Assembly (NCBI GenBank): GCA_027069035.1 | Contig: JALXFI010000331.1 | Coordinates: forward strand, 1 to 45,475 | Reading direction: 5' to 3' | DNA length: 45,475 bases | Source: a bacterium | Lineage (GTDB): Bacteria; Desulfobacterota; GWC2-55-46; S146-80; JALXFI01 | In this document: positions 1 to 45,475 of the stretch, in pieces | How the letters are laid out: each line of letters begins with the position of its first letter | Position numbering within the stretch: the stretch's first letter is position 1 | Notes under the pieces: generated by a model | Database searches by the model: none | Told to the model about the DNA's origin: nothing | What the model saw: the letters and a program-made list of their open reading frames with translations, nothing else | Position numbers and translations under genes: made by a program

Positions 1-1162
1 AACCTATTATAAGCCAGTACAACATGGAAAGGTCATCCACAAACAGGTCATCAAACAGATTCAGGGTAAAAACACCTATCATCATAACAATCATCGAGAC
101 AAATATGGATTCCTCCAACCAGCTTCCACCCTGATGTAAGCCTTTGATATTTAAGTTTAATATCCTCCACTGTATCCAGAGAAATACAATAAGACCCTGG
201 ATTCCCATCTCTATCAAGAGATTAATAAAAAAATTATGCGGATGGGAATATCCATAAGGAACATCTGGAAAAGCAAAACCAAGACTATCTCTGCCAAACC
301 CTATACCATAAAAAGGGTGTTTCCAGAAGTTTCTTAATGTAAATAACCACACCTCCAGCCTGTCCTTATCTTTAGTGGGAAGAAATCCCTTATGAAATGG
401 TAATTTTAGACTGAGCAGCACAATCACCAAAATAAGTAATAAAAATATTATTAAGGATAGTCTCTTCCTTTTAATCAAGAGCAAGGGAGAAATTACTATT
501 TCCATAGATGCAGCTATCCACTGGCCTCTCTTGTCCGTAAGGAACAGTGTGAATAAAGTGATTACAAAGAGCAATAAAAAAAAGTACCTTTTCCAGTCCC
601 TACACAGAAAAAAGGGAATAAAGACAAAAGGAAATACTATAACAAGATATGCAGAGAAGTATTGTGCATCTGTATGTAGAGATTTCATCAGCCCATTCCT
701 TTCAAGGATATGGGCTTTATTTATTACAAAAAAATCCCAGAGACCATAGGTAAGCATAAGAACAAGTCCTGCCAGGATTGCAAGGTATATAATGAGTATT
801 CTATTCCTATTTACAATATTACCCACAACAAGCAAAAACAGTGCAAAGACTTCAAACAGTTCTCCTTTTATCTGATTTATACTGTTTATAAGATTGACGG
901 AGGTAAAAAGAGACAAAATGGCTATCCCTATGTAGATTGCAAATGGAAAATTAAGCTCGGTATTCAGGCGTTTATAATCTCTTGTTATGAAAAGCCTTGT
1001 TACAAATAAAACAATACCTGTAATAAAAAACAGATACCTGAGGGCATTTGTCCGTGCCACAGGAAGGATCAGGATAAGTAGGATTAGAGAAGTTACAATA
1101 GAAGAGTCTAAAAACTTTAAAAATCTTGTTTTTGAGTAATCAAGATTTACACTACTTGTCAT
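1..1162 (-). CDS. O-antigen ligase/polymerase family (Wzy_C-type) polytopic membrane protein; 3' end lies outside the window
   Basis: Absent from the ORF track because it runs off the left edge. My minus-strand translation from the ATG at 1162 stays open to position 1 (MTSSVNLDYSKTRFLKFLDSSIVTSLILLILILPV...). The product is very hydrophobic and contains YSHPHNFFINLLIEMGIQGLIVFL, a Wzy_C-like signature. ATGA start/stop overlap with the upstream GT4 gene. Confidence 0.7.
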   Translation of the reverse strand, partial: MTSSVNLDYSKTRFLKFLDSSIVTSLILLILILPVARTNALRYLFFITGIVLFVTRLFITRDYKRLNTELNFPFAIYIGIAILSLFTSVNLINSINQIKGELFEVFALFLLVVGNIVNRNRILIIYLAILAGLVLMLTYGLWDFFVINKAHILERNGLMKSLHTDAQYFSAYLVIVFPFVFIPFFLCRDWKRYFFLLLFVITLFTLFLTDKRGQWIAASMEIVISPLLLIKRKRLSLIIFLLLILVIVLLSLKLPFHKGFLPTKDKDRLEVWLFTLRNFWKHPFYGIGFGRDSLGFAFPDVPYGYSHPHNFFINLLIEMGIQGLIVFLWIQWRILNLNIKGLHQGGSWLEESIFVSMIVMMIGVFTLNLFDDLFVDDLSMLYWLIIG

Positions 1163-2355
1163 ATATACAATCCCTTATTATTCAAAAGATTGAGATAGAA
1201 GGCATTGAGATTTTTCACAAGTGTCTCTATGCTAAACCCTGGATATACTGCCTTCCTCCCCTCTTCTCCCATAACCTTTCGTAATCTTTCATCTTTAAGA
1301 AGCTGGATGGTTCTATCTGCCAACTGCTCAACATCCCTTGGAGGCACAAGAAATCCTGTTTTCTTATTCTTTACCAGATCCTTTACTCCACCCACTTCAG
1401 TAGCTATTACAGGCTTTCCACTTGCCATAGCTTCTATAAGTGAGACAGGAGTGCCTTCATTTAAAGAAGTCAATACTACTATATCAAGATCAGAATACAC
1501 CTGAGCGAGGTCAAACCTGAAGCCTGTGAATATGACAGAATCTTCAATGCCAACGCTATTTGAATATGCCTCAAGTTCTTTTCTCAATTCCCCATCTCCC
1601 ACAATAACAAACTTTACTCCCTTACTTATAGCAGGTTCTCTTTCAATCACCTTCTTAACAGCGTCTAAGAAGTATCTGTGTCCCTTGATGGGAACCAGCC
1701 TCCCAACCATACCTACGAGCAAACAGTCTTTTACCACACCAATAGACCTCTTGAAATCTCCTTTAGAATCCGTTATACAGGTAAATTTCTCCAATTCAAG
1801 TCCAAGGGGTATCACCTCTATCTTAGCATTAGAGCCAATACCATTCTTTAAGAGTTCATATTTAAGACTATTACTTAAGGTTATAATCTTCGTTGACAAA
1901 AAAGCCATAATCCTCTCTATCTGAATGAAAATAAAAGACCTTAACCTTCCAAAATAACCTTCTAATACATGGCCATGAAAGGTATGAACAATCACTGGCA
2001 CACCTGTTAGCCATGCAGCAAGTCTACCAAGCGTGCCTGCCTTTGCAGTGTGGGTATGAACTATATCAGGTTTTTCCCTTCTAATCAATCTATGGAGTTT
2101 AAAAAAGGCTATCAAATCATTCTTAAGGCTTATCTCCCTCCCAAGCTCAGGTATGACAATCGGTTTAACCCCCTTGGAGTTGGCAAGCCCCATCATGTCA
2201 CCTTCTGTTTTATCTTCAGAACCTTTTAGCAGAATAGTTTTATAACCATGTTTATCAAGCTCATGAGAAAGCAGTATTGTATGGATAGCAGGTCCTCCTA
2301 CATTAAGACGGGCAATTATTCGAAAGATTTTGATCCTTTTTTGCCTTTCCTTCAT
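1159..2355 (-). CDS. Glycosyltransferase, GT4 (GT-B, Glycos_transf_1) family
   Basis: 398 aa. N-terminal RLNVGGPAIH. C-terminal donor-binding block LTSLNEGTPVSLIEAMASGKPVIATEVGGVKDLV. ATG start abuts the asnB-like stop. Confidence 0.85.
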   Translation of the reverse strand: MKERQKRIKIFRIIARLNVGGPAIHTILLSHELDKHGYKTILLKGSEDKTEGDMMGLANSKGVKPIVIPELGREISLKNDLIAFFKLHRLIRREKPDIVHTHTAKAGTLGRLAAWLTGVPVIVHTFHGHVLEGYFGRLRSFIFIQIERIMAFLSTKIITLSNSLKYELLKNGIGSNAKIEVIPLGLELEKFTCITDSKGDFKRSIGVVKDCLLVGMVGRLVPIKGHRYFLDAVKKVIEREPAISKGVKFVIVGDGELRKELEAYSNSVGIEDSVIFTGFRFDLAQVYSDLDIVVLTSLNEGTPVSLIEAMASGKPVIATEVGGVKDLVKNKKTGFLVPPRDVEQLADRTIQLLKDERLRKVMGEEGRKAVYPGFSIETLVKNLNAFYLNLLNNKGLYI

Positions 2356-4254
2356 TCAATCGATGAACTCCCTATGCCAGAGTTCCAGCATAAGTAATGT
2401 CCACAACCTTTGTGAGTGATCTATTCTACCTGAAATATGCTCGGCCAACAATCTTCTAATGCCATCTGACTTGAAATATCCTCTTTCTATTGAACGACGA
2501 CTTAAAAGTGTATCAGACAGATAGTCTTTAAGATCATGCCTGAACCATCTGCAAACAGGGACGCCAAACCCTTTCTTGGGTCTCCTCAAGACTTCCTCTG
2601 GTATGATCTTCTTAAAAGCTTTCTTCAAAATATACTTCTTTATCATGCCTTTAAGCTTGTAATCTACAGGGATCCTTGCAACAAATTCTATAAATTTATG
2701 ATCAAGAAAAGGAGAACGAACTTCTAATGAATTTGCCATAGAGGCAATATCAACTTTTACTAAAAGATCGTATGGAAGATACGAATTAATATCTACTTCC
2801 ATTGTTTTCTCTACCATAGAGCTAGCACTTGTTTTTTTAAACAGAGTCATAAGATAGTCATAGCTATTTATATTCCTCATTTGACTTAACATATTACTGG
2901 AATAAAACTCCTTTTTTTGTTCTTCAGTAAAACACACCATCCATTTTATGTATTCCTGACCATCTGACCACAATGACCCCCGAATAAACCGTTTGAGTCT
3001 TTTAACCCTGCTGACATTCCCATCAGACTCGGGGAAAAAATCCAAAAATACCAGAAGGCTCTTTCGAAAAGAAGATGGAATGGCTTTAAAGTATCTTAAT
3101 ATTTTCTGTGCAAGATATCTATCATAACCCGCAAAATTCTCATCACCTGCATCACCACTCAAGGCAACCGTAACATACTTTCTGGTCATTCTGGAAAGAT
3201 AGTATGTAGGCAAGGCAGAAGAATCGGCATAAGGTTCACCATAATGTTTTACAAGCTTAGGTAGGATATCCAGAGTATCGTATTTTAATATGAACTCATG
3301 ATGGTCAGTGTTAAACTTTTCAGCGATTATCCTTGCATAAGGAAGTTCATTATACAATTCTTCCTCAAAGCCAATAGAAAATGTTTTTGCAGGTTTATCC
3401 ATCAAGTCGCTCATTAAAGCAACAACAATACTCGAATCAACCCCCCCACTCAAAAAAGCCCCTAATGGCACCTCTGAAATCAATCTCGATTTAACCGTTT
3501 CTTTTAATATGTCTATTAATTCCTCAATAATTTCCTCCTCATCTTTAACACTTAATTTTTCACTGTAACCGATTCTCCAATACCTTTTAATATCTATATT
3601 TCCATTCCCCAGGATCAAGTAGTGTGCTGGTGGTAGTTTGTAAATGGACTTAAAGGCTGTCTTGGGTGCAGGGATGTATTGATAACTTAGATAATAGTGT
3701 ATTGCCTCATAATCCACCTCCCTTAAAACGGATTTATCTTCCATGATTGCCTGCATCTCCGAAGCAAAAACAAGTCTCTTTTTATCCCAATAATAAAAAA
3801 GGGGCTTTTGTCCCAATCTATCTCTTGCCAAAAACAGCTTTTTTCTTTTTTCATCCCATATAGCAAATGCAAACATTCCTGAAAACCTGGAAAGACACCC
3901 CTCCCCCCATTCCTCATAAGCATGAATAACAACCTCCGTATCCGATGAGCTTTTGAAAACATGCCCTCTCGTTTCGAGTATAGCCCGAATCTCTTTAAAG
4001 TTATAAACCTCTCCATTATAAGTTATCCATATTGAACCATCCTCATTGGACATCGGCTGATGGCCATTGGGGGAAAGGTCAATGATAGAAAGCCTTCTGT
4101 GACAAAGTCCAACATGATTGTCCTTACTTATCCATATGCCACTGTCATCAGGGCCTCGATGACTCAGTATATCTGCCATATTTACAGCCAGAGCCCGAAG
4201 TTCATCTCCTGCCATCTGTCCAGACAGATCAACTAAGCCAGCAAAACCGCACAT
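2356..4254 (-). CDS. Asparagine synthase B-family glutamine amidotransferase (glycan-associated paralogue 1)
   Basis: 632 aa. Starts MCGFAG (Ntn Cys nucleophile directly after Met). HRGPDDSG and RLSIIDL GATase-II blocks. PP-loop SGGVDSS. Confidence 0.9.
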   Translation of the reverse strand: MCGFAGLVDLSGQMAGDELRALAVNMADILSHRGPDDSGIWISKDNHVGLCHRRLSIIDLSPNGHQPMSNEDGSIWITYNGEVYNFKEIRAILETRGHVFKSSSDTEVVIHAYEEWGEGCLSRFSGMFAFAIWDEKRKKLFLARDRLGQKPLFYYWDKKRLVFASEMQAIMEDKSVLREVDYEAIHYYLSYQYIPAPKTAFKSIYKLPPAHYLILGNGNIDIKRYWRIGYSEKLSVKDEEEIIEELIDILKETVKSRLISEVPLGAFLSGGVDSSIVVALMSDLMDKPAKTFSIGFEEELYNELPYARIIAEKFNTDHHEFILKYDTLDILPKLVKHYGEPYADSSALPTYYLSRMTRKYVTVALSGDAGDENFAGYDRYLAQKILRYFKAIPSSFRKSLLVFLDFFPESDGNVSRVKRLKRFIRGSLWSDGQEYIKWMVCFTEEQKKEFYSSNMLSQMRNINSYDYLMTLFKKTSASSMVEKTMEVDINSYLPYDLLVKVDIASMANSLEVRSPFLDHKFIEFVARIPVDYKLKGMIKKYILKKAFKKIIPEEVLRRPKKGFGVPVCRWFRHDLKDYLSDTLLSRRSIERGYFKSDGIRRLLAEHISGRIDHSQRLWTLLMLELWHREFID

Positions 4255-4437
4255 TTTTGTATTAACAACCTTCCTTATAACTTATAAAGATTATAAAAAT
4301 ACGCCAGAAACCTCACCTTTTCGAGTGGTGTTCCTGGCAGTCTTCTTACGTGAATAAATACTCTTTCAAACGGCTTGCTATGGCGTAACACCATAGGAAA
4401 TCACGCCGCGACACAACTATAATGCACCCTCAATTTT
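4255..4437 (-). promoter_or_regulatory. 183-bp intergenic spacer with two mutually exclusive short hairpins and a TATAAT box; possible internal promoter or processing site
   Basis: Inverted repeats CTATGG (4378-4383) / CCATAG (4391-4396) and GGCGT (4382-4386) / ACGCC (4403-4407) share two bases. The minus-strand reading contains TTTTTATAAT upstream of the asnB-like start. Locally more GC-rich than the flanks. Confidence 0.2.
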
Positions 4438-5265
4438 TTAACCATTAAGGAACTTCACCATCAACCTCTTTAAAAATTTAATCTGTGAAAAACAAAGCCC
4501 CATTATCAAAAATAACTTATCGATTGAATTATAATTATCGGCCCTCAACATCTTTAGAAAACTCAAACTTTGTCCCATCTGCATCTTCCAAAGATTAGCA
4601 CTCAATGAATCAGTCCCACCTAAGTAGTCATGTTTAAATGTAAATGTCAAAGGGAAATCAATTTTAATTGCAGGATAGTCTTTAACTATTCTTTTCCACA
4701 GATTATATTCCTCACAATATTTTATATCTTCATCAAATGAGTAGTGCTCTTTTAAACTCTTATGAATAACAACACTTGGTGTTGAAAATGGAGATTTAAA
4801 TAATATACCAGGCCATCTTATATAGTGGAATTTTATATCTTCAATATTGACTTCCATATTGTGATAATATTCCAATTCTTTTTCTGTAATTATCTTATGC
4901 ATTGTTCCACTAATCAACGACTTAGTTCTTCTCATCAACTCTATTTGAATATCTAACTTTTTTCTATGCCATGCATCGTCACTATCAAGAAAGGCAATAT
5001 ATTCTCCCTTGGCTATCGTAATCCCTCTATTCCTTGTATATGATTGTCCTTTATTATTTTTATTTCTTAAGAGCATAACATTGTCAGGCTGTTTTTCTTC
5101 AATCTTTTTTTCTAATATTCTATATGTCTTGTCTGTACTACAGTCATCGATAAGAATAATTTCTGTCCTGTTTTTATTTATTATGTATTCTTCTAATGTA
5201 AAAAATAACCGTGAAATAACACTCTCATCATTATATAAAGGTATAATTATCGAAACTTCCGGCAT
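4438..5265 (-). CDS. Glycosyltransferase family 2
   Basis: 275 aa. VSIIIPLYNDES, IDDCSTDKT, FLDSDDAW (DxD). Confidence 0.85.
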   Translation of the reverse strand: MPEVSIIIPLYNDESVISRLFFTLEEYIINKNRTEIILIDDCSTDKTYRILEKKIEEKQPDNVMLLRNKNNKGQSYTRNRGITIAKGEYIAFLDSDDAWHRKKLDIQIELMRRTKSLISGTMHKIITEKELEYYHNMEVNIEDIKFHYIRWPGILFKSPFSTPSVVIHKSLKEHYSFDEDIKYCEEYNLWKRIVKDYPAIKIDFPLTFTFKHDYLGGTDSLSANLWKMQMGQSLSFLKMLRADNYNSIDKLFLIMGLCFSQIKFLKRLMVKFLNG

Positions 5266-5278
5266 TGTCCGCTCTCAC

Positions 5279-5332
5279 CTATCTATCAAGATATTTCTTT
5301 TTAACATCGGCGTAAAAACAATTTGGGGCCAT
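5279..5332 (-). CDS. Candidate leader mini-ORF 2 (17 codons: MAPNCFYADVKKKYLDR)
   Basis: ATG at 5332 with GAGGAGG 3 nt upstream. Its TAG stop overlaps the GGTGAG SD-like element of the downstream GT2 gene. No homology evidence. Confidence 0.15.
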   Translation of the reverse strand: MAPNCFYADVKKKYLDR

Positions 5333-5333
5333 T

Positions 5334-5394
5334 TACCTCCTCAAAGGTCTTTTTTGCTAACTTGTAATCAAATAAGAATAGTTACAAGGAGGTA
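5334..5394 (-). repeat. Perfect 8-bp inverted repeat TACCTCCT (5334-5341) / AGGAGGTA (5387-5394) enclosing a 7-bp inverted repeat CTTGTAA (5361-5367) / TTACAAG (5382-5388)
   Basis: Read base by base from the sequence. The outer arms correspond to the SD of mini-ORF 2 and an anti-SD-like sequence. Confidence 0.6.
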
Positions 5395-5435
5395 GAAGTG
5401 GTGTAGTTTAATGCCGTGACACTGACATTAAGCAT
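5382..5435 (-). CDS. Candidate leader mini-ORF 1 (17 codons: MLNVSVTALNYTTSTSL)
   Basis: ATG at 5435 with GAGGAGG 4 nt upstream. Same 54-nt length as mini-ORF 2. Thr/Ser-rich C-terminus. No homology evidence. Confidence 0.15.
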   Translation of the reverse strand: MLNVSVTALNYTTSTSL

Positions 5436-5470
5436 AAATCCTCCTCATCTTAGAACCCTTCATTTTTGGC

Positions 5471-6262
5471 TTAGTTGGCTTGTTTTTGAACCCATTTATA
5501 CCAGTCCCATATTCCCTTTAACTTCTGCTTGAATATCCTCTCCGAATCATTTGCAAGTATTACGGTACGGTTTAAAAGTAAAGGATCTTTAAGACGGTTA
5601 TTTATACCAAAACAACTTGTAACACCAATCTTATACCCAGCTCTTTCTACTGCATTTCTGACCCTTAGATCTACTGCACCATGAGGATAGGAGATGATAT
5701 TTATTTCTTTCCCAGTAATATCTTCTAAATATTTCTTACTTGACTCCAATTCCTCTTTTAGAAGATCATCACTCAGCCTTGTCAGAGGGATATGGGTCAC
5801 ACCGTGCGAACCAATCATCACCAAAGGCAGTTTGGATAACTCATAGAGTTCCCCTCTATTTAAGTAATCTTTACCTCCCTTCTTAACAAAATCAGATACC
5901 ACAAATACTGTAAAAGGAATATTAAGTTCTTCCATTATGGGTGCGACAGCATATAAATTGTCTCTATACCCATCATCGAATGAAACTCCTATAGTTAAAC
6001 ATTGAGAGCCCAGAGTCTGCTTACCATTTATAATATCTGTTAAGGACAACTTTTTACTTTCGACCAATGTCTCCATGTGTCTTCTAAAAAGATCTGAAGA
6101 AACTGTAAAAATACCTCCTTTGTCATCCTTCACCCCTGGGCTCACAGAATGATATAATAGAATTCTCAATCCAGAACGAGGACCTAAAAAGATATTAAAT
6201 AAAGCCAAACACTCAGATATTAATATCTGAATAATTCTCTTCCAGCCTATGATATACCACAT
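5471..6262 (-). CDS. Polysaccharide deacetylase (NodB/CE4 family)
   Basis: 263 aa. ILLYHSV, VSFDDGYRDN (Asp pair), GSHGVTH (His motif). Hydrophobic N-terminus. Confidence 0.8.
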   Translation of the reverse strand: MWYIIGWKRIIQILISECLALFNIFLGPRSGLRILLYHSVSPGVKDDKGGIFTVSSDLFRRHMETLVESKKLSLTDIINGKQTLGSQCLTIGVSFDDGYRDNLYAVAPIMEELNIPFTVFVVSDFVKKGGKDYLNRGELYELSKLPLVMIGSHGVTHIPLTRLSDDLLKEELESSKKYLEDITGKEINIISYPHGAVDLRVRNAVERAGYKIGVTSCFGINNRLKDPLLLNRTVILANDSERIFKQKLKGIWDWYKWVQKQAN

Positions 6263-7248
6263 CGATATTTAATGGCAAGATTTACAACATAACGCAATAT
6301 GCGCGGTGTAACAAATTCCCATTCGCCTAACCTTCGAACCTTTAAAGCACCTACTCCCTTCTTAAAATTATAAACTCCAGGGTTATTACAAGGGTCTACT
6401 CCACCCATGTCATATAACTTAACTTCCTTATCTTTACATGCCCTTAATAAAGTCCATAATAACTTATGAGAAGCGTATAATTTCCTTGCGTGTATATTTG
6501 TGGCAGCAAAGAAATCCCAAGCTTTGTTGTTATATATGATTGCCCCTCTAAATGCAATCAAATCACCAGTTTTTCTATCGTTACACCGATACATAAGTAT
6601 TTTGTCACCAAATTTTTCAAATAACTTCAACAATTCTTCCTTAGAGTACTGAGTTTGGATAGATTTAAAATTTTCCATGGAACGATAAATATTAAGCATT
6701 TCATCAATATCTATATCTACCCAGGGTTCTATATTGAGCAAATCTTTTTTAAATCTTTTCAAATTGTGTCTCCAATTCTTTGAAAAACTTCTTATAAGCT
6801 CTTCCTCCGGTCTTGTTAAATCTAAAATCATTGTAAGATCAGTATTTATACTATAGACAGGTCGCTGCCATCCATTCTTTATTAGAGTTAAATCATAATA
6901 TTCGTTGGAATTAGAATAAGAGTCAAAACGAAAATACAAGTACCTTTTCTTAATGGCATCAACACATGCTATTATTAAGGTTTTACCAAAAGATGAAACG
7001 TCTCCCAAAGGACCTCCAGGACACCACATTATACCACCAAGAGGAAAGTGATGATACAAACATTGTGCCATAGCAATAACTTCATTTTGTGCATTATAAG
7101 CTGCAAAACGATATGGTACCCATCCAAAATAACGTTTATATTCACCCCAATTAAAACTTTGATAAATATTAAAATCACAAAACTTTGATAAGTTCTTATC
7201 CCATGTCTCCAAGGCAATGTAATCTGGAATTAAAGTCCAATTCACCAT
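6247..7248 (-). CDS. FemAB-like / Acetyltransf_6 GNAT-fold transferase (possible aminoacyl or acyl transfer to a glycan)
   Basis: Blocks FSKNWRHNLKRFKK and DLIAFRGAIIYNNKAWDFFAATN resemble the FemAB/BioF2-like acetyltransferase family. The ORF-track start at 7263 is a TTG; I prefer the ATG at 7248 (MVNWTL...), which gives an ATGGTGA overlap with the upstream stop. Confidence 0.6.
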   Translation of the reverse strand: MVNWTLIPDYIALETWDKNLSKFCDFNIYQSFNWGEYKRYFGWVPYRFAAYNAQNEVIAMAQCLYHHFPLGGIMWCPGGPLGDVSSFGKTLIIACVDAIKKRYLYFRFDSYSNSNEYYDLTLIKNGWQRPVYSINTDLTMILDLTRPEEELIRSFSKNWRHNLKRFKKDLLNIEPWVDIDIDEMLNIYRSMENFKSIQTQYSKEELLKLFEKFGDKILMYRCNDRKTGDLIAFRGAIIYNNKAWDFFAATNIHARKLYASHKLLWTLLRACKDKEVKLYDMGGVDPCNNPGVYNFKKGVGALKVRRLGEWEFVTPRILRYVVNLAIKYRCGIS

Positions 7249-8309
7249 AAAAATCGTACACAATATACTCTATTATAATGGGCAGGGATATTACTCTTAA
7301 TTTGGGTGGGTAAATCTGGCCATTTAAAGCACTCCAACCCATAATAATTTAGTTTTTTCTTTATGTCTATTATTTTATCTTCAGAGGCATAAAAGGGGAA
7401 TGTATATGGCACACAATTTTTAGGTAATCGAATAAAGATGGGGGTTCCCTGTAAATCAACAATCTTTTTCCCAAGCCATTTGTAGAGTTCGTTGCGACGA
7501 TTCATCTCTTCTGGAATATCTATTGAGTGCAAGCGTGCCAATAAGTCGAATGAAGGTAAAGAAAATGAAGGAAGCAGTCTCTCAGAACCAGATTGAGATA
7601 AAAGCAAAGCAGAAGCTCTAAAGATGTTCTTCATCAATCTTGCCGAAAAAATTAGAATCTTTATGCCATGAATTCCTATTATTGGTAAGAGTCTCCTAAC
7701 AAGTTCTTTGCAGTTAAAATACAACGATCTGTATCTTCTGAATTCGATCTGGGGCGGAAGTGACGGCAAAAGCCTTTCATCATTAATTACAAGGGCTGCC
7801 CCATTCAATAGAGGGAGAGTCTTCCTAAAACTGAAAATCCCCATATCGCCTCTTAAGCCTAAAAGAGTTCCTCCTTCATCCCGGCTAAATAGTCCATGGG
7901 CATTATCCTCAATTAACACTGCTCCTGTTTGCTTACAATATTCAACAAATGGCCTTAGACTCTGTGGAAACCCAAAATAATTAACAGCTATCACCGCCTT
8001 ACACTTTGGGAAATTTGTTAAATCCTCTCGAGGTTTCAATTTTTTATCTACACTATAGAATATCGCTTTAGCTCCTGTGGAACTAATAGGAGAAAGTACC
8101 TCTTTACAGATAAATGATGGCAAGAGAATCTTATCCCCTTTTTTAACTCCAATGCATTTAAGTCCAGACAATAAAGCATAACGTGCATAACTAAAGTATC
8201 TGATATTATTATGTCCAACTAAATCGGCAAATTGCCAATGTTTCTTTTTTGAATTTAGCGGAGGCAAATAAACCTGCTTTATGCGATTATAATAATCAAT
8301 CCCAGCCAT
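7242..8309 (-). CDS. DegT/DnrJ/EryC1/StrS-family PLP-dependent sugar aminotransferase-like protein
   Basis: 355 aa. ILLPSFICKEV, AVIAVNYFGFP, LIEDNAHGL, IFSFRKTLP (Lys at the expected Schiff-base position). Confidence 0.7.
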   Translation of the reverse strand: MAGIDYYNRIKQVYLPPLNSKKKHWQFADLVGHNNIRYFSYARYALLSGLKCIGVKKGDKILLPSFICKEVLSPISSTGAKAIFYSVDKKLKPREDLTNFPKCKAVIAVNYFGFPQSLRPFVEYCKQTGAVLIEDNAHGLFSRDEGGTLLGLRGDMGIFSFRKTLPLLNGAALVINDERLLPSLPPQIEFRRYRSLYFNCKELVRRLLPIIGIHGIKILIFSARLMKNIFRASALLLSQSGSERLLPSFSLPSFDLLARLHSIDIPEEMNRRNELYKWLGKKIVDLQGTPIFIRLPKNCVPYTFPFYASEDKIIDIKKKLNYYGLECFKWPDLPTQIKSNIPAHYNRVYCVRFLW

Positions 8310-8311
8310 AC

Positions 8312-9100
8312 TTATATTCTGCCTAATAATTTGTAATATAATAATCCAATATACTCATGCCATGCATATGTTATACTGTTCAGGTTCTCAACCCTGGGTA
8401 AAAAATCAAAAATATCAAAACCTTTATATGAAGATGCTACTTGATAATGAGAAGGGCTTGGCAACACGATGAAACCCTGGTTTTGGAATACGGCAGTCGC
8501 TCTTGGCAGGTGCAGAGCTGAGGTAACAAGAATAATAGGCTTTTCAAGAGACCAACCCAATCTTTTAAACACTTTTTTTGTTTCCACCGCATTCTCATAG
8601 GTGTTTCGAGACCTATCTTCAAGATAATAATTCCTTATAGACCATTGTTTAAAATAAGACTCTGCCACCCCAGCTTCTGATGGAATCTCTTTGGAGACAT
8701 CGCTTATCCCAGTACTGAAGATTATTGGTATTTTCCCATCAAGACTCTGGTATATCTCTACAGCATGATTTAAACGAGATAGCGAATCAAGCCCAAGCTG
8801 TGGAGAACCCCACTTACCTGGTAACGTTATACCTCCTCCCAACACCACGATTGCCTGAGCTTCATGATATTGATGATTGTCCATCTCACTCATCTTGTAG
8901 CTGGTTACTTCGAGAGGATAGAGTATCACATACTTAACTGGTGTCAGGCTTAATAAATAGATAATAACAACCAGAATCCTGACGCCATAGCGATATATAC
9001 GCTTCTGCCTATTCCTTAAAATGAACAAGACCAATAAGCATACCCATAAAAGGCTCCATGGCTTCGAAATAAAGTAGAACAGTTGTTTTAGAAAAAACAT
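8312..9100 (-). CDS. DUF218 (YdcF/ElyC/SanA-like) membrane-anchored protein
   Basis: 262 aa. Hydrophobic N-terminal helices. VVLGGGI and ILVTSALHLPRA blocks typical of DUF218. Confidence 0.7.
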   Translation of the reverse strand: MFFLKQLFYFISKPWSLLWVCLLVLFILRNRQKRIYRYGVRILVVIIYLLSLTPVKYVILYPLEVTSYKMSEMDNHQYHEAQAIVVLGGGITLPGKWGSPQLGLDSLSRLNHAVEIYQSLDGKIPIIFSTGISDVSKEIPSEAGVAESYFKQWSIRNYYLEDRSRNTYENAVETKKVFKRLGWSLEKPIILVTSALHLPRATAVFQNQGFIVLPSPSHYQVASSYKGFDIFDFLPRVENLNSITYAWHEYIGLLYYKLLGRI

Positions 9101-9121
9101 TTAATGGTATCTTAACTCCGC

Positions 9122-10459
9122 CTAAACCTGGAAGCTGGGCCATCTCTGTCTATTGTATCTATATGCCAGGTCACCTATATAGAGAATTAAAGAGACTATA
9201 AAATAAGTACAAACATTTAAGGGTGAGAAGTGGATGAGATTTGCTATTAGGATCAAAGAAAGCATTATACCAAGAAGAAACAGACGCTCATTGCTATCAT
9301 CCTTTTGCAGGTGAGTGTATTTTATAGCCTTACAGCACAATAAAACTACCCTTAAAAATAAAGTGAAAAACAGAAAGAACCCTACTAAGCCAATTAATGA
9401 CAGATAATGTTCAAAAAAATGAAATTCAGTCCCTATTATTGTTGAGGGTGAATATATGCCATATCCAAAAAGTGTATTGATAGGGTTATCAAGGAGCCTC
9501 TGGTGAATCTCTTTAAGGAGCTTAATAAAATGCCTTGCAAGAACTATATGAACGTTACTTGGAGTATCATTAATAGTATCCGACCAAAGTCCAAAGATAA
9601 AGCCAATATGCACCACAAAAAAAGAAAAGAGAAAGAATAATATTAATAAAGATATAATTATAATAAAAGACACCGAGTAATATATCTGTTTCTTAAGGAC
9701 TTTAAGGTGATTATTGCCTATGCTATAGTAAGCAAGGAAGGATATTGCTCCAATCATAAGCAAGATCGATGTCCTTGAAAGCGTTGTGATGATACCAATC
9801 ATCAGTAATCCTATGATATATTTAATCTTTCTTTTTATAGTAAAAATTTTATCTCCTACTACTATAACTATCAACAGTGAACTCAATATTAAAAATCCTC
9901 CCACCGTTCTGTTTAGAAAAATCCCAAGAGGGCGTATAAAAAGAGTAGGATTCTGCATGACACCAACAACATCTTGATAAAGGTAAAAACTCCTATATTT
10001 TGAAGAATAAAGCAGAAGAGCCTGGCTAAAAGACGGCATAAGATTAGTTAGAGCATTTACCATCTCAAAGATTACATAAGCCGCCGCTATTGTACCACCA
10101 ATAACAATTATTTTTAAGAAGTTATAAACACTCCTCGAACCAAAGGCAATTTTCAGAAAAAAATACATTGCTAGGGGGAAAGTTACGGTGTTCATATTTC
10201 TTACAACAGTTGGTATATCGAATTCTGTCATACCTATTGCTATTGTTAGTGAATAAAACACAAAGAATATTATTGACAAATCATATCTATTAAACTTATA
10301 TCTCTTAAGCAATATCGTGAGGATAGTAAGGTACTGAAGTCCAAATATTATACGATAATAAGGTAAATATATTCCTGTAAAAAGCGTTGTCCATATCGTT
10401 ATCTGGGTAGCTAAGAGTCCAAAAAGAAAGGAGAGATTTAACAAAGAGGTTATCTTCAT
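9122..10459 (-). CDS. Polytopic membrane protein, O-antigen polymerase (Wzy)-like
   Basis: 445 aa and almost entirely hydrophobic helices. ITTLSRTSILLMIGAISFLAY loop/helix resembles Wzy/ligase proteins. Lies between GT genes. Confidence 0.55.
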   Translation of the reverse strand: MKITSLLNLSFLFGLLATQITIWTTLFTGIYLPYYRIIFGLQYLTILTILLKRYKFNRYDLSIIFFVFYSLTIAIGMTEFDIPTVVRNMNTVTFPLAMYFFLKIAFGSRSVYNFLKIIVIGGTIAAAYVIFEMVNALTNLMPSFSQALLLYSSKYRSFYLYQDVVGVMQNPTLFIRPLGIFLNRTVGGFLILSSLLIVIVVGDKIFTIKRKIKYIIGLLMIGIITTLSRTSILLMIGAISFLAYYSIGNNHLKVLKKQIYYSVSFIIIISLLILFFLFSFFVVHIGFIFGLWSDTINDTPSNVHIVLARHFIKLLKEIHQRLLDNPINTLFGYGIYSPSTIIGTEFHFFEHYLSLIGLVGFFLFFTLFLRVVLLCCKAIKYTHLQKDDSNERLFLLGIMLSLILIANLIHFSPLNVCTYFIVSLILYIGDLAYRYNRQRWPSFQV

Positions 10460-10466
10460 TTATACC

Positions 10467-11372
10467 TCATAGTTTAATTTGTGCTAAGGATGCAGAGAAT
10501 AGGATCCATGTTTTGAGTGAGAATGGATACCTCTTTAGTGCTCTTGTTAAATATGATCTGGCAGAGATAAAATCTCCACTTTTAAGGAGGCTTCTACCCG
10601 CACCTCTCAGAACAGCCCCTCTTCTTTTGTTGAGCAAAAGTCTATAATAGGTATTCTTATAGGGCCATTGCCTGAAATGGTGATTAATAACATTTGAAAC
10701 ACTCTCTGTATGTCTATCAACACTTCCTGAATTTGACACCTCATGGACCCTCCAGTTACCCAGAACTTCATGGAGATAGGCTATATTACAACTTTTACTG
10801 AGTCTCAACCACAACTCGTAGTCTTCTGCTGTAACAAACCTCTTGTCTTCCGAAAACATACCTGCCGCTAATAATTTACTCTTTTTTACTGTGACGGCAG
10901 ATGTGGAAAGAGAATTGCCCTTAAAGAGCAAGTCTCTATATTTTCTGTAAGGACCATATCTGGCTCTCTTTATAATACTCTTGTCGTCTCCTTGAACAAA
11001 ATATTCGTCATTACATATAAGGTCTATCTCCGGATACATCATATAAAATTCAATGACCTTTTTTAGCTTATCAGCGAACCATAAATCATCTGAATCCAGA
11101 AATGCAATATAATATCCTCTGGACATCTTTATTGCGATATTCCTGGAGGTAGCTATTATCCCTTTATTGGAAAATTTTTTATATATGATTCGCTTATCTT
11201 GATATGCATAGGAATTTACAATCTCCTCTGTCCCATCATCTGAATAATTGTCAATAATTATGAGTTCATAATTATTATAAGTCTGATTTAATACAGACTC
11301 TATAGCCTCACCAACGAACATGGCTTGATTATAAGTGGGCATTACTACTGATACAAGAGGGCCTTTGCTCAT
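10467..11372 (-). CDS. Glycosyltransferase family 2
   Basis: 301 aa. VSVVMPTYNQAMFVGEAIESVLNQTY, IIIDNYSDDGT, FLDSDDLW. Confidence 0.85.
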   Translation of the reverse strand: MSKGPLVSVVMPTYNQAMFVGEAIESVLNQTYNNYELIIIDNYSDDGTEEIVNSYAYQDKRIIYKKFSNKGIIATSRNIAIKMSRGYYIAFLDSDDLWFADKLKKVIEFYMMYPEIDLICNDEYFVQGDDKSIIKRARYGPYRKYRDLLFKGNSLSTSAVTVKKSKLLAAGMFSEDKRFVTAEDYELWLRLSKSCNIAYLHEVLGNWRVHEVSNSGSVDRHTESVSNVINHHFRQWPYKNTYYRLLLNKRRGAVLRGAGRSLLKSGDFISARSYLTRALKRYPFSLKTWILFSASLAQIKL

Positions 11373-12346
11373 GATATATTAAACCCTTCACAAATTTCCA
11401 GGGTCTTTAATATCTCTGTTTCCATATCTCCTTTCAGATGAAAACCTGTACTTTTTAATTTCTCAATACTGAAGATGAAGGGATGTTGGGAATTTGATTG
11501 ACTGCTTTCAGTTATGGTAGTAGTTATATCTATTTTCTTTTTATATCTCTTATAGTAAACACTTGCTATTCGCCTTGCCACATCAAGAATACGCATACTA
11601 CATTCACCACCAAGATTATAGATACCGTCTCCCCACCTATCAGGGATGTTGAAAATAAAATGGTATACAGCACTTGCTATGTCATGGAGGGATATAAAAT
11701 CTCGATACTCTACGCCAGATGACCTCAGTATCATCTTCTGCTCAGTAACAGCCTGTTTACACAGATCATTAAAAACAAGCGTCCATCTATTAACAGCGAT
11801 ATCCATAGGATAGCCATATCCATTTGACAATCTAAGTATTAGGGTCTTTATGCCATGATAGTGAGTGAAATAATTGACAAAATCTTCAGCTGCTCTATGA
11901 GTGATAGCATAAGGATGGACAGGTCTCGTAACGGAGTCTTCTGTAATGATGGAGAAAGAGGACTTACCATATACATGGAAGGTGGAGAAATAAATAAATC
12001 TCTTCACATTACTCCTCTTTGCCATATTTAAAAGATTATAGGTACCTTTCGTATTAACTTCCAGAGCAAGTAGAGGGTTAGCTGCAGAATCGATTTCGTT
12101 CAAAGCAGCAAGATGTATGATAACGTCAATATCCTGCACGGATTTAGCTATTGAATCTTCTTCACACACGTCCATTTCGCGAATAATAAACTCTTCACTC
12201 CATTTGGGTAGTCCTTTACTTTTATTCCGTGTGGTCAGGATAATAGTTGCCCCTGGCGCCCTTTCTTTTAAATAAGCTGCTATTCGTCCTCCAAGATAAC
12301 CTAAACCCCCCGTTATTAAAATGTTCTTTAACAATTGACTTTTCAC
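11369..12346 (-). CDS. Extended SDR (NAD-dependent epimerase/dehydratase family), probable terminal 4-reductase of the CDP-6-deoxyhexose pathway; atypical Y-x-x-x-H motif
   Basis: 325 aa. GTG start in a GTGA overlap with the upstream stop. Rossmann motif ILITGGLGYLGG. Active-site region reads HPYAITHRAAE, with His where the YxxxK lysine is expected. Confidence 0.75.
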   Translation of the reverse strand: MKSQLLKNILITGGLGYLGGRIAAYLKERAPGATIILTTRNKSKGLPKWSEEFIIREMDVCEEDSIAKSVQDIDVIIHLAALNEIDSAANPLLALEVNTKGTYNLLNMAKRSNVKRFIYFSTFHVYGKSSFSIITEDSVTRPVHPYAITHRAAEDFVNYFTHYHGIKTLILRLSNGYGYPMDIAVNRWTLVFNDLCKQAVTEQKMILRSSGVEYRDFISLHDIASAVYHFIFNIPDRWGDGIYNLGGECSMRILDVARRIASVYYKRYKKKIDITTTITESSQSNSQHPFIFSIEKLKSTGFHLKGDMETEILKTLEICEGFNIS

Positions 12347-12783
12347 CAGTTATAGGATATACGCCTGTCGTATGGGTCCATCCTTACTACTTCATCTGGA
12401 TCATGGGGAATCGTAGCACAATTAGCCACAATGCTCTCCCTATGTGAAATGCCCTGGAACCCAGTCCATATCAAGGGAGGAATCTTTACAAGAACATAGT
12501 CATCATCGTCTCCTATAAATAGTTCTTGAATCATTCCCTGAGTAGGAGAGCCATCACGGTCATCGTAGAGAACAAGTTTTATCTTTCCTGAAGGCACTGC
12601 AAGGTTAAGGGTCATCTTCTTATGGAGCTTCCACGCCTTTACTACCCCCGGTCTGACGGTAGAAAAATATATCTCGCCAAAACCTTCAAATAATGGTGAA
12701 TCACAACGAAGCATATGCAACACCCTGCCTCGCTCATCCACCCTCTGTTTCAGTGGTTCTACAATTACCCCTTTAATAGACAT
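12343..12783 (-). CDS. RmlC-like cupin (NDP-4-keto-6-deoxyhexose 3,5-epimerase family, short form)
   Basis: 146 aa. DERGRVLHML, GEIYFSTVRPGVVKAWKLHKKMT, LVLYDDRDGSPTQG and IPPLIWTGFQ match the RmlC-type beta-barrel pattern. Confidence 0.7.
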   Translation of the reverse strand: MSIKGVIVEPLKQRVDERGRVLHMLRCDSPLFEGFGEIYFSTVRPGVVKAWKLHKKMTLNLAVPSGKIKLVLYDDRDGSPTQGMIQELFIGDDDDYVLVKIPPLIWTGFQGISHRESIVANCATIPHDPDEVVRMDPYDRRISYNW

Positions 12784-12799
12784 CTGATATACTCTAAAC

Positions 12800-13972
12800 T
12801 TAGGGTTTTATTTGGGTAAGAAGAGTATCGGCCTGTTTAGCCCATCTCATACCTCTCTTACAGGCAAGAGTCGTATAAAACTCTATCTGGCTAAGTGAAA
12901 AGCTGTACATATCTACTCCACCATCATAAAAAGCTTTATACCATTCAGCAGTCATCTGTAGAGACTCTTCAAAGGAAAGTATTGTATTCCATTTAAGAAG
13001 ATTACGTGCTTTCTCGCAGGATAACATCAACAGCATGTTTTCTCTTTTAACTTCTGCTTCTTCATTATTCCTCCAGCAACCTTCTCCCCAGTAATTGATG
13101 AATGTTTCTACCAGCTCTTTTACAGTATATGTCGTATTTCCATTAGGACCAAAGTTAAAACTTTCTCCATGAAGGAAACTGGATTGAGACAATTTTGCAC
13201 CGAGCCAGAGATAACCACTCAAAGGTTCAAGTACATATTGCCATGGACGTGTTGCCTGGGGATTCCTTATCTCAAGGCTCTCTCCCATTGAGAATGCCCT
13301 AACACAATCAGGCAAAATCCTATGAGGAGACCAGTCTCCACCACCTATAACGTTACCAGCCCTTACTGTTGCCATTCTCGGAGAGTTTTCTTTAAAAAAA
13401 AACGATTTCATGTAAGCATGGAAGGCTATTTCTGCACAAGCTTTAGAAGCACTGTAAGGGTCGTCTCCCCCCAATCTATCGTTCTCTCTATATCCCCACA
13501 ACCATTCAACATTTTGATAACACTTGTCGCTTGTTATGATAACACCTACTTCTACAGACTTTGAGTGACGAATGCACTCAAGCACATTTACTGTCCCCCC
13601 AAGATTTGTGAAGAATGTCTGTTGTGGTGAATCATATGCGTCTCGTGTTATTGCCTGGGCTGCAAGATGAAACACCATATCAGGTGAATACTCGTCAAAC
13701 ACCTTATTTAAGTGTTCAATATCTCTAACATCACCTGTAATATTGGTCATTTTATTCTTCAAGTTTAATATCTCAAAATTCGAAGGTTCTGTAGGGATAC
13801 CAATGGAGTATCCTACAACATTTGCCCCAAGGTTTATGAGCCATACACAAAGCCATGATCCTTTAAAACCAGTATGACCTGTAACAAGAACTGTTTTATC
13901 TTTATATACAGAATTAAAGGACATACTTTTTTGCCAGAATTTAGGCTCTACTACTCTTCCCACACCTTCCAC
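12800..13972 (-). CDS. rfbG: CDP-glucose 4,6-dehydratase
   Basis: 390 aa. FWQ...VLVTGHTGFKGSWLCVWL N-terminus and YSASKACAE (YxxxK). The start is a GTG at 13972; an alternative ATG at 13924 would remove the conserved FWQ. Confidence 0.85.
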   Translation of the reverse strand: MEGVGRVVEPKFWQKSMSFNSVYKDKTVLVTGHTGFKGSWLCVWLINLGANVVGYSIGIPTEPSNFEILNLKNKMTNITGDVRDIEHLNKVFDEYSPDMVFHLAAQAITRDAYDSPQQTFFTNLGGTVNVLECIRHSKSVEVGVIITSDKCYQNVEWLWGYRENDRLGGDDPYSASKACAEIAFHAYMKSFFFKENSPRMATVRAGNVIGGGDWSPHRILPDCVRAFSMGESLEIRNPQATRPWQYVLEPLSGYLWLGAKLSQSSFLHGESFNFGPNGNTTYTVKELVETFINYWGEGCWRNNEEAEVKRENMLLMLSCEKARNLLKWNTILSFEESLQMTAEWYKAFYDGGVDMYSFSLSQIEFYTTLACKRGMRWAKQADTLLTQIKP

Positions 13973-14769
13973 GGTGGATTACCCTTCTCCCACAGTTCAG
14001 ATAAGTATCTATAGTCTCTATATGTATCCATACACTGCCAGAAACCTCTATGATGAAAAACCTTTAGCTCTCCATCAGACGCAAGTCTTTCCAATGGTTC
14101 TCTTTCAAATACACAACCATCATCAGCCGAAAGATAATCAAAAAACCTTCTATTAAAGATGAAATATCCTCCGTTTATCGAACTATTATTAATCACCGGC
14201 TTTTCTTTAAAAGAAAGAACCTGATCTTTATTTATTAATAATTCCCCATATCTGGACGGAGGAGTTACACCTGTTATTGTCCCAATCTTGCCGTGACTCT
14301 TATGAAACCTAAGCAGTTTATTGATATTCAAATCTGTTATACCATCTCCATAGGTTAACATAAAGGTATCCCCATCGATAAAACCTTCTATTCTCTTTAT
14401 GCGCGCTCCTGTCATTGCATTCAATCCTGTATCTACAAGGGTAATCTTCCAGCCATATTCAGAATGTCTGGGATGTATATCAATTTTTCGTGTTCCAAGT
14501 TCTATAGTAAAATCATTGGAAAGCATTTCATAATGATAAAAATATTCCTTGATTACATATCCCTTGTAACCAAGACAGAGGATAAAATCTGTAAAGCCAT
14601 AATGTGCATAGATTTTCATTATATGCCATAGAATCGGCATACCACCTATTTCGACCATAGGTTTTGGTTTTATCTCAGTCTCTTCCCTTAATCTTGTTCC
14701 AAAACCACCACAAAGTATAACAACCTTTATACCTGTAGCTTTACCTTTATTTTTACCTTCTAAAGCCAT
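13951..14769 (-). CDS. rfbF: Glucose-1-phosphate cytidylyltransferase
   Basis: 272 aa. VVILCGGFGTRLREETEIKPKPMVEIGGMPILWHIMKIYAHYGF is the RfbF/DdhA N-terminal signature. Confidence 0.9.
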   Translation of the reverse strand: MALEGKNKGKATGIKVVILCGGFGTRLREETEIKPKPMVEIGGMPILWHIMKIYAHYGFTDFILCLGYKGYVIKEYFYHYEMLSNDFTIELGTRKIDIHPRHSEYGWKITLVDTGLNAMTGARIKRIEGFIDGDTFMLTYGDGITDLNINKLLRFHKSHGKIGTITGVTPPSRYGELLINKDQVLSFKEKPVINNSSINGGYFIFNRRFFDYLSADDGCVFEREPLERLASDGELKVFHHRGFWQCMDTYRDYRYLSELWEKGNPPWKVWEE

Positions 14770-14790
14770 TCCAGTCCAGTAAACTTTTTA

Positions 14791-16377
14791 TTATAAATTT
14801 AGAAGATCAATTAGTCGTTCTTCAGTTGCCTTTCTAAAAAACATGTCTCTGTAATTCTTTGATAATTCAACTATACGATGGATATTCCTGTCTCTAAAAG
14901 CCATTAGCCTTTCATATGCTCGTATCAATTCATCTGCATCAAAGGCAATATCCCATATTTCACCTTTACCGATATCAGGAAGACAGTTAAATGTTATACC
15001 CCTATCATTACCAATTGAAATGACAGAACATCCCATTGTTGCTGCTTCTAAAATAGCACCACTTGAGCCAGAGGAGATCACCACTTTTGTCCTGTCACAG
15101 AGATGATCCAGCTTCTCTTTTGTTATAACCCATCCATCAGGTATTACAAATCCTGGATTATCAACCAGATGATTTGGATGAAGCTTAATTAATACATTGT
15201 TTTCTTTGCCAATCTGCGATGCTGAAACTACGTTTATAATATTCTTAGAGTCCTCAATATGAATTGTTAAAAGAATCAGAATATTATCTCTTTTTATCAG
15301 TTCTTTGTTATTATAATCTTTCCTAAATAGATAATCATACCTTGGTGATACACCAAGCTTATGTTTAAAATTCTTATCTGCGATTGATAGATATGCCTTT
15401 CCTGAAACCAGTATTTCATCCGGCACTAAATTGTATATTTTTTCATTTTTGATAGGGTATATATGTAACCAGAAGGAGAAGGGTATAAAGAACTGACACC
15501 CATATATATAACAATCTACAGTTGAGTCTCTGATACCCCTGTACAAAAACTTGTCATGGCGGCTATTCTCATACCAGCTTACTACCTTCAGACTTCTCTC
15601 TGATAGTCTATTTAATCTTCTCCCCACCAGATAGCTTACAAAGGCAAGTAACTCATTACCGTCAAGGCTGTTGATCAATTCTCTCTTCAATATCACATCA
15701 AAGGAATCGTCAATCTTAAGCTTAAGCACCTGCAATATTACAATGGGATATAAGAGAATAAAGTGCAGTAATCTAAAATAATCACTGATGGTTAAGAGTT
15801 CATACTCGGTAATAAAGATGTTACTATCCTCTGCAAGCATATTGTATGTACGCCATCTCTTCCTAAACTCATAAATCTTAACGCCTGAAAGGAGAGATAA
15901 TATGACATACTGTTTATTTCTCTTCTCTAAAACATCATACATCTTTCCAAAATATGGATCATAAAATCTATCATTTGGGAAATTCTTTTCAACCATTACA
16001 AAAGTATCTATCACAAAGAGCTCTTTGTCAGGGTCTAAAAGCTTCTTATTTTTTGAAGTGAGATTTAATTTTGATATTCTATAAACGAAGAAGTTTAAAG
16101 TAAATAATATAAAACATACGGACGCCTTGGAATAATATTTTATTAGTTTTTTAAAGAGATTAAACCAGTTGATTTTATAGCTTAATTTAATATTTTTAAA
16201 CAAAATCCTTATAGCATCTTCTATAAAAGCACTGGGAACAGGGTCCCTTGTGGTTACAGGGTTGGCTATAAAATAAATATTCTTACAGCACTTCAACACT
16301 ACCCTGTTCATATATTCATTTATGGCAGAACCAATCTCTTTCTGGACGTTGGTATTTTTAGCTATCTCCCTCCACAT
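14791..16377 (-). CDS. Large uncharacterised protein with a GT-B-like C-terminal half (candidate CMP-/CDP-sugar-dependent transferase)
   Basis: About 528 aa from the ATG at 16377 (the ORF-track start at 16395 is a TTG). Hydrophobic helices SVCFILFTLNFFVYRI and LLHFILLYPIVILQVL. C-terminal VLIKLHPNH (HP motif) followed by VVISSGSSGAILEAATMGCSVISIG. Confidence 0.4.
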   Translation of the reverse strand: MWREIAKNTNVQKEIGSAINEYMNRVVLKCCKNIYFIANPVTTRDPVPSAFIEDAIRILFKNIKLSYKINWFNLFKKLIKYYSKASVCFILFTLNFFVYRISKLNLTSKNKKLLDPDKELFVIDTFVMVEKNFPNDRFYDPYFGKMYDVLEKRNKQYVILSLLSGVKIYEFRKRWRTYNMLAEDSNIFITEYELLTISDYFRLLHFILLYPIVILQVLKLKIDDSFDVILKRELINSLDGNELLAFVSYLVGRRLNRLSERSLKVVSWYENSRHDKFLYRGIRDSTVDCYIYGCQFFIPFSFWLHIYPIKNEKIYNLVPDEILVSGKAYLSIADKNFKHKLGVSPRYDYLFRKDYNNKELIKRDNILILLTIHIEDSKNIINVVSASQIGKENNVLIKLHPNHLVDNPGFVIPDGWVITKEKLDHLCDRTKVVISSGSSGAILEAATMGCSVISIGNDRGITFNCLPDIGKGEIWDIAFDADELIRAYERLMAFRDRNIHRIVELSKNYRDMFFRKATEERLIDLLNL

Positions 16378-16378
16378 A

Positions 16379-17731
16379 TCATATCTTCTTTTCAAGCCAC
16401 TTATCTATCAGAAGTTCTGCTACTTTTATATCTGCATCGTTTCTAACCTCGATAGAAGCTACAGGGCTACTTACTTCATAGATACCAATATTTTGACCAA
16501 ATAAGTTGCCCACACGAATAAACTCAGGATGGGTTGCACAACATACTCCCCTTAACTCTAAATAGGTAGGGTCTTTAATTATTCGCGGTGTTAAACCCTC
16601 GTCTAGAAGCTTGATCTTCCCCTTACATTCCTTCCATATTGACTTATTTTCACTTTTCACTGCCACAATAGTATCAAAACCATTTTTAACTAATTGACTA
16701 ATCATATTGTCTATTATGTCATGTGGACGGAATGGGAATGTTATCTCAAGGGTGACAAGTAGGTCAGGAAATATTTTTAAGGATTCCATTTTTTCAACGG
16801 TGTGTTGAAATACACGTTCGATATCAATATAGTCTTCAGAGTATATGGGGTCTCGTAAAAACGGCACTTCGGCACCCAAATTCTCTGCTAATTTAGCAGT
16901 TTTTATGTTATCAGTAGAAACTATAACCCTTTTAACATACTTAGACCCCCTGGCAACTTCTATAGTATAGTCTAAAAGTGGTCTGTCTTTCAGATATGGA
17001 ACCTCTCCCTTTACAGGAATAACTGCTATAATATTCAAATCATTTATATCAACATGGATATTATTCTTGATATCCGGCATCAGATCTTCCAGTATCTTGA
17101 CCACATTAACACATCTACTTGCCTCTCCATTTTGATGTATGCCGTGATAATGGAAGACCCTAGCTTCTGGTTCATATACTATTTTATATTTTTTACGCAG
17201 CATTTTTTCAGCCCATACCCTATCTTCGATATTCGTTATAGTCTCATCAAAAGGAGTTTCCTCCCATAAACTCCTCCTTATCATGCTGTTCGCATTGTGG
17301 AAAAAGCTATCTTTTCTTTGTACTCTTCTGTCAAGACCGAAGATTATAGAAAGATCACGCTTGTCAGAGTCTGAAGTAAAAGCGAGAGGTTCTTGTCGTC
17401 CATAAACCCCTGCTACCTCTTCATCCTGAAAATTTCTAAGAAGGCTCGACAACCATTTTTCATTGACAGGTATACAATGACCCGAAAGGCATACTATGTA
17501 ATCTCCTTTTGCCTCTCTTATACCCATGTTGAGAGCAAGACCAGGTCTATAATCCCTACATTTCACAATTTTCACTATATCAAATTGCTTAGCCTTCTCA
17601 ATCGTCTTATCAGTACTTTCATTATCCACCAGGATAACCTCAAAGTCCCGGTACTCCTGATTGAATACACTCTTCAGGCACATAGTTATCCATCTCTCTT
17701 CATTTTTAGTTCTGATAACAATAGAAACCAT
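16379..17731 (-). CDS. Fusion protein B: N-terminal GT2-like domain (DxD replaced by LSGHC) plus C-terminal CTP_transf_3 cytidylyltransferase-like domain
   Basis: 450 aa. N-terminus VSIVIRTKNEE, ILVDNESTDKT, YIVCLSGHCIPVN. C-terminal half IIAVIPVKGEVPYLKDRPLLDYTIEVA, RVIVSTD, GAEVPFLRDP. Confidence 0.7.
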   Translation of the reverse strand: MVSIVIRTKNEERWITMCLKSVFNQEYRDFEVILVDNESTDKTIEKAKQFDIVKIVKCRDYRPGLALNMGIREAKGDYIVCLSGHCIPVNEKWLSSLLRNFQDEEVAGVYGRQEPLAFTSDSDKRDLSIIFGLDRRVQRKDSFFHNANSMIRRSLWEETPFDETITNIEDRVWAEKMLRKKYKIVYEPEARVFHYHGIHQNGEASRCVNVVKILEDLMPDIKNNIHVDINDLNIIAVIPVKGEVPYLKDRPLLDYTIEVARGSKYVKRVIVSTDNIKTAKLAENLGAEVPFLRDPIYSEDYIDIERVFQHTVEKMESLKIFPDLLVTLEITFPFRPHDIIDNMISQLVKNGFDTIVAVKSENKSIWKECKGKIKLLDEGLTPRIIKDPTYLELRGVCCATHPEFIRVGNLFGQNIGIYEVSSPVASIEVRNDADIKVAELLIDKWLEKKI

Positions 17732-17739
17732 TTGTTTAA

Positions 17740-18474
17740 CTAATTCTCTTTGTCCTCTTTAATAACGTCATCATATTTAATCTCATAGGAACCTATAGAC
17801 TGTTTTGCCTTTAATACATATTCAGCCAGCATAAGATCCTCTTTGGTTTTTATAATAATCGAAGTTTCTTTGCTTACAGGATAATACCCCACTTTGCCAC
17901 AAAATAAGGCGTATCCGTTCCTATCGAACTCCTTTATGAATGTTTTAGTTCGCCACATCATTATTGAATAAACAAATGGCTGGACAGGTTTAAGATCCTG
18001 AGTCTGTGCAAATACCTCACACATCTTAAAGTTAACGGGCTTGCCATCATAGATACAATGGACCTGCTCATTTTTTACTGTTATAAGGGTGTCAAGCCTC
18101 TTCTCAAGGAAATAACTTATAACCTCCCTTATTTCTTTACCCGTCTGCAATGGAGATGTAGGATTTACCCAAGCAACTATATCAGAGGGATATTTCAACA
18201 TAAAGTCATATACAACACTATCCGATTTAGTTGTGGATGAACCAAGTTCTTCAGGTCTAAGGTAAAAGTCTACCCCATAATGCCTTGCAATCTTTGCAAA
18301 GACTCCATAATCCGAGTTCAACACTATCTTATCAAACACCCCTGAGGACTTCGCCGCATCAATAGCATAGGCAATAAGGGGTTTCCCTCTCAATAGAGCA
18401 AGATTTTTTATCTTAAGGCGTGTGCTTCCTTTTCTTGCCGGGATCATAGCTATTATCTTCTCTTTTCTCTTCAA
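17740..18474 (-). CDS. Acylneuraminate (CMP-ulosonic acid) cytidylyltransferase, NeuA-like
   Basis: 244 aa. IIAMIPARKGSTRLKIKNLALLRGKPLIAYAIDAA and NPTSPL. TTG start with AAGGAGGAG 8 nt upstream. Confidence 0.8.
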   Translation of the reverse strand: MKRKEKIIAMIPARKGSTRLKIKNLALLRGKPLIAYAIDAAKSSGVFDKIVLNSDYGVFAKIARHYGVDFYLRPEELGSSTTKSDSVVYDFMLKYPSDIVAWVNPTSPLQTGKEIREVISYFLEKRLDTLITVKNEQVHCIYDGKPVNFKMCEVFAQTQDLKPVQPFVYSIMMWRTKTFIKEFDRNGYALFCGKVGYYPVSKETSIIIKTKEDLMLAEYVLKAKQSIGSYEIKYDDVIKEDKEN

Positions 18475-18501
18475 TGCCTATCTCCTCCTTATCTTAGACA
18501 A

Positions 18502-20145
18502 CTAATTATCTCCCCAACGCTTCCACAGTGTAAACTCATGATGCGTCTCAAATATGCCCTTTTGAGCTATCTCTCTATTAATCTTGGAGACATTTGTTAT
18601 TACGTCCCCCGAGGCGACTGAGAGAATATACTCAAAAAGTTCATCCCCCACTTCTTCAATAGACCTACCTTTAAGGACACTTTCTGTGAAGAAATCAACA
18701 TGCTTTTTCAAACCCATTTCATACCTGTTACCTATTTTAATCACCTGACTTAGAGCTGCACCAATAGGCGTACCTAGTCCTGTAGTAAAAGCTACAATCT
18801 GGGAACCCGAGAGACCAAGGGCTGTAGTTGATATTTGATCATAGCTTGGAGCATTCAGCACCCATAGTCCTCTTAAATCTTTATCATATATCCAGTCTCC
18901 GTAGTCAAGTACCCCTTCTATCACAGCGTTCCCACATTTTTGAGCGGCGGATGCAGATTTAACAAATATATTTAAAAGCCCTCCCTTTTTATTACCAGGG
19001 GCAACCTTCTGTCTACCTATCCCTGGTATTGGATATTGTTTGCTTATCCTATCAAAGGTTGGCAATAAGTCTCTCAATTTTCTTGCAACTTCCTCATTGC
19101 GCGCCCGCTCAGCTATTATATGCATATAACCATCAAACTCTGGGATTTCGGTAATGATTGCAGCTCCACCTCCTTTTACCAACTTATCTACTGCTCGACC
19201 GAGAACAGGATTAGCACAAATTCCAGAGAATATATCCGAACCCCCACATTTTAAACCCAATGTTAAGTATGATATAGGCAAAGGTTTTCGCCTACGTTTA
19301 TCAGCCACCCTCAGCAACTCCTTAATAGGTCCGTCAACAATCTGTTCGATTGCTTCCAACTCGCCGAGATAATGTTGGAGTTTATCGCTCATCACTCTCT
19401 TATCAAAATCAATTACTTTTGAACGAAGAAAAGGAATAATATTTTCTGGCGTTTCACTACAAGGCGTCAGATGTTCGCATCCAAGACCGAGTAGAAATAC
19501 AAATCCTATGTTTGGATGATTCATAATGCGAACCAAAATCTGTAGAAGTTCCTCCTTAGCTCCGCCTTCGGGTATTCCACAGCCTGATTCATGAGTAATA
19601 GCAACAACATCCGTCACATGGGGATATTTATGTAAAAGCCTTTTCCTTGCTAAGAAGGCTATATTCTTCACCGCTACTGCAGAACATTTCACTGTACTTA
19701 GTATAGCTACAATATTTTCTGTTCCTCCACCTTCTTTCCCATCAATTGTAACTTTACAAGGAAAACCTCTAAAAGTCCTCTTTAAAAGTAGAGGATCATA
19801 CCGACCTTTTTGGGGCGTGGTGGAAAATGTTTTATTAGAATATATCTCCGTCTCCATCTCACTGCACGCATTGTCATCAATTAATGACCCTGCGTCTATA
19901 AAACATCTCGCTTTTCCAATTGTAATACCAAAGGAGATTATATATTCTCCCTTATCTATATCTTTTATAGAAAAAAGACTACCTACAGGCATATCACTCT
20001 TCAATGTTATCTTTCTTGCGCCATCGTATAATACAAGCCCACAATGTAGAGGCTTTTTAGCTATGGCGATATTATCTCTAAGCTTATAGCCTGATGAATC
20101 TTCTGTAAAATTTGCCACAAAGGCATAATCTGAAAAACTTTTCAT
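18502..20145 (-). CDS. UxaA/GarD-family sugar-acid dehydratase (N-terminal SAF domain plus altronate/galactarate dehydratase C-domain)
   Basis: 547 aa. SAF-like N-terminus (SDMPVGSLFSIKDIDKGEYIISFGITIGKA). C-domain blocks LGLGCEH, LGLKCGGSDIFSGICANPVLG and ITEIPEF. Confidence 0.75.
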   Translation of the reverse strand: MKSFSDYAFVANFTEDSSGYKLRDNIAIAKKPLHCGLVLYDGARKITLKSDMPVGSLFSIKDIDKGEYIISFGITIGKARCFIDAGSLIDDNACSEMETEIYSNKTFSTTPQKGRYDPLLLKRTFRGFPCKVTIDGKEGGGTENIVAILSTVKCSAVAVKNIAFLARKRLLHKYPHVTDVVAITHESGCGIPEGGAKEELLQILVRIMNHPNIGFVFLLGLGCEHLTPCSETPENIIPFLRSKVIDFDKRVMSDKLQHYLGELEAIEQIVDGPIKELLRVADKRRRKPLPISYLTLGLKCGGSDIFSGICANPVLGRAVDKLVKGGGAAIITEIPEFDGYMHIIAERARNEEVARKLRDLLPTFDRISKQYPIPGIGRQKVAPGNKKGGLLNIFVKSASAAQKCGNAVIEGVLDYGDWIYDKDLRGLWVLNAPSYDQISTTALGLSGSQIVAFTTGLGTPIGAALSQVIKIGNRYEMGLKKHVDFFTESVLKGRSIEEVGDELFEYILSVASGDVITNVSKINREIAQKGIFETHHEFTLWKRWGDN

Positions 20146-20180
20146 CTCATAAATCTCTTAATGAAATTACTATTATAAGC

Positions 20181-21386
20181 TTATAAAAGCTCTATATATT
20201 TATCTCCTAAAAACCGAATGTCTATCCACCTACTACCATATTTAAGACTCTTATTTACGGCCTCAATTATCGCTGTGGGAACAATGGAAGCCTTGAAGGT
20301 TGGTCTCACACCCTCAAAAGCTTCGATCTCCTTACCCTCAGACTCAACTCTTACCACATCCCTGAAAAATTGAAGAATACTTTCAATACCATATCCCTGA
20401 AAGGAGATATTACCCTTCTGATAGCCATAGATCGAGCAGAAATCAGGATTAGGCTCTTCAATCCCATCCGTATCATGGACAATGTAGATACCTCTTCTCT
20501 TCTGGTCTGCCTCAAAGCGTCCTTTTGTAGCAATCACCTTAATCTTCTGGTCAGACATGGCAGAAGAGGTTTCAGGGTCTATCCAGTTAGTAAAAAAAGA
20601 GGATGAAAATATCTCTCCTGATGGCATTCTCCACTCAACAATAGCCTGTATGGAATCATAGGTGTCAATACCCTTTGAAGCCAAGAACATCTTCTGCCCT
20701 ATTGCCATTGCCCTTAGGGGGAGGGCTTTAGTTGCAAAATATATGATATCTGCATAGTGGACACCGAGGTATTGGAATATATTCGTTGTTTTGGCCCAAG
20801 CCTTAAATCTCTCCAGAGGGATACTCTTTCTCTGACTGTATTCTATTATGAAATACAAAGGGGTGCCTATCCTGCCACTTAAAATAGTATCTCTTAGTTT
20901 CAGATTAGAACGGTCTAATCTCTTATGAAACTCTACAGCACAATAGACATTATATTTCTCTTGAAGTTCTATTAATTCCAGGACTTCCTTGACTGTAGGT
21001 GCAAGGGGTTTAACCACAAGTGTATGAAGATCATTTTCAATCGTCTTGCCTGCTATCTTCCGATGGAGATTGTCAGGAGTTACAACTATCGCACAGGCAG
21101 GTTTGGAGATTTTTAGGATTGCTTCTTCGTAAGCTTCAGAATTGTAATGACTTTCTGGTAGATATCTTGGTCGAATCTCAAAGCCAAAGAGTTTATTGAG
21201 CTCTGCAACTTTTTCCTTTAAGGCATCTATGCCTTCTGGGCTAGCGCCCGCAATATAAATATCAGCGAGCATATTCATACGTTTCCATTCATACACAGCA
21301 GGCAGAACAGTTCCGTAACCTTCCGTCCCCCTTCCACATACATACATACCTGTCCCTATGATAAGTATATTTATTCTTTGCAACAT
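20181..21386 (-). CDS. Gfo/Idh/MocA-family NAD(P)-dependent oxidoreductase
   Basis: 401 aa. INILIIGTGMYVCGRG Rossmann start, VVTPDNLH, LVVKPLAPT (EKP-like motif), EFHKRLD. Confidence 0.75.
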   Translation of the reverse strand: MLQRINILIIGTGMYVCGRGTEGYGTVLPAVYEWKRMNMLADIYIAGASPEGIDALKEKVAELNKLFGFEIRPRYLPESHYNSEAYEEAILKISKPACAIVVTPDNLHRKIAGKTIENDLHTLVVKPLAPTVKEVLELIELQEKYNVYCAVEFHKRLDRSNLKLRDTILSGRIGTPLYFIIEYSQRKSIPLERFKAWAKTTNIFQYLGVHYADIIYFATKALPLRAMAIGQKMFLASKGIDTYDSIQAIVEWRMPSGEIFSSSFFTNWIDPETSSAMSDQKIKVIATKGRFEADQKRRGIYIVHDTDGIEEPNPDFCSIYGYQKGNISFQGYGIESILQFFRDVVRVESEGKEIEAFEGVRPTFKASIVPTAIIEAVNKSLKYGSRWIDIRFLGDKYIELL

Positions 21387-21470
21387 GGATGTAAATTCTG
21401 TTAAGTATCCAGATCTTTTTAAGTCTTTTGACTGTAGAATGGAAAAATTTATAAATATGCTATCCGAAAG

Positions 21471-22466
21471 CTAACCTTCTATAACCTCATCTATTACAGC
21501 ATCTTTATAGCGATGACATGTCCTGCAGGGTTTCATCTCTAAACGTCGTTTTTCCATATGAAGTCTTCTAAGGCTCTCCATTTTCTCCCCCAACCACACT
21601 TCTTTAATAGTATTCTCTTTCAAGTTACCTATAGGTATGTCAATGTCCCAGTCCGCAATGCAGACCGGAATCAACCCTGTAGAGGTGATGGTTATCCTTT
21701 GCCATAGAAACTGACATACAACCTCTTCATCCTGCTCAACGCTTCTTAAATGATAATCATGTTTGATGTTAAAACTTATATTGTCTGTAATAGGTTTAAA
21801 CATCTCATAGTATTCTCTAAGTTTACCCTTCGTGTATTCATATATCCCCTGAACCTTCACCTTAGGAAACCCCTTTCCAAATCTTTCTTTGAGTTCATAG
21901 AGTTGTTTAACCTTTCTATATATGTCATCGAAGCTAAGGGGTGTACGAAGATTATTATAGTGTTCTCTGAGAGAATCGATACTGATTGTTATATAATCGA
22001 GACCTGCTTTAATAAGCTTCATGTCAAAGTCTTTACTAAGGGCAGAGCCATTGCTAAGCAGAGATATTTCCTTAATTCCGGCTTTTCTTGCATATTCGAT
22101 CATATCTATAAGCATAGGATTTAGCGTTGACTCACCTCTCCAGCTTAACCTTATCGAATAAAGATTGTTTGCAGCACATTCATTTATACCCTTCCTATAA
22201 AGATCGAAGTCCATGTCAACATATGCATGTTCCTTCTTAAAATGCCTTCTAAAACACATAGGACAGGTTAAATTGCAACGAGAACTTGCCTCAAAATCCA
22301 CATGCAATGGGAAAGGGGCCACATAAAACCAGCGAGGATAATTAAACCATTGGAAGCGATTTTGAAAATAATAAAGTGGGAATCGGCGCTCCTCTTCCCA
22401 ACGTCGCTGTCTTTCTCCTTCGTCTATGCATGCCTGATTTATATTTATCTTTGTCTTAAGCCTCAT
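21471..22466 (-). CDS. Radical SAM enzyme with a Cys-poor SPASM/twitch-like C-terminal domain (paralogue 1)
   Basis: CNLTCPMC (CxxxCxxC). C-terminal Cys set C(QFLW)...C(IADW)...CRTC. Start moved to the ATG at 22466, which has GGGAGG 7 nt upstream; the ORF-track ATG at 22481 lacks an SD. Confidence 0.85.
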   Translation of the reverse strand: MRLKTKININQACIDEGERQRRWEEERRFPLYYFQNRFQWFNYPRWFYVAPFPLHVDFEASSRCNLTCPMCFRRHFKKEHAYVDMDFDLYRKGINECAANNLYSIRLSWRGESTLNPMLIDMIEYARKAGIKEISLLSNGSALSKDFDMKLIKAGLDYITISIDSLREHYNNLRTPLSFDDIYRKVKQLYELKERFGKGFPKVKVQGIYEYTKGKLREYYEMFKPITDNISFNIKHDYHLRSVEQDEEVVCQFLWQRITITSTGLIPVCIADWDIDIPIGNLKENTIKEVWLGEKMESLRRLHMEKRRLEMKPCRTCHRYKDAVIDEVIEG

Positions 22467-22566
22467 TTTTAATCCTCCCATTATCGATTGCTCGAGTAAT
22501 ACAACTATTACTAAGCATCAGTCCCTCACTAATCAAAGTAACTCAATGGAGTCACCTATATGGCAC

Positions 22567-23421
22567 CTATATCTTTTGTAATACAAATATTTTGTGATAA
22601 CCATATTCTCCAAAATTTGGTAACTTACTCGCAGCATCGAATATCTCTTCGTCATAAGTAAACTGTTTGATAAACTTTCCCAATATGACTTTATGGTATA
22701 ATACTCTTGTAATTAGCATGTATGTGGATGCATGGTATATCTCTTTTATAAGCTTATACTTACCACGAATATAATTTTTTAGATCTTCGTCTCTTAAGAA
22801 GACATTGTGCCAGTTACCAGCCCTATCCATCTTCATCTTTAGTTTTGCCCTAACAGCGTTCAACCGCTCAACAGCATCAACACTTCCTTCCAATAAAATA
22901 AGTCTTCCTCCCCTCTTGAGAACCTTTCTAATCTCATCTAATGCTTGCTGTTGGAGTTGCCATGAAGGGAGATTTATCACAACACGTGTTGAACAGACAA
23001 CATCAAACTCCTCCTCATACAAAGCTGAAAGTTCTAAGATGTCATGACATTCAAATCTAACCCTGCTTACTAATTGGGGATAGTCATCGTGCATAAGACT
23101 AATCGCGTTTTTTATCATCTCCTTTGAAAAATCAATTCCTAATAAACGCACGTCCTTTAGCCTCTTGGCGTACTCCAGAGTGGAATATCCATTGCCACAC
23201 CCTATATCCAGCACATACTCTCCTTTACGAATTTCTCTGACAACATTTTGTATCTCTAACTCCCTAAGGTTGGAGTCCTTTAAGGTCCCACCTTGCCCTT
23301 TGCTATCTATAAAATAATCACTTTCCCAATCGATGACCTTCAAACTATCAGTCTTCTCTCTATTTAGTACGGCTTGTTGATCCCAGTAATCTTTAATTTT
23401 CTTTTGTAACTCTGATTCCAT
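22567..23421 (-). CDS. Class I SAM-dependent methyltransferase
   Basis: Motif I VLDIGCGNGYST. Start moved to the ATG at 23421 (MESELQ...), which has a perfect AGGAGG 6 nt upstream. Confidence 0.85.
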   Translation of the reverse strand: MESELQKKIKDYWDQQAVLNREKTDSLKVIDWESDYFIDSKGQGGTLKDSNLRELEIQNVVREIRKGEYVLDIGCGNGYSTLEYAKRLKDVRLLGIDFSKEMIKNAISLMHDDYPQLVSRVRFECHDILELSALYEEEFDVVCSTRVVINLPSWQLQQQALDEIRKVLKRGGRLILLEGSVDAVERLNAVRAKLKMKMDRAGNWHNVFLRDEDLKNYIRGKYKLIKEIYHASTYMLITRVLYHKVILGKFIKQFTYDEEIFDAASKLPNFGEYGYHKIFVLQKI

Positions 23422-23534
23422 TCGATTCCTCCTCATCTATTTATTATACACAAAGGAGTTGCAACGTATGATTTCCAAGGACAATTTTGCTGCCCCTGCT
23501 TATTTCTTGGTCTTTGTAGAACTCTCAATATTCC

Positions 23535-24596
23535 TTATCCAAGATAATCTTCAGCTAAAATACTTTCAATCTGCCCAACAACATTAAATATACCATCCGT
23601 CAGAATTGATGCCAAAGTGGTAGAATTGTTATAAAGTCTTTGCCTCTCTTCAATATCTTTTAAAAAATCCTCAATAATGTCTCCCATCTCATCATTATTT
23701 ATAAGAGATACTTCACGTTTTATTCCTTTAACAAAACCCCTTTCTATCAATGGTGAAATATTTTTCACCTCTGTGTCTATTGAAGGCAGAACAAGTGTGG
23801 GTATACTCAACGCTATCATTTCGTATACAAGAGTCCCTCCAGATGTTATAGCTGCTTCACATTGGGATTGAAGATATACTAAGTTTGTACAATTTTGTAT
23901 AAGTTGCACTCTTCTTTTTTTGTCTTTGTTGAGCAAAATGGTTTTTATGTCTTGTAAGTATTTGAAAGCAGGACCTAATGCTATCAGGATTCTGAAAGAG
24001 TTATAATTATTCGAAAGCAATACATTTAAAACTCTTGATGAAATATTACAAGGGTCCGCTCCTCCAAAACAAATGAAGAGATTCCTAATAACTGGTGAAT
24101 AACTTGTACGTTTATAATTAGATATCTCAGGGGCAATCACCATATAGTCAATACCAAGCAAATAACAGGTTTTTAGTGAGCAATAGCGTTTTTCATCATG
24201 AGCAGTTAATGAAGGGTTTATTAACAATGTAGGTTCAATAAACTCCGTACTCACATCTTCATATACAACAGTTATAAGCTTCTCCTGATTGGCAAGATCT
24301 ATAATATGCTTTTTCCCATCTCTTAGATCAATATAAATGATAGCATTCAATTCTTTCGCAAGACAAACTATCTCCTTAGCCTCTTCTAAAGGCTTAACAT
24401 TTCTGTCCAGAACTTCCACATGGAAACCACTACTTTTGACTAAATTCACCCCCTCTGGATAGTTTTTCATTATAAACAGCAAATCTACATCTCTTCTTTT
24501 CAGTTCGTAAGCCAACCGCAGACATTTGAAGACATGTCCCATAGCAACACCATATATGTTACCTCCATCTACTCTGAAGATTATCTTTCTGCTCAT
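23535..24596 (-). CDS. PseG/SpsG-like nucleotide-sugar hydrolase (GT28-C-like fold)
   Basis: 353 aa. IIFRVDGGNIYGVAMGHVFKCLRLAYELKRRD matches the PseG N-terminal G-x-G-H...R/K-C-L pattern. ICFGGADPCN and ITSGGTLVYEMIALSIPTLVLP match the C-terminal half. Confidence 0.65.
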   Translation of the reverse strand: MSRKIIFRVDGGNIYGVAMGHVFKCLRLAYELKRRDVDLLFIMKNYPEGVNLVKSSGFHVEVLDRNVKPLEEAKEIVCLAKELNAIIYIDLRDGKKHIIDLANQEKLITVVYEDVSTEFIEPTLLINPSLTAHDEKRYCSLKTCYLLGIDYMVIAPEISNYKRTSYSPVIRNLFICFGGADPCNISSRVLNVLLSNNYNSFRILIALGPAFKYLQDIKTILLNKDKKRRVQLIQNCTNLVYLQSQCEAAITSGGTLVYEMIALSIPTLVLPSIDTEVKNISPLIERGFVKGIKREVSLINNDEMGDIIEDFLKDIEERQRLYNNSTTLASILTDGIFNVVGQIESILAEDYLG

Positions 24597-24598
24597 TA

Positions 24599-25609
24599 CT
24601 ATTCCAAAAGGGCAGATGAGATTAACGTATACTTTGGAATATCCCTCTTTAACTTTTTACCAAGAAAATCATTTATTAATTCAAGTTGACTTTCAGGGGT
24701 AGAAGGAGTAAGAAATTGGAGGTCATTTATTGTAAGTATATCCCCCTTTGACAAAGCCCTTCTTGAGTAAATTCCACGCCTTTTCCTAAATCTCTGACTT
24801 ACTTCGGATGTAGAGGGGACCTTAACCCCATCTCCGATAGCTTTTTCATAATTACGGACAAAAGAAACTAACCTTTTTAGCTCATCTGGTGAAGCTGAAC
24901 AGGCATGGTCTGGACCGGTCAGACTCTTATCCAGTGTAAAATGTTTTTCTATCACTTTTGCACCCATACAAACTGCTGCAAAAGCAATCTCTATACCAAC
25001 TGTATGATCAGAAAAACCATACGGATAGTTAAAGGTGGTAGCAAGAAGAGGTATAGCAGAAAGGTTACACTCTTCAATTGTGGTAGGATAACAGGAGACA
25101 CAATGTAAAATAATGATCTGTTTGTTTCCTTCCTCTTCAATCCATCTTACCGCAGTAGCAACCTCATTAAGGTAGCTCATACCGGTCGACAATATTATAG
25201 GTCTACCAAGTCTTGCCGCACTTTTAATAAGTTCTTTATAATTAAGATCCATTGAAGCAATTTTTACCGCTGGAGAGTTAATATTTTTAAGGAACTGAAT
25301 ATCTTCAAGAGATTCAGGTGTAGAAAATATTACACCATCTCTTTTTCTTGTATATTCGAATAAAAAAGCGTAATCTTCATAACTCAATTCACACATCTTA
25401 GCTGTTTTAAAACCAGGGTTGTCAGGATGTATAAAGTTTTCTGTTTTATAAGTCTGAATTTTCACCGCATTGGCTCCACACTCAAGTGCTGCATCTATAG
25501 TTTCACAGGCCAGTTTAACATCGCCATTATGATTGATGCCTATCTCAGCTATTATGTAAGCAAGCGATTCATCGCCTATTCTTTTGCCAGATATATCAAC
25601 ACATTCCAT
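24599..25609 (-). CDS. NeuB-family ulosonic acid synthase, paralogue 1 (NeuB/PseI/LegI class; specificity unknown)
   Basis: 336 aa. IIAEIGINHNGD, ILHCVSCYPT, FSDHTVG, VIEKHFTLDKS. C-terminal SAF-like RRGIYSRRALSKGDILTINDL. Confidence 0.9.
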   Translation of the reverse strand: MECVDISGKRIGDESLAYIIAEIGINHNGDVKLACETIDAALECGANAVKIQTYKTENFIHPDNPGFKTAKMCELSYEDYAFLFEYTRKRDGVIFSTPESLEDIQFLKNINSPAVKIASMDLNYKELIKSAARLGRPIILSTGMSYLNEVATAVRWIEEEGNKQIIILHCVSCYPTTIEECNLSAIPLLATTFNYPYGFSDHTVGIEIAFAAVCMGAKVIEKHFTLDKSLTGPDHACSASPDELKRLVSFVRNYEKAIGDGVKVPSTSEVSQRFRKRRGIYSRRALSKGDILTINDLQFLTPSTPESQLELINDFLGKKLKRDIPKYTLISSALLE

Positions 25610-25636
25610 ATGTTTACCTTTAAAAACTTTTAAGAC

Positions 25637-27010
25637 TTAATAAGTGTTGAGAATAATATCAAGTTCTTCTTGATTAAACTTACGTAACACTTCAGGTTTT
25701 AATTGATAAGGGTCAAACTCTATATTATATTTATGCATAAACTCACTCTGCTCGCCAAAAAAGACTGTCCGCTTCATTCCATAATCTTCAATTATAGTAA
25801 AACCAAACCTTCTGTAATCAAGGGTTTGCTTCTTTCTATTAAAGTCACCAGCAGGATTGCCTGCAGGAATAACAATCGATGACTCAAGTCCCTCAAAAGA
25901 ACTATTGAATATATCTATTTTACCCTGGTTCTTCTTATCAAGATAAAAGAGTATGGTCTCTCTTACTTCAAAGGGTGTTATAATACCTTTGATCTTTAGA
26001 TCAGAAGCTTTAATACTTTCCGGACAAAAAACAATAAATGGAACACCTATCTCTTCTTCAAATAATCCCCACAGATAATCGTCAGGTAGCTTTCTGATGA
26101 GTGTATCTCTGCTTGGAAGTTTGCCGAATTTGCCATGTTCACCTAATGAATAACCATGATCAGAGAAAAGAAAAAGCAAAGTATCCTCAAGAAAACCCAT
26201 TCTGTATATCTCCTCAATAAAAGACGCAATACTATCTGAGACCTTCCTGTGAAGTTCAGAGTACATATTGAGTATCTCCTTGTTCTGTTCAGGGCTATAG
26301 TAATCTGCATTCACATAGATAGGGTCATCAAGTTCCACCTCTCCTCCATCTATACGATATGTCCATGGTTCATGAGGTTCCCATATATCTACCCATAACA
26401 TAAAAGGCTTTGATTCCATCTTTCTGTATCCCTTAAGCCACCTTTCTGCCGAATTTAAGACTTCCTCATGAAAAGGCTTATCCATTCTTGTTAAGCTTCT
26501 ATACTTAGCTCTAGTAGGTTTGGCAACATACCGATAAAATTGTTCATTATATTTCAATGGAACTTGTTCAGGGAAATTATAAAGCCCCATGTAATTACCT
26601 TTAGTCTCGCTCCACACAGGATGTCCAGCAATCCATTCAATACCTTGAAATCCTTGAAAAAGGTTAAATCTCATGTAATGAGGCACATCTGTTATACACT
26701 GTGTTGCAGTCCCGCTATCTGATAACCTCCCTGCGAGGGTCTCAGCGTTTTCGGGAATAGGTTCAAAATAACCATACTTCCAGTAGGGTATCCCTTCAAA
26801 GAAATCCCTTCTAAATTGAACAGTTGGATAGGAAACTGGAAAAAACTTATCATGAACAAGTGTATTACCATGTTTCTTTATAAAATCACTTAGGCTATCT
26901 TCTATCCGTAGGTCTTCAAGGATTGGATTCTTACTTTCGTAGATCCTTAAAAAATCTTTTCTATATGTATCAACACAAATTACTATGACATTGTTTACAG
27001 TTTCTGACAT
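25637..27010 (-). CDS. Alkaline-phosphatase-superfamily (sulfatase/phosphotransferase-like) protein with no signal peptide or TM helix
   Basis: 457 aa. VIVICVDTYRKDFL metal-site start and LFLFSDHGYSLGEHGKFGK distal block. The expected C/S-x-P-x-R position appears to read T-V-Q-F-R (alignment by eye). Confidence 0.6.
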   Translation of the reverse strand: MSETVNNVIVICVDTYRKDFLRIYESKNPILEDLRIEDSLSDFIKKHGNTLVHDKFFPVSYPTVQFRRDFFEGIPYWKYGYFEPIPENAETLAGRLSDSGTATQCITDVPHYMRFNLFQGFQGIEWIAGHPVWSETKGNYMGLYNFPEQVPLKYNEQFYRYVAKPTRAKYRSLTRMDKPFHEEVLNSAERWLKGYRKMESKPFMLWVDIWEPHEPWTYRIDGGEVELDDPIYVNADYYSPEQNKEILNMYSELHRKVSDSIASFIEEIYRMGFLEDTLLFLFSDHGYSLGEHGKFGKLPSRDTLIRKLPDDYLWGLFEEEIGVPFIVFCPESIKASDLKIKGIITPFEVRETILFYLDKKNQGKIDIFNSSFEGLESSIVIPAGNPAGDFNRKKQTLDYRRFGFTIIEDYGMKRTVFFGEQSEFMHKYNIEFDPYQLKPEVLRKFNQEELDIILNTY

Positions 27011-27744
27011 TCAATACCTCCAGATTTAGACCCTATGTAAGGATTTAAGTCCATTAAATATTTTTTTAAAGCAACTCCACCACAATTAAAAAGAAAATCA
27101 ATAACAGAAAGGTTTGGAATAAATTTAGAGCCAATTTGAGGATATTCATGTAACTCAAACTCCTGGAACTTAACCTCAATATGATTTCTCTTAAAATCAT
27201 CTAAGATTAGATATTCTTTCCCAGATTGTCCCGACAAATAAACACCTGCTTTAACTTTATTGCATATATCTAATATTAATTGACTTGCTTTTGAGACCAC
27301 GTCAAGCTTAGAACTTCTGACAATCTCAAGCTCAAAGTCAGAAATATCAAGTACAAACTCGATCAAAGAGAAATTAAAGTCAGCCAGAAATTTATGCTTT
27401 TGTCTATATATCTTCTCAAAAGAAGGGAAAATCTGATCGAAATATGGTGTTTTGTTATAGCAATGGTAAATACTTTTTAAATTTTTATCTTGCCAGTTCT
27501 CATTATAACTGATTTCTATATCTGAAATTAAGGTGTCTCTGGGGGCCTGTTTTATAGGTACAGTTATCCAGATATCTCTATCTTTATTTCTAATCTTGTT
27601 TCTATTTTCGAAATGTCTTCTTTTGAACTGAACACTATCAAGTATAACGTATATATCTGCATGAAATAATTTATGCCAAAATCCAAGCCATGGCAAGTGT
27701 TCTGGTTGATGTATTGTGCATATCTTTTGTCGCTCAACATACAT
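26995..27744 (-). CDS. WbqC-like family protein (function unknown; glycan loci)
   Basis: 249 aa. IHQPEHLPWLGFWHKLFHADIYVILDSVQFKRRHFENRNKI is the characteristic WbqC N-terminal pattern. Confidence 0.75.
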   Translation of the reverse strand: MYVERQKICTIHQPEHLPWLGFWHKLFHADIYVILDSVQFKRRHFENRNKIRNKDRDIWITVPIKQAPRDTLISDIEISYNENWQDKNLKSIYHCYNKTPYFDQIFPSFEKIYRQKHKFLADFNFSLIEFVLDISDFELEIVRSSKLDVVSKASQLILDICNKVKAGVYLSGQSGKEYLILDDFKRNHIEVKFQEFELHEYPQIGSKFIPNLSVIDFLFNCGGVALKKYLMDLNPYIGSKSGGIECQKL

Positions 27745-27749
27745 CTCTT

Positions 27750-29432
27750 CTATTTTACTGAAAAAACCTTTTTCCAGTCATTATAAACCATCTCTTTATA
27801 AAAAGTTCTATCATATTCACTAAGTTTGCTCTTATTAATTAAAGATGGCTTATACCACTTATTTATTGGAGCAATAAATCCTCTTTTATCAGTTCTGAAC
27901 GCAACCTCCTTAGGGATATATTTTGAAGCAACTTTTTTAAATATGTATTTTGTTATTCCATCTTTGATTTTGAAATTTGAAGATATACTAAAAGCAAAGG
28001 ATATTAAACGCGGATCCAAAAACGGTGACCTGTTCTCAATACTATGTGCCATACTCATCCTGTCTGCCATATGCAAAAGAACCTGCATGCTTGTACAAAA
28101 ATCTGTATATCCCATACCATGAACAACTCCATCGAAAGGCTCAAAACACTTCTCTGTTATACTCTCCACATAAGAGTTAATTATTTCATCATTGGCATCC
28201 TGGTATCTATTAATTAATCTTGCATATCTTTTACTCGGTTTATCATAATACTTTTTTATAAGTGGGAAATAATTGCTCATTGCGGGAAGATTATATATCT
28301 GTTCATCATGGTGTATAATGAGGTATCTATGATAACCACCAAACAACTCATCAACTCCTTCACCTGATAAAATGACTTTGACATATTTTGAAGCCTCTTT
28401 TAAGATACAAAACATATTAAAGCTCGACCACGTGCATGGAAAATCTAAATGATAGATTATTGTCTCTCTGTATTCTTCAAAATCTTCTTTTGTGGGTCTT
28501 ACGATGATTAGCTCTTGATTAATAGCATTTGCAGTCATCTTCGCATATTTTAATTCATCATATTGCTCACCATAATTATAGAAATCATAAGTAAGTGTAA
28601 ATATATAGCGGGGCTTTGCAATAACCGACAACAGTGAGCTATCCACACCTCCACTTAATAAACACCCAAAATCGTATACTGAATTCCCTGTTCTGATCGC
28701 TATAGCATCCTTTATAAGCATTTCTAATTCTTCGGTGGTCTCTTCTTCACTTTCTGGAACATTTGAATATAGGTTATCTTCAATGCGCCAGTAAGTCTTA
28801 TGTAATATTTCCTCTCCATCATATATTAAGTACTCCCCTGGTAAAATTGAGTATATATTCTTGAAAAGTGTATCTCTATCAGAGCATATCTCAAATGCCT
28901 TGTATGAATAACAATCTTTGTTTTCAACCGCATCAACAATAGTTAGAAGTGATTTAATCTCACTTGCAAAGAAAAAACCTTTCTCATTGCTCGTATAATA
29001 TATATTTTTCTCTCCAGCAATATCCCTGCACAAAATTAATTGCTTTTTATTCTTATCATAAATTGCAATGGCAAACATACCATTTATTTTTGGTAAAACA
29101 TTTAATCCCCACTCTTCATAGGCATGGAGGATGGTTTCGGCGTCAGAATCATTCATAAAAATATGAGCACTTGAAAGTCTTTTTCTTAATTCTCTATGAT
29201 TATATATCTCACCATTATAAACTAAGAGGATAGAACCATCTTCATTTGTGTATGGTATTGAATGCTTTTCATTATCAATAATAGAGAGCCTGACCATTCC
29301 CATAGATATATTATTAAAAACCACATACTCCTCTTGATCAGGTCCCCGATGTCTTATCTTAAGCAACATCTCTGAGGTCAACTTATTCAAGTCGAGTCTT
29401 TTTTTAGCAACAATGCCTACTATTCCACACAT
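27750..29432 (-). CDS. Asparagine synthase B-family glutamine amidotransferase (glycan-associated paralogue 2)
   Basis: Start set at the ATG at 29432 so the protein begins MCGIVG (obligatory Ntn Cys). The ORF-track start at 29450 is a GTG. HRGPDQ, RLSIIDN and the PP-loop LLSGGVDSS are present. TAA-g-ATG junction with the upstream gene. Confidence 0.9.
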   Translation of the reverse strand: MCGIVGIVAKKRLDLNKLTSEMLLKIRHRGPDQEEYVVFNNISMGMVRLSIIDNEKHSIPYTNEDGSILLVYNGEIYNHRELRKRLSSAHIFMNDSDAETILHAYEEWGLNVLPKINGMFAIAIYDKNKKQLILCRDIAGEKNIYYTSNEKGFFFASEIKSLLTIVDAVENKDCYSYKAFEICSDRDTLFKNIYSILPGEYLIYDGEEILHKTYWRIEDNLYSNVPESEEETTEELEMLIKDAIAIRTGNSVYDFGCLLSGGVDSSLLSVIAKPRYIFTLTYDFYNYGEQYDELKYAKMTANAINQELIIVRPTKEDFEEYRETIIYHLDFPCTWSSFNMFCILKEASKYVKVILSGEGVDELFGGYHRYLIIHHDEQIYNLPAMSNYFPLIKKYYDKPSKRYARLINRYQDANDEIINSYVESITEKCFEPFDGVVHGMGYTDFCTSMQVLLHMADRMSMAHSIENRSPFLDPRLISFAFSISSNFKIKDGITKYIFKKVASKYIPKEVAFRTDKRGFIAPINKWYKPSLINKSKLSEYDRTFYKEMVYNDWKKVFSVK

Positions 29433-29433
29433 C

Positions 29434-30750
29434 TTATTCCCAGGTATCACCTCCGAGTAATGTATATTTTAATCCATTTTCGTTCAGCTTATACCTCGAC
29501 CAAACCTCACATGTATCCATTACAATCTTTGTATCTTTTAAATATCTCTTCAATTTAGAACAACTTATCTTTTTATACTTACTATGAGCTGTAAGTACCA
29601 AGACAGCATCGAAAGAAGAGATATCTTCTGGAAAATCAACCACTTGAGTCTGAGTTATCTCATATAACGTAGCCTTTGAATACATAGGATCATTTATACC
29701 AACCTTTATACCTTTATCAGAAAATAGTTCTATAAATCTCAATGCAGGACTGTTGAGATGAAGTCTTGAATCAGGTCTATAAGACAACCCAAGAATTAGA
29801 ACCGACGACACTTTCTGAGAAAGAACCCTCTCAGAAATTATCTGAATCATTTCATAGTCTGTTCTCATTGCTTCATTTAATAGAGTTAAGCTCTCTGGCA
29901 CCTTGCTCGCTTCAGACAGGAAATAACTTGACATGGGAAAGTTAAATCCACCTATACCAGCCGTAGGGCGATATTCGTTAAGCTCAGGATGGGTTGCTGC
30001 AAGTTGTATCACCTTGTTGATGTTACACCCTGGAAATGCCTGAGAAAGTTGGTTTGCAAATGCCATATTTATATATTGAAATGAATTCTCAACACATCTC
30101 GCAAGTTCTACTTCAAAAAAGTTTTCAACTGTCACAATATTATCGTCGATAAGCTCGCAAATTTCCTTAGCCACTAACAGCGATTTATTATCATGACTGC
30201 CGATTAGTCTCCCTAAAGAAACATTCTTAACGTAAGGGTTATAATCCCAATCTCTTCTTGGAGCAACTACCATCAAGTAATCTTTACCTAAAGACTTGCC
30301 TGCCTCACTCAACGCAGGTATAACTATCTCCTCCATCGTTCCTGGTAGAAATGACGACTCCAATATTATTATTGGCTTGAGATTGTTTCTTAATATTGGG
30401 ATATCTTTGAGCTTATTAAGGACATTATAAAGATTTTGATATGTTGGTTTACCAGCCTTCTCCACGGGTACACATAAGAAGTGAACGAGTATGTCTTTTA
30501 GATTTATATTATCAATAGTTTTTAATGAACAATTCTCAAGCTCACCTTCCACAACCACATCATAAGCCCAGTATGTTTTTCTTAATTCTTTAAAATGTTG
30601 CTCTAATTGCTCAATAGTTTTATATTTTGTATCAATTAATATACAACTAATTCCTAATTCTGAATACTTTATTAAGGTATAATATCCTAAATATCCACTC
30701 CCCCATATCGCTATAGAGAAATTATTGTTAAGTAATTCTTTTGTATACAT
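29434..30750 (-). CDS. UDP-glucose/GDP-mannose dehydrogenase-family protein; catalytic Cys position apparently Asn
   Basis: 438 aa. IAIWGSGYLGYYTLIKY Rossmann motif. The central region TAGIGGFNFPMSS aligns by eye to the family GG-x-C-x-P-K-D motif with C replaced by N and K-D replaced by M-S. Confidence 0.7.
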   Translation of the reverse strand: MYTKELLNNNFSIAIWGSGYLGYYTLIKYSELGISCILIDTKYKTIEQLEQHFKELRKTYWAYDVVVEGELENCSLKTIDNINLKDILVHFLCVPVEKAGKPTYQNLYNVLNKLKDIPILRNNLKPIIILESSFLPGTMEEIVIPALSEAGKSLGKDYLMVVAPRRDWDYNPYVKNVSLGRLIGSHDNKSLLVAKEICELIDDNIVTVENFFEVELARCVENSFQYINMAFANQLSQAFPGCNINKVIQLAATHPELNEYRPTAGIGGFNFPMSSYFLSEASKVPESLTLLNEAMRTDYEMIQIISERVLSQKVSSVLILGLSYRPDSRLHLNSPALRFIELFSDKGIKVGINDPMYSKATLYEITQTQVVDFPEDISSFDAVLVLTAHSKYKKISCSKLKRYLKDTKIVMDTCEVWSRYKLNENGLKYTLLGGDTWE

Positions 30751-30772
30751 AGTTCTACTCCTTTTTAGATAC

Positions 30773-31426
30773 TCAGATTATCATATTATAAACTTCAAAA
30801 CCTTCGGCATATCTACCACCACATCTTGCCCCTCTAACAGCAGCTAATCCAAATATCGCCTCCTTCGAGAAATAATCTGAAGTAGTAGTAACACCATTGT
30901 ACTGTGAAGTATATGATGCTATAGCTTCCACTTTTTTCGTAATATCTTGCTCAGAAAGACGGATGAACAGATTCGGATTAAAACCATAGGCACTATTTAT
31001 TATTTCATATCCCAACACAGTCTCTCTCTTAAAGGCTTTCAAGGCAGATATTGATACAGTTCTATGATCCTGATGCACATCATTATAAGTAGGGACAAAT
31101 ACAATGTCAGGTTTAAATTCTTTCTTTATACGGTAAAGTTCTTCAAGAATTAGTTGTCTATACTCTGGGAATAACTGCCCTGCAATTTCAAAATTTATCT
31201 CTAAGTTATCATCGTTTAATCCAAGATAATGAAGGGCATTTTTTTGTTCATCAATTAATCTGTCTTCCTGAATTTCTCCACGAAATGATTTTCTGTTGGC
31301 TGTGAGGGCTAAAACATAAATCTCTGCATTCTTAGAATATTTTGCAATTGTTCCACCACACCCAAATTCTATATCATCCATGTGTGCAGATATGCATAAT
31401 ATGTTCTTACCATTCAAATCTATCAT
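30773..31426 (-). CDS. PIG-L/LmbE-family N-deacetylase
   Basis: 217 aa. ISAHMDDIEFGCGGTIAKY (AHxDD) and VHQDHRTV (HxDH). Confidence 0.85.
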   Translation of the reverse strand: MIDLNGKNILCISAHMDDIEFGCGGTIAKYSKNAEIYVLALTANRKSFRGEIQEDRLIDEQKNALHYLGLNDDNLEINFEIAGQLFPEYRQLILEELYRIKKEFKPDIVFVPTYNDVHQDHRTVSISALKAFKRETVLGYEIINSAYGFNPNLFIRLSEQDITKKVEAIASYTSQYNGVTTTSDYFSKEAIFGLAAVRGARCGGRYAEGFEVYNMII

Positions 31427-31442
31427 AACATCTCTACCTCTA

Positions 31443-32210
31443 TTATACCTTTAAGAAAAGCCTGTCATAAGCATCTATCACGTTTTTAAGGTTCAACTGC
31501 TTTGAGTTCTCTCTCAGGAAGTTAACAATCTTAACAATCCTTTTATAATCCTCAGGCGTATCCATCGTAATTCTAACATCAGGTCGATTCTGCCAGTCTT
31601 TAGCATGTAGAGTTACGACATTAAAGTTATCTATATTCTCATGTATATAATCTACAACATGTTCGAAATGATTAGACTTATATGCCTTTTGATGAGATAT
31701 TTTTAGTGCTTTCAAGGTAACAATCTCTTCTTGAGCCCCAACTGGGAGATTTTTGATATATGTATAGTCTGCCTTTAGTGTCAAATGCTCTGCCAACATC
31801 CGTGCTGTTGAATTCATATCTGTTAAAGGGTCATCAGCTGTTGCTCTAACGATATCAGTTACACCAAAGTTTTCTGCACATTCAATATACCTCTTAAGCA
31901 CATTATCACTACTACCTGTTATATATTGCATCTTATAATCATCCAAAATAAGTCTTACAAGTTCTGCTTCTCTCTCTTCAGAAAGAGCCACATAAACCCT
32001 CTCTGTATCAAAATAATGTAAAAATCTCTTTACCAGAAAAACGATAGCAGGCATTCCAAATATTGGAGCTAATATCTTCGCATGAAGTCTTGAAGACCTT
32101 ATCCTTGCCTGGATAATAATTCCCCAACTTTTAGAGCTGGTAATTATATCTCTCTCTTTCTGCAAATCTTTACTCTTTTGTAGTGTTTCGACAAATAAAT
32201 TGTCTTTCAT
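31443..32210 (-). CDS. SpsF-like cytidylyltransferase (CTP_transf_3)
   Basis: 255 aa. IIIQARIRSSRLHAKILAPIFGMP, SDNVLKRY, IVRATADDPLTD. Confidence 0.75.
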   Translation of the reverse strand: MKDNLFVETLQKSKDLQKERDIITSSKSWGIIIQARIRSSRLHAKILAPIFGMPAIVFLVKRFLHYFDTERVYVALSEEREAELVRLILDDYKMQYITGSSDNVLKRYIECAENFGVTDIVRATADDPLTDMNSTARMLAEHLTLKADYTYIKNLPVGAQEEIVTLKALKISHQKAYKSNHFEHVVDYIHENIDNFNVVTLHAKDWQNRPDVRITMDTPEDYKRIVKIVNFLRENSKQLNLKNVIDAYDRLFLKV

Positions 32211-32216
32211 AGCTAC

Positions 32217-33980
32217 TCAATAATACACTATATCATGGATTGTCTTATAGAAATCGAAGTTTTCTTCCATATTAATTAGTTCCCGAAATTTCTCAAAAGG
32301 ATAACTTCTTTTATTGTTCTCAATGTCATTAATCCACTCAATTATCTCTTCAGCAGTTTTCACACACATGTCAGGAAAATCTCTATAATAGAAATATTGT
32401 AAAGATGGATCAACATCAAAGACAAAAGTTGGGAGTTTAAACTGTAAAGCTTCAGCTGCAAGAGATGAACCCGCGGTAATAGCATAGCTAACTTTTAACA
32501 TCAATTCATATGGACTACCAGTATAAACTTCTATATTAGATGGTTTATCCTTTAATGTTTCTAATTCATTGTAGAACTGTTGAACCCTTTTTGTAGGGCC
32601 GAGCTTTGGCTTAATATATAAAGTCCTGTCACTAAAAAAAGAGGCAACTTTAAATAGTTCCTTATAAATATATTCCCATTTTTTATTCTGAGGACTCTGG
32701 AAAAATACTATATCTTTCGGACGATTTTTTATAGATGATTTGAGTTGTTGTAAAAACTTCAGTCCATGTAAACTACCCACTGGGATTACCTTCATATTCT
32801 TACTCCAACAATGTCCTATTTTTTTATATACGTGAGAACCAAAAACAAAGAATATGTCAAAATCGATATGTCGCCAGATAGAAGTTACACCGGGAACAGG
32901 CAAACCATGATGCATTCCTATTGATTTGACATTCTTCTTTCTTAAGAGTGAGGTCCTCACAATATGCTCGGGGGCATATTCATCCCTTCCCCAGAATGCT
33001 TTTATCTCATATTTACCTAAGAAAGCGCATATTCTTGCTTTTCTATATGGGAGTAAAATTATCTCTTCGAATAACTGACTCTGGACATCCGAGAATCTAA
33101 AATAAAGTGTATTTATATCCTTAAATAGTTCAATTAACAGTTTGATAAATTGCATTATTGTTACTGCGCCATCACTACGCGAGGTATAATGTACTCCATT
33201 TAATTTATTTGTTATATCATTCAATAGCTTCTTGGGTATACTGTGGCGAAATAAGATCAGTAGATCAGTTTTACTTTTTACAGAATACAACGCTATATCT
33301 GGATTGGAATGATTAGAAGAAGATATAAAAGAAATCGGTTCTATATGAAAATCATACACAAGAACAAACCGTTTCTTCTTAGTTTTAAACCTCAGCTTTA
33401 AGATCAAATATGAACAAATTCCTATAAAGACTAATATGGAGTTAAGAAAATTAGAAATCTTATATAATAATGGAGTATAGGAAGCGAGTTTATTATCCAT
33501 TTTTTTATCAGGGAAGCACAGGTTAAATAATGCGATATCTTCTTCTGTTGTCCCAAGAAGAGTATATTTAGGGTTAGAGGTATTTAATTTGTCAAGAATA
33601 TATTTAATCTTAACCAGTTGTATCAATTTTCTTTTTATCTCCCTGATATTTATTTTTTCAATAGCATAAGAATATTCTATATCTTCGTATATTCTCTCTT
33701 TTTTTATTACATCATATGCTTTCTGAAGCAGAAGTTCTATTTCATTATACTCCTGATATCCTGGTGCAACCTCTCCAAACCTCAATCTATCAGAAAAGAG
33801 TGTATCAATATGTTGCACCTTGTTTAATTCTACTAATTTTCTAATCAAAAATGAGAGGAGATATCTGTTGACAAAAATGAAAGGTTCAATTGCAACGTAA
33901 AAAACCCTTCTTTTGAGGATAAATATATTCCACAACAATAATATAAATGTAATTTCGTTTACAATAATTAAGAGGGTCAT
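32217..33980 (-). CDS. Large uncharacterised membrane-anchored protein with a GT-B-like C-terminal half (candidate transferase/polymerase)
   Basis: About 587 aa from the ATG at 33980 (the ORF-track start at 33998 is a TTG). Hydrophobic MTLLIIVNEITFILLLWNIFIL and SILVFIGICSYLILKL. C-terminal VIPVGSLHG, DIVFFQSP and YAITAGSSLAAEALQFKLPTFVFDVDP. Confidence 0.4.
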   Translation of the reverse strand: MTLLIIVNEITFILLLWNIFILKRRVFYVAIEPFIFVNRYLLSFLIRKLVELNKVQHIDTLFSDRLRFGEVAPGYQEYNEIELLLQKAYDVIKKERIYEDIEYSYAIEKINIREIKRKLIQLVKIKYILDKLNTSNPKYTLLGTTEEDIALFNLCFPDKKMDNKLASYTPLLYKISNFLNSILVFIGICSYLILKLRFKTKKKRFVLVYDFHIEPISFISSSNHSNPDIALYSVKSKTDLLILFRHSIPKKLLNDITNKLNGVHYTSRSDGAVTIMQFIKLLIELFKDINTLYFRFSDVQSQLFEEIILLPYRKARICAFLGKYEIKAFWGRDEYAPEHIVRTSLLRKKNVKSIGMHHGLPVPGVTSIWRHIDFDIFFVFGSHVYKKIGHCWSKNMKVIPVGSLHGLKFLQQLKSSIKNRPKDIVFFQSPQNKKWEYIYKELFKVASFFSDRTLYIKPKLGPTKRVQQFYNELETLKDKPSNIEVYTGSPYELMLKVSYAITAGSSLAAEALQFKLPTFVFDVDPSLQYFYYRDFPDMCVKTAEEIIEWINDIENNKRSYPFEKFRELINMEENFDFYKTIHDIVYY

Positions 33981-34008
33981 TGAGGAAAGTTGAAACAAAG
34001 GCTAAAAA

Positions 34009-35517
34009 TTACAATCTAATTTTTAGCCAAACAGAATATATAGCACCTTCAGGTATTAAACCGCTCACCTTTTTTGTTAGGACTGGGCATTCTTTATTTA
34101 TTAAATATATGGTAAAGAGGCAAAACAGCACTATCAGCACGAACTTATAGAAGATTACCCAGAGTATTCGATCAGAAAATACTAAGCTGATTAAATAAAA
34201 CAATGAGGCACCAATGACACAAAATATCATCGGACCAAATCTATAGGGAATATTCAAGAGTCGTTGAGCATATACGATAGTAACTATCATAATAATCAAA
34301 AAAGTTATAAGCATTGATGTAGCAGCCCCCACCCCCCCAAGTGAAGGAATCAATAAAATATTTAAAATTACACTAATCATCGCTCCCATAAAGGTTCTAA
34401 AGGTAAAAAACCATGTCTTATATTTTAAGGTTACAGGTATTTCAAATATCTCCCGTGCATTCTGGAAAAACATTGACAGAATAAATATGGGAATCAATAA
34501 GTAAGAACTATGAAAACGTTCGTTTGCTATTAAATGAATAATTTCCTTAGAATATATACCTATCACCAATCCTACAAAAGAGGCAAGAGCAAAAAAGAGT
34601 GTAACATATTCAGAATACTCAGAGAGGGCTTCATCCCCCTCACCCCGTTTATCATCTAACTTCTTTACAAATGCGGGGGTTATCCCCTGACGAATCTGAA
34701 ACCAAAGCATGTTAAAAATACCTGCAAAGGCAAAGGCAAAAGAATAAAGTCCAACATCCCACATACCACTAAATCTCAACATCAATATACGGTCAAAATA
34801 TCTTTGAAACCAAGCACCTATGCCAGAAGGGACAAAGGGCATGCCATACTTCAAAGCCATCTTGAGGATAATTCTCTTCTTAGGATTAAACTTTGGTCTT
34901 ATCGTCCTTACAAGTAAAACAGTAGAGATAATCATAATTACAATCTCTGTTATCAGATCAGCCATCAAAAAACCTACCACACCCAGTTGGAGTAAAACCA
35001 GCACAACAACCTTCAGTGTGTGTAATAGTAATATTTTGCTCCCCCTCACCATAAAATATGCCTTGCCTTGATGAAAAACGATCTGACACGACTGAAGCAT
35101 TCCCGATATACAGAGGAAGAAGGCTGTCCATAATGGTATAATAACTACAAGGTTTGAAGGGAGCTGAGTGTCACCAAAGAATATAGTCTTAAGTGGAGTT
35201 ATAGTAAAAGAAAGAAAGAAAGAAATTACAAAGGCAACAATGATACTGCATCCATAAATATTACCCAACAAAACAGATAAAAACTCTTTTTTATCATGAA
35301 AACGGAAGAGTACTCGTCCACCAAATTTTACCATCCCAAATGTATTGAATATACCTATTACAGCTGTCACTGAGGCAGATATAGCAAGGATACCGTAATC
35401 CTCGGGGGATAAGTAACTCGTATAGACTGGAAGTAATAAAAAAGGAATGGTACGTGAAAAGATACTATACGATAAGAACCATAGAGAATTTTTCAATAGA
35501 AATTTAGTCTCTGACAT
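34009..35517 (-). CDS. wzx: Wzx-type oligosaccharide flippase (MOP/polysaccharide biosynthesis protein family)
   Basis: 502 aa with about 12-14 hydrophobic helices. N-terminus KNSLWFLSYSIFSRTIPFLLLPVYTSYLSPEDYGILA is typical of Wzx/RfbX proteins. Confidence 0.8.
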   Translation of the reverse strand: MSETKFLLKNSLWFLSYSIFSRTIPFLLLPVYTSYLSPEDYGILAISASVTAVIGIFNTFGMVKFGGRVLFRFHDKKEFLSVLLGNIYGCSIIVAFVISFFLSFTITPLKTIFFGDTQLPSNLVVIIPLWTAFFLCISGMLQSCQIVFHQGKAYFMVRGSKILLLHTLKVVVLVLLQLGVVGFLMADLITEIVIMIISTVLLVRTIRPKFNPKKRIILKMALKYGMPFVPSGIGAWFQRYFDRILMLRFSGMWDVGLYSFAFAFAGIFNMLWFQIRQGITPAFVKKLDDKRGEGDEALSEYSEYVTLFFALASFVGLVIGIYSKEIIHLIANERFHSSYLLIPIFILSMFFQNAREIFEIPVTLKYKTWFFTFRTFMGAMISVILNILLIPSLGGVGAATSMLITFLIIMIVTIVYAQRLLNIPYRFGPMIFCVIGASLFYLISLVFSDRILWVIFYKFVLIVLFCLFTIYLINKECPVLTKKVSGLIPEGAIYSVWLKIRL

Positions 35518-35520
35518 AAC

Positions 35521-37269
35521 TCACATTATCCGTTTTAATTCTTCTGCCCACAATCTATACCAGTCTCTTCTGGTATAGGCATATCGCTCGCAAAACTCGT
35601 TACGTGCCTTCTGAACTTCTGGACTCAACCACCATTTTAATGGGTTATCGAATATCCTTTTAACTTTTTCTGCAGCACTTACAGGATCTTTATGAAGTAT
35701 CTCGACCCCTCTCAATAAATCAAAGTATTTCTCTGCCTCTGGTCTCATAAGAAATACACTATGGTCCCAATAGAGTACACAGGGGACATTTATAGCCAAT
35801 GCCTCAAGAAAAGAGGTGTAAGGATGATCTATAACTACAAGATATGCCCTTTGCATTAGTTCCGTCAACCTGCCTTTAGTGTTAAACTTTACCTCTGGAA
35901 CTATATTCCTTATATAATCTTCTTCAATCTCTCTCCATTCTTTATCTACATATAGTCTGTACAAAACCCTATTCTTAATTTTTTGTGGGAGTGCATTCAA
36001 AAACTGCTTCTTACTCTCGAAATACATTGCGATATCATCGGATCGTAGTGTAGTTACAAACTTAAAAACATATCTACGAACAACGTTACCAACATATACA
36101 ATATATTGGGAGCGCTTCGAGGGAGAGTATTTATCCCTGAGCCTTGATAGATGAGGACTGGGGAGTGGCTTAATATTCTCTCTACAACTCCAGCCCCATG
36201 TATAAAAAAAATCTTTCTCCTGAGCCATCTTCTCCTCTTGGTGAGCTAAAGCAGTTCCATAAATACCCCCATGTTGAAACTCTACTATCTTAGCTCCTTT
36301 TATCAATCTCTTTGCAGCAAAAAACTTAAAAGGCTCAAAAAGACGCCACCCTGTAGCAGAACCTATTATTTTCACAGCATCAAGCTTTCCTTTCTTATTC
36401 ACTAACTTATCATACATACCATAGTTTTCTACATATGATACCGGTATAGCGCCAGGGATGAGTTGCAACAATATTGATTTGAATATATCAGAAGAATTGT
36501 TATCAATGCTTAATCTTTTTCTCATATCATAAGAAAGAGCGACCTTACTACAATTTATTCCAGGGGTGTCAAAATTTATGTAAGAGAAATTTCTTATACC
36601 CAATCTTAAGATAAGAGAGAACCAGTCCCTTATAGCTAAATGGTTGTACATATAGCTTAATACAATATGGCCATTGAAAATCCATTCTAATGGTTTTAAT
36701 AAAGTGAGAAGTATTTTTCTCTTGCTACTATACCTCATGCCATAGGGGCTGGCCTTGTATTCATATTGTACCTCTTTTATTCTATCTGGGCATAGCTCAT
36801 AACTAATTAGGCTAAATAACTTAAGATTAAAATAATCTTCTTTTACAATTCGATTAATAAAATCATTTGTATCCAGCGTTATCAAATTACACTGCTCTCT
36901 TGGAAGCACATGGGTATAAAAGTCGAATAACATTAGGGCATTTTTCATCCTCCTAAATCTCTCATAAAGAACCTCTGTAAAAATTAAAAGCCAATCTCCA
37001 ACAAGAATCTTCCAATACTTCAAAGGATAAGATACGTTATGTATATAATTTAACCTTTCGGCTAATTGGGTCATTAACTCGTTGTATATATTATAACAGT
37101 AGTCGGCATCTTCCTTTATCTCAATAGCAGACTTCCATGGAGAAGCTGCTATAGGATAGTAAGGGTTATTCACCATGTTGTTCTTTAAACACCATGTGCC
37201 CAGCAGGATTACCTCCTTCTCTAAATCCCATATGTCTGATATCCTGGTTGTAGCAAGATAATATCTCAT
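35521..37269 (-). CDS. Large soluble putative transferase; resembles, from memory, the Leptospira LIC12162-type family found beside neuB/neuA genes
   Basis: About 582 aa from the ATG at 37269 (the ORF-track start is a TTG). IVEFQHGGIYG and YLVVIDHPYTSFLEALAINVPCVLYWD. The family call is unverified. Confidence 0.4.
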   Translation of the reverse strand: MRYYLATTRISDIWDLEKEVILLGTWCLKNNMVNNPYYPIAASPWKSAIEIKEDADYCYNIYNELMTQLAERLNYIHNVSYPLKYWKILVGDWLLIFTEVLYERFRRMKNALMLFDFYTHVLPREQCNLITLDTNDFINRIVKEDYFNLKLFSLISYELCPDRIKEVQYEYKASPYGMRYSSKRKILLTLLKPLEWIFNGHIVLSYMYNHLAIRDWFSLILRLGIRNFSYINFDTPGINCSKVALSYDMRKRLSIDNNSSDIFKSILLQLIPGAIPVSYVENYGMYDKLVNKKGKLDAVKIIGSATGWRLFEPFKFFAAKRLIKGAKIVEFQHGGIYGTALAHQEEKMAQEKDFFYTWGWSCRENIKPLPSPHLSRLRDKYSPSKRSQYIVYVGNVVRRYVFKFVTTLRSDDIAMYFESKKQFLNALPQKIKNRVLYRLYVDKEWREIEEDYIRNIVPEVKFNTKGRLTELMQRAYLVVIDHPYTSFLEALAINVPCVLYWDHSVFLMRPEAEKYFDLLRGVEILHKDPVSAAEKVKRIFDNPLKWWLSPEVQKARNEFCERYAYTRRDWYRLWAEELKRIM

Positions 37270-37271
37270 GA

Positions 37272-38336
37272 TCAAATCAGGTCATCAAATGTGATTTCAC
37301 TACCTATTTCCATATCTCTTATAATACACCTGCCTATAACCTCATCAATCTTATCGGCATTGACTCCCTTCTGTGATATAAGAGGCGAAATCATCTCTTC
37401 TTTCAAAATAGTACCTGCTTTTAAGGCACGGTTAACGTGCAAAGAACGCCTGAGCTGTCTCTTTGATTCCATTTCACATGGCTGGCATGTCTTCTTCACC
37501 TCTCCCAACATCTTTTCAAGTCGCCTTATCTCTTTTACAAGATTTTGCATATCCTTAGGGTCAGCAGATAAGGAATGGTCACCAAAACCCTGTGACTTAT
37601 CGAGTGTAAAATGCTTTTCTACAATACATGCCCCTAGCGCAACGGCACCTATACATGCAAGGTACCCTACAGTATGATCTGAGTATCCGACAGGCACATC
37701 ATCATATCTATTCATCAGAAAGGATATAGAGCGGAGATTTGTCTCTTCATCAGGGGTTGGATAAGATGAGACACAGTGGAGAAGGACTATCTTATCCATT
37801 GGAAATACTCCTATAGCCCTATCTATCTCTTCTAACTCTGCTTGACCTGTAGACAATATCACCGGCTTGTTCTTCGAAGCCACATGGCGAAGTAGCAAGA
37901 TGTTTATGAGATCACCTGAAGCAATTTTATATGCAGGCACAAGGGGTTCTAAGAAGTCCACCGAATCTTCATCGAAGGGTGTACATAAAAAATCAAGTCC
38001 ACATTCTTTTGAGAGCTTATACAGTTCCATCATCTGGTCATGATTGAGTTCAAGGGCTTTAAACCGCTCAAACTGGGTTTTATATCCAAGAGATTTGGCC
38101 CGTTTAAAAACAGGCACGGTTCTGGAAATAAACTTTTCAGCCTTATATAACTGAAACTTTACAGCATCAACACCAGTCTTTGCTGCCTCAAAGACCATTT
38201 GTTTAGCAAGAGAGAGGTCTCCATTGTGGTTGGTACCTATCTCTGCTATAATGTATATACTTTTATTAAACCGCTCAAAAAATTTATTTACACTTAAAGA
38301 GCTGTAGTTATCTTGCCTTGGTTCTGCTTTCCTCAT
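37272..38336 (-). CDS. NeuB-family ulosonic acid synthase, paralogue 2
   Basis: 354 aa. IIAEIGTNHNGD, LLHCVSSYPT, YSDHTVG, VEKHFTLDKS. SAF-like tail RRSLHVNRALKAGTIL. AGGTG SD 5 nt upstream. Confidence 0.9.
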   Translation of the reverse strand: MRKAEPRQDNYSSLSVNKFFERFNKSIYIIAEIGTNHNGDLSLAKQMVFEAAKTGVDAVKFQLYKAEKFISRTVPVFKRAKSLGYKTQFERFKALELNHDQMMELYKLSKECGLDFLCTPFDEDSVDFLEPLVPAYKIASGDLINILLLRHVASKNKPVILSTGQAELEEIDRAIGVFPMDKIVLLHCVSSYPTPDEETNLRSISFLMNRYDDVPVGYSDHTVGYLACIGAVALGACIVEKHFTLDKSQGFGDHSLSADPKDMQNLVKEIRRLEKMLGEVKKTCQPCEMESKRQLRRSLHVNRALKAGTILKEEMISPLISQKGVNADKIDEVIGRCIIRDMEIGSEITFDDLI

Positions 38337-38395
38337 AATCGCACCTATAATACTACTTTTCTACAACCTCCATGTTAAGCTCTCAGCTAAGTTAG

Positions 38396-39118
38396 TCATG
38401 CCTTCATCCCTCTTAAAATAACCAATCCTTCAAAAACTTTCATATCAAATGGGGTATCTATATCAAGGGACTCCTCCTGAGACACCACTATGCCTTTAAC
38501 ATTATCTCCTAAAGCAAAATTTTTACCATTCCAGTAATTAAGTAGAGACCTTTTTCTACCAAAGATAGCACCTGTCATACCATATGCCTCGGGTCTGTCC
38601 TGTTTCTGCTGGTAGCTTTCGGTAGTATATTCTGTAAGAGGAGAAATTCTGCTGGTTTCATTATCATATTTATAAGCCCTGAAGGGATGGAAGTGAATTA
38701 TCTTTGTTATAGTTACAACAGAATCACAATGAGTCTTCTCCATCAATCTTACTGCCAGTTTTATTGTTTCAGGTCTTATTAATGGAGAGGTGGGTTGTAT
38801 CGAAAAAACAAGGTCGTAATAACTATTCTGATTCTCAAGATATTCTACAGCATGTTTTACAACATAAACGAGTGAAACTTCATCTCTTGCAAATTCTTGA
38901 GGTCTTATAAAGGGTATCTCAATGGCAGGGTATCTCGAACTTACCACTTCGGCTATCTCTTCAGAGTCAGTAGATAGAACTACTCTATTAAAAGCCTCTG
39001 ATTCAAGGATGGTTTCTATCACATATCCTATCAATGGTTTTCCCCCTACTGTCACTATATTCTTTTTAGGAATTGCTTTAGAACCTCCCCTTGCAGGTAT
39101 GATGCATAATGTACCCAT
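38396..39118 (-). CDS. Acylneuraminate (CMP-ulosonic acid) cytidylyltransferase, NeuA-like
   Basis: 240 aa. LCIIPARGGSKAIPKKNIVTVGGKPLIGYVIE, IPFIRPQEFARDE, QPTSPL. Confidence 0.85.
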   Translation of the reverse strand: MGTLCIIPARGGSKAIPKKNIVTVGGKPLIGYVIETILESEAFNRVVLSTDSEEIAEVVSSRYPAIEIPFIRPQEFARDEVSLVYVVKHAVEYLENQNSYYDLVFSIQPTSPLIRPETIKLAVRLMEKTHCDSVVTITKIIHFHPFRAYKYDNETSRISPLTEYTTESYQQKQDRPEAYGMTGAIFGRKRSLLNYWNGKNFALGDNVKGIVVSQEESLDIDTPFDMKVFEGLVILRGMKA

Positions 39119-39128
39119 ACTGTTTAAG

Positions 39129-39893
39129 TTATTGAACTATACGCAATTTGGTATTGATAGAAGGATCTAAGACTTTCTCCTTTATCCTTCCTTCATGATC
39201 TATATGGGGATTGTTATCAAAAAACTCTATAATATCCAATAATGTAAATTCCTTGTTTTTTTTGTATAGATAATTGTATAACTTTTCAACCACTTCAAAA
39301 TCATCCTGAGTGTCAATCGTAACCGTATAATTGGGTCTATAATATTTATCTGAAGGACACCTGTATTTTGCATGTCTAAATACATGTGGGTGATCTTTAA
39401 AGTACAAGGTCATATATTCAGAGAAATTTGGGTCCACAGATAATTCCAGGCACTTCTTCATTGCCTTAAAGGAAATGATCTCTGGTCTTGTCCCCCGAGG
39501 TGTATCTTCTGTAAATGTGTAGTCAGCTCTCTCCTTTATATGGAGCTTCACCATCTCATCTATGATGAACGGATCGGTGAGGGGATTGTCTCCTGTGATA
39601 CGTACAATATGGTCAGCCAGATATTTTTCAGCTGCCTCTATAAAACGGAGCAAGACATTTTCTGGATGACCTCTAAATACCTTAAACCCGTATTCATTGG
39701 CAAAGACCTCTATAGGATCATCTCCAGGGAGGGTAGAGGTACAGATAACAGTATCAACAGGTACCTTTGCCATCCTCACTCTTTGCATGAGATGCCAAAG
39801 GATAGATTTTCCCTCTATGGTTTTTAGTGCCTTACCAGGCAATCTCTTTGACTTCATCCTTACAGCAACAAGATTAACAACTATCGGCTTCAT
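39129..39893 (-). CDS. SpsF-like cytidylyltransferase (CTP_transf_3)
   Basis: VAVRMKSKRLPGKALKTIEGKSIL, FRGHPENVLLRF, IVRITGDNPLTDP. I prefer the ATG at 39893 over the TTG at 39905. Confidence 0.8.
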   Translation of the reverse strand: MKPIVVNLVAVRMKSKRLPGKALKTIEGKSILWHLMQRVRMAKVPVDTVICTSTLPGDDPIEVFANEYGFKVFRGHPENVLLRFIEAAEKYLADHIVRITGDNPLTDPFIIDEMVKLHIKERADYTFTEDTPRGTRPEIISFKAMKKCLELSVDPNFSEYMTLYFKDHPHVFRHAKYRCPSDKYYRPNYTVTIDTQDDFEVVEKLYNYLYKKNKEFTLLDIIEFFDNNPHIDHEGRIKEKVLDPSINTKLRIVQ

Positions 39894-40908
39894 ATAGATC
39901 TTCAAGACGTATTGCCTTATTGGCAGGTATGAAGTGCTTTGTTTTCTTTAGGACTCTCTTATATCTATCAGGAGGTAATCCCTCCTCTTCTGTCCTCTTA
40001 AAAGAGAGGTCTTCTAAGGTAATGAGGTGACCTTTAGGTATATCTCTTGAAGCCACTATCTTCTTTTTCATCAGTCGTCTATAAGTAACTTCAGCTTTGC
40101 TCTCACCTGGTACTATCTCATTTATACCGTACGCCTTTTCTATCTGTCTCACCATTCCTACCAATCGTGCAAACTCATCTGGATTTAATGCAGAATAGTA
40201 ATCACGCCCCTTCTTTGACCTATCAAGAGTAATATGTTTTTCTATTACACTCACACCATAACCAATAGCAACGAGGGGAAGTGAGAGAGCAAGTTCTGAC
40301 TCAGCATCTATATGATCAGCAAAACCTAAATGATAAGGATATCTTTCCTTCAATACATTAAGTAGTCTGAAATTGGTATCATCAATACGTGTTGGAAAAC
40401 CTTGAAAACCATGCATTAAAATGATGTTCTTATTGCCAATTTTTTCTATATTTTGGATTGCATAGCTTATCTCTGTCTCTGTTGCTGCACCTACTGAGAG
40501 AATAAGAGGCTTCATAGTAGCTGCTACATATTTGAGTAAGAATGGATTAGTCAAGTCAGATGTAGGGATTTTATAAGCTGATATATCCAGTTTTTCAGCC
40601 AGTTTGAAACTCCTTTCATCAAAAACCTCTGAAACAACAAACAAACCTATTCTTCTAGAATATTCGATAATTTCATACCACTGTTCATCAGAGAATTGAA
40701 GCTGCTTAAAACTTGGATACTTATGATGATTAGGGACTATAAGATTATCTGTATTTAATATTTGATACTTAATAGCATCTGCCTCTGTCATCGAGACAGC
40801 ATCAGCTATCCTCTTAGCAAGTTCAACATCGCCCTCATGACTGGAAGCCGTTTCTGCTATAACGAATATAGATTCAAAAGGTTTAATTAAGGCTCCATTG
40901 AGTTCCAT
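39874..40908 (-). CDS. NeuB/SpsE-family ulosonic acid synthase, paralogue 3 (divergent N-terminal motif)
   Basis: FVIAETASSHEGD where AEIGxNHNGD is expected. FADHIDA, VIEKHITLDRS, and SAF-like tail KKKIVASRDIPKGHLITL. I prefer the ATG at 40908 (MELNGALIK...), one nt after the upstream TGA, over 40965. Confidence 0.85.
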   Translation of the reverse strand: MELNGALIKPFESIFVIAETASSHEGDVELAKRIADAVSMTEADAIKYQILNTDNLIVPNHHKYPSFKQLQFSDEQWYEIIEYSRRIGLFVVSEVFDERSFKLAEKLDISAYKIPTSDLTNPFLLKYVAATMKPLILSVGAATETEISYAIQNIEKIGNKNIILMHGFQGFPTRIDDTNFRLLNVLKERYPYHLGFADHIDAESELALSLPLVAIGYGVSVIEKHITLDRSKKGRDYYSALNPDEFARLVGMVRQIEKAYGINEIVPGESKAEVTYRRLMKKKIVASRDIPKGHLITLEDLSFKRTEEEGLPPDRYKRVLKKTKHFIPANKAIRLEDLYEADSC

Positions 40909-40909
40909 A

Positions 40910-41911
40910 TCACTTCCATCGGTATGTTGTTGGTCTGAAACAGGTTCGACACGCAGGTATGTCATCCAATTCTATCTTTCTTATCTTATCTCTTAATCTA
41001 TTCAATGTGGCACCATGCCATATCTCTTCAATCGACTGTTTATAGTAATCTCCCACCACTGTCTTTCTGTTCCAGTCACCACAACACATAAGAACCTTAC
41101 CGTCCCGATTGATATTCAATCTTTGCCATGGCTGTTCACAAAACCTTCTTCCAATCGGTCTCTTGCCGTCTCTAAATGGATATCCATCCTCGACATAGCG
41201 ATCTTGATTTTCGATAATCGCTATATTATCAACTCCTCTGCCCTTCCAGAAGTTGATGAACTGCTCAACCTCTCTCTCTGTTTCATAATAATTTACCATT
41301 TGGACACGAATAAAGGGTCTCTTTACGCCCTTCTGTTTCTTTACCTTTATGAAAGTTTCTATATTTCTAATTAGCTTATCATAATCTCCCCCAACCCTTA
41401 TCTTCTCATAAGACTCCTTAGTTGCTCCATCTACTGAGAATATGATTCGATCAAGCCCTGCATCTACCAAGTCCTCAACCTTCTTTCTGTTTGCAGGCAG
41501 TCCATTCGTATTAAACTGGACCTCAAGTACCCCTTTATTCTTTGCATAACGGACAAATTCAACCAGGTTTTTATGAAGCATGGGCTCGCCCCTAAAATTA
41601 AACTTTATCGAATACACACCAAGTTCGGCACATTCGTCTATCGCTTTATATGCAAGGGTTGGTTCTATAAAACCTGCGTTGGGCACCCCTTTTATTCCAT
41701 GGACACACATAATGCATCTCAGATTACACGCATCACTTACCTCTATATCTACATGAAGTGGAACATTACTTAATATTCTGAATTTGGGATAATAATTCCA
41801 TTTCAAACGATAAAGCCAGTAGCGAAAATCTCTACCCCTTTTCACAATATTATTCACATAACCCTTTATCCCTGTCCTATCTACTATATTTTTCTTATAT
41901 TTGTAATGCAT
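40910..41911 (-). CDS. Radical SAM enzyme with a Cys-poor SPASM/twitch-like C-terminal domain (paralogue 2)
   Basis: 333 aa. CNLRCIMC. C-terminal C(EQPW)...CC(GDW)...CRTC. Collinear with the 21471-22466 product, including the N-terminal W-x-Y-P-x-F...PLHVD extension. Confidence 0.85.
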   Translation of the reverse strand: MHYKYKKNIVDRTGIKGYVNNIVKRGRDFRYWLYRLKWNYYPKFRILSNVPLHVDIEVSDACNLRCIMCVHGIKGVPNAGFIEPTLAYKAIDECAELGVYSIKFNFRGEPMLHKNLVEFVRYAKNKGVLEVQFNTNGLPANRKKVEDLVDAGLDRIIFSVDGATKESYEKIRVGGDYDKLIRNIETFIKVKKQKGVKRPFIRVQMVNYYETEREVEQFINFWKGRGVDNIAIIENQDRYVEDGYPFRDGKRPIGRRFCEQPWQRLNINRDGKVLMCCGDWNRKTVVGDYYKQSIEEIWHGATLNRLRDKIRKIELDDIPACRTCFRPTTYRWK

Positions 41912-41915
41912 TAAC

Positions 41916-43952
41916 CTATACCGTGTTGATTATACAAGGTTGACGAAGTAACTTTTTTGTATTGACCTTCGCGAGTATCCTTGAAATGCCAATCAAATCA
42001 GTGCCATATATCTTCTTAAATCTTTTTATCGTGTCAAGTTGCTCTTCAGTATGTCTGAATACAATAAGCCTCTCTTTATAACAGCCTATTCCTTCTCCCA
42101 AAAGATAGAATCCCCTTTGCTTAATGATTGAGTCGAAATCAAATTTTGATATCATCTTAATAGCTACGGTATTGTCTTCAAATAATCCTTTGGCTTGTGA
42201 AACACAATAAGTAACCACCTCTTTTATACAATCTCTTTGCAAATTGTTAAGTTTACCTATATGCTGGGATAGAATTTTCAATGCGCTTCTTAATACTACC
42301 TCACCCATCTCTCCTATATATTGCAGCATACCCAAAGATTTATACTTAAATAATAGATTACTTCCATACTCACCACTGATATACTTATCAATGTTCTCTT
42401 TAAGGTATCTATATAAAGCCTCTTTATTTTCCCATAACTCACCTCTGGTCTCGTTCAAAAAGTCATCAAAAAGTCTATTCAGCCTCTCTGGTACCGGGTT
42501 ATTATAAATATCCTTAAGCAACTTAAATATAGGGATAGACTCACTCTTGAAAAGTTGATGAAGCGGATAAAAAAGACCGTCGTTATAAAACAGAGCGACT
42601 ATTAAATGCATCTTCCTACATTGAAGATACTCGTCAAAGCTCATACTATCTGTTGATACAACCACTTCTTCAATCTCAGCGGAAGTCAATCTATCACCAT
42701 TATACTCGAAAAAGCCAAAGCATCTTGGAATCACTCTGTATCTGGTTATCAATCCAAATCTCTTACGATACTCAGTTGACCACATCTCAGAACCAGGTAA
42801 CAACATTAATGTATAAAGGTTTATATAATTGAATCCCATGTCTATTAACTCCGCAATACTTTTAAAATGGGATTCCTTAGTCTCTCCAGGTAATGCAAGA
42901 ATCAATTCACTGTAACTATTAGCCCCTGATGCTGTAGCTTCTATGGCAAGATGAAGCAGTTGTTTTTTGGAGATATTGCTGCGTTTTATGTTAGAGAGTA
43001 CAACTTTATCCATGCTTTGCACAGAACCAGCAACCCGTAGAGCCCCATCGATTAGCTGACCACCTTTTATTATCCTATCTTTATTGGACTTTCCAGTAGA
43101 CACATTAACATAAGACGGCCATCCGAACTCTTTCCGACACTGGCTAATGAGTTCAAACGTAAAGTAGTCCTCTCTGAACATACCAAAATTGGAATCAGCT
43201 ATATGGAGGTCAGCCCGCCCTCCACAATCTACTACTGGTTTTATACGTCGTGCTATATAAAATAACTCTTCACGGATATAATTCAAAGGCTTTCTATTAA
43301 TTTTATTATAATACCTAGCACCTTCACAGCAATATGTGCATCTGAATGGACAACCACGAACTGTCTGAATGATTGGAAGAAATCTTCCGTCAAAAAATTC
43401 ATCTAACACTCCCTGTGTATATGGAGAGGGTATATCTCCAAGATCTTCAATACGTGGGGCGGAATGATTCAAGACCACCTTATTTTTACTTTTTGAAAAA
43501 TAATGTATAGAAGGAACATCCACATCCACCTGAGGTCTAATATCAGTTGATAGCAATTCTTTTATCAATTGACTAAAGGGCAACTCCCCCTCCCCCACCA
43601 CATAATAATCTATAGCAGCATGTTTCCTTAAAAACTCCTCCCTGCTATGCTTGTCCTGAGGGTAATTAGGTCCACCAAATACAATAGTAGTTTCTGGATG
43701 CCATTTACGTATCTCTTTGGCAAAGATATAACTAAGATTGAAATTCCATGCATAATTGGAGAAACCAATAACTTCCGGCACTTCTATAGATAAAGCCTCT
43801 ACTAACTGTTTAGGTGTCTTAAAAATACGCAAGGCAACAGAATCACCCAAAACTTTTGAAGTATAGGTAGCAATACAACCAATAGCATAAGGCATAATGT
43901 CAGAGGCAATTGTCTGTTGTGTATATGTTAGATCAACCAAGAATATTAACAT
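41916..43952 (-). CDS. B12-binding-domain radical SAM enzyme (class B, methyltransferase-like) with a long C-terminal extension
   Basis: 678 aa. N-terminal cobalamin-binding-like Rossmann region (VIGFSNYAWNFN...IVFGGPNYP...YYVVGEGE). VRGCPFRCTYC cluster motif. About 250-aa uncharacterised tail. Confidence 0.8.
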   Translation of the reverse strand: MLIFLVDLTYTQQTIASDIMPYAIGCIATYTSKVLGDSVALRIFKTPKQLVEALSIEVPEVIGFSNYAWNFNLSYIFAKEIRKWHPETTIVFGGPNYPQDKHSREEFLRKHAAIDYYVVGEGELPFSQLIKELLSTDIRPQVDVDVPSIHYFSKSKNKVVLNHSAPRIEDLGDIPSPYTQGVLDEFFDGRFLPIIQTVRGCPFRCTYCCEGARYYNKINRKPLNYIREELFYIARRIKPVVDCGGRADLHIADSNFGMFREDYFTFELISQCRKEFGWPSYVNVSTGKSNKDRIIKGGQLIDGALRVAGSVQSMDKVVLSNIKRSNISKKQLLHLAIEATASGANSYSELILALPGETKESHFKSIAELIDMGFNYINLYTLMLLPGSEMWSTEYRKRFGLITRYRVIPRCFGFFEYNGDRLTSAEIEEVVVSTDSMSFDEYLQCRKMHLIVALFYNDGLFYPLHQLFKSESIPIFKLLKDIYNNPVPERLNRLFDDFLNETRGELWENKEALYRYLKENIDKYISGEYGSNLLFKYKSLGMLQYIGEMGEVVLRSALKILSQHIGKLNNLQRDCIKEVVTYCVSQAKGLFEDNTVAIKMISKFDFDSIIKQRGFYLLGEGIGCYKERLIVFRHTEEQLDTIKRFKKIYGTDLIGISRILAKVNTKKLLRQPCIINTV

Positions 43953-45328
43953 TACGACAATTCCTCCAAGATCTTTTCAGCAACCCAGTAACTGAATTCA
44001 TCTTCTATCTTCCAAGAATCCTTTGGAGACATCTCTACATGACCGACCTTGCTTCCAAGAAAGCTGTTTTTATACAGATTCTTTGTTTTAATTACATAGA
44101 TAGAACCATTTTCTTTGTAAATGGTATTTTTATCTTCTCTCAAAAGGCGTTTTTGATATCCCACGGGAGCTAATCCATACTTGTCAGGCTTCCAGTGGAA
44201 TGTGAGGTCAACTACAACCCCTATAACAGAGTCTGTATTATATAAAAGGATTGTATCGATCGCTTCTGTTATATGTTTTTCTTTTCTAAAAGGAGTAAAA
44301 TACTGTAACTGGACGATCAGGTCAGGAACATCTTCTTCTCTCTCTTTAAAGACCTCAATCATGTGCCGTAATACATTATCAAAGGGAACACTGGTTCTGG
44401 CGAGTTCCACAGGCCTTAAAAACGGGACCTCGGCTCCAAACTTCTTAGATACCTCTGCTATCTCCTGATCTTCGGTGGAGACTATCACACGATCAATCAA
44501 TTCAGTTTTTAATGCCTCTTCAATTGTGTAGGCAATAAGAGGCTTCCCATTTAAAGGCTTGAGGGCAAGTTTCTCTCTATTCCTGAACAAACCCATCGCA
44601 GGAATAACAGCGATTATATTTTTCCCTTCATAGTACTGCTTTTTATCAACAAACTTCTTCTTGACATATCTTCTCGCCTCCATCCGAGCTTCAAAGTTGT
44701 TTGACATGCTTACATCATGCTTTCTGTAATACATAAGTGGCAGATTAACATTATAGACATTGAACTTATCAATAAATCTAATCCAAAAATCATAATCTTC
44801 TTGATATCTTAACTCTTCGCTATACCCACCTATAGCATCATAACATTCTCTTCTGAACATAGCGCCTGCTGCAAGGGGATTACGGTCCAGAAGTTTGACC
44901 TCGTCATTCACCTTCTGTAAACGATAGGAATCTATTATCTCTCCGTATTTGTTAATACGATAATAATCTGGATAAACCATATGGATGTTAGGATCGCTGT
45001 CGAGTATATACGACTCTATTAGTAGGATATTCTCATCAAAGTAATCATCCGCATCCAGTCTGATAATATATCTTCCTTTTGAAGCCCTTATACCTGTATT
45101 GCATGCCTTAGCAAGCCCCACACCTTCAGTTGTAATAACCTCTATTTTCTCGGGGTACTTGTTCTTGTAGTGATTGAGTATTACAGGAGTACTGTCTGTA
45201 CTGCCATCATCCACTACTATCATCTCCCAGTCAGTAAATCTCTGTTTTATAACACTATCAAGACACTGTGGTAGATATTTCCCATAGTTGTGGGCTGTAA
45301 CTATAACGCTAACCTTTACTTCTGACAT
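43952..45328 (-). CDS. Fusion protein A: N-terminal GT2 domain (intact DxD) plus C-terminal CTP_transf_3 cytidylyltransferase-like domain
   Basis: VSVIVTAHNYGKYLPQCLDSV, VVDDGSTD, IRLDADDYF; then IIAVIPAMGLFRNREKLALKPLNGKPLIAYTIEEA, RVIVSTED, GAEVPFLRP. Start set at the ATG at 45328 (MSEVKV), which has AAGGTGGG 5 nt upstream; the ORF-track start at 45358 is a TTG. Confidence 0.75.
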   Translation of the reverse strand: MSEVKVSVIVTAHNYGKYLPQCLDSVIKQRFTDWEMIVVDDGSTDSTPVILNHYKNKYPEKIEVITTEGVGLAKACNTGIRASKGRYIIRLDADDYFDENILLIESYILDSDPNIHMVYPDYYRINKYGEIIDSYRLQKVNDEVKLLDRNPLAAGAMFRRECYDAIGGYSEELRYQEDYDFWIRFIDKFNVYNVNLPLMYYRKHDVSMSNNFEARMEARRYVKKKFVDKKQYYEGKNIIAVIPAMGLFRNREKLALKPLNGKPLIAYTIEEALKTELIDRVIVSTEDQEIAEVSKKFGAEVPFLRPVELARTSVPFDNVLRHMIEVFKEREEDVPDLIVQLQYFTPFRKEKHITEAIDTILLYNTDSVIGVVVDLTFHWKPDKYGLAPVGYQKRLLREDKNTIYKENGSIYVIKTKNLYKNSFLGSKVGHVEMSPKDSWKIEDEFSYWVAEKILEELS

Positions 45329-45475
45329 CTTTACCCACCTTTTGTAAAAAATACTCAAAGGTCATTTTCAGTCCAGCATACAGGTCCCATTTAGGTTCAA
45401 ACCCCAATATCTGCCTCGCCTTTGAGATATCAGAGAAGTTCCTTCTAACATCGCCAGAGCGAGTATCTCCATAAA
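45309..45475 (-). CDS. Extended SDR NAD-dependent sugar epimerase/dehydratase (GalE/WbpP-like); C-terminal fragment, 5' end outside the window
   Basis: My translation of the minus strand gives YGDTRSGDVRRNFSDISKARQILGFEPKWDLYAGLKMTFEYFLQKVGKDVRSKG-stop. The GD-x-R...DISKA...LG-x-P-K pattern is the typical C-terminus of this family. Its TAG at 45309-45311 overlaps the next gene by 20 nt. Confidence 0.7.
   Translation of the reverse strand, partial: YGDTRSGDVRRNFSDISKARQILGFEPKWDLYAGLKMTFEYFLQKVGKDVRSKG

Follow-up and report, generated by a model that had tools for sequence, protein, structure and literature searches.

The window analyzed here is a whole metagenomic contig of 45,475 bp from an uncultured, probably anaerobic bacterium, and both of its ends interrupt a gene. 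The closest named relatives are Thermodesulfobacteriota MAGs, an assignment based on a single IMPDH gene on a contig of another assembly with 99% identity to the window. Between the two cut genes lie 38 complete genes on the minus strand. An earlier note, made from the sequence alone, had described a co-directional glycan super-locus, and this description held: all 38 family-supported open reading frames are on the minus strand, tiling positions 1159 to 45358, with 98% of the sequence coding. Eleven of the 37 junctions overlap, 19 have gaps of 0 to 30 bp, 5 have gaps of 31 to 100 bp, and 2 exceed 100 bp. The packing is tight, and no frameshifts or stops were found. Six plus-strand open reading frames of at least 100 amino acids (aa) are nested in minus-strand genes, and in a search at E ≤ 1 none had a Pfam match reaching the gathering score. 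The cut genes are the following.

45309-45475, minus strand: 3' end of an SDR epimerase/dehydratase gene (C terminus only, ...GDVRRNFSDISKARQILGFEPKWDL...*), cut by the contig end
1-1162, minus strand: first 387 codons of a Wzy_C-domain membrane protein gene (polymerase, ligase or O-oligosaccharyltransferase type), an open frame running off the contig

The SDR fragment matches the C termini of SDR proteins in related metagenomic loci (numbered L001 and so on), namely, L009 (54% identity), L003, L005, L049, and L030. The other end can be followed on an independent scaffold, L001, with 99.2% identity to positions 1 to 5382 (5.4 kb). There, the Wzy_C gene is full length (414 aa, with PF04932), and a WecA-family initiating transferase gene is found about 4 kb downstream.

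Three genes encode NeuB-family synthases with NeuB and SAF domains in Pfam.

39874-40908, minus strand: NeuB_c, deep-branching NeuB-family synthase (NeuB E value, 2.3e-52)
37272-38336, minus strand: NeuB_b, the "partner" synthase of a cassette described below (3.5e-80)
24599-25609, minus strand: NeuB_a, SpsE/LegI-like synthase (6e-78)

The database gene call for NeuB_c is 344 aa, in agreement with 39874-40908 (alternative end, 40965). As the earlier note had stated, the three are mutually diverged, with pairwise identities of 29 to 37%, and judged by sequence they are not recent duplicates. The metal-binding histidines it had pointed out are retained: the SDH, SDH, and ADH motifs and the EKH motif align across the three synthases and map to H215 and H236 of Neisseria meningitidis NeuB, whose E25, K53, and Q55 are also present in all three. 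The SAF-domain arginine (R314) is replaced by threonine in NeuB_a and is not alignable in NeuB_b. Each of the three frames is open over its full length, and its catalytic and metal-binding residues are intact. None reached an NCBIfam equivalog cutoff (NeuB_c scored 213 bits with TIGR03569, whose cutoff is 400), and therefore no product can be named for any of them. In a neighbor-joining tree, which is without bootstrap support and skewed in sampling toward the NeuB_c clade, they fall into three different, deeply diverged clades. NeuB_a belongs to a 14-member clade with Bacillus subtilis SpsE, also its best PDB match (9e-54). NeuB_b groups with the partner NeuBs of L004, L005, L006, L009, L012, L016, L021, and L049 in a clade of 13 members that is sister to Leptospira NeuB (6ncs). 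The NeuB_c clade, with the motifs IAExASSHEG and ADHxDAES, is apart from all four references (NeuB, PseI, SpsE, and Leptospira NeuB). Orthologues of each synthase are conserved in distant taxa, within syntenic loci.

Six CTP_transf_3 domains are encoded in the window.

43952-45358, minus strand: GT2 glycosyltransferase fused to a CTP_transf_3-like domain, GT2CT_1 (GT2, 7.7e-31; CTP_transf_3, 2.8e-16, 60 bits); true start likely the ATG at 45328
39129-39905, minus strand: SpsF-type cytidylyltransferase SpsFl_1, partner of NeuB_c (3.9e-25, 89 bits, full length)
38396-39118, minus strand: NeuA-type cytidylyltransferase NeuAl_1 (1e-25, 91 bits)
31443-32210, minus strand: second SpsF-type cytidylyltransferase, SpsFl_2 (1.4e-22, 81 bits, full length; QARIRSSRLHAK loop)
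17740-18474, minus strand: NeuA-type cytidylyltransferase NeuAl_2 (9e-22, 78 bits, N-terminal half only)
16379-17731, minus strand: second, divergent GT2-cytidylyltransferase fusion, GT2CT_2 (GT2, 3.2e-27; CTP_transf_3, 8e-10, 39 bits)

All six domains, as counted in the earlier note, score above the Pfam gathering score of 22.6 bits, but reading them as six cytidylyltransferases overstated the catalytic count, since the two GT2-fused domains do not have the canonical PARGGSK..KN loop. SpsFl_1 has an RMKSKRLPGK loop and matches PDB entry 6oew (3.6e-28). NeuAl_1 has canonical IPARGGSKAIPKKN and DID motifs and scores 146 bits with the PseF model, below the cutoff of 206. NeuAl_2 has a IPARKGSTRLKIKN loop, and its C-terminal DxD is not evident. 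GT2CT_1 retains a DADD motif and has a noncanonical P-loop; its PDB sequence matches are 6p61 and K4CP for the N-domain and NeuA for the C-domain, and many of the 150 best-matching proteins listed are about 450 to 480 aa long and align across both domains. GT2CT_2 has SGHC in place of DxD, and its P-loop is degenerate.

Pfam also found the three radical SAM genes and the single Wzx gene that had been noticed before.

41916-43952, minus strand: B12-binding radical SAM enzyme of the KedN5-like C-methyltransferase type (C201xxxC205xxC208)
40910-41911, minus strand: radical SAM/SPASM enzyme SPASM_1 (C62xxxC66xxC69)
21471-22481, minus strand: second radical SAM/SPASM enzyme, SPASM_2 (C69xxxC73xxC76), 29% identical to SPASM_1
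34009-35517, minus strand: Wzx-type flippase (Polysacc_synt, 1.2e-17; 10 TM-like segments)

The CxxxCxxC motif is retained in all three radical SAM proteins. The B12-binding enzyme scores 160 bits with NF033712, below its cutoff. The best PDB sequence matches of SPASM_1 are BtrN (4e-14) and BlsE (7e-10), its nearest solved relatives, both of which act on carbohydrates. The spiro-SPASM model TIGR04321 describes a single protein; its N-terminal part is matched by the SpsF-like proteins and its C-terminal part by SPASM_1, a Rosetta-stone link between these genes. We found no literature connecting nonulosonic acid synthesis with radical SAM enzymes.

These neighbors recur elsewhere. An SpsF-type cytidylyltransferase is fused to or directly follows the NeuB_c-clade gene in 61 of 63 metagenomic loci, and a second NeuB gene is nearby in 24 of the 25 loci whose flanks reach 4 kb or more on both sides. 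Among closer relatives of NeuB_c, the SPASM gene, the GT2-cytidylyltransferase fusion, and the B12 radical SAM methyltransferase gene co-occur, often joined by a UDP-sulfoquinovose-synthase homologue. The order B12 radical SAM, GT2-cytidylyltransferase, SPASM, NeuB, SpsF-like, NeuA-like, NeuB is found in L003, L004, L006/7, L009, L016, L021, L033, and L049, and the cassette is also present on L005, a probably archaeal contig, beside STT3/AglB. By gene content and order, NeuB_c is a member of a widespread, uncharacterized cassette that includes radical SAM enzymes.

The window also carries genes for sugar precursors and tailoring.

30773-31426, minus strand: PIG-L/LmbE-family de-N-acetylase (PF02585, 3.3e-16)
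29434-30750, minus strand: nucleotide-sugar 6-dehydrogenase (three UDPG_MGDP_dh domains; TIGR03026, 188.2 bits, cutoff 189.8)
27750-29450, minus strand: AsnB-type glutamine amidotransferase (Asn_synthase, 1e-58; TIGR01536, 385 bits, above the cutoff of 267)
26995-27744, minus strand: WbqC-family protein (PF08889, 1.5e-68)
25637-27010, minus strand: alkaline-phosphatase-superfamily ("sulfatase"-like) protein (PF00884, 2.6e-17)
23535-24596, minus strand: PseG/SpsG-like nucleotide-sugar hydrolase, following NeuB_a (TIGR03590, 5e-35, 121.5 bits, below the cutoff of 153.6)
22567-23436, minus strand: SAM-dependent methyltransferase (Methyltransf_31/25/11)
20181-21386, minus strand: GFO/IDH/MocA oxidoreductase (Pfam)
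18502-20145, minus strand: sugar-acid dehydratase of the galactarate/altronate dehydratase family (GD_AH_C, 1.2e-61; TIGR03248, 254 bits, below the cutoff of 731)
13951-14769, minus strand: glucose-1-phosphate cytidylyltransferase (TIGR02623, 366 bits, cutoff 300)
12800-13972, minus strand: CDP-glucose 4,6-dehydratase (TIGR02622, 455 bits, cutoff 278)
12343-12783, minus strand: cupin epimerase-like protein (Pfam)
11369-12346, minus strand: SDR protein (Pfam)

The last four form a CDP-6-deoxyhexose block (11369-14769, minus strand). The PIG-L/LmbE family recurs in L004, L009, L023, L035, L039, and L043, and in L023 it likewise adjoins a WbqC-family gene. The sulfatase-like protein has no formylglycine motif (C/SxPxR), and the oxidoreductase weakly matches inositol 2-dehydrogenase and UDP-GlcNAc 3-dehydrogenase models. 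The earlier note had recognized no NeuC/LegG-type epimerase or PseB/PseC/PseH set. Pfam and NCBIfam searches of the window indeed found no NeuC/LegG (Epimerase_2), PseB, or PseH homologue, but a PseG homologue is present. The sole aminotransferase-like gene, a weak DegT-like match, is distant from the synthases; of the textbook hexosamine-modifying enzymes of Neu, Leg, and Pse pathways, only this and the PseG-like gene are represented in the window. Because the contig breaks off within an SDR epimerase/dehydratase gene on its upstream side, some precursor genes are probably off the contig; in related loci, SDR and SQD1-like genes are located exactly at this point. The unexplained synthase substrates are thus partly an artifact of the cut and of overlooking the PseG-like gene.

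The remaining genes are listed next; the last nine form an assembly and tailoring block (1159-11372, minus strand) annotated from Pfam, NCBIfam, and TM counts.

35521-37275, minus strand: LIC12162-family transferase of GT-B fold (TIGR04331, 401 bits, above the cutoff of 225)
32217-33998, minus strand: orphan 593-aa protein, weakly similar to the PseG-like protein
14791-16395, minus strand: 534-aa protein weakly matching the LIC13510 "surface carbohydrate biosynthesis" family (TIGR04326, 7e-6, 24.7 bits, far below the cutoff of 250)
10467-11372, minus strand: GT2
9122-10459, minus strand: 9-TM Wzy-like protein
8312-9100, minus strand: DUF218/ElyC-like protein
7242-8309, minus strand: DegT-like protein
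6247-7263, minus strand: FemAB-like protein
5471-6262, minus strand: polysaccharide deacetylase
4438-5265, minus strand: GT2
2356-4254, minus strand: AsnB amidotransferase
1159-2355, minus strand: GT4

AF2 confidently predicted a GT-B fold for the LIC12162-family protein (pLDDT, 91; pTM, 0.92), and with this model Foldseek returned only distant GT-B glycosyltransferases. This family adjoins NeuB, cytidylyltransferase, and radical SAM genes in L088 and L089 and neuABC in Herbaspirillum. The 593-aa orphan has no Pfam or NCBIfam match even at E ≤ 1, and its C-terminal half is possibly GT-B-like. In total, the locus has two polytopic Wzy-like proteins and one Wzx.

From the domain identities, motifs, clade placements, and conserved synteny, we infer the substrates, products, and order of steps as follows. 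The explanation that we favor, with moderate confidence, is an operon-like Wzx/Wzy-dependent surface glycan locus, most of it within the window, supplying several activated sugars; candidates for the glycan are an O-antigen, a capsule or exopolysaccharide, and a lipid-linked protein glycan. The activated sugars would be a CDP-6-deoxyhexose, a probably amidated uronic acid, and, most likely, three distinct nonulosonic-type acids activated with CMP. In the conserved cassette (45358-35521), NeuB_c would condense PEP with an aldose, and the dedicated SpsF-type enzyme would then activate the product. The SPASM enzyme and the B12 radical SAM methyltransferase may carry out C-H tailoring of the sugar or its nucleotide-linked form (oxidation, epimerization, decarboxylation, or C-methylation). 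NeuB_b and the NeuA-type enzyme would be a second synthase/synthetase pair making a second acid, with the GT2-cytidylyltransferase fusion and the LIC12162-family protein as candidate transferases. Another module (25609-14791) would center on an SpsE/SpsG-like (legionaminic-type) synthase-hydrolase pair, together with the methyltransferase, SPASM_2, the oxidoreductase, the dehydratase, a NeuA-type synthetase, and the degenerate GT2-cytidylyltransferase fusion. The earlier note had proposed two to four CMP-activated ulosonic acids; more than one is the most economical reading because the synthases are diverged and each has a cytidylyltransferase gene close by.

It is possible, though we think it unlikely, that NeuB_c and NeuB_b act in one pathway to a single unusual sugar, giving fewer ulosonic acids than synthases. 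In that case, NeuB_c and its SpsF-like partner would either contribute a building block derived from PEP or work on an intermediate from the partner pathway. The near-obligatory second NeuB and the single clade of cassette partners agree with this, as does Bacillus spizizenii, in which a NeuB_c-type-SpsF fusion lies directly upstream of an apparently complete pse-type set (SDRs, DegT, SpsF-like, PseG-like, and NeuB). However, a cytidylyltransferase of its own is usual for each synthase, as expected of two independent pairs: a separate NeuA or SpsF gene stands beside the NeuB-SpsF fusion in L080/81 and L002, and the window shows this pattern too. Furthermore, we know of no chemistry that needs two NeuB-type condensations per sugar. 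Still less probable is a locus put together horizontally as a mosaic, in which some synthase and cytidylyltransferase paralogues are redundant or decaying copies and only one nonulosonic acid is made. A GC content that varies between 0.32 and 0.41 across the window (a pattern shared with mosaic O-antigen loci), the lost motifs of GT2CT_2 and NeuAl_2, and the missing SAF arginine in NeuB_a and NeuB_b would fit this view, whereas the intact synthases, their orthologues in distant taxa, and the tight, uninterrupted packing argue against it. That the contig is a chimeric assembly joining glycan genes of different organisms is very improbable: glycan loci vary in composition and the contig is metagenomic, but it has a uniform strand bias and a uniformly negative GC skew, 30 of the 37 junctions are overlaps or at most 30 bp, the independent scaffold agrees at one end, and matching gene orders recur in several unrelated assemblies.

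Of the three findings that the earlier note had said would refute its reading, none emerged: the synthases are not near-identical, all six domains score as CTP_transf_3, and our searches turned up no syntenic locus whose product is defined. The run of GT2, deacetylase, DegT, and Acetyltransf_6 genes in the Omnitrophica locus L088 resembles the assembly and tailoring block. SpsF of B. subtilis is a putative CMP-legionaminic acid synthetase (PMC7439481). The earlier note had given one synthase and one CMP-synthetase as normal for characterized loci, but loci with several synthases have precedents: other metagenomic loci have three NeuB genes, and the NulO cluster of Leptospira interrogans has two synthases and two CMP-synthetases (PMC3438082).

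The genes around the synthase NeuB_c (45358-35521) form a cassette of NeuB_c, an SpsF-like cytidylyltransferase, radical SAM enzymes, a GT2 glycosyltransferase fused to a CTP_transf_3-like (CT) domain, and a partner NeuB; it adds a new variant to nonulosonic acid (NulO) biosynthesis. Its synthase belongs to a separate and widespread clade and is tied to an SpsF-type activator, with a second synthase almost always near and radical SAM genes often flanking. An earlier note on this DNA had listed three NeuB-family synthases, six CTP_transf_3 domains, three radical SAM enzymes, and one Wzx, and this inventory was confirmed. The genes that carry the argument are as follows.

45309-45475, minus strand: SDR epimerase/dehydratase, last 54 codons
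43952-45358, minus strand: GT2CT_1, GT2-CT fusion
41916-43952, minus strand: B12 radical SAM protein
40910-41911, minus strand: SPASM_1, radical SAM enzyme with SPASM domain
39874-40908, minus strand: NeuB_c, synthase
39129-39905, minus strand: SpsF-like cytidylyltransferase
38396-39118, minus strand: NeuA-type cytidylyltransferase
37272-38336, minus strand: NeuB_b, synthase
31443-32210, minus strand: second SpsF-like cytidylyltransferase
24599-25609, minus strand: NeuB_a, synthase
23535-24596, minus strand: PseG/SpsG-type nucleotide-sugar hydrolase
21471-22481, minus strand: SPASM_2, radical SAM enzyme with SPASM domain
17740-18474, minus strand: second NeuA-type cytidylyltransferase
16379-17731, minus strand: GT2CT_2, second GT2-CT fusion

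All genes lie on the minus strand, as had been reported, and 38 ORFs with protein-family support tile positions 1159 to 45358 at a coding density of 98%. The overlapping or abutting junctions were also borne out: 11 of 37 are overlaps, 19 have gaps of 0 to 30 bp, and only 2 have gaps of more than 100 bp. GC skew is negative along the whole window, with GC content between 0.32 and 0.41. On the plus strand, the six ORFs of at least 100 amino acids are nested in minus-strand genes, and a Pfam search at E ≤ 1 gave them no match that exceeds a gathering score. Scans for Rfam families and tRNAs gave no match in the window, and a promoter and terminator scan of the two larger intergenic gaps did not rise above shuffled sequence.

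All three synthases have Pfam NeuB and SAF domains, scoring 262, 269, and 178 bits for NeuB (PF03102, gathering score 22.1) and 20.8, 22.1, and 27.0 bits for SAF (cutoff 21). They are mutually diverged (pairwise identity of 29 to 37%), and the S/A-D-H and E-K-H metal histidines noticed before align in all of them with H215 and H236 of N. meningitidis NeuB, of which E25, K53, and Q55 are likewise conserved (IAE, K.Q). NeuB_c, with FKR, has the substrate-contacting Arg of the SAF domain (R314), NeuB_a has Thr in its place, and the NeuB_b sequence cannot be aligned there. The NCBIfam equivalog cutoffs for N-acetylneuraminate synthase (TIGR03569, 399.65 bits) and pseudaminic acid synthase (TIGR03586, 340.25 bits) were reached by none of them, with scores of 306/272 for NeuB_a, 332/276 for NeuB_b, and 213/181 bits for NeuB_c. 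Identity to solved SpsE, PseI, N. meningitidis NeuB, and PDB entry 6ncs, which we take to be from Leptospira, is 25 to 39%, about equally distant. In a neighbor-joining tree of 146 NeuB domains, built without bootstrap and from a sample biased towards the NeuB_c clade, that clade (88 leaves) splits at the midpoint root from a clade holding all four structural references. In the same tree, NeuB_b falls in a 13-member clade of partner NeuBs from cassette loci, with 6ncs as its sister, and NeuB_a groups with Bacillus subtilis SpsE.

The count of six CTP_transf_3 domains stood as far as the family is concerned, as all score 39 to 91 bits (gathering score 22.6); in the two GT2-fused domains, the canonical PARGGSK...KN loop is missing. 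The nucleotide-binding loop (PAR-G-S-K/R ... K-N or RLPGK) is present in all four stand-alone cytidylyltransferases. The CT loops of the fusions read IPAMGLFRNREKL and IPVKGE, and a non-canonical loop is common to the window fusions and 16 homologues. In GT2CT_2, the GT2 DxD is also replaced by SGHC and its loop, IPVKGE, is strongly degenerate, so that this protein may be non-catalytic or changed in function. The fusion family has 1,899 representatives at E ≤ 1e-30, and among the 150 matches listed, many are about 450 to 480 amino acids long and align over both domains; judged by these alignments, we regard the GT2-CT fusion as a real protein family. The PseF model (TIGR03584, cutoff 205.7 bits) was not reached, the best score being 146 bits for the NeuA-type protein at 38396-39118; three further domains matched at 65 to 91 bits and the two SpsF-like proteins did not match.

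The three radical SAM genes also proved sound, with CxxxCxxC kept at C62/66/69, C69/73/76, and C201/205/208. The SPASM domains score 52.9 and 44.3 bits (cutoff 21.5) and the B12-binding domain 40.2 bits (cutoff 32.1). By sequence, the best solved relatives of SPASM_1 are BtrN, an aminocyclitol dehydrogenase, and BlsE, a cytosylglucuronate decarboxylase, both carbohydrate-modifying radical SAM enzymes, and the 678-amino-acid B12 radical SAM protein resembles KedN5-type B12-dependent C-methyltransferases. The single-chain spiro-SPASM model TIGR04321 is matched in its N-terminal part by both SpsF-like proteins and in its C-terminal part by SPASM_1, which provides a fusion-based link between a cytidylyltransferase and a radical SAM enzyme. 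The spirochaete proteins of this family join an SpsF-like N-domain and a radical SAM/SPASM C-domain in one chain, whereas in the window the two are separate genes flanking NeuB_c. The window proteins are not members of the family, because they score 36 to 93 bits against a cutoff of 250; as far as could be found, spiro-SPASM proteins have no described function.

We considered whether a SPASM enzyme serves as anaerobic sulfatase maturase (anSME) for the protein encoded at 25637-27010, and rejected it as this protein has no C/SxPxR motif; the anSME model is absent among the best 25 of 52 and the best 25 of 40 NCBIfam matches of the two SPASM proteins. From its sequence (PF00884 without a formylglycine motif), a hydrolase or transferase of the alkaline phosphatase superfamily is a likelier identity for the 25637-27010 protein than a sulfatase.

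We investigated the distribution of the cassette by scanning metagenome contigs with two clade-specific peptide patterns, which gave 526 NeuB_c relatives; 80 loci were fetched and annotated by BLASTP against the window proteins. Identity to NeuB_c does not exceed 61% among its closest homologues, many of which are fusions of NeuB and CTP_transf_3 about 580 amino acids long. In 61 of the 63 loci with enough sequence, an SpsF-like cytidylyltransferase is fused to the NeuB_c-clade gene (37 loci) or directly follows it. Twenty-five loci extend for 4 kb or more to either side of that gene; of these, 24 have a second NeuB nearby, and three NeuB genes are carried by 4 of them and by locus L006 as well. 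Radical SAM genes of the SPASM type are found in 10 of the 25, GT2-CT fusions in 6, and B12 radical SAM genes in 6, mainly in the closer relatives. The order GT2-CT, SPASM, NeuB, SpsF-like, NeuA-like, NeuB, with or without the B12 radical SAM gene, is seen in L003, L004, L006/7, L009, L016, L021, L033, and L049. L004 is from a Magnetococcales MAG (JADFZS010000015.1), with three large TPR-repeat proteins encoded on the flanks of its cassette; this arrangement may resemble that of FlmG-type flagellin glycosyltransferases.

On the 665-kb contig of L005 (JGI 3300041085 Ga0452209_000001), the cassette reads SPASM, NeuB-CT fusion, SDR, UDPG-DH, GT2-CT, NeuB, and DegT, and adjoins genes for STT3/AglB and a TFIIS-type zinc ribbon. 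These two neighbors make the contig probably archaeal, and the cassette is probably tied to N-glycosylation there. A scan of genome contigs with NeuB_c gave a match in Bacillus spizizenii only, at 37% identity. The cultured strain DV1-B-1 (NZ_AFSG01000020.1, L002:9968-11767) has an ORF for a NeuB_c-type-SpsF fusion, 37% and 31% identical to the window NeuB_c and SpsF-like proteins, upstream of a pse-like set of SDRs, DegT, SpsF-like, PseG-like, and NeuB genes, and this fusion offers a tractable experimental model.

The substrates of the synthases had seemed puzzling, as no NeuC/LegG-type epimerase and no PseB/PseC/PseH set had been recognized. Among the 38 proteins, PF02350 (Epimerase_2) is indeed absent, as are PseB and PseH. 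A correction to the earlier picture is that a PseG/SpsG-type hydrolase gene lies just downstream of NeuB_a (E = 5e-35, below the equivalog cutoff). It is all that the window has of the six-enzyme pseudaminic acid set (PseB, C, H, G, I, and F) and it stays below cutoff. The only aminotransferase-like gene, of DegT type, is remote from the synthases and scores 34 bits with the PseC model. PF02350 does occur in related loci L005 and L006.

Contig truncation bears on this lack of precursor enzymes and accounts for some of the puzzle, as the upstream end is cut inside the SDR gene. The window is an entire metagenomic contig with both ends inside genes, and one of its proteins has a database copy on a contig of exactly 45475 bp; at the low end, a gene for a Wzy_C-type membrane protein runs off it. 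Window positions 1-5382 are matched at 99.2% identity by L001, an independent scaffold that goes on, downstream of the shared part, with genes for an SDR and an initiating transferase of the WecA family, then an MFS transporter, MazE/PIN, IMPDH, and GuaA. The latter genes are unrelated, so the glycan locus stops about 4 kb beyond the window start. The MazE/PIN genes (L001:9841-10486) are a toxin-antitoxin pair just downstream of it. For the L001 IMPDH, the best named relatives come from Thermodesulfobacteriota/Deltaproteobacteria MAGs (71 to 76% identity), which points weakly to an uncultured anaerobe as the source.

At the high end, the partial SDR is orthologous to the cassette SDR of L003, L009, L049, L030, and L005. 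The next gene upstream of the SDR in L003 (L003:5400-6605) encodes a UDP-sulfoquinovose synthase (581 bits, NCBIfam curated cutoff 575). Homologues of this enzyme (SQD1) also accompany the cassette in L004, L006/L007, L009, L016, L030, L049, and L069, and of the 12 loci with a GT2-CT fusion and a length of 10 kb or more, 7 have an SQD1-like gene. L005 and L012 have a UDP-sugar dehydrogenase in place of the SQD1-like gene. No SQD1 homologue was found in the window; by synteny, one may lie beyond position 45475. The recurrence of these two enzyme types suggests that the cassette commonly includes an enzyme making a C6-anionic UDP-hexose, which may provide a separate glycan residue, perhaps transferred by the DxD-bearing GT2 domain, or, more speculatively, may be a synthase substrate. 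A literature search gave no case of sulfoquinovose joined with a NulO among the matches listed.

Between SPASM_2 and the second NeuA-type cytidylyltransferase, genes for a galactarate/altronate-dehydratase homologue and a GFO/IDH/MocA oxidoreductase are found (18502-21386). Going by family membership, this pair could convert an aldose to a 2-keto-3-deoxy acid without NeuB, as a fourth ulosonic acid route. Neither family was seen in the annotated related loci.

The remaining genes are those of surface-glycan assembly. The Wzx is in the window as claimed, and Wzy-like candidates are the Wzy_C gene across the window start and a 445-amino-acid protein (9122-10459) with nine TM-like segments, for which a Pfam search at E ≤ 1 gave no match; the WecA-family initiating transferase is on L001 only. 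From this gene content, the locus is predicted to assemble a complex acidic glycan by a route of the Wzx/Wzy type. Equivalog or curated NCBIfam level was reached by glucose-1-phosphate cytidylyltransferase, CDP-glucose 4,6-dehydratase, and asparagine-synthase-type amidotransferases. Identified at family level only were a nucleotide-sugar dehydrogenase, a PIG-L de-N-acetylase, a WbqC-family protein, the "sulfatase"-fold protein, a methyltransferase, the GFO/IDH/MocA oxidoreductase, the galactarate/altronate-dehydratase homologue, two GT2s, a GT4, and DUF218/ElyC-like, FemAB-like, DegT-like, and polysaccharide deacetylase proteins.

A protein of the LIC12162 family (TIGR04331/PF27859) scores 401 bits over its full length against a curated cutoff of 225. 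Its AlphaFold2 model (pLDDT 91, pTM 0.92) predicts a GT-B glycosyltransferase whose solved relatives are distant only. Assignment to a known sialyl- or Kdo-transferase type was rejected, as Foldseek gave only generic distant GT-B matches. Genes of this family sit amid NeuB, CT, SPASM, and B12 radical SAM genes in the Omnitrophica-type loci L088 and L089, and one adjoins neuABC in Herbaspirillum AU14040. A paper on a Tannerella NulO transferase had no mention of the family and database terms sought.

An orphan 593-amino-acid protein (32217-33998), encoded between the Wzx gene and one for an SpsF-like protein, matched neither Pfam nor NCBIfam in searches at E ≤ 1; its C-terminal part faintly resembles the PseG-like (GT-B) protein. 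The WbqC-family (26995-27744) and PIG-L (30773-31426) genes recur near NeuB in related loci and are adjacent in L023:16721-18123; nothing relevant to the function of WbqC was found in the literature. The run of GT2, polysaccharide deacetylase, FemAB/Acetyltransf_6, and DegT genes with AsnB and GT4 at 1159-8309 resembles PEP-CTERM/XrtA-type EPS loci, with all scores below cutoff, and part of the GT2-deacetylase-FemAB-DegT run recurs in the Omnitrophica locus L088:13931-17761.

NulOs such as sialic, legionaminic, and pseudaminic acids shape the recognition of microbes by hosts, phages, and other microbes. To our knowledge, all characterized routes to them use dehydratase, aminotransferase, and acetyltransferase chemistry followed by one NeuB-type condensation. 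The earlier proposal that the locus builds several CMP-activated ulosonic acids is reasonable but unproven. As B. subtilis SpsF is a putative CMP-legionaminic acid synthetase, genetically required after legionaminic acid synthesis (Dubois et al. 2020, PMC7439481), the NeuB-SpsF pair or fusion is most simply a synthase with its activator. We infer that the purpose of the cassette is radical SAM tailoring of the ulosonic acid or its CMP-linked form. Tentatively, and with rather more doubt than confidence, we suggest that its product could be an undescribed class of radical-SAM-tailored ulosonic acid for the surface glycans and N-glycans of anaerobic bacteria and archaea; the tailored acid might be C-methylated, oxidized, or derived from a 6-sulfo or 6-carboxy sugar. 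In the literature covered, where most subscription journals lie outside so that this is absence of evidence only, no link between a NulO synthase and a radical SAM enzyme and no description of the cassette were found. If the cassette makes such an acid, sialic-acid-like sugars would span a larger chemical space than is known, radical SAM enzymes would have their first role in this sugar class as far as the literature found goes, and the GT2-CT fusions and the LIC12162 family would be candidate transferases for a poorly understood step.

Among known systems, the flagellin glycosylation locus of Campylobacter jejuni (neuB2/legI and neuB3/pseI) has two NulO synthases and two CMP-synthetases, yielding legionaminic and pseudaminic acids. 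It has complete precursor sets for both and serves Maf-dependent flagellin O-glycosylation; we know of no Wzx/Wzy genes or radical SAM enzymes in it. For this locus, PMC5109656 cites Linton et al. 2000. The window resembles it in having several NulO synthases and CMP-synthetases in one region.

In the legionaminic acid pathway of B. subtilis (spsC-G), SpsE, SpsF, and the PseG-like SpsG are adjacent (Dubois et al. 2020, PMC7439481). The window is similar in that NeuB_a, of the SpsE group, is followed by the PseG-like gene and NeuB_c by an SpsF-like gene. It differs in having no SpsM, SpsC, or SpsD equivalents next to the synthases, and NeuB_c shares only 27% identity with SpsE and is not in the clade to which SpsE belongs. 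The B. subtilis pathway, unlike the window, has no radical SAM genes.

The NulO/rfb (O-antigen) cluster of Leptospira interrogans has two synthases, two CMP-NulO synthetases, and several aminotransferases (Ricaldi et al. 2012, PMC3438082). It carries the whole LegB/C/H/G/I/F-type set and a fusion of a synthase with a phosphatase. Beside its three synthases, the window has no set of the LegB/LegC/LegH type, and it lacks a LegG/NeuC homologue. The three radical SAM genes and two GT2-CT fusions of the window have no counterpart described for the Leptospira cluster. Like that cluster, however, the window is a long surface-glycan locus whose genes run in one direction and include more than one synthase and more than one synthetase, and it contains Leptospira-named families, LIC12162 and, weakly, LIC13510.

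Follow-up and report, generated by a model that had tools for sequence, protein, structure and literature searches.

Inverting glycosyltransferases of family GT2, such as SpsA, TarS/TarP, WrtF and the N-terminal domain of K4CP, have a PF00535 domain of GT-A fold with a nucleotide-binding D...S.D segment, a DxD motif, an xED motif and a C-terminal metal-binding His (C-His), of which xED and C-His are core elements of GT-A as defined previously (PMC7185993). DxH variants of the DxD motif are recorded in GT27, the polypeptide GalNAc-transferases, and in GT60 (PMC7185993); in these enzymes, the third-position His and the C-His serve as metal ligands. COSMC, an inactive paralogue retained for a role other than catalysis, has lost both DxD and xED (PMC7185993). 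CMP-ulosonic acid synthetases (NmCNS 1eyr, VcCMAS 6ifd, ElaB, PseF and KdsB) form obligate dimers in which the dimerisation domain is swapped (PMC2901514, PMC13656337). Their P-loop residues bind the CTP phosphates and the ribose, with Asn22 as a ribose ligand, K21A abolishes and K16A attenuates activity, and Arg71 selects cytosine (PMC6580227). They also have a Mg-binding Asp pair (D209/D211 in NmCNS, D211/D213 in ElaB; PMC2901514, PMC13656337). In NmCNS numbering, D209A is inactive, the kcat of D211A is 15,000-fold lower, and R165 is the residue to which the carboxylate binds (PMC2901514). In EpaA of Acinetobacter prophages, a CTP_transf_3 domain is fused to an enzyme of nonulosonic-acid tailoring, and a dual cytidylyltransferase and reductase role has been suggested from its domains (PMC12053666). 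In the ElaABC CMP-legionaminic acid 8-epimerase cassette, which tailors at the CMP-sugar level, a Gfo/Idh/MocA oxidoreductase, a CTP_transf_3 protein and a second redox/lyase enzyme occur together (PMC13656337).

Here, we analyse a protein, referred to as fusion B, that joins a GT2 domain to a CTP_transf_3 domain and is encoded in a 45,475-nucleotide stretch of DNA (the window) from a bacterium of the Desulfobacterota. In a literature search covering this architecture, pseudo-CMP-sugar synthetases and the GFO/Ldh_2/cytidylyltransferase combination, the fusion family was undescribed and ElaABC and EpaAB were the only analogues. EpaA differs in that it carries CTP_transf_3 at the N-terminus and has an aldo-keto reductase, rather than a glycosyltransferase, as the partner. 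Our working hypothesis, to which we assign a probability of about 50%, is that fusion B works as a soluble glycosyltransferase of two domains, in which an active S-x-H GT2 domain would be coupled to a ligand-binding C-terminal half that is not a synthetase and is tied to a CMP-sugar pathway.

Domain architecture and predicted fold

The ORF and its parts are as follows.

16379-17731, minus strand: fusion B, whole ORF (450 aa, ATG start), with GT2 domain, linker and CMP-sugar-synthetase-like domain
17132-17731, minus strand: predicted GT-A (GT2) catalytic half, aa 1-200, supported by Pfam, AF2, Foldseek and conservation
17039-17131, minus strand: inter-domain linker, aa 201-231, with low pLDDT
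16382-17038, minus strand: CMP-ulosonate-synthetase-like, predicted non-catalytic half, aa 232-450, supported by a partial PF02348 match, hhalign and PDB matches

A preliminary description of the window had reported a GT2-CTP_transf_3 fusion with deviant motifs at 16379-17731, and every string that it quoted was located: YIVCLSGHCIPVN at aa 78-90, IIAVIPVKGEVPYLKDRPLL at aa 234-253, RVIVSTD at aa 268-274 and GAEVPFLRDP at aa 286-295 of fusion B, and, as standalone counterparts, IPARKGSTRLKIKN in the ORF at 17740-18474 (CTP3a) and IPARGGSKAIPKKN in the ORF at 38396-39118 (CTP3c). Pfam assigns Glycos_transf_2 (PF00535) to aa 3-156 with 96 bits (gathering cutoff 23.3) and CTP_transf_3 (PF02348) to aa 247-359 with 39.3 bits (cutoff 22.6). 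Because the latter match covers profile positions 21-121 only, it leaves out the profile's N-terminal P-loop. All 120 best homologues of fusion B have the same architecture of PF00535 and PF02348 in 444-471 aa.

The AF2 model of the complete protein is moderate (pLDDT 72.7, pTM 0.47), with values below 50 for the linker region (aa 196-227) and for aa 351-420. [quoted passage not shown]

A widespread family in which the two halves evolve at different rates

The fusion family is old and widespread: it comprises 536 representative clusters (E <= 1e-30) and occurs in at least 236 species genomes, with hosts that include SAR11, anammox Planctomycetota, Omnitrophota, CPR bacteria, Desulfobacterota and Legionellaceae. 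Plasmid records gave matches to the N-terminal half of fusion B only, and a search of phage records with fusion B gave no match. Mean identity is 54% in the N-terminal half, a level that is held across phyla, versus 22% in the C-terminal half, and the N-terminal half is the more conserved in 120/120 representatives. Similarly, 52/200 columns of the N-terminal half are conserved in at least 90% of 121 representatives versus 0/214 columns of the C-terminal half. In the close clade, the C-terminal half is always full length and has 58% identity and 29 invariant columns, with 47% identity in the linker; in the most diverged members of the family, Pfam no longer detects the C-terminal half.

The GT2 half has an invariant S-x-H-C-x-P signature

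Three motifs of the GT2 half are central to its interpretation.

17468-17485, minus strand: S83-G-H85-C86-I-P88, replacing DxD, by alignment with the K4CP and 6p61 DxD motifs
17222-17227, minus strand: E169-D170, xED motif of the catalytic base, where helix 169-179 begins, from conservation and alignment
17144-17152, minus strand: H194-Y-H196, with H194 as the candidate C-His, from conservation and alignment

In HMMER alignments with solved GT2 enzymes, S83-G-H85 lies opposite L-D-C-D of K4CP and V-D-A-D-D of 6p61, consistent with the earlier reading that the first acidic residue of DxD is missing. The alignment with K4CP, in which the spacing is equal, places S-G-H on D-C-D; MAFFT, used against GT2s with a short-spacing L-D-x-D-D, opens a 5-residue gap after S83-G84 and agrees that Ser takes the place of the first Asp. 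The previously noted non-standard metal motif is a family trait, as S83 and H85 are present in 121/121 and C86 and P88 in 118/121 representatives at 32-60% identity. As judged from this conservation, the deviations at S83, H85 and C86 are not chance and the GT2 variant is an invariant signature. The xED motif is likewise conserved (E169 in 121/121, D170 in 120/121) and aligns with QED, AED and CEE of the ordinary DxD-type GT2s in the window. H194 (121/121) is followed by H196 (115/121) and G197 (121/121); H194 is also invariant in the alignment with DxD-type GT2s and, from its position, would be structurally equivalent to the C-His. Further invariant blocks are YGRQ, DKRDL, FFHNANS and H-x-H-G, and C86, H145 and H196 are counted among the invariant residues.

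Compared to the inverting GT2s, with which it shares PF00535, the GT-A fold, the D...S.D segment, xED and C-His, fusion B differs in having an invariant S-x-H-C-x-P for DxD, extra invariant blocks and a second domain. DxD in the strict sense is absent and the His at the third motif position resembles DxH. In contrast to GT27 and GT60 enzymes, fusion B has Ser for the first Asp, is without a lectin domain, and is bacterial, cytoplasmic and soluble; the GT27 structure 6s22 is a weak sequence match (E 7e-4), and membership of fusion B in GT27 or GT60 is unsupported. We note that the putative metal site comprises two His ligands only, without a carboxylate.

On these alignments, the GT2 half most likely works as an active glycosyltransferase whose metal site is DxH-like. 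Specifically, the nucleotide sugar would be bound via the D36/S39/D41 segment, a divalent metal would be held by H85 and H194 in a DxH-type site in which S83 stands for the first carboxylate, and E169-D170 would provide the base of inverting transfer. The absence of the textbook motif from both halves could also mean that both are inactive and that the protein is a pseudoenzyme scaffold similar to COSMC. However, the xED motif and the C-His are invariant, unlike in COSMC (PMC7185993), so the family has not lost DxD and xED together as pseudo-glycosyltransferases have, and the 54% identity across phyla and 52 near-invariant columns of the N-terminal half represent a constraint typical of an active site; we regard an entirely inactive protein as extremely improbable. 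COSMC resembles fusion B with respect to the C-terminal half only, and differs in that fusion B carries its dead part, a nucleotidyltransferase paralogue, in cis with an apparently active glycosyltransferase.

We also considered a GT2 half that works without metal and takes a CMP-ulosonic acid as its donor, handed over by the dead domain. In support of such donor channelling, the first carboxylate of DxD is missing, neither DxD nor metal is required by known CMP-sugar transferases and GT-A enzymes may lose DxD, e.g. GT14 and GT6 (PMC7185993), the N-terminal half has invariant His, Arg, Asn and Ser residues, and the gene module includes a CMP-sugar synthetase homologue. Yet, H85 and the C-His look like a metal site, and L-S-[AG]-H, NANS, ED and H-x-H are also found in standalone GT2s in EPS loci of Gloeothece, Pararhizobium and L. 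plantarum, and these loci are without CTP_transf_3, NeuB or other CMP-sugar genes. Because S-x-H is common to such standalone enzymes, the motif is no adaptation linked to the fused domain, and because the loci are ordinary EPS loci, we give less weight to a CMP-sugar donor for the GT2 half. Together with the evidence from the gene module presented below, this makes donor channelling unlikely.

The C-terminal half has lost the catalytic residues of CMP-sugar synthetases

In the C-terminal half, three sites were compared with known synthetases.

16979-17020, minus strand: shortened P-loop, I-P-V-K241-G-E-V / P-Y-L-K-D-R-P, that lacks 8 residues when set against IPARxGSKxxxxKN
16853-16855, minus strand: R293, equivalent to the cytosine-selective Arg71, aligned to NmCNS within F-L-R-D-P
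16442-16450, minus strand: E428-V-R430, replacing the Mg-binding D209-I-D211, aligned to NmCNS

Profile-profile comparison using hhalign matched the C-terminal half to the neighbouring canonical CTP3a family with 99.6% probability over 216 columns, and its PDB matches are 6ifd, 9ftb, 1qwj and 1eyr; on these alignments, it is a true homologue of CMP-sugar synthetases, with a homologous fold of ~215 residues. It differs from CMP-ulosonic acid synthetases in the 8-residue deletion, in Glu for Q104, in E-V-R for the Asp pair and in its fast evolution. The alignment did not restore the catalytic residues: the 8-residue gap lies over the P-loop, K16, K21 and N22 of NmCNS have no counterpart, and K241 sits at the R12 position. 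E428 and R430 are kept in the close clade only, with Glu in 39/121 and Arg in 35/121 representatives of the broad family. Having lost both the loop that binds the triphosphate and the Asp pair that binds Mg, the C-terminal half would make no CMP-sugar and cannot act as a canonical CMP-sugar synthetase, which agrees with the proposal in the preliminary description that it may bind a CMP-sugar or cytidine nucleotide rather than synthesise it.

A truly bifunctional protein, with a C-terminal half that is active as a cytidylyltransferase of non-canonical type, would be in line with the PF02348 score above cutoff, the JGI name 'CMP-N-acetylneuraminic acid synthetase/GT2 family glycosyltransferase', the basic K241 kept at the R12 position, and the adjacent conserved CTP3a, which is also without the Asp pair and suggests that Asp-less chemistry may exist in the clade. 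However, the P-loop deletion takes out K16, K21 and N22, while K21A alone abolishes activity (PMC6580227) and D209A and D211A cripple the enzyme (PMC2901514). Moreover, none of these catalytic positions is conserved across the family, and the C-terminal half scores below every NCBIfam equivalog cutoff (PseF, 64.5 versus 205.7; KdsB subfamily, 16.3 versus 234). We consider bifunctionality very unlikely.

Other features of the synthetase pocket are kept. The position of R293 is Arg in 88 and Lys in 13 of 121 representatives, P382-R383 aligns with P164-R165, which includes the carboxylate-binding Arg165 (R in 54 and K in 20 of 121), and the T-x-P-x-R block and the G176 equivalents are present. 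The best-conserved positions are G395 and the basic pocket residues R293, R335, K/R386 and R406. Because the cytosine- and carboxylate-binding arginines are kept, the C-terminal half has most likely retained the binding of an ulosonic acid, either CMP-linked or free. As a descendant of CMP-ulosonic acid synthetases, it would probably dimerise as its ancestors do, and it would tie the transferase to the CMP-sugar pathway of the neighbouring, translationally coupled genes. We note that the deleted residues include the ribose-binding Asn22, which counts against ligand binding.

The absence of columns conserved to at least 90% in the C-terminal half and an Arg at position 293 in only 73% of representatives are weak evidence for a specific nucleotide pocket, and a structural role fits equally. 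In such a role, the C-terminal half would be ligand-free and serve as a scaffold for homodimerisation or for docking of the dimer-forming CTP3a, holding the GT2 domain in a CMP-sugar pathway complex. The very fast evolution of this half without a highly conserved column, the loss of its Pfam signal in diverged members, the obligate dimers with a swapped dimerisation domain formed by CMP-sugar synthetases (PMC2901514, PMC13656337) and the tight, often translational coupling of CTP3a to the fusion all support a scaffold. On the other hand, the top-conserved residues of this half are the pocket arginines (equivalents of R71 and R165 and their neighbours) rather than an obvious interface, and AF2 confidence is lowest exactly in the dimerisation-equivalent region; we view a pure scaffold as possible but doubtful. 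Taken together, the alignments indicate that the C-terminal half is no synthetase and most likely functions in ligand binding or docking, and the binding, scaffolding or regulatory role suggested earlier is reasonable. The data directly show domain homology, the states of the motifs, the asymmetry in conservation and synteny; that the GT2 half is active, that the C-terminal half binds a ligand and what the donor and acceptor are, we infer.

Fusion B is part of a conserved gene module

The neighbouring genes and the standalone CTP3c gene mentioned above are the following.

17740-18474, minus strand: CTP3a, standalone CTP_transf_3, P-loop intact, I-I-K replacing D209-x-D211, 8 nt from the fusion
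18502-20145, minus strand: UxaA/GarD-type dehydratase (GD_AH), module partner
20181-21386, minus strand: Gfo/Idh/MocA-family oxidoreductase, module partner
14791-16395, minus strand: GT-B-fold transferase with invariant H406-P407, module partner, from AF2 and Foldseek
38396-39118: CTP3c, standalone CTP_transf_3 containing IPARGGSKAIPKKN

The fusion belongs to a conserved module together with a Gfo/Idh/MocA oxidoreductase, either Ldh_2 or a UxaA-type dehydratase, a CTP_transf_3 protein of atypical form and often a GT-B transferase: Ldh_2, GFO and CTP3a each lie at most 6 genes from the fusion in 50/78 species loci. In the window, GD_AH takes the slot held by Ldh_2 in most relatives, and the order is matched in locus L090. 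CTP3a is directly upstream of the fusion in 21 of 78 genome loci, and the spacing from CTP3 to the fusion across loci is mostly -14 to +7 nt. The junction of the GT-B gene and the fusion is TGA-T-ATG if the 528-aa start is used. For the large neighbours T4326 and U638, sequence and profile searches of the PDB gave no useful match and Pfam gave only a sub-threshold match to DUF6716; therefore, the fold was taken from AF2 and Foldseek. The model of the GT-B transferase has a pLDDT of 90.7 and a pTM of 0.89, and its Foldseek matches are TarL, TagF, UGTs, BshA and NeuC, with TM values of 0.35-0.42 that indicate GT-B and leave sialyltransferase-like, TagF-like and UGT-like undistinguished.

The CTP3a family is strongly conserved yet without the Asp pair. 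A complementary heterodimer, in which the fusion supplies the acidic residues absent from CTP3a, was rejected because in solved enzymes such as 1eyr the P-loop and the Asp pair are on one subunit, and because E428 and R430 are not conserved.

The window encodes a second fusion.

43952-45358: fusion A, a dead synthetase-like domain on a normal DxD GT2

Fusion A shows the same losses with the Arg71 equivalent kept, and is a family independent of fusion B. Because fusion A pairs the same dead domain with a canonical DxD GT2, and because the module has its own GT-B transferase, with TarL and TagF, both users of cytidine nucleotides, among its best structural matches, the donor channelling envisaged in the preliminary description is weakened. 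Overall, the dead synthetase half and the odd metal motif of that description stand. Its claim that the motifs are degenerate in both halves applies to the C-terminal half, with its deletion and E-V-R, but not to the GT2 half, where the deviant motif lies in the most constrained part of the protein and xED and C-His are kept.

By analogy, the module resembles an ElaABC-type CMP-nonulosonate tailoring cassette. It differs in that the third enzyme of ElaABC is an SDR in place of Ldh_2 or GD_AH, in that the module cytidylyltransferase is without the Asp pair, and in the addition of the fusion and often of the GT-B transferase. More speculatively, and in our view a long shot, the module may lead, without an aldolase, to a 2-ulosonic acid that is new, activated with CMP and glycosylated at the nucleotide level. 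The Gfo-family enzyme would oxidise an aldose to an aldonate, the Ldh_2 or UxaA-type dehydratase would convert the aldonate to a 2-oxo or 2-oxo-3-deoxy acid, and the Asp-less CTP3a would activate this acid with CMP. Next, the dead domain would hold the CMP-sugar as acceptor for glycosylation by the S-x-H GT2, giving a disaccharide donor made at the nucleotide level that the GT-B enzyme would then move.

Implications

Automatic pipelines name members of the family glycosyltransferase, CMP-N-acetylneuraminic acid synthetase, or both. The synthetase label is almost certainly wrong for the fusion B and fusion A families, and counting these fusions as CMP-sugar synthetases would inflate the estimated capacity for sialic-acid-like sugars in metagenomes. 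A worked-out member would show cleanly how a paralogue of a nucleotidyltransferase can be reused, without catalysis, as a module on a glycosyltransferase, and would test how a GT-A enzyme operates with Ser-x-His instead of Asp-x-Asp. The fusion B family marks a conserved gene module for a putative acidic surface sugar, and working out one member would give a function to four or five gene families together.

A large protein family shares the architecture of fusion B

Fusion B joins an N-terminal GT2 half (aa 1-200) through a linker to a C-terminal half (aa 232-450) resembling CMP-sugar synthetases.

16379-17731, minus strand: fusion B, 450 aa, ATG start

All peptides quoted in the preliminary description were found where they had been placed. 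Pfam located Glycos_transf_2 at aa 3-156 (96 bits) and CTP_transf_3 at aa 247-359 (39.3 bits); because the latter match covers only profile positions 21-121, the first 20 positions, including the P-loop, are unmatched. Fusion B approached none of the NCBIfam equivalog cutoffs (PseF, 64.5 vs 205.7) and has no strongly hydrophobic segment. Its best 120 matches among 5.8 billion proteins were all 444-471 aa long, shared 60-72% identity and carried PF00535 plus PF02348, the named sources being Nitrospirota, Planctomycetota (Scalindua, Brocadiaceae) and Omnitrophota. With fusion B as query, HMMER run exhaustively against 1.84 billion representatives clustered at 50% identity returned 536 clusters (E <= 1e-30), and nearly all of the best 150 matched over their full length (420-470 aa, identity down to 32%). 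When each GTDB species, represented by one genome, was scanned with a pattern-limited search, 236 stretches proved to encode a relative, the best 80 of which are 80 distinct loci. Relatives occur in Thermodesulfovibrionales, Planctomycetota, Omnitrophota, CPR phyla, Desulfobacterota and SAR324, and also in Pelagibacteraceae, Legionellaceae, Cyanobacteria, Acidobacteriota, Bacteriovoracaceae and others. The GT2 plus CTP_transf_3 architecture is that of a large, old family; literature searches on this architecture, on pseudo-CMP-sugar synthetases and on the Gfo/Ldh_2/cytidylyltransferase combination found no published description of it.

The GT2 half retains the hallmarks of a glycosyltransferase

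In the HMMER alignment, S83-G-H85 lies opposite the DxD of solved GT2s (L-D-C-D in K4CP, V-D-A-D-D in 6p61), and therefore the deviant motif had been placed correctly at the GT2 DxD site. Among 121 representatives (32-60% identity), S83, H85, Y110, Q113, E169, Y186, H194 and G197 are present in all 121, S39, D41, D126 and D170 in 120, D36 and W173 in 119, C86 and P88 in 118, H196 in 115, and F144-H-N-A-x-S149 in 120-121. The GT-A core as defined by Taujale et al. comprises the DxD, the xED catalytic base, the G-loop and a metal-binding C-terminal His; DxH variants exist in GT27 and GT60, and the DxD is lost in the metal-independent GT14 and GT6 (PMC7185993). COSMC, a pseudo-enzyme, has neither DxD nor xED (PMC7185993), whereas fusion B keeps xED (E169-D170) and the C-terminal His (H194) as invariant residues, and these align with their equivalents in ordinary DxD-type GT2 proteins of the window. 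AF2 modeled the domain confidently, and Foldseek matched it to SpsA, TarS, TarP, WrtF, K4CP and PmHS2.

The simplest reading is that this half would be an active inverting nucleotide-sugar-dependent glycosyltransferase, with a DxH-like His/His site in which Ser replaces the first carboxylate and which is predicted to bind metal. The earlier view of this half as degenerate conflicts with the invariant xED, C-terminal His, S83 and H85. A wholly inactive fusion B would accommodate the altered motifs of both halves but not this conservation, and we regard it as scarcely credible.

Three standalone GT2 proteins (32-40% identity) share L-S-[AG]-H-x-x-P, a NANS-like motif, ED and H-x-H; YG[RK]Q is present in the Gloeothece and Pararhizobium proteins and absent from that of L. 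plantarum.

L087 6971-7849: standalone S-x-H GT2, Gloeothece verrucosa PCC 7822 plasmid, WP_013334580.1
L089 4245-4964: standalone S-x-H GT2, L. plantarum EPS plasmids, WHQ67492.1
Pararhizobium plasmid ORF: standalone S-x-H GT2

Both annotated loci (Gloeothece, L. plantarum) contain GT1, GT2 or GT4 genes, that of Gloeothece additionally pyruvyl-transferase and ABC-transporter genes, and neither contains a CTP_transf_3 or NeuB gene. The S-x-H signature is thus independent of the fusion. Donor channelling, one of the roles suggested in the preliminary description, would here mean that the GT2 half takes a CMP-sugar as donor; it would suit the fused cytidylyltransferase-like domain, but in view of these loci we do not favour it and consider it improbable.

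The C-terminal half resembles a dead CMP-sugar synthetase

The C-terminal half is a homologue of CMP-sugar synthetases, with matches to PDB entries 6ifd, 9ftb, 9t4z, 1qwj and 1eyr. When it was aligned profile to profile with the family of CTP3a, the standalone cytidylyltransferase next to fusion B, the probability was 99.6% over 216 columns and an 8-residue gap lay precisely over the P-loop; proper alignment, which might have restored the catalytic motif, did not do so. We mapped residues to N. meningitidis CMP-NeuAc synthetase (NmCNS), with numbering verified from the 1eyr alignment.

NmCNS residues and their fusion B counterparts
R12: K241
K16, K21, N22: deleted
R71: R293
Q104: E329
T106: T331
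P164-R165: P382-R383
G176: G395
D209-I-D211: E428-V-R430

In NmCNS, Arg12, Ser15, Lys16 and Lys21 bind phosphate, Asn22 binds ribose and Arg71 selects cytosine, and activity is abolished by K21A and attenuated by K16A (PMC6580227). [quoted passage not shown] In ElaB, the Asp pair corresponds to D211 and D213, which bind Mg (PMC13656337). Together, the map and these roles indicate that the triphosphate/metal machinery has been lost while the base- and carboxylate-binding Arg residues are kept. The synthetase-like half had been proposed to be non-catalytic, and the deletion of K16, K21 and N22 and the E428-V-R430 in place of D209-I-D211 bear this out: it appears to be a dead paralogue of CMP-sugar synthetase. 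A genuinely bifunctional enzyme would fit the basic residue at the R12 position (K241) but not these losses, and is very unlikely.

Over 120 representatives, identity to the query was 54% in the N-half and 22% in the C-half (N > C in 120/120), and 52/200 and 0/214 columns, respectively, were at least 90% conserved; in the most diverged members Pfam does not detect the C-half. In the close clade, it is always full length, with 58% identity and 29 invariant columns, a conservation indicating that the domain is not decaying. Its best-kept positions family-wide are G395 (104/121) and the basic pocket residues R293, R335, K/R386 and R406. A pure scaffold or docking domain that binds no ligand would sit well with the low family-wide conservation and less well with this basic pocket, and we consider it rather unlikely.

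Fusion A is a second example

43952-45358, minus strand: GT2 plus CTP_transf_3-like protein, 458-468 aa, presumably the fusion A of the preliminary description

Its GT2 half has canonical R-L-D-A-D-D and Q-E-D; its C-half has I-P-A-M-G-L-F-R-N-R-E-K in the P-loop region, without the GSK/KN loop, and K-I-E at the Asp-pair position. The large fusion A family extends to archaea (Aenigmatarchaeota, Hadesarchaea); among 118 members, neither the P-loop nor the Asp pair is conserved, whereas 'P-f-l-R-p' (the Arg71 equivalent) is. The C-halves of fusions A and B (29% identity, E 1e-19) are nearer each other than to standalone enzymes. Judged by these motifs, fusion A is a second, independent example of a seemingly dead synthetase domain on a GT2; the domain is therefore a recurrent GT2 accessory whatever the metal motif.

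Fusion B lies in a recurrent, putative ulosonic-acid module

The window is a polysaccharide and ulosonic-acid biosynthesis locus (GC 32-41%) in which every ORF of 150 aa or more, 37 in total, is on the minus strand. GC skew is negative along the entire 1-45475. The locus encodes three NeuB paralogues, four standalone CTP_transf_3 proteins, radical-SAM/SPASM and B12-radical-SAM enzymes, AsnB-like amidotransferases, WbqC, several GT2 and GT4 proteins and a Wzx-like flippase.

24599-25609, 37272-38336 and 39874-40965, minus strand: NeuB-family synthase paralogues
31443-32210 and 39129-39905, minus strand: divergent SpsF-like CTP_transf_3 proteins with an A/V-R-x-x-S-x-R-L loop
21471-22481 and 40910-41911: radical-SAM/SPASM genes
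32217-33998, 35521-37275, 9122-10459 and 23535-24596, minus strand: ORFs without Pfam match (593, 584, 445 and 353 aa)
18502-20145, minus strand: UxaA/GarD-type (altronate/galactarate) dehydratase homologue
14791-16395, minus strand: unannotated GT-B-fold protein directly downstream of fusion B, 528-534 aa
L001 11369-13285: member of U638, a recurrent large neighbour family, ~640 aa

None of the three NeuB-family paralogues reached the NeuB or PseI equivalog cutoffs; their presence in one locus suggests that several distinct nonulosonic/ulosonic acids are made. The SpsF-like proteins keep only the second Asp of the pair; the N-terminal part of TIGR04321 'spiro-SPASM' also matches them. The 593-aa ORF has a hydrophobic N-terminus. 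The closest relatives, at up to 77% identity, belong to metagenomic Nitrospirota, Planctomycetota and Omnitrophota.

Of 78 species loci of fusion B relatives, 50 have an Ldh_2-family dehydrogenase no more than six genes from the fusion, and the count is also 50 for a Gfo/Idh/MocA oxidoreductase and for CTP3a. The order of these genes is shuffled between phyla; U638-like proteins and B12 radical-SAM enzymes each occur nearby in 27 loci. The immediate same-strand upstream gene is CTP3a in 21 loci, the Gfo enzyme in 15 and Ldh_2 in 10, and CTP3 and the fusion are mostly separated by -14 to +7 nt. In the window, the junctions of fusion B are TAG-8 nt-ATG upstream and TGA-T-ATG downstream; Ldh_2 is absent, and the dehydratase homologue occupies the place that it has in most related loci. 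The order Gfo enzyme, dehydratase, CTP_transf_3, fusion and ~524-aa unknown recurs in contig L090. CTP3a (17740-18474, minus strand) is nearest to NmCNS (E 2e-22, full length) and keeps the P-loop, with I-I-K replacing D209-I-D211, a change conserved in its family (47 orthologues). The GT-B-fold protein (AF2 pLDDT 90.7) has 20 database relatives at E <= 1e-10 and an invariant His-Pro in its family; its top structural matches, at low TM, are generic GT-Bs including TarL, TagF, UGTs, BshA and NeuC. Its NCBIfam match to TIGR04326 'surface carbohydrate biosynthesis protein' is weak. U638 has conserved blocks (ISHGSH...EWGEHGR, LHAGTPK, SFSSTTIEEAL) and no Pfam or PDB sequence match, DUF6716 (putative glycosyltransferase) appearing only below threshold. 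The module of some genomes additionally includes a YhcH/NanQ-family (sialate anomerase-like) gene.

Going only by the Ldh_2/dehydratase swap and the known chemistry of these enzyme families, we speculate that the Gfo enzyme might yield an aldonate and Ldh_2 or the dehydratase a 2-oxo acid, giving an aldolase-independent ulosonic acid. The two nearest described analogues are ElaABC, a Gfo/Idh/MocA oxidase, CTP-transferase and reductase acting on CMP-legionaminic acid (PMC13656337), and EpaA, in which CTP_transf_3 and an aldo-keto reductase form one protein (PMC12053666).

In our best model (probability about 0.5), the N-half would be an active NDP-sugar glycosyltransferase with an S-x-H/C-terminal-His metal site, and the C-half a non-catalytic descendant of CMP-ulosonate synthetase that may still bind an ulosonic acid, either free or linked to cytidine, and is likely to dimerise, coupling the glycosyltransferase to the ulosonic-acid pathway encoded alongside. 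The unusual motifs first noticed in both halves are confirmed; of their interpretation, the dead synthetase-like domain and unusual metal motif stand, whereas the degenerate GT2 half does not. We conclude that fusion B is a GT2 enzyme with a pseudoenzyme accessory domain in a widespread uncharacterised module. Its biology is testable, the S-x-H GT2s of cultured Gloeothece and L. plantarum could be tractable models for the GT2 sub-type, and the consequences for annotation are real, with no established principle contradicted.

Follow-up and report, generated by a model that had tools for sequence, protein, structure and literature searches.

A BtrN-like radical SAM enzyme encoded in a conserved module for a predicted nonulosonic acid

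Described systems and how the locus compares

The canonical Pse pathway, described for Campylobacter and Helicobacter, comprises PseB, PseC, PseH, PseG, PseI and PseF. The legionaminic acid genes of the Bacillus subtilis spore crust (SpsE/SpsF/SpsG) have a DegT aminotransferase and also an acetyltransferase as partners and are not known to involve a radical SAM enzyme. BtrN, a twitch radical SAM enzyme, is the 2-deoxy-scyllo-inosamine dehydrogenase of butirosin biosynthesis. NCBIfam TIGR04321 ("spiro-SPASM protein") represents a spirochaete fusion, on which a literature search found no paper. Ca. Kuenenia stuttgartiensis makes CMP-NulOs in which one amine is free and another bears an N-formyl group, and has a gene cluster of the composition legB-legF-legC-deacetylase-formyltransferase-neuB-legF-legG (SugarBase preprint, bioRxiv 10.64898/2026.04.20.719630).

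The window (the whole stretch of 45,475 nucleotides that was analysed) codes for the following proteins, all on the minus strand.

21471-22481 (-): rSAM1, a twitch-domain radical SAM enzyme of clade 9, probable true start at 22466 (PF04055, 2e-14; PF13186 (SPASM), 2e-11)
22567-23436 (-): class I SAM methyltransferase, probable true start at 23421 (Methyltransf_31/25/11/12, down to 4e-20)
23535-24596 (-): PseG/SpsG-like GT-B protein (TIGR03590 PseG, 121.5 bits, below the cut-off of 153.55)
24599-25609 (-): NeuB-1, a nonulosonate (PEP + aldose) synthase with a C-terminal SAF domain (PF03102, 6e-78; SAF)
25637-27010 (-): sulfatase/alkaline-phosphatase-superfamily protein, interleaved and lineage-specific (Pfam and NCBIfam)
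26995-27744 (-): WbqC-family protein, conserved partner (PF08889, 1.5e-68)
27750-29450 (-): AsnB-type amidotransferase, interleaved and lineage-specific (Pfam and NCBIfam)
29434-30750 (-): NDP-sugar dehydrogenase, interleaved and lineage-specific (Pfam and NCBIfam)
30773-31426 (-): PIG-L/LmbE-type de-N-acetylase, conserved partner (PF02585, 3e-16)
31443-32210 (-): SpsF-like cytidylyltransferase (CTP_transf_3; PF02348, 1.4e-22)
40910-41911 (-): rSAM2, a second twitch radical SAM paralog (PF04055 and PF13186)

As in the canonical Pse pathway, the gene for a NeuB-family synthase is directly coupled to that for a PseG-like GT-B protein with the catalytic-histidine motif, and the window has genes for CTP_transf_3 cytidylyltransferases nearby. 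However, all matches of the window to PseG, PseI and PseF are below the equivalog cut-offs, and a radical SAM enzyme, WbqC and PIG-L, none of them part of the canonical pathway, belong to the module as well. PseB, PseC and PseH are lacking. The first-pass annotation had not recognised PseB/LegB, PseC/LegC or PseH-type partners nearby, and with respect to true members of these families this extends to the whole window. A 4,6-dehydratase is encoded only once, at 12800-13972; it is identified at equivalog level as CDP-glucose 4,6-dehydratase (455 bits) and is paired with RfbF. Its sole DegT-like ORF (7242-8309) matches only the N-terminal half of the profile, with 34-50 bits against cut-offs of 375-630. 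A NeuC/LegG-type epimerase was not seen in the window.

The Kuenenia cluster, whose link to the CMP-NulOs is experimental, has the same type of architecture (PIG-L deacetylase, NeuB, an SpsF-like "legF" and a PseG-like "legG"), but the window is devoid of the SDR, DegT and formyltransferase genes. A radical SAM enzyme and WbqC are not mentioned in the preprint (bioRxiv 10.64898/2026.04.20.719630); the matching locus from Ca. Kuenenia hertensis (L048) also has WbqC and a twitch radical SAM enzyme. The Kuenenia enzyme belongs to clade 8, whereas rSAM1 belongs to clade 9. As in TIGR04321, SpsF-like and radical SAM proteins occur together: the former match the N-terminal part of that family and rSAM1 and rSAM2 the C-terminal part. 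In the window, however, the two parts are separate genes, and all scores are far below the 250-bit cut-off. Of the B. subtilis proteins, SpsE is the top PDB relative of NeuB-1 (see below), homologs of the GT-B protein are named "SpsG" in sources, and the SpsF-like type of cytidylyltransferase is present.

NeuB-1 and its immediate neighbors

The four ORFs between 21471 and 25609 have the coordinates reported previously and are all on the minus strand. They are transcribed in the order NeuB-1, PseG-like protein, methyltransferase, rSAM1; the order given in the first-pass annotation is that of the plus strand. The intergenic gaps are 85 nt (22482-22566), 98 nt (23437-23534) and 2 nt. In two genes an internal ATG is preceded by a Shine-Dalgarno sequence (GGAGG for position 22466 in rSAM1, AGGAGG for position 23421 in the methyltransferase), so that the true lengths of the first two gaps are probably about 100 and 113 nt. 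In agreement with the internal start, rSAM1 has 331 aa in its database copy. Sub-operonic promoters, which had been suggested on account of these gaps, are unsupported because both promoter-like matches (61 found, 64.2 expected) and terminator-like matches (8 found, 8.5 expected) are at chance level in the region 16000-33000.

NeuB-1 reaches neither of the two equivalog cut-offs (NeuB_NnaB, 306 versus 399.65; PseI, 272 versus 340). Its top PDB relatives are SpsE (1vli, 9e-54), 6ncs and PseI (8h2c). With the NeuB of locus L066, which adjoins a PseG-like gene, it shares 64% identity, and 12 of the 14 members of its clade are at most two genes away from such a gene. Conversely, the PseG-like gene adjoins NeuB in most related loci.

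The PseG-like protein has no Pfam match. The GH motif is retained, G20-H21 aligning with GH17 (His17) of C. jejuni PseG, and its AF2 model (pLDDT 92.4) has a GT-B fold. It had been pointed out that the protein might turn out to be a MurG-type transferase. Sequence comparison speaks against this: for the family profile, PseG (3hbm) is the best PDB match with 5e-15, as opposed to 0.59 for MurG. In the structural comparison, PseG (3hbn) has the lowest rmsd among the listed matches (3.5 Å, TMt 0.80, 20% identity). By Foldseek E-value, however, it is outranked by MurG and GT1 enzymes, and because of this ranking the protein could be a transferase. We consider it probable that the protein hydrolyses a nucleotide sugar and in this way supplies NeuB-1 with the free aldose.

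The methyltransferase has no NCBIfam match that reaches its cut-off. Just one homolog (34%) is found in 151 related loci, in L046, where it is directly upstream of twitch radical SAM enzymes. Methyltransferases from other families often adjoin, or are fused to, members of the radical SAM family. The enzyme is a predicted lineage-specific tailoring enzyme.

The conserved module and its radical SAM enzyme

The four genes had been presented as a cassette, but they do not form a functional unit of their own and are an arbitrary slice of a larger conserved set. The conserved unit combines a twitch radical SAM enzyme with WbqC, a PIG-L deacetylase, a PseG-like protein and NeuB; a cytidylyltransferase of the SpsF-like or NeuA-like type is often present as well. 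In the window, the five proteins and an SpsF-like cytidylyltransferase are all encoded between 21471 and 32210. The module occurs in many loci, mainly of anaerobic bacteria and archaea. Among 42 genome loci (18 kb or longer) sampled with the radical SAM enzyme as anchor, NeuB and the PseG-like protein are each present in 38, PIG-L in 35 and WbqC in 33, which ties the enzyme to sugar rather than peptide genes. An independent WbqC-anchored sample comprised 34 metagenome loci (9 kb or longer): both the radical SAM enzyme and NeuB are present in 15, NeuB alone in one, the radical SAM enzyme alone in one and neither of them in 17 (Fisher p=2e-7). PIG-L is found in 31 of the 34. An orthologous set of NeuB, PseG-like protein, rSAM1 and WbqC recurs at 45-67% identity in L066-L068 and L001; WbqC itself, for which no PDB relative was found, is 45% identical to its L066 counterpart. 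A CTP_transf_3 gene of the SpsF type is directly upstream of the radical SAM gene in 8 of 19 clade-9 cases.

The sulfatase-like, AsnB-type and NDP-sugar dehydrogenase genes, which span 25637-30750 with WbqC inside, are rare or absent in related loci. Usual partners of clade 9 that are missing from the window are a carbamoyltransferase, a clade-18 radical SAM enzyme and a class III aminotransferase. A GFO oxidoreductase gene adjoins the module. It is part of a block (GFO-UxaA-CTP-GT2/CTP) that is seen without a radical SAM gene in L069; these downstream genes are a separate mobile block, and therefore the GFO protein cannot be claimed as a reductase partner.

rSAM1 has the SAM-cluster motif C69-N-L-T-C73-P-M-C76 and exactly four C-terminal cysteines (C256, C274, C319, C322). 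All seven are kept in 97-100% of 137 family members. The assignment as a BtrN-type twitch enzyme is upheld by sequence and structure: BtrN is the best PDB match of the family profile (E 4e-22; the next match has 3e-11), its four auxiliary-cluster ligands align one-to-one with those of the family, and it ranks first in Foldseek with the AF2 model of rSAM1 (pLDDT 92.8; TMt 0.75). Both enzymes have a CxxxCxxC SAM cluster, a single auxiliary cluster and a carbohydrate-type substrate context. They differ in several respects. Their sequences are no more than about 17% identical, and members of the family carry at the N-terminus an additional conserved stretch of some 55 residues (with R42 and W45). 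The pathway is also different, the genes here being part of a nonulosonate cluster and those of BtrN of an aminocyclitol one. Moreover, the window has no aminotransferase partner, and BtrN-like activity is a prediction only.

The family has at least eight clades and up to five copies per locus, so its members cannot all catalyze a single reaction. rSAM2, a singleton clade, is 28% identical to rSAM1 and adjoins NeuB-3 (39874-40965) and a KedN5-like B12-dependent radical SAM gene (41916-43952).

Stage and chemistry of the radical SAM step

Gene fusions bear on the step at which the enzyme may act. NeuB, SAF and radical SAM domains are fused in one protein (P0292, 41% identical to rSAM1), and CTP_transf_3 is fused to the radical SAM domain in another (P0326), as in the spiro-SPASM architecture of NCBIfam. 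Other family members are fused to an SDR (LegB/GalE-like), a 2-hydroxyacid dehydrogenase or a methyltransferase. The fusions place the enzyme beside NeuB and CMP activation, NAD(P)H ketoreductases and methyltransferases. The first-pass annotation had proposed tailoring of either the hexose precursor or the nonulosonate, with anaerobic alcohol oxidation, epimerization or deamination as candidate chemistry; by the fusions, the nonulosonate is favored over the UDP-hexose stage.

With about an even chance of being correct, we propose that the four genes belong to a conserved module which makes a nonulosonic (sialic-acid-like) nine-carbon surface sugar, and that the BtrN-like enzyme acts on the nonulosonate or a near precursor. 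PIG-L and its partners would de-N-acetylate or re-acylate an N-acetyl-hexosamine nucleotide sugar, the PseG-like hydrolase would release the free aldose, NeuB-1 would condense it with PEP, and the CTP_transf_3 enzyme would convert the product to its CMP-activated form. Judging from homology and gene context, the radical SAM enzyme would most likely abstract a hydrogen at a carbinol position, be it in the nonulosonate, its immediate precursor or its CMP derivative. The resulting keto (or radical) intermediate may then be reduced, transaminated or methylated by partner enzymes, the methyl group being added in this lineage by the class I methyltransferase.

It is possible, though unlikely, that the enzyme is instead a direct radical epimerase like NeoN, the radical epimerase of aminoglycoside synthesis. 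It would invert one stereocenter of the nonulosonate or hexose precursor, giving a Leg/Pse stereoisomer of unchanged mass. The composition of the Kuenenia CMP-NulO requires only deacetylation, formylation and methylation as mass changes, which argues against net oxidation or deoxygenation there, yet the radical SAM enzyme is conserved in that cluster type. Its presence in 15 of 16 NeuB-containing WbqC loci is as expected of a core, stereochemistry-defining step, and the structural matches include the peptide epimerase EpeE. However, there is no family-wide lone cysteine that could donate the hydrogen atom (C102 is Cys in just 48% of the 137 members), and a keto intermediate fits better with an auxiliary cluster that has cysteines as its only protein ligands and with the repeated fusions to NAD(P)H oxidoreductases.

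Action at an earlier stage, on the nucleotide-hexose, is distinctly unlikely. Here, a BtrN/BtrS-like oxidation of a ring hydroxyl would be followed by amination by an aminotransferase, as an oxygen-independent substitute for PseB/PseC. This is in line with BtrN being the closest solved relative, with the SDR fusion and with a class III aminotransferase directly after the radical SAM gene in 9 of 12 clade-18 loci. But rSAM1 has no aminotransferase as neighbor, the NeuB and CTP_transf_3 fusions indicate a post-condensation stage, and PseB and LegB are themselves oxygen-independent, so that it is not obvious why an anaerobic substitute would be needed.

AprD4/AprD3 are a precedent for a radical diol dehydratase acting with a reductase. 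An AprD4-like enzyme with an NAD(P)H reductase, deoxygenating the sugar after condensation (for example to a 9-deoxy form) and replacing the missing PseB/LegB 4,6-dehydratase, would suit the window and the clade-9 loci, which mostly lack SDR dehydratase and DegT, as well as the SDR and 2-hydroxyacid dehydrogenase fusions and the GFO reductases that adjoin some clades. We regard it as very unlikely, given that in clade 10, the largest (n=30), 19 loci have an SDR and 20 a DegT gene, and no replacement is needed there.

It is extremely improbable that the enzyme matures peptides or proteins, either as a RiPP SPASM enzyme or, like anSME, by acting on the sulfatase-family protein: SPASM RiPP maturases and anSME are among the Foldseek matches and the sulfatase-superfamily gene is four genes upstream of rSAM1, but only four C-terminal cysteines are conserved family-wide (twitch) versus the seven of the SPASM motif, the sulfatase-like protein (25637-27010) has no homolog in 151 related loci and no standard C/S-x-P-x-R motif spotted by eye, the conserved neighbors and fusion partners are sugar enzymes, and gaps of 85-113 nt are too small for a precursor gene.

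No paper was found in the literature that links radical SAM chemistry to nonulosonic acids. The function proposed here for BtrN-like enzymes, acting on a nonulosonate or a near precursor, would thus be a role in nonulosonate pathways that is so far undescribed in the literature found.

Cassette architecture and assignment of its products

The window is an entire metagenomic contig (45,475 nt, G+C about 36%). It is filled by glycan-biosynthesis genes, which are all encoded on the minus strand. Four of these, transcribed in the order NeuB-1, PseG-like, MT, rSAM1, were analyzed in detail:

24599-25609, minus strand: NeuB-1, a NeuB-family synthase (PF03102, 6e-78)
23535-24596, minus strand: PseG-like GT-B protein, without a Pfam match (TIGR03590 PseG, 121.5 bits vs a cut-off of 153.55)
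22567-23436, minus strand: MT, a class I SAM methyltransferase (Methyltransf_31, Methyltransf_25)
21471-22481, minus strand: rSAM1, Radical_SAM plus SPASM (C69NLTC73PMC76; exactly four C-terminal Cys)

The first-pass annotation, read from the sequence alone, had placed the same ORFs at exactly these coordinates, and its family assignments are confirmed by profile matches. The intergenic gaps that it reported (about 85-100 bp) were reproduced, with 85 nt between MT and rSAM1 and 98 nt between the PseG-like gene and MT. Their true lengths are probably nearer to 100 and 113 nt: Shine-Dalgarno sequences stand before ATGs inside the two ORFs (22466 and 23421), and rSAM1 has 331 aa in its database copy. 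In the rSAM1 and MT ORFs, this second ATG is five codons downstream of the first, which itself overlaps the strong Shine-Dalgarno sequence (GGAGG / AGGAGG) of the second. Judged from these signals, the shorter proteins are likely the true products. Sub-operonic promoters had also been suggested, but promoter-like and terminator-like matches occur only at chance level.

PseB/LegB, PseC/LegC and PseH are indeed absent from the window, as had been noted. The sole 4,6-dehydratase is an equivalog-level CDP-glucose enzyme that is paired with RfbF, and the sole DegT-like ORF is a weak half-match. The latter (7242-8309, 355 aa, adjoining a FemAB-like gene at 6247-7263) matches only the N-terminal half of the profile, with 34-50 bits vs cut-offs of 375-630, and could represent an aminotransferase that has degenerated or diverged strongly. 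Overall, the earlier observation of a four-gene cassette without Pse/Leg partners stands, while its interpretation is supported in part.

The PseG-like protein stays below the cut-off of the PseG equivalog, a UDP-2,4-diacetamido-2,4,6-trideoxy-beta-L-altropyranose hydrolase, and a single-sequence phmmer search against PDB did not retrieve PseG. A profile from 29 sequences of the GT-B family retrieves C. jejuni PseG with 5e-15 (next match 8e-5), MurG (7d1i) scoring 0.59. The MurG-type alternative, raised at first pass, is thus disfavoured, the sequence profile being closer to PseG. The AF2 model (pLDDT 92.4) has a GT-B fold. In Foldseek, PseG (3hbn) has the lowest rmsd among the listed matches (3.5 A, TMt 0.80, 20% identity), but by E-value MurG ranks first (1.5e-12), and MurG and GT1 transferases stand above PseG. 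As modelled, the fold does not separate PseG from MurG. An alignment check on the PseG catalytic His was positive: G20 and H21, which at least 90% of 29 homologues share, match the N-terminal GFGH loop with His17 of C. jejuni PseG. Because GT1 and MurG transferases use the same His position, this residue alone is no proof of a hydrolase. Based on the sequence profile, the protein is likely a hydrolase rather than a transferase.

NeuB-1 matches PF03102, the NeuB TIM-barrel domain, with 262 bits (cut-off 22.1), and its C-terminal SAF domain is marginal (20.8 bits). It scores below both equivalogs (N-acetylneuraminate synthase TIGR03569, 306.2 vs 399.65; PseI TIGR03586, 272.1 vs 340.25), so that its sequence does not tell whether the product is Neu, Pse or Leg. 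The window contains three NeuB paralogues (24599-25609, 37272-38336, 39874-40965), with a mutual identity of only 30-36%. There are also four stand-alone CTP_transf_3 genes (17740, 31443, 38396, 39129) and two GT2+CTP_transf_3 fusions (16379-17731, 43952-45358). From these divergent synthases and cytidylyltransferases, it follows that the contig may make up to three different ulosonic acids.

MT, a class I enzyme with the Rossmann-type domain that binds SAM, is recognized by Methyltransf_31 (72.6 bits) and Methyltransf_25 (70.5 bits; cut-offs 27). No specific NCBIfam model scores above its cut-off, and the acceptor atom is therefore not assignable. In the 151 related loci there is a single homologue, directly upstream of the twitch rSAMs in L046.

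rSAM1 as a twitch radical SAM enzyme

Hallmarks of radical SAM enzymes are CxxxCxxC and, within a partial TIM barrel, a GGE-like motif. rSAM1 is a member of this superfamily. Its C69-x3-C73-x2-C76 motif for the SAM [4Fe-4S] cluster is found in 136-137 of 137 family members, R115-G116-E117 (the GGE-like motif) is invariant, and PF04055 matches with 54.5 bits (cut-off 29.5). The twitch (BtrN) type has a single auxiliary cluster and a truncated SPASM motif, C-x(9-15)-G-x4-C ... C-x2-C. In rSAM1, C256-x12-G269-x4-C274 ... C319-x2-C322 aligns with the four Cys ligands of the BtrN auxiliary cluster, and these Cys are kept in 97-100% of the 137 members. With only four C-terminal Cys, which are BtrN-aligned and conserved family-wide, rSAM1 is a twitch rather than a full SPASM enzyme. 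BtrN is the best PDB match to a profile of 59 homologues (E 4e-22; next match 3e-11) and the top Foldseek match to the AF2 model (pLDDT 92.8). rSAM1 is outside the NCBIfam "twitch" model NF033640 (62 bits, cut-off 170).

BtrN, a DOIA dehydrogenase whose gene lies in an aminocyclitol cluster and is partnered by an aminotransferase, catalyzes the two-electron oxidation of a secondary alcohol, with its auxiliary cluster as electron acceptor. The two proteins are alike in fold and cluster ligands, but share only 17% identity and differ in genomic context.

Full SPASM maturases have a seven-Cys motif, two auxiliary clusters and a nearby gene for a peptide or protein substrate. A role of rSAM1 as RiPP or anSME maturase is rejected: its domain is a four-Cys twitch, the gaps are too short for a precursor ORF, the sulfatase-like gene of the window has no counterpart in the 151 loci, and neighbours and fusion partners are sugar enzymes. 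C102 was considered as a catalytic H-donor but is rejected, as Cys occurs there in only 48% of family members (n=137).

The nearest relatives of rSAM1 lack a functional name. Their hosts include Desulfobacterota symbionts, Scalindua, Kuenenia, Omnitrophota, Elusimicrobiota, Methanospirillum and Methanoregula. Three carriers have no label as metagenome-assembled genomes and are therefore likely cultured: Methanospirillum lacunae Ki8-1, Aquabacterium sp. A7-Y and Desulfobaculum sp. SPO524. The family comprises 4,275 clusters (E<=1e-30) among 1.84 billion representatives. It splits into at least eight clades, and a single locus can hold as many as five copies, so that more than one reaction is likely.

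A conserved gene module around twitch rSAMs

The ORFs of 65 loci were clustered and then re-annotated with HMMs built from these clusters. Counts for the rSAM-anchored sample are as follows.

Gene families in 42 rSAM-anchored genome loci, each of at least 18 kb
NeuB: 38/42
PseG-like: 38/42
PIG-L: 35/42
WbqC: 33/42
DegT: 26/42
SDR: 25/42
SpsF-like cytidylyltransferase: 23/42

A recurrent order is [SDR DegT] PIG-L WbqC (carbamoyl-/formyl-/acetyl-transferase) rSAM ... NeuB PseG-like (CMP-synthetase, LIC12162-family transferase), and rSAM-WbqC-NeuB-PseG-like is a very common four-gene core. An independent sample was anchored on WbqC (34 metagenome loci, each of at least 9 kb). Here, 15 loci have both rSAM and NeuB, one has only NeuB, one has only rSAM, and 17 have neither (Fisher p=2e-7); PIG-L occurs in 31 of the 34. 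In the window, the set is completed, beside NeuB-1, the PseG-like gene and rSAM1, by:

31443-32210, minus strand: SpsF-like cytidylyltransferase
30773-31426, minus strand: PIG-L
26995-27744, minus strand: WbqC

Lineage-specific genes are interleaved, coding for an NDP-sugar dehydrogenase, an AsnB-type amidotransferase, a sulfatase-superfamily protein and MT. Identities to the counterparts in L066 are 64% (NeuB-1), 46% (PseG-like), 67% (rSAM1) and 45% (WbqC). Among the 19 rSAMs of clade 9, to which rSAM1 belongs, eight have "aminotransferase, SpsF-like" directly upstream.

WbqC and PIG-L are a very tight pair. As about half of the WbqC-anchored loci (L072-L151) lack NeuB and rSAM, the pair has a more general role in amino-sugar remodelling. 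The WbqC profile found no relative in PDB, and the literature search found no functional characterization. Between WbqC (16-nt overlap) and NeuB-1 lies a gene for a sulfatase/alkaline-phosphatase-superfamily protein (25637-27010), which has no homologue in the 151 related loci. No C/S-x-P-x-R formylglycine motif was obvious by eye. A phosphorylated sugar might be the substrate of this protein, as a phosphatase or phosphotransferase. A sulfotransferase-like gene, sometimes together with APS kinase, neighbours a clade-8 rSAM in seven Kuenenia-type and Omnitrophota-type loci (L016, L019, L021, L022, L025, L048, L064), which hints at sulfated nonulosonates or glycans. A 584-aa ORF (35521-37275) is a clear member of TIGR04331 (LIC12162 family transferase, uncharacterised; 401 bits). 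In many related loci, members of this family come after NeuB/PseG-like genes, and the family is probably the nonulosonate transferase.

A paralogue, rSAM2 (28% identical to rSAM1), adjoins NeuB-3 and a KedN5-like B12-dependent radical SAM C-methyltransferase (region 40910-43952), and B12-rSAMs recur in related loci. C-methylation could here lead to carbon-extended ulosonic acids; a C10 ulosonic acid has reportedly been observed in Magnetospirillum.

A five-gene block (14791-21386, minus strand) codes for a GFO/IDH/MocA oxidoreductase, a UxaA/altronate-dehydratase-like enzyme, a PseF/KdsB-like cytidylyltransferase, a GT2+CTP_transf_3 fusion and a TIGR04326-like protein (534 aa, 14791-16395, weak match). 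In L069 (8774-15356), the block is found in the same order, with 51-75% identity, and without a twitch rSAM. The genes for the oxidoreductase (20181-21386) and the UxaA-like enzyme lie just downstream of rSAM1, but the oxidoreductase is rejected as its reductase partner, as it belongs to this separate block, which in L069 stands without a twitch rSAM. Other UxaA relatives are found in catabolic contexts. A CMP-activated 2-keto-3-deoxy sugar acid could be made by this block independently of NeuB. Alternatively, block and MT together could yield a side chain of the 3-deoxy-2-O-methyl-aldonate type, as on the flagellin sugar of Treponema denticola, a nonulosonate that carries a 2-methoxy-4,5,6-trihydroxyhexanoyl group (PMC13439194). 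No Treponema homologue is among the best 120 UxaA matches, and the literature search gave no further paper.

Proposed reaction and implications

Fusions were sought among the best 150 of the 4,275 family clusters (1.84 billion representatives, E<=1e-30):

NeuB+SAF+rSAM: P0292 (rSAM part 41% identical to rSAM1)
CTP_transf_3+rSAM: P0326
LegB/GalE-like SDR+rSAM: P0299
phosphoglycerate-dehydrogenase/glyoxylate-reductase-like 2-hydroxyacid dehydrogenase+rSAM: P0344, P0398
methyltransferase+rSAM: P0290, P0333

CTP_transf_3+rSAM is also the architecture of the uncharacterised NCBIfam family "spiro-SPASM", whose halves are matched by separate genes in the window (one by the SpsF-like proteins, the other by the rSAMs). 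The literature search found no paper on "spiro-SPASM" or TIGR04331.

From the fusions to synthase and cytidylyltransferase, and from the adjacency to SpsF-like genes, we infer that rSAM1 has the nonulosonate or its CMP derivative as substrate, at the NeuB step or directly after it. It would abstract hydrogen at a carbinol carbon, resulting in a keto intermediate that partner enzymes may reduce (net epimerisation), transaminate or otherwise tailor. Such a route is in keeping with an auxiliary cluster that is BtrN-like and fully Cys-ligated, and with the recurrent partners, which are NAD(P)H oxidoreductases, aminotransferases and methyltransferases. Three alternatives are less likely: direct epimerisation by rSAM1 itself and, with somewhat lower probability still, action on a nucleotide-hexose or an AprD4-like dehydration.

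For the family as a whole, we tentatively propose, with slightly less than even confidence, that anaerobes have an alternative route to nonulosonic acids (rSAM, WbqC, PIG-L, PseG-like, NeuB) in which BtrN-like twitch rSAMs are near-obligate. Theirs would be the first radical chemistry known from the biosynthesis of sialic-acid-like sugars. They would act on the nine-carbon acid itself and, through at least eight paralogous clades, diversify it into sugars whose structures have yet to be described.

The surfaces of bacteria and archaea are capped by nonulosonic acids (sialic, legionaminic, pseudaminic), which control how cells are recognised by the immune system and bound by phages, how flagella assemble and how the S-layer is charged. 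To our knowledge, the routes described for them involve only polar chemistry. The association of rSAMs with nonulosonates is strong, widespread and unreported. The literature search returned no paper linking the two, with the sole exception of ORF 13-c of Legionella, an unexplained rSAM-like ORF in some LPS loci (one paper); a paper on Leptospira nonulosonic acids does not mention rSAM. The only experimental anchor for the module is the SugarBase preprint (10.64898/2026.04.20.719630). The CMP-nonulosonic acids of Ca. Kuenenia stuttgartiensis carry one free amine and one N-formyl group, with additional 14 Da variants, and leg-like genes in its cluster flank genes for a deacetylase and a formyltransferase (10.64898/2026.04.20.719630). 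The locus from Ca. Kuenenia hertensis (L048) has this architecture plus WbqC and a twitch rSAM, neither of which is mentioned in the preprint (10.64898/2026.04.20.719630).

The module is read here as a nonulosonate pathway in which a radical SAM enzyme, with the chemistry proposed above, is a conserved part. The model is directly testable, as the CMP-nonulosonic acid profile of Ca. Kuenenia has already been measured. If true, a conserved radical SAM step would extend the known reactions of nonulosonic acids by new types, and probably their range of sugar structures as well. It would account for genes that lack an assignment in clusters from anammox bacteria, methanogens, sulfate reducers and Omnitrophota, and would provide a concrete function for three co-travelling "hypothetical" families, the twitch rSAM, WbqC and the spiro-SPASM fusion.

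Follow-up and report, generated by a model that had tools for sequence, protein, structure and literature searches.

A Cys-less homologue of sugar dehydrogenases is encoded directly in front of an AsnB-type amidotransferase in about 25 distinct bacterial gene clusters

A homologue of the UDP-glucose/GDP-mannose dehydrogenase family that has lost its catalytic cysteine is encoded directly upstream of an AsnB-type amidotransferase in about 25 of 27 non-redundant loci from at least five phyla, and most of the longer loci also carry genes for nonulosonic acids, the sialic-acid-like surface sugars. The pair was first seen in the window, a 45,475-nucleotide stretch of bacterial DNA (contig JALXFI010000331.1), where a preliminary description had reported a dehydrogenase-family gene one nucleotide away from the MCGIVG start of an AsnB-like gene and, by eye, an Asn at the catalytic Cys position together with loss of the K-D of the family motif. 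That observation was confirmed by our analysis, and the genes lie at the coordinates given in Table 1. The junction reads GAA TAA g ATG TGT, a one-base spacer, and the true start of the AsnB gene is the ATG at 29432 rather than the upstream GTG at 29450. One detail required correction, as WbqC had been said to overlap AsnB but is separated from it by a 5-nt gap. Instead, WbqC overlaps the next gene, encoding a sulfatase-like protein, by 16 nt, and PIG-L ends 22 nt before the dehydrogenase homologue.

Table 1. Positions in the window of the Cys-less homologue, its partner and surrounding genes
Position	Strand	Length	Feature	Profile matches and motifs
31443..32210	-		CTP_transf_3 cytidylyltransferase (CMP-ulosonate synthetase type), at the head of the module	
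30773..31426	-	217 aa	PIG-L/LmbE-type de-N-acetylase; lineage-specific accessory gene	Pfam PIG-L, 60 bits; AHMDD and HQDH metal-site motifs
29434..30750	-	438 aa	Cys-less homologue of the UDP-glucose/GDP-mannose dehydrogenase family	Pfam, all three UDPG_MGDP_dh domains; TIGR03026, 188.2 bits (cut-off 189.8); GSGYLGY...D40 NAD fingerprint intact; PRRDW in place of PER
30097..30099	-		Codon AGA, Arg218, at the position of the catalytic Lys	
29941..29943	-		Codon AAC, Asn270, at the position of the catalytic Cys	
27750..29432	-	560 aa	Partner AsnB-type glutamine amidotransferase	Pfam GATase_7 and Asn_synthase; TIGR01536, 385 bits (cut-off 267); N-terminal nucleophile Cys (MCGIVG); PP-loop SGGVDS at residue 260; SGEGVDELFGGY at residue 356
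26995..27744	-	249 aa	WbqC-family protein, function unknown; accessory gene in this lineage only	Pfam WbqC, 231 bits
25637..27010	-	457 aa	Alkaline-phosphatase-superfamily (sulfatase-like) protein	
23535..25609	-		NeuB-family nonulosonate synthase (24599-25609) and PseG-like nucleotide-sugar hydrolase (23535-24596)	
2356..4254			Second AsnB of the window, 38% identical to the partner AsnB	

To determine whether the catalytic Cys was absent, as a proper alignment had been named beforehand as the means of rejecting the claim, the protein was aligned by HMMER to solved family members. The alignments placed GGFNFPMSS against GGHCLAVDP of Cap5O (3ojl), GGHCLPKDP of 4r16 and GGSCFPKDT of 4a7p, such that Asn270 occupies the position of the nucleophilic Cys and Met and Ser (Ser274) replace the K-D. 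The same alignments indicated that the catalytic Lys of the E-x-x-K-x-x-E-N motif is Arg218, and a conserved Thr was also lost. The substitutions were neither an error nor a chance event, as the closest homologues, at 64% and 57% identity, keep F-N and A-R, and a further 24 representative clusters also lack the Cys. No compensating Cys is conserved in the clade: Cys219, next to Arg218, is Val in the sequences P0009 and P0016, and the only widely kept Cys is Cys36 in Rossmann strand beta-2. The fold was predicted to be intact, as an AF2 model (pLDDT 92.5) matched Cap5O, 4r16, CalS8 and human UGDH by Foldseek with TM scores of 0.72 to 0.83.

All Cys-less proteins formed one clade inside a divergent, Cys-containing subfamily, here called the parent. 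To determine which residues distinguish the clade, 27 Cys-less, 91 parent and 15 canonical representatives were compared. Thr96, Thr133, Arg166, Lys218, Glu221, Cys270, Tyr277 and Tyr324 are 88 to 100% conserved in the parent, with Cys, Lys and Thr at 100%, but have no consensus in the Cys-less clade. By contrast, G17, G19, Y20, G22, D40, R165, D167, E215, Q234, G268, G321 and D412 remain 93 to 100% conserved. The only clade-specific gains are L21, Y23 and E293, none of which lies where the parent's active-site residues were lost. Moreover, 23 of 27 clade members keep Lys or Arg at position 218 or 270, often as an E218/K270 charge swap, and the basal Cys-less subclades still keep Lys218. The genomes also carry canonical Cys-containing paralogues, and thus the Cys-less homologue is an extra gene.

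To determine whether the pairing with AsnB is conserved, loci (numbered here with the prefix L) were collected by exact protein look-up and by an N-terminal peptide pattern that is blind to AsnB. AsnB lay directly downstream in about 25 of 27 non-redundant loci, and the spacer was 10 nt or less in 15 of 23 measured. Partners 43 to 52% identical to the AsnB of the window sit beside the Cys-less homologue in 24 other non-redundant loci, 36% in the divergent L030. Partner AsnBs keep Cys1 and SGGxDS, and the ATP-pyrophosphatase (PP-loop) domain is intact in every partner but two. PDB sequence matches to the window's AsnB, 7ylz and 1ct9, cover residues 1 to 370 only. Over 22 loci, mean pairwise identity was 51% for AsnB and 27.5% for the Cys-less homologue, AsnB was the more conserved in all 231 pairs, and the two distance matrices correlated (r = 0.73; 0 of 2000 permutations reached it). 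Two lineages, L007/L008 and the Nitrospinae locus L051, have the Cys-less homologue without an adjacent AsnB. Four Cys-containing relatives had radical SAM enzymes, an SDR or an AMP-binding ligase as neighbors and never AsnB.

The preliminary description had also presented PIG-L, the dehydrogenase homologue, AsnB and WbqC as a cassette, but only the homologue and AsnB are constant. PIG-L lies directly upstream of the homologue in L001, L002/3, L009 and L010 and nearby in others, but is replaced by a DegT aminotransferase in another subclade. WbqC directly follows AsnB only in the window, L001 and L009, and L041 and L051 carry a copy elsewhere in the locus. The AF2 model of WbqC was confident (pLDDT 93), but no PDB sequence match and no significant PDB structural neighbor was found (best Foldseek E 0.04). 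The sulfatase-like gene is syntenic in L001 and replaced by a radical SAM enzyme in L009. The cytidylyltransferase occupies the same position in L009, and the NeuB and PseG-like pair, which defines the nonulosonic-acid context, is found downstream of the module in L009, L013, L041, L043, L047 and L048. This context fits the earlier suggestion of a ulosonic-acid acceptor, and the conserved, tightly spaced adjacency strongly backs a functional link between the homologue and AsnB. We conclude that the earlier interpretation is supported in part: the idea that the homologue stops at a different oxidation state is weakened by the additional loss of Thr96, Thr133, Arg166, Lys218, Glu221 and Tyr324, which are invariant in the parent, and by the absence of any new conserved active-site residue, and non-canonical amidation is not excluded but sits badly with the intact PP-loop domain.

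The explanation we favor, which we regard as about as likely as not, is that the Cys-less homologue no longer oxidizes sugars and serves as the obligate partner of a dedicated amidotransferase that tailors a nonulosonic-acid intermediate. In this view, the two proteins are made together, probably by translational coupling, and work as one unit. The homologue would bind the nucleotide-activated sugar, with a cationic residue retained in the old active-site pocket, and present or gate that sugar for AsnB, which would adenylate an oxygen of the substrate and replace it with glutamine-derived ammonia. The acceptor is unresolved, and we lean only slightly towards a carboxylate giving a carboxamide over an N-acetyl group giving an acetamidino group. 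PIG-L or DegT, upstream, would supply a free amine, and WbqC, an acyltransferase or methyltransferases, downstream, would be lineage-specific further tailoring steps. The residue losses, the clade, the synteny, the intact AsnB motifs and the co-inheritance were observed, but physical partnership, the absence of redox activity and the chemistry are inferred from them. Some observations speak against this model. The NAD fingerprint (GxGYLGY plus Asp40) is invariant across a clade with only about 25% identity, which suggests that the cofactor still matters, and a pure scaffold would not obviously need it. Moreover, no AsnB-family enzyme is known to require a partner protein, no fusion of the homologue with AsnB was seen among the 150 best representatives, the two lineages L007/L008 and L051 have the homologue without an adjacent AsnB, and no cultured organism with a known glycan was found to carry the pair.

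One possible but doubtful alternative is that the chemistry is amidine formation, in which the PP-loop domain of AsnB adenylates the carbonyl oxygen of an N-acetyl group on a CMP-nonulosonate, ammonia converts it to an acetamidino group, and the Cys-less homologue supplies the CMP-sugar binding site. Elsewhere, this role is played by PseA/PtmG with HisH/HisF-like partners. Acetamidino and N-methylacetimidoyl groups are known decorations of Pse and Leg and are made at the CMP-sugar stage (PMC5378307; SugarBase preprint 10.64898/2026.04.20.719630). Consistent with this reading, one or two SAM methyltransferases follow AsnB in several subclades, and an AsnB in the T. forsythia glycosylation locus has been proposed, though untested, for the Am group (PMC6120980). 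PP-loop enzymes such as GMP synthetase and argininosuccinate synthetase adenylate amide or urea oxygens. However, AsnB-family members characterized so far are understood to activate carboxylates, and Cys-containing relatives of the homologue are fused to, or sit next to, carboxylate-adenylating AMP-binding enzymes, which points to a carboxylate theme. Furthermore, a PIG-L deacetylase directly upstream would remove the very N-acetyl group needed.

A less likely alternative is that the homologue is still redox active and that the pair carries out a cysteine-independent oxidative amidation. NAD+ would oxidize a primary alcohol to the aldehyde, ammonia tunnelled from the AsnB glutaminase would take the place of the lost thiol or water to form a carbinolamine, and a second NAD+ would oxidize this directly to the carboxamide; a related "borrowing-hydrogen" amination is also possible. 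Consistent with this route, loss of Cys and gain of an ammonia-delivering neighbor coincide on the tree, as every sampled Cys-less subclade has AsnB and none of the four Cys-containing relatives does, the NAD fingerprint and Asp40 are invariant, and the basal Cys-less subclades still keep Lys218. Four-electron NAD-dependent oxidation without a thiol has a precedent in histidinol dehydrogenase. However, the route would not need the ATP-pyrophosphatase half of AsnB (SGGxDS, SGEGxDE), which is intact in nearly all partners, and Thr96, Lys218 and Glu221, which are used in hydride-transfer and oxyanion chemistry, are lost in most of the clade with no conserved substitute. It is improbable that the homologue acts on its own as a two-electron dehydrogenase that stops at the aldehyde or a ketone and feeds another enzyme such as an aminotransferase, with AsnB a neighbor with a separate task. 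Although the NAD site is kept and DegT lies directly upstream in one subclade, DegT is limited to that subclade, the adjacency and the correlated distance matrices point to AsnB, and Lys218 and Thr96 are lost. Finally, that the homologue is a functionless relic kept only by synteny is close to refuted: it evolves roughly twice as fast as AsnB and has lost its catalytic residues, but full-length open frames of 433 to 455 aa occur in more than 30 loci from at least five phyla, about 20 positions are 90 to 100% conserved, the AF2 model is confident, and the active-site motifs are conserved within the close subclade.

The best sequence matches (E 3e-27) and structure matches (Foldseek E 1e-25, TM 0.72 to 0.82) to the Cys-less homologue were the UDP-N-acetyl-D-mannosamine dehydrogenases Cap5O (3OJL) and P. 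horikoshii PH (4R16), which, like the wider family, share its three-domain architecture, Rossmann GxGxxG...D fingerprint and long central helix. Sequence identity is only 21 to 22%, however, and in addition to the losses above, the D-x-R before S-P in the C-terminal domain is missing. The parent subfamily (motifs GYIG, VPTE, APRRDW, VKxVEN and GGYCIPLSS), itself uncharacterized, is 25 to 33% identical and shares PRRDW, NQL and the lack of PKD. Its four sampled members sit in sugar-biosynthesis contexts containing radical SAM/SPASM, hexapeptide acyltransferase or DegT genes and, in L019, a NeuB, and some parent members are fused to AMP-binding or NUDIX domains.

AsnB-like amidotransferases of other glycan loci, such as WbpS of P. 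aeruginosa O6 and Tanf_01265 of T. forsythia (PMC6120980), are likewise full-length Ntn-glutaminase plus PP-loop enzymes, proposed to make uronamides or acetamidino groups. Those systems sit beside, or rely on, a canonical Cys-containing dehydrogenase (WecC in T. forsythia), and none is reported with a Cys-less partner. PseA/PtmG with HisH/HisF-like proteins (WbuXYZ type) also form a multi-protein ammonia-transfer system acting on nucleotide-activated N-acetyl sugars, in which a former enzyme (HisF-like) serves a non-original role. The protein families differ, no PseA/WbpG-type gene is part of the module, and the relationship, which would hold only if the amidine reading is right, is by analogy alone. 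A precedent for the kind of evolution proposed is provided by the P450-like auxiliary proteins of glycosyltransferases (DesVIII, EryCII and TylM3), in which an oxidoreductase fold has lost its key haem-ligating Cys and is retained as the obligatory, adjacent partner of another sugar-pathway enzyme, although fold, partner and pathway are unrelated. We found no paper describing the pair reported here. Loss of the Cys is a lineage trait, and the recurrence of the Cys-less homologue directly in front of AsnB, mostly among genes for sialic-acid-like surface sugars in the longer loci, points to an undescribed two-protein step in decorating those sugars.

To determine the genetic setting of the dehydrogenase homologue, here called DH*, the genes around it were annotated by profile searches. 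The window is a complete contig of a 2.16-Mb, 88%-complete MAG and consists of one large glycan locus with three NeuB paralogues, about seven cytidylyltransferase domains, and several radical SAM enzymes. All genes in the region lie on the minus strand, and their order in the direction of transcription is given below. In addition, a polysaccharide deacetylase, a FemAB-like protein, and a DegT aminotransferase stand in a row elsewhere in the locus, which may be a second set that frees an amine and then aminoacylates it.

Coordinates of the DH* region, listed in the direction of transcription, and of related features elsewhere
Feature	Location	Strand	Remarks
Wzx flippase	34009-35517	minus	
593-aa protein	32217-33998	minus	no Pfam match
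CTP_transf_3 cytidylyltransferase	31443-32210	minus	
PIG-L deacetylase	30773-31426	minus	
DH*	29434-30750	minus	
AsnB-type amidotransferase	27750-29432	minus	560 aa; ATG at 29432
WbqC protein	26995-27744	minus	
Sulfatase-like alkaline-phosphatase-superfamily protein	25637-27010	minus	
NeuB synthase	24599-25609	minus	
PseG-like hydrolase	23535-24596	minus	
Methyltransferase		minus	after the PseG-like gene
Radical SAM/SPASM enzyme		minus	after the methyltransferase
Polysaccharide deacetylase, FemAB-like protein, DegT aminotransferase	5471-8309	minus	in a row
Second AsnB paralogue	2356-4254	minus	632 aa; next to a GT4 glycosyltransferase and a Wzy-like polymerase
WbqC paralogues elsewhere in the genome	contig C53, 4686-5327; contig C283, 2525-3151		
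586-aa protein of locus L009	4681-6441		Pfam PF27859 (LIC12162)
593-aa protein of locus L010	13404-15185		Pfam PF27859 (LIC12162), weak match
DH*, PIG-L, FemAB-like protein, and methyltransferase of locus L051 (Nitrospinae MAG)	9989-13104		
DegT/DH*/AsnB/methyltransferase block and type IV pilus genes of locus L045 (Omnitrophota MAG)	5423-15192		

The preliminary description noted that a single nucleotide separates DH* from the MCGIVG start of AsnB and suggested, from an alignment by eye, that DH* lacks the catalytic Cys and the K-D of the family motif. The junction reads TAA-g-ATG-TGT-GGA-ATA-GTA-GGC, as noted. A phmmer search against all PDB chains aligned GGFNFPMSS of DH* with GGHCLAVDP of Cap5O (3ojl), GGHCLPKDP of the P. 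horikoshii UDP-ManNAc dehydrogenase (4r16), and GGSCFPKDT of a UDP-glucose dehydrogenase (4a7p), such that Asn270 occupies the nucleophile position of the GGxCxPKD motif, whose catalytic Cys forms the thiohemiacetal and thioester, and Met273-Ser274 replace the K-D. The same alignments indicated a loss that had not been mentioned, in that the catalytic Lys of E-x-x-K-x-x-E-N on the central helix is Arg218, whereas Asn222 of that motif is kept. One detail required correction: WbqC does not overlap AsnB but is separated from it by 5 nt, and it instead overlaps the following sulfatase-like gene by 16 nt. Apart from that detail, the observation held.

DH* is a structural member of the UDP-glucose/GDP-mannose (NDP-sugar) 6-dehydrogenase superfamily but fails the family's catalytic definition. 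The N-terminal NAD-binding, central helical, and C-terminal nucleotide-binding domains were each matched above gathering scores (PF03721, 48 bits; PF00984, 36 bits; PF03720, 63.5 bits), and an AlphaFold2 model built on 25 sequences was confident (pLDDT 92.5) and superposed on Cap5O, 4r16, CalS8, and human UGDH at TM 0.72-0.83. The Rossmann fingerprint G17-S-G19-Y-L-G22, with Asp40 as the acidic residue at the end of strand beta-2, is intact and is invariant across the Cys-less relatives. By contrast, DH* scored 188.2 bits, just below the 189.8-bit cutoff of the generic NCBIfam model for nucleotide sugar dehydrogenases (TIGR03026); other Cys-less relatives scored 84-140 bits and Cys-containing relatives scored 207-212 bits. 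The window's genome also carries canonical paralogues with GGHCIPIDP and GGSCFPKD, and five other genomes with DH* have additional, lower-scoring family paralogues.

To determine whether loss of the Cys was restricted to the window, homologues of DH* were collected. A word-indexed search of 5.8 billion proteins found only two close relatives, at 64% and 57% identity, both of which keep F-N and A-R. An exhaustive HMMER search of 1.84 billion cluster representatives gave 126 proteins at E ≤ 1e-30, and these score far better than canonical dehydrogenases do. When aligned, they defined a divergent subfamily with GGYC-IPLSS instead of GGxCxPKD, APRRDW instead of PER, NQL instead of NE, and no D-x-R before S-P in the C-terminal domain. 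In a tree of 133 representatives, every protein lacking the Cys fell in one clade nested within Cys-containing members. A sequencing error or a single-lineage mutation was considered for Asn270 and rejected, because Cys to Asn needs two base changes and the substitution is conserved in homologues. Cys219 was considered as a substitute nucleophile and likewise rejected, because it is not conserved in the subclade and also occurs beside the Lys in Cys-containing parents. We conclude that the absence of the Cys is the property of a clade and not an accident.

To determine what else was lost, alignment columns were compared across 27 Cys-less, 91 Cys-containing parent, and 15 canonical sequences. 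The Cys was 100% conserved in the parent and canonical representatives and 0% conserved in the Cys-less clade. The parent was 88-100% invariant at Thr96, Glu97, Thr133, Arg166, Lys218, Glu221, Cys270, Tyr277, Tyr324, and Trp255, and the Cys-less clade had no consensus at any of these positions. G17, G19, Y20, G22, D40, R165, D167, W168, E215, Q234, G268, G321, D354, and D412 remained conserved, and only L21, Y23, and E293 were clade-specific gains, none of which lies at a position where the parent's active-site residues were lost. As read from sequence, this pattern indicates loss of the ancestral catalysis with retention of the fold and of dinucleotide binding. One constraint does remain in the old pocket, as 23 of the 27 clade members keep Lys or Arg at position 218 or at position 270, frequently as an E218/K270 swap. 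In this apparent charge swap, read from the tree labels, subclades with Lys or Arg at 218 have Asn, Asp, Ser, or Ala at 270, and most subclades with Glu, Val, or Ala at 218 have Lys or Arg at 270.

Next, the neighbors of DH* were determined by three independent routes, all of which indicated AsnB. First, exact-sequence look-ups of representatives from five subclades found a gene of about 560 aa starting MCGI(A/V)G directly downstream in the window and in the loci L001, L002/L003, L009, L010, L011/L012, and L013/L014. Second, a metagenome scan with only the N-terminal pattern [AG][IV][WI]GxGYLGY found 12 loci with downstream sequence, all of which lack the Cys and have AsnB next. Third, the same pattern searched against one genome per prokaryotic species found 13 MAG loci, 12 of which have AsnB next. 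The pattern scans rested on a 12-sequence alignment and see only proteins with the GxGYLGY N terminus; a 5-sequence alignment found no relative in the genome contigs. The 13 MAG loci are titled Planctomycetales (two), Phycisphaerales, Ca. Scalindua, Syntrophales, Desulfobacterales, Desulfovibrionaceae, "Deltaproteobacteria," Omnitrophota, Pseudomonadota or Proteobacteria (two), Nitrospinae, and an unclassified bacterium. After removal of obvious duplicates, AsnB directly follows DH* in about 25 of 27 loci, although some loci are near-duplicates, related loci are not independent, and all relatives come from metagenomes or MAGs, with no cultured carrier that has a known glycan found. The exceptions are the protein P0009 (loci L007/L008) and the Nitrospinae locus L051, in which a PIG-L and a FemAB-like aminoacyl-transferase homologue, then a methyltransferase, follow DH* instead. 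No relative of DH* was found in 40 genomes of the window's class, and no member of the whole divergent subfamily was found in 300 other genomes of the phylum of the Syntrophales MAG. Thus, the module is sporadic, and the organism's own relatives gave no comparative information.

The pairing of DH* with AsnB was tight. The spacer from the DH* stop to the AsnB start is 10 nt or less in 15 of 23 measured cases, including two 1-nt overlaps. Over 22 loci, mean pairwise identity was 51% for AsnB and 27.5% for DH*, AsnB was the more conserved in all 231 pairs, and the two distance matrices correlated (r = 0.73; 0 of 2000 permutations reached it), such that the two genes travel together. None of the four Cys-containing relatives whose contexts could be read has an AsnB neighbor: they have a radical SAM/SPASM enzyme plus NeuB (locus L019); a B12-radical SAM enzyme, PIG-L, and an AMP-binding ligase (L052); a B12-radical SAM enzyme (L053); or an SDR plus DegT (L055). 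Some Cys-containing members are fused to AMP-binding adenylating enzymes (representatives P0066 and P0094) or to a NUDIX domain (P0119), which, together with the L052 locus, suggests that in the parent subfamily the oxidized product is adenylated and ligated. Several Cys-containing members also carry inteins with LAGLIDADG homing-endonuclease domains (P0010, P0020, P0052, P0104, and P0156); the insert follows the central domain, close to the catalytic-Cys loop, in P0010, P0020, and P0104 but precedes the central domain in P0052. We conclude that pairing with AsnB appears together with loss of the Cys.

The partner AsnB satisfied every sequence criterion of the class II (Ntn) glutamine-dependent amidotransferases. 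The nucleophile Cys directly follows the initiator Met in MCGIVG, GATase_7 was matched at 130 bits, the PP-loop ATP-pyrophosphatase motif SGGVDS lies at residue 260, the segment corresponding to SGEGxDE is SGEGVDELFGGY at residue 356, and TIGR01536 scored 385 bits against a cutoff of 267. Across loci, the partner AsnBs keep the N-terminal Cys and SGGxDS almost without exception. Matches to E. coli AsnB (1ct9) and human ASNS stop at residue 370 of 560, so the C-terminal substrate region, about a third of the protein, does not align with true asparagine synthetases, and the genomic context is glycan biosynthesis. The second AsnB paralogue in the window is only 38% identical to the partner, over residues 1-372, and has no dehydrogenase-like neighbor.

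Most loci long enough to judge carry NeuB, a CTP_transf_3 enzyme, a PseG-like protein, and a small radical SAM/SPASM enzyme, although L042 and L045 show no NeuB match within ±10 kb. The genes flanking the pair vary by subclade: PIG-L upstream and WbqC downstream in the window's subclade (window, L001, and L009); PIG-L upstream and a hexapeptide acyltransferase downstream in L010; DegT upstream and one or two methyltransferases downstream in the largest subclade (L013 and relatives); and a 331-aa protein of unknown function upstream and a methyltransferase downstream in L011. In each case, inferred from family names only, the upstream gene would produce a free sugar amine and the downstream gene would modify a nitrogen or an oxygen. 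The block in the Omnitrophota locus L045 lies directly after type IV pilus genes (PilB-like ATPase, PilC-like platform, and a pilin with N-methylation motif), which hints at pilin glycosylation. Proteins similar in size to the window's 593-aa protein lie near the module in L009 and L010.

The PIG-L gene of the window matched PF02585 at 60.4 bits and has the zinc-site motifs AHMDD at residue 15 and HQDH at residue 118, and its product is plausibly an active de-N-acetylase. A deacetylase has recently been inferred to act at the CMP-nonulosonate stage in Ca. Kuenenia (preprint 10.64898/2026.04.20.719630). WbqC matched its profile (PF08889) at 231 bits over 214 of 218 positions and belongs to a widespread family that has no biochemical definition, with 490 hits at E ≤ 1e-10 and three paralogues in this genome. 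WbqC has no PDB sequence match, and a confident AlphaFold2 model (pLDDT 93) had no significant Foldseek neighbor, the best matches (E 0.04, TM 0.30) being to HUP-type nucleotide-binding folds and too weak to use, so this common glycan-locus family lacks a solved representative and we infer no function for it. One candidate for a link between WbqC and acetamidino formation was C. jejuni Cj1324 (PtmG), had it been a WbqC protein, but the papers that could be read only call PtmG an amidotransferase, and the lead was dropped.

What the sequences and loci establish is that DH* lacks the residues needed for the family's two-fold NAD+-dependent oxidation of a sugar C6 alcohol to the acid, keeps the NAD fingerprint, and is co-inherited and tightly coupled with a complete AsnB-type enzyme in a setting that is, in most loci, nonulosonic-acid biosynthesis. 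Physical partnership, cofactor binding, absence of oxidation, and the chemistry of the pair are inferred, and the interpretation offered in the preliminary description was partly supported. The reading we prefer, though it is no more likely than not, is that DH* has become a non-oxidizing, ligand-binding partner of the amidotransferase, comparable in kind to the Cys-less P450-like auxiliary proteins DesVIII and EryCII of glycosyltransferases. In this view, AsnB would perform ATP- and glutamine-dependent replacement of an oxygen by NH on a nucleotide-activated nonulosonate or its precursor. We lean towards a carboxylate acceptor because every AsnB-family enzyme characterized so far activates a carboxylate, the Cys-containing relatives associate with carboxylate-adenylating ligases, and a cation is kept in the DH* pocket. 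Conversion of an N-acetyl to an acetamidino group remains a serious alternative, as such groups are common on Pse and Leg and are made at the CMP-sugar stage (PMC5378307; preprint 10.64898/2026.04.20.719630), and methyltransferases follow AsnB in several lineages. An unlikely but not excluded possibility is that DH* is still redox active and has acquired a new NAD-dependent chemistry in which ammonia channeled from AsnB takes the place of the lost thiol, for example in direct oxidative amidation of a sugar alcohol or aldehyde. Such chemistry would explain why Cys loss coincides with AsnB gain and why the NAD site is invariant, but it does not explain why the PP-loop half of AsnB is preserved or why Lys218 and Thr96 could be lost. 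If true, it would be a previously unknown two-protein route to amidated nonulosonic or uronic acids.

AsnB-like genes in glycan loci, such as WbpS, have been proposed to make uronamides or acetamidino groups, and Tanf_01265 is another such gene (PMC6120980), but none is described with a Cys-less dehydrogenase partner. Full-text literature searches on nonulosonic or legionaminic acid together with asparagine synthetases and nucleotide sugar dehydrogenases or their catalytic Cys found nothing on the pair. What is known is the fold and the amidotransferase family; what is new is a catalytically remodeled clade of that fold in an undescribed but widely conserved two-gene unit. These genes are likely to be labeled "nucleotide sugar dehydrogenase" and "asparagine synthase," and both labels are probably wrong in function.

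Nonulosonic acids (pseudaminic, legionaminic, and related acids) decorate flagella, pili, S-layers, and lipopolysaccharide, and their charge-altering modifications affect motility, phage recognition, and host interaction, but the enzymes that make most of these modifications are unknown. The conserved unit defined here, a dehydrogenase-fold protein without its catalytic residues plus a dedicated AsnB, has spread among Planctomycetota, Desulfobacterota-type lineages, Omnitrophota, Pseudomonadota, and the window's own organism. The unit gives a concrete, testable candidate for one such modification, and it offers a clean natural example of an oxidoreductase fold being repurposed, either as a pseudoenzyme partner or for new chemistry.

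Follow-up and report, generated by a model that had tools for sequence, protein, structure and literature searches.

Why does one locus carry two strongly diverged NeuB synthases enclosing two cytidylyltransferases (CTs) of different subtypes, and do these genes make two sugar acids or one? The question arises in a stretch of bacterial DNA of 45,475 nucleotides, the whole of which we call the window, for which a preliminary description proposed two synthase/activator pairs back to back. We find it rather probable that the genes make and CMP-activate two different nonulosonic-type 2-keto-3-deoxy sugar acids, with a NeuB-3/SpsF-type CT pair tailored by radical SAM (rSAM) chemistry and NeuB-2 with a NeuA-like CT as the second pair. 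The simple block of two independent pairs, however, gives way to a larger conserved module with a GT2-CT fusion and an rSAM enzyme, in which NeuB-2 orthologues travel with those of NeuB-3.

Table 1. Genes of the putative sub-operon, in order of transcription (rSAM, radical SAM; CT, cytidylyltransferase).
Feature	Coordinates	Strand	Length and assignment
GT2 glycosyltransferase ~ NeuA-like CT fusion	43952..45358	-	Pfam Glycos_transf_2 + CTP_transf_3
B12-binding rSAM	41916..43952	-	Pfam B12-binding + Radical_SAM
Twitch/abridged-SPASM rSAM (BtrN/BlsE-like)	40910..41911	-	Pfam Radical_SAM + SPASM
NeuB-3	39874..40908	-	344 aa; predicted PEP-condensing 2-keto-3-deoxy-sugar-acid synthase, TIM barrel + SAF, deep N3 clade
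SpsF-type CT	39129..39893	-	254 aa; CTP_transf_3 3.9e-25
NeuA/PseF-like CMP-nonulosonate synthetase (predicted)	38396..39118	-	240 aa; CTP_transf_3 about 1e-25
NeuB-2	37272..38336	-	354 aa; predicted synthase, canonical barrel, SAF domain without Arg314
LIC12162-family transferase	35521..37275	-	NCBIfam TIGR04331 400.8 bits (cut-off of 225 exceeded)

The four consecutive genes are present as described, and all are intact and tightly packed. Neighbouring genes are separated by 1-59 nt or overlap slightly: the stop codon of the twitch rSAM lies 1 nt from the start of NeuB-3, the SpsF-type CT gene shares 20 nt with the end of NeuB-3, and the LIC12162-family gene 4 nt with the end of NeuB-2. Promoter-like and terminator-like sites show no excess over shuffled sequence. 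Deposited proteins are identical in sequence to NeuB-3, the NeuA-like CT, NeuB-2 and both rSAMs, and the SpsF-like protein read from the start at 39893 matches its deposited counterpart exactly. The genes of Table 1 would form a translationally coupled sub-operon with these four as its downstream half, inside what appears to be a surface-glycan locus of at least 45 kb. For neither synthase does the window show, beside the block, an obvious set of dehydratase, aminotransferase or hydrolase genes to feed it, which weighs against the two-product reading.

NeuB-3 carries the motifs quoted for it (FVIAETASSHEGD, FADHIDA and EKHITLDRS) and retains the SAF tail (Pfam SAF, 6.8e-06). Its Pfam NeuB match is 2.3e-52, and its scores lie under the NCBIfam equivalog thresholds of both NeuB and PseI; all three window NeuBs fall short of equivalog cut-offs. 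The paralogues are strongly diverged, with identities of 30% between NeuB-3 and NeuB-2, 33% between NeuB-3 and NeuB-1, and 37% between NeuB-2 and NeuB-1. The phylogeny and active-site comparison proposed in the preliminary description both set NeuB-3 apart. In a neighbour-joining tree of 144 sequences, only four of them experimentally anchored references, NeuB-3 falls in a deep clade, N3 (bootstrap 100/100), which in that tree holds no characterised enzyme; NmNeuB, CjPseI, BsSpsE and the window's NeuB-1 and NeuB-2 lie outside it. We rejected an SpsE-like assignment of NeuB-3, as B. subtilis SpsE lies on the canonical side of the tree's deepest split.

In NmNeuB numbering, which we use throughout, 11 residues with catalytic, metal or substrate roles are preserved in NeuB-3; E25, K53, Q55, K129, H215, E234, H236, D247 and R314 are all retained, and the substitutions are G27A, N29S, T110E, C182G, N184Q, Y186F and S213A. 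N3 is changed near the PEP site at positions that are near-invariant elsewhere: Gly27→Ala, Asn29→Ser/Ala, Thr110→Asp/Glu, Cys182→Gly, position 184→Gln and Ser213→non-Ser. These changes are themselves conserved, C182G and Q184 at 100%, with Ser213 never Ser and Asn29 never retained. NeuB-3 would be a catalytically competent, metal-dependent condensing enzyme whose PEP-phosphate and sugar pocket has been remodelled in N3.

Both stand-alone CTs match Pfam CTP_transf_3 at about 1e-25. The top PDB match of the SpsF-like CT is 6OEW, 'Cytidylyltransferase' (3.6e-28); the NeuA-like CT aligns full-length to the CMP-Neu5Ac synthetases 6IFD (1.4e-29) and 1EYR (2e-21) and scores 146 bits against NCBIfam PseF, under the cut-off of 205.7. 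Among the 120 best NeuB-3 homologues, 37 are NeuB~CT fusions with a CT of SpsF type, and it is the window's SpsF-like gene, not its NeuA-like gene, to which the CT domains fused to N3 NeuBs show 30-47% identity. Of 21 N3 loci, 19 have an SpsF-type CT next to the NeuB or fused to it, compared with 8 of 66 other NeuB loci; NeuA-type CTs accompany canonical NeuBs in 36 of those 66. Because of the fusions, we take NeuB-3 and the SpsF-like CT to be a functional pair, and we infer which CT serves which synthase: the comparative evidence supports the SpsF-type CT as the predicted activator of the NeuB-3 product, the two being one polypeptide in many organisms, and the NeuA-like CT probably activates what NeuB-2 makes. 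The order SpsF-CT, NeuA-CT, NeuB recurs in loci L001 and L088.

NeuB-2, whose motif had been called canonical, matches Pfam NeuB at 3.5e-80 (269 bits) and SAF at 2.3e-04 and scores 331.7 bits against NCBIfam NeuB_NnaB, under the 399.65 cut-off. Its entry motif IIAEIGTNHNGD is indeed present, but the essential SAF-domain Arg314 is Ile; NeuB-1 also lacks this arginine. The nearest relatives of NeuB-2 (bootstrap 96/100) are second NeuBs of N3 modules, in L007 (60% identity, Ile at 314) and L001 (53%, Val). NeuB-2 and NeuB-3 differ at R314, Y186, T110, S213 and position 184, and such differences at substrate-contacting positions fit two different substrates. NeuB-2, without Arg314, and the NeuA-like CT would then supply the second activated sugar.

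The same residue lies at the centre of an alternative that we consider unlikely, in which the NeuB-3-type enzyme and its partner NeuB act together, as a SAF-swapped heterodimer or sequentially, so that one final sugar acid is made and activated. In the domain-swapped NmNeuB dimer, Arg314 of one subunit completes the active site of the other (PMC6795526), and the two enzymes have complementary defects, NeuB-2 lacking Arg314 on a canonical barrel and NeuB-3 having Arg314 without Ser213; in a heterodimer, the NeuB-3 SAF domain would donate Arg314 to the NeuB-2 barrel. A second NeuB is present in 17 of 21 N3 loci versus 2 of 66 others, and N3, SpsF-CT and NeuB are consecutive in five loci (L003, L006, L008, L077 in reverse, and L083), of which only L003 has a NeuA-type CT or GT2-CT fusion. 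In seven related 'type B' loci, moreover, a single SpsF-type CT is common to two NeuBs and there is one Leg-type precursor gene set, so a single pathway or closely related products fit these loci better than two independent pairs; the claim that each synthase has its own activator therefore fails for the family as a whole. Yet the metal ligands and catalytic Glu/Lys are conserved at 88-100% across N3, which argues that the barrel is under enzymatic selection of its own; Arg314 is retained in half of the NeuB-2-like partners; fused N3~CT genes occur without a second NeuB nearby (L011, L012); and, besides two stand-alone CTs, the window has a third CT domain, in the GT2-CT fusion.

The two-product reading, which we prefer, also includes the rSAM enzymes. 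Two rSAM genes do lie immediately upstream of NeuB-3, the SPASM/twitch type first and the B12-binding type beyond it, and the link between NeuB-3 and the twitch type is conserved rather than a local accident. In 10 of 21 N3 loci, the twitch rSAM gene immediately precedes the N3 NeuB. Across 59 independent metagenomic loci of its family, NeuB or CT genes occur in 53 (90%) and an N3 NeuB in 26 (44%), and three of three independently chosen homologues adjoin N3-type NeuBs. The family is also found beside a GT2-CT fusion and a canonical-type NeuB without an N3 NeuB, so its substrate need not be N3-specific.

The best solved relatives of the twitch rSAM are BtrN (2-deoxy-scyllo-inosamine dehydrogenase; 4M7T, 4.4e-14, over the core and C-terminal region) and BlsE (cytosylglucuronate decarboxylase; 7VOB, 6.8e-10), both twitch rSAMs that act on carbohydrates. 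Its invariant cysteines are C62, C66, C69, C258, C276, C277, C321 and C324; it has the CX3CX2C motif, and its C-terminal cysteines align with the BtrN auxiliary-cluster region. BtrN is followed in its pathway by an aminotransferase, and the rSAM and NeuB genes of L090 are separated by one for a DegT aminotransferase. Similarity is nonetheless low (E about 1e-14), and BtrN and BlsE serve aminoglycoside and nucleoside antibiotic synthesis, whereas the module enzyme stands in a nonulosonate context. The twitch rSAM would tailor the precursor or product of the NeuB-3/SpsF-CT pair, most plausibly through oxidation of a secondary alcohol of the sugar to a ketone, which would then allow amination, epimerisation or deoxygenation.

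Spirochaete Spiro-SPASM proteins (NCBIfam TIGR04321) join the two functions, their N-terminus being matched by the window's SpsF-type CTs and their C-terminus by rSAM/SPASM enzymes (profile positions 20-150 for the SpsF-like CT, 225-482 for the rSAM and 24-218 for SpsF_b). This fusion is independent evidence that the two types work together, although at 35.7, 92.8 and 47.5 bits against a cut-off of 250 none of the window proteins belongs to the family; the 120 closest SpsF-like homologues include no CT-rSAM fusion. The B12-binding rSAM scores 159.8 bits against the NCBIfam KedN5-family C-methyltransferase, far under the 700 cut-off, and is a probable cobalamin-dependent C-methyltransferase, an accessory tailoring enzyme that would add a further modification in the source organism. 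Such genes occur with the module in L003/L004, L007, L014 and L021 and are a less regular companion, in 16 of 59 (27%) metagenomic rSAM loci.

Could the remodelled pocket signal a different reaction altogether, with a non-hexose acceptor (a pentose or other rSAM-made aldehyde) or a non-PEP donor and a product that differs in chain length or chemistry? Judged by published residue roles (PMC11339185), N3 has loosened the PEP-phosphate serines (Ser154 is S/G/A and Ser132 S/T/A, beside the lost Ser213), and Thr110, beside the PEP carboxylate, is acidic in 85% of members; BlsE, second among the solved rSAM relatives, is a glucuronate decarboxylase; and a UDP-sugar 6-dehydrogenase gene occurs once in the window and near the N3 NeuB in L005, L006, L019 and L039. 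Those four are the only such cases among the mapped N3 loci, however, and the hexose precursor genes of type B loci are Leg-type only. All the residues that the NeuB reaction requires with an N-acyl sugar are kept, namely Lys53, Lys129, Glu25, Glu234, both His metal ligands, Asp247, Gln55 and Arg314, and the invariant Gln184 may offset the loss of Ser213, so we hold unusual chemistry to be improbable.

That NeuB-2 and NeuB-3 are redundant isozymes with a single nonulosonic acid as their product, such as one of legionaminic type, duplicated for flux or differential regulation, is very doubtful: the single Leg-type set serving two NeuBs in type B loci would suit it, but the enzymes' low identity, their places on opposite sides of the deepest split, their different substrate and PEP contacts, and co-retention of both types across bacterial phyla and archaea, which redundancy does not predict, speak against it. 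A decaying or inactive NeuB-3, suggested by its Pfam score (178 bits versus 262-269 for its paralogues) and non-canonical entry motif, is scarcely credible and already contradicted by the conservation data, since NeuB-3 has 726 homologues (E<=1e-10) and shows conservation instead of pseudogene-like drift, the ORF is intact, catalytic residues are conserved, the odd residues are clade signatures, and fusion to the partner CT is frequent.

Among known systems, C. jejuni has several neuB paralogues for different sugars. Canonical NeuB/LegI/PseI enzymes (NmNeuB 1XUU, C. jejuni PseI 8H2C) share with NeuB-3 the TIM barrel and SAF fold, the His/His metal site and the catalytic residues, and with their NeuA/LegF/PseF activators they follow the same synthase-plus-CT logic; they differ from N3 at the six PEP-site positions and in that N3 partners are SpsF-type, not NeuA-type. 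To our knowledge, the B. subtilis sps operon has no rSAM gene, GT2-CT fusion or second NeuB. Like the window, it sets a NeuB-family synthase gene beside an SpsF-type CTP_transf_3 gene for surface glycan supply; SpsE and SpsF are a legionaminic acid synthase and cytidylyltransferase, and genetics ties SpsF to Leg use after Leg synthesis (PMC7439481). SpsE (1VLI) differs from N3 in its canonical AEAGINHDG, HCV..YP and SDH motifs, and precursor genes of the SpsM/C/D/G type are not adjacent to the window block.

The GT2-CT fusion, a recurrent member of the module present in 12 of 21 N3 loci and 32 of 59 rSAM loci, has a CT domain that aligns full-length to NmNeuA 1EYR and a GT2 domain that matches 6P61 and chondroitin synthase. 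The LIC12162-family protein, with a homologue in the L002 module contig, is by its adjacency a candidate transferase for one activated sugar. The L089 module is found within a flagellar locus, with a Maf-type protein as its neighbour, and this setting favours a function in surface glycosylation. We found no publication describing an N3 NeuB/SpsF-CT/rSAM module. The module, an unusual NeuB branch with its own CT and an rSAM enzyme, is conserved, widespread and unstudied, and its product is probably a surface sugar acid of a new type.

The window is a single glycan-biosynthesis locus in which all genes are co-directional on the minus strand at ~36% G+C. The four genes singled out in the preliminary description, encoding NeuB-3, an SpsF-like cytidylyltransferase (CT), a NeuA-like CT, and NeuB-2, are intact and have translations that match the deposited proteins exactly. 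The motifs quoted from them were all found in the window proteins, and two radical-SAM (rSAM) genes do directly precede NeuB-3 (table). Adjacent genes of the block are separated by 1-59 nt or overlap slightly, and sites resembling promoters or terminators are no more frequent there than in shuffled sequence, which makes the block look like a single operon segment.

Features of the four-gene block and its flanks, followed by those of a second cassette, both in order of transcription
Feature	Position	Strand	Remark
GT2-CTP_transf_3 (GT2-CT) fusion	43952..45358	minus	upstream of block
B12-binding radical-SAM gene	41916..43952	minus	upstream of block
SPASM-type radical-SAM gene (focal rSAM)	40910..41911	minus	immediately upstream of block
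NeuB-3	39874..40908	minus	intact; Pfam NeuB+SAF
SpsF-like CT	39129..39893	minus	intact; CTP_transf_3
NeuA-like CT	38396..39118	minus	intact; CTP_transf_3
NeuB-2	37272..38336	minus	intact; Pfam NeuB+SAF
LIC12162-family transferase	35521..37275	minus	immediately downstream of block; strong family match
NeuB-1	24599..25609	minus	lacks Arg314
PseG-like hydrolase	23535..24596	minus	121 bits, below cut-off
Methyltransferase		minus	between PseG-like hydrolase and second SPASM rSAM
Second SPASM rSAM	21471..22481	minus	29% identical to focal rSAM
GFO/IDH/MocA oxidoreductase		minus	after second SPASM rSAM
Galactarate/altronate-dehydratase-like protein	18502..20145	minus
PseF-like CT		minus	after galactarate/altronate-dehydratase-like gene
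Second GT2-CT fusion	16379..17731	minus

Both NeuB-3 and NeuB-2 combine a NeuB catalytic domain (PF03102; 178.3 and 269.4 bits, cut-off 22.1) with a C-terminal SAF/antifreeze-like domain (27 and 22.1 bits, cut-off 21). All three window paralogues fall below the NCBIfam equivalog cut-offs for NeuB_NnaB (TIGR03569, 399.65) and PseI (TIGR03586, 340.25), with scores of 213.3 and 181.2 for NeuB-3, 331.7 and 275.6 for NeuB-2, and 306.2 and 272.1 for NeuB-1. They are mutually only 30-37% identical, which bears out the strong divergence first remarked on. Homologues of NeuB-3 number 726 at E<=1e-10 in the protein collection, at 40-61% identity and from very diverse bacteria and archaea. We placed NeuB-3 in a neighbour-joining tree of 144 family members, with N. 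meningitidis NeuB, C. jejuni PseI, B. subtilis SpsE, and PDB 6NCS, transcribed from alignments, as references. Its deepest split separates a clade of 52 sequences that holds NeuB-3, here called N3, from all others, NeuB-1 and NeuB-2 included, with a bootstrap of 100/100. A sister relationship of NeuB-1 and 6NCS was not robust (16/100). The divergent entry motif of NeuB-3 is a conserved clade signature and no local oddity, as AE-x-A-x-[SA]-H-x-G and [FY]-A-D-H-x-D-[AG]-[ED] are maintained across N3.

The preliminary description had proposed an active-site comparison alongside the phylogeny, and here too N3 stands apart, at the PEP site. Residues were compared by alignment to N. meningitidis NeuB (NmNeuB, 1XUU, whose numbering is used), with roles taken from PMC6795526 and PMC11339185. 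Glu25, Lys53, Gln55, Lys129, His215, Glu234, His236, Asp247, and Arg314 are kept in N3 at 88-100%, and the metal ligands His215/His236, the catalytic Glu25/Glu234, and the PEP-carboxylate residues Lys53/Lys129 are found in all three window paralogues. Changed in N3 are Gly27 (Ala, 96%), Asn29 (Ser or Ala), Thr110 (Asp or Glu, 85%), Cys182 (Gly, 100%), residue 184 (Gln, 100%), and Ser213 (Ala, Met, or Gln, at A48/M19/Q12, and never Ser), all at positions that are near-invariant throughout the other clades; Ser132 and Ser154 are relaxed. The triad that binds the PEP phosphate, Ser132, Ser154, and Ser213, is reported to be invariant among synthases of bacteria and mammals (PMC11339185); it is complete in NeuB-2 and NeuB-1 and incomplete in NeuB-3, where the residues are Thr, Ser, and Ala. 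The substituted sites lie around the phosphate and carboxylate of PEP, and on sequence grounds NeuB-3 therefore resembles a working enzyme whose donor and sugar pocket has been remodelled, and not a decaying copy. Pseudogene-like drift, named earlier as part of an outcome that would count against two distinct sugars, is contradicted by the conservation of its odd motifs as signatures and by the retained catalytic residues.

The NeuB-2 motif had been called canonical, and the barrel of NeuB-2 is canonical too, but in its SAF domain Ile stands in place of Arg314. This Arg is essential in NmNeuB, where it positions the N-acetyl group of the substrate (PMC6795526), and it is reported as the sole conserved catalytic residue of the SAF domain (PMC8208679). 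NeuB-3 and 98% of N3 retain it; residue 314 is also Ile in the NeuB-2 orthologue of L007, another NeuB-carrying locus, Val in locus L001, and Thr in NeuB-1, and the absence of this Arg from two of the three window paralogues, NeuB-1 and NeuB-2, hints at additional non-standard substrates in the window locus. The closest relatives of NeuB-2 among the 144 sequences are second NeuBs of N3 modules, in L007 (60% identity) and L001 (53%), which argues that the whole block was inherited as a unit. These three sequences group at 96/100, and support is confined to them; a broader clade around NeuB-2 reached 3/100.

The coupling of N3 to one type of CT is visible both in gene order and in gene fusions. 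In 87 fetched loci, 21 with N3 and 66 with other NeuBs, an SpsF-type CT is adjacent or fused in 19/21 of the former and 8/66 of the latter, a NeuA-type CT is present in 6/21 and 36/66, and a second NeuB in 17/21 and 2/66. Fusions of NeuB(+SAF) to CTP_transf_3 make up 37 of the 120 best NeuB-3 homologues (of 726), and the fused CT domain is 30-47% identical to the window SpsF-like gene, the NeuA-like gene being matched weakly or not at all. CT-rSAM fusions are absent from the top 120 SpsF-like homologues.

The SpsF-like CT belongs to CTP_transf_3 but differs from the NeuA-type CTs, with 6OEW as best PDB match; its label follows the JGI name of its homologues and is provisional. The SpsE/SpsF precedent drawn earlier probably stands for the CT type but not for the synthase, as B. 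subtilis SpsE (1VLI) is a canonical NeuB that falls outside N3 (split 100/100). The NeuA-like CT aligns full-length (residues 5-231) with the CMP-Neu5Ac synthetases 6IFD (1.4e-29) and 1EYR (2e-21) and carries the N-terminal nucleotide-binding motif of CMP-nonulosonate synthetases (PARGGSK..PxKN type; IIPARGGSKAIPKKN), which together place it with the NeuA/PseF/LegF type, at a score below the PseF equivalog cut-off (146 vs 205.7). The CT half of the GT2-CT fusion also aligns full-length with solved CMP-Neu5Ac synthetases. In all, the window holds six CTP_transf_3 domains against three NeuB synthases. A third SpsF-type CT (31443..32210) has no adjoining synthase; its neighbours in the region 29434..32210 are a PIG-L family de-N-acetylase and a UDP-glucose/GDP-mannose-dehydrogenase-family protein.

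The focal rSAM has BtrN (core and C-terminal twitch region) and BlsE as its best solved relatives, and both Pfam Radical_SAM and SPASM match it. Invariant in 33 family members are C62, C66, C69 (CX3CX2C), C258, C276, C277, C321, and C324, and C276, C321, and C324 of the focal protein align with Cys residues of BtrN. By its cluster motif and these C-terminal Cys, putative auxiliary Fe-S ligands, we class it as a predicted twitch/SPASM radical-SAM enzyme. The family has at least 472 members, which bear generic names only. The spirochaete fusion spiro-SPASM (TIGR04321) offers a likeness, in that the window SpsF-type CTs match its CT-like N-terminal half and the rSAMs its rSAM/SPASM C-terminal half; the window proteins are no members, being separate genes that score 35.7 (CT) and 92.8 bits (rSAM) against a cut-off of 250.

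In 10/21 N3 loci the N3 NeuB is directly preceded by an rSAM/SPASM gene; among the carriers are a Magnetococcales MAG, Pelagibacteraceae single-cell genomes, Nitrospirae, Acidobacteriota, Desulfovibrionaceae, and an archaeal contig. Three rSAM homologues picked without regard to NeuB all adjoin N3-type NeuBs: L088 has the gene order of the window, L090 has a DegT aminotransferase after the rSAM, and in L089 (alphaproteobacterial MAG GCA_002634385) the module sits beside FliD, two MotAB pairs, and a >1187-aa protein with methyltransferase, MptE-like (Maf), and TPR regions. The L089 module thus appears to be part of a flagellin glycosylation island, and flagellin is the suggested acceptor in this locus. 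In an independent scan of metagenomes 59 rSAM loci could be evaluated, and a NeuB or CT gene occurs within 5 kb of the rSAM in 53 (90%), a GT2-CT fusion in 32, an N3-type NeuB in 26 (directly downstream in 19), and a B12-rSAM in 16. With 53/59 for NeuB or CT but 26/59 for N3, the rSAM family is specific to nonulosonate-type clusters and not to N3 alone. Metagenomic loci with the rSAM and no N3 NeuB within 5 kb (L102, L106, L123, L124, L134, L141-L145, and L155) run twitch rSAM (with or without B12-rSAM), GT2-CT fusion, and canonical-type NeuB or NeuA-type CT, and from this recurrent order the GT2-CT fusion may be the most constant partner of the rSAM.

Two architectures emerge. Type A, that of the window, comprises rSAM, N3 NeuB, SpsF-type CT (often fused), GT2-CT fusion, and second NeuB, along with genes for SDRs and methyltransferases. 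Type B lacks the rSAM and is usually an N3, SpsF-type CT, and NeuB triad embedded in a Leg-type gene set of the classical kind, with just one CT. The best reading is that two different ulosonic acids are produced and activated by the conserved module, one of which derives from a NeuB clade not yet characterised and coupled to an SpsF-type CT and BtrN-like radical chemistry; the products and the reaction order we infer. The proposal of two sugar acids, each with its own activator, is partly supported: the coupling of N3 to the SpsF-type CT, fusions included, speaks for it, and the type B triad, in which a single CT is shared, does not. Type B loci are the chief reason for reserve and keep open a single pathway or a heteromer, as well as an N3 enzyme that makes a stereoisomer from the same precursor. 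A hexuronate/decarboxylation precursor, prompted by WbpA/B/D/E-like genes in the locus L006, is demoted to a rival reading because a UDP-sugar dehydrogenase occurs in only four of the mapped N3 loci.

Elsewhere in the window, a second, parallel cassette (16379..25609) is unusual for a nonulosonate cassette in containing a sugar-acid dehydratase. The segments 2356..4254 and 25637..29450 encode two asparagine-synthase-like (AsnS-like) amidotransferases, a WbqC-family protein, and a sulfatase/alkaline-phosphatase-superfamily protein; AsnS-like and WbqC-like genes recur beside the module in L010, L019, L021, L102, L123, and L165, and may form amidino or amide decorations on sugars. A CDP-hexose set at 11369..14769 (glucose-1-phosphate cytidylyltransferase-like, 4,6-dehydratase-like, small epimerase-like, and SDR genes) suggests that the same glycan includes a 3,6-dideoxy or 6-deoxyhexose component. 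Two large proteins have no Pfam family (593 aa, 32217..33998; 534 aa, 14791..16395), the latter with only a faint match to TIGR04326 (O_ant_LIC13510); the TIGR04326 and LIC12162 families were first defined in Leptospira O-antigen loci. All window proteins are singletons at 90% identity.

Among the other loci, two from Pelagibacteraceae single cells of SAR11 type (L015 and L019) carry a second NeuB, an rSAM, and a fused N3~CT in that order, followed in L019 by a GT2-CT. The cultured Bacillus stercoris D7XPN1 (L011, 7977..9773) has an orphan N3~SpsF-type CT fusion of 598 aa, in which no SAF domain was detected. It lies between a GNAT/DUF5362 pair and a cardiolipin-synthase gene among housekeeping genes, with no other glycan genes nearby, an isolated insertion whose context is uninformative; the gene might be useful as a handle for experiments.

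Nonulosonic acids occur as decorations on flagella, capsules, O-antigens, and S-layers and influence motility, immune recognition, and the attachment of phages; the routes that genome-based prediction now recognises are Neu, Leg, and Pse. No match came from literature searches that joined nonulosonic acid and radical SAM with NeuB or flagellin glycosylation. A 2021 phylogeny of 13,941 nonulosonate synthases makes no mention of a CT fusion, a radical-SAM neighbour, or a clade without Ser213, and one Vibrio study has just a remark on an SpsF-like CT domain in place of NeuA. The N3 clade, with its remodelled PEP site, dedicated CT, and linked BtrN-like rSAM, points to chemistry beyond the Neu/Leg/Pse schemes. 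It can be told from ordinary "N-acetylneuraminate synthase family protein" annotations by HG[FY]Q.[FY]PT together with a non-Ser residue before the DH motif.

We put forward tentatively, and with more doubt than confidence, that the N3 synthase, SpsF-type CT, and twitch rSAM, usually with GT2-CT and a second NeuB, constitute a fourth major, hitherto unrecognised ulosonic-acid route beside Neu, Leg, and Pse, one in which radical chemistry would yield a novel class of surface sugar acid. If so, the product could be an epimeric acid (at C4 or another centre) or a keto-, amino-, or C-methyl-branched nonulosonate, and the route would span many bacterial phyla, SAR11 single-cell genomes, and DPANN or other archaea. 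The module gives a concrete enzyme set of real interest to glycobiologists, in carriers that are environmentally abundant and poorly characterised, among them Omnitrophota, Magnetococcales, Pelagibacteraceae, Nitrospirota, and Woesearchaeota.
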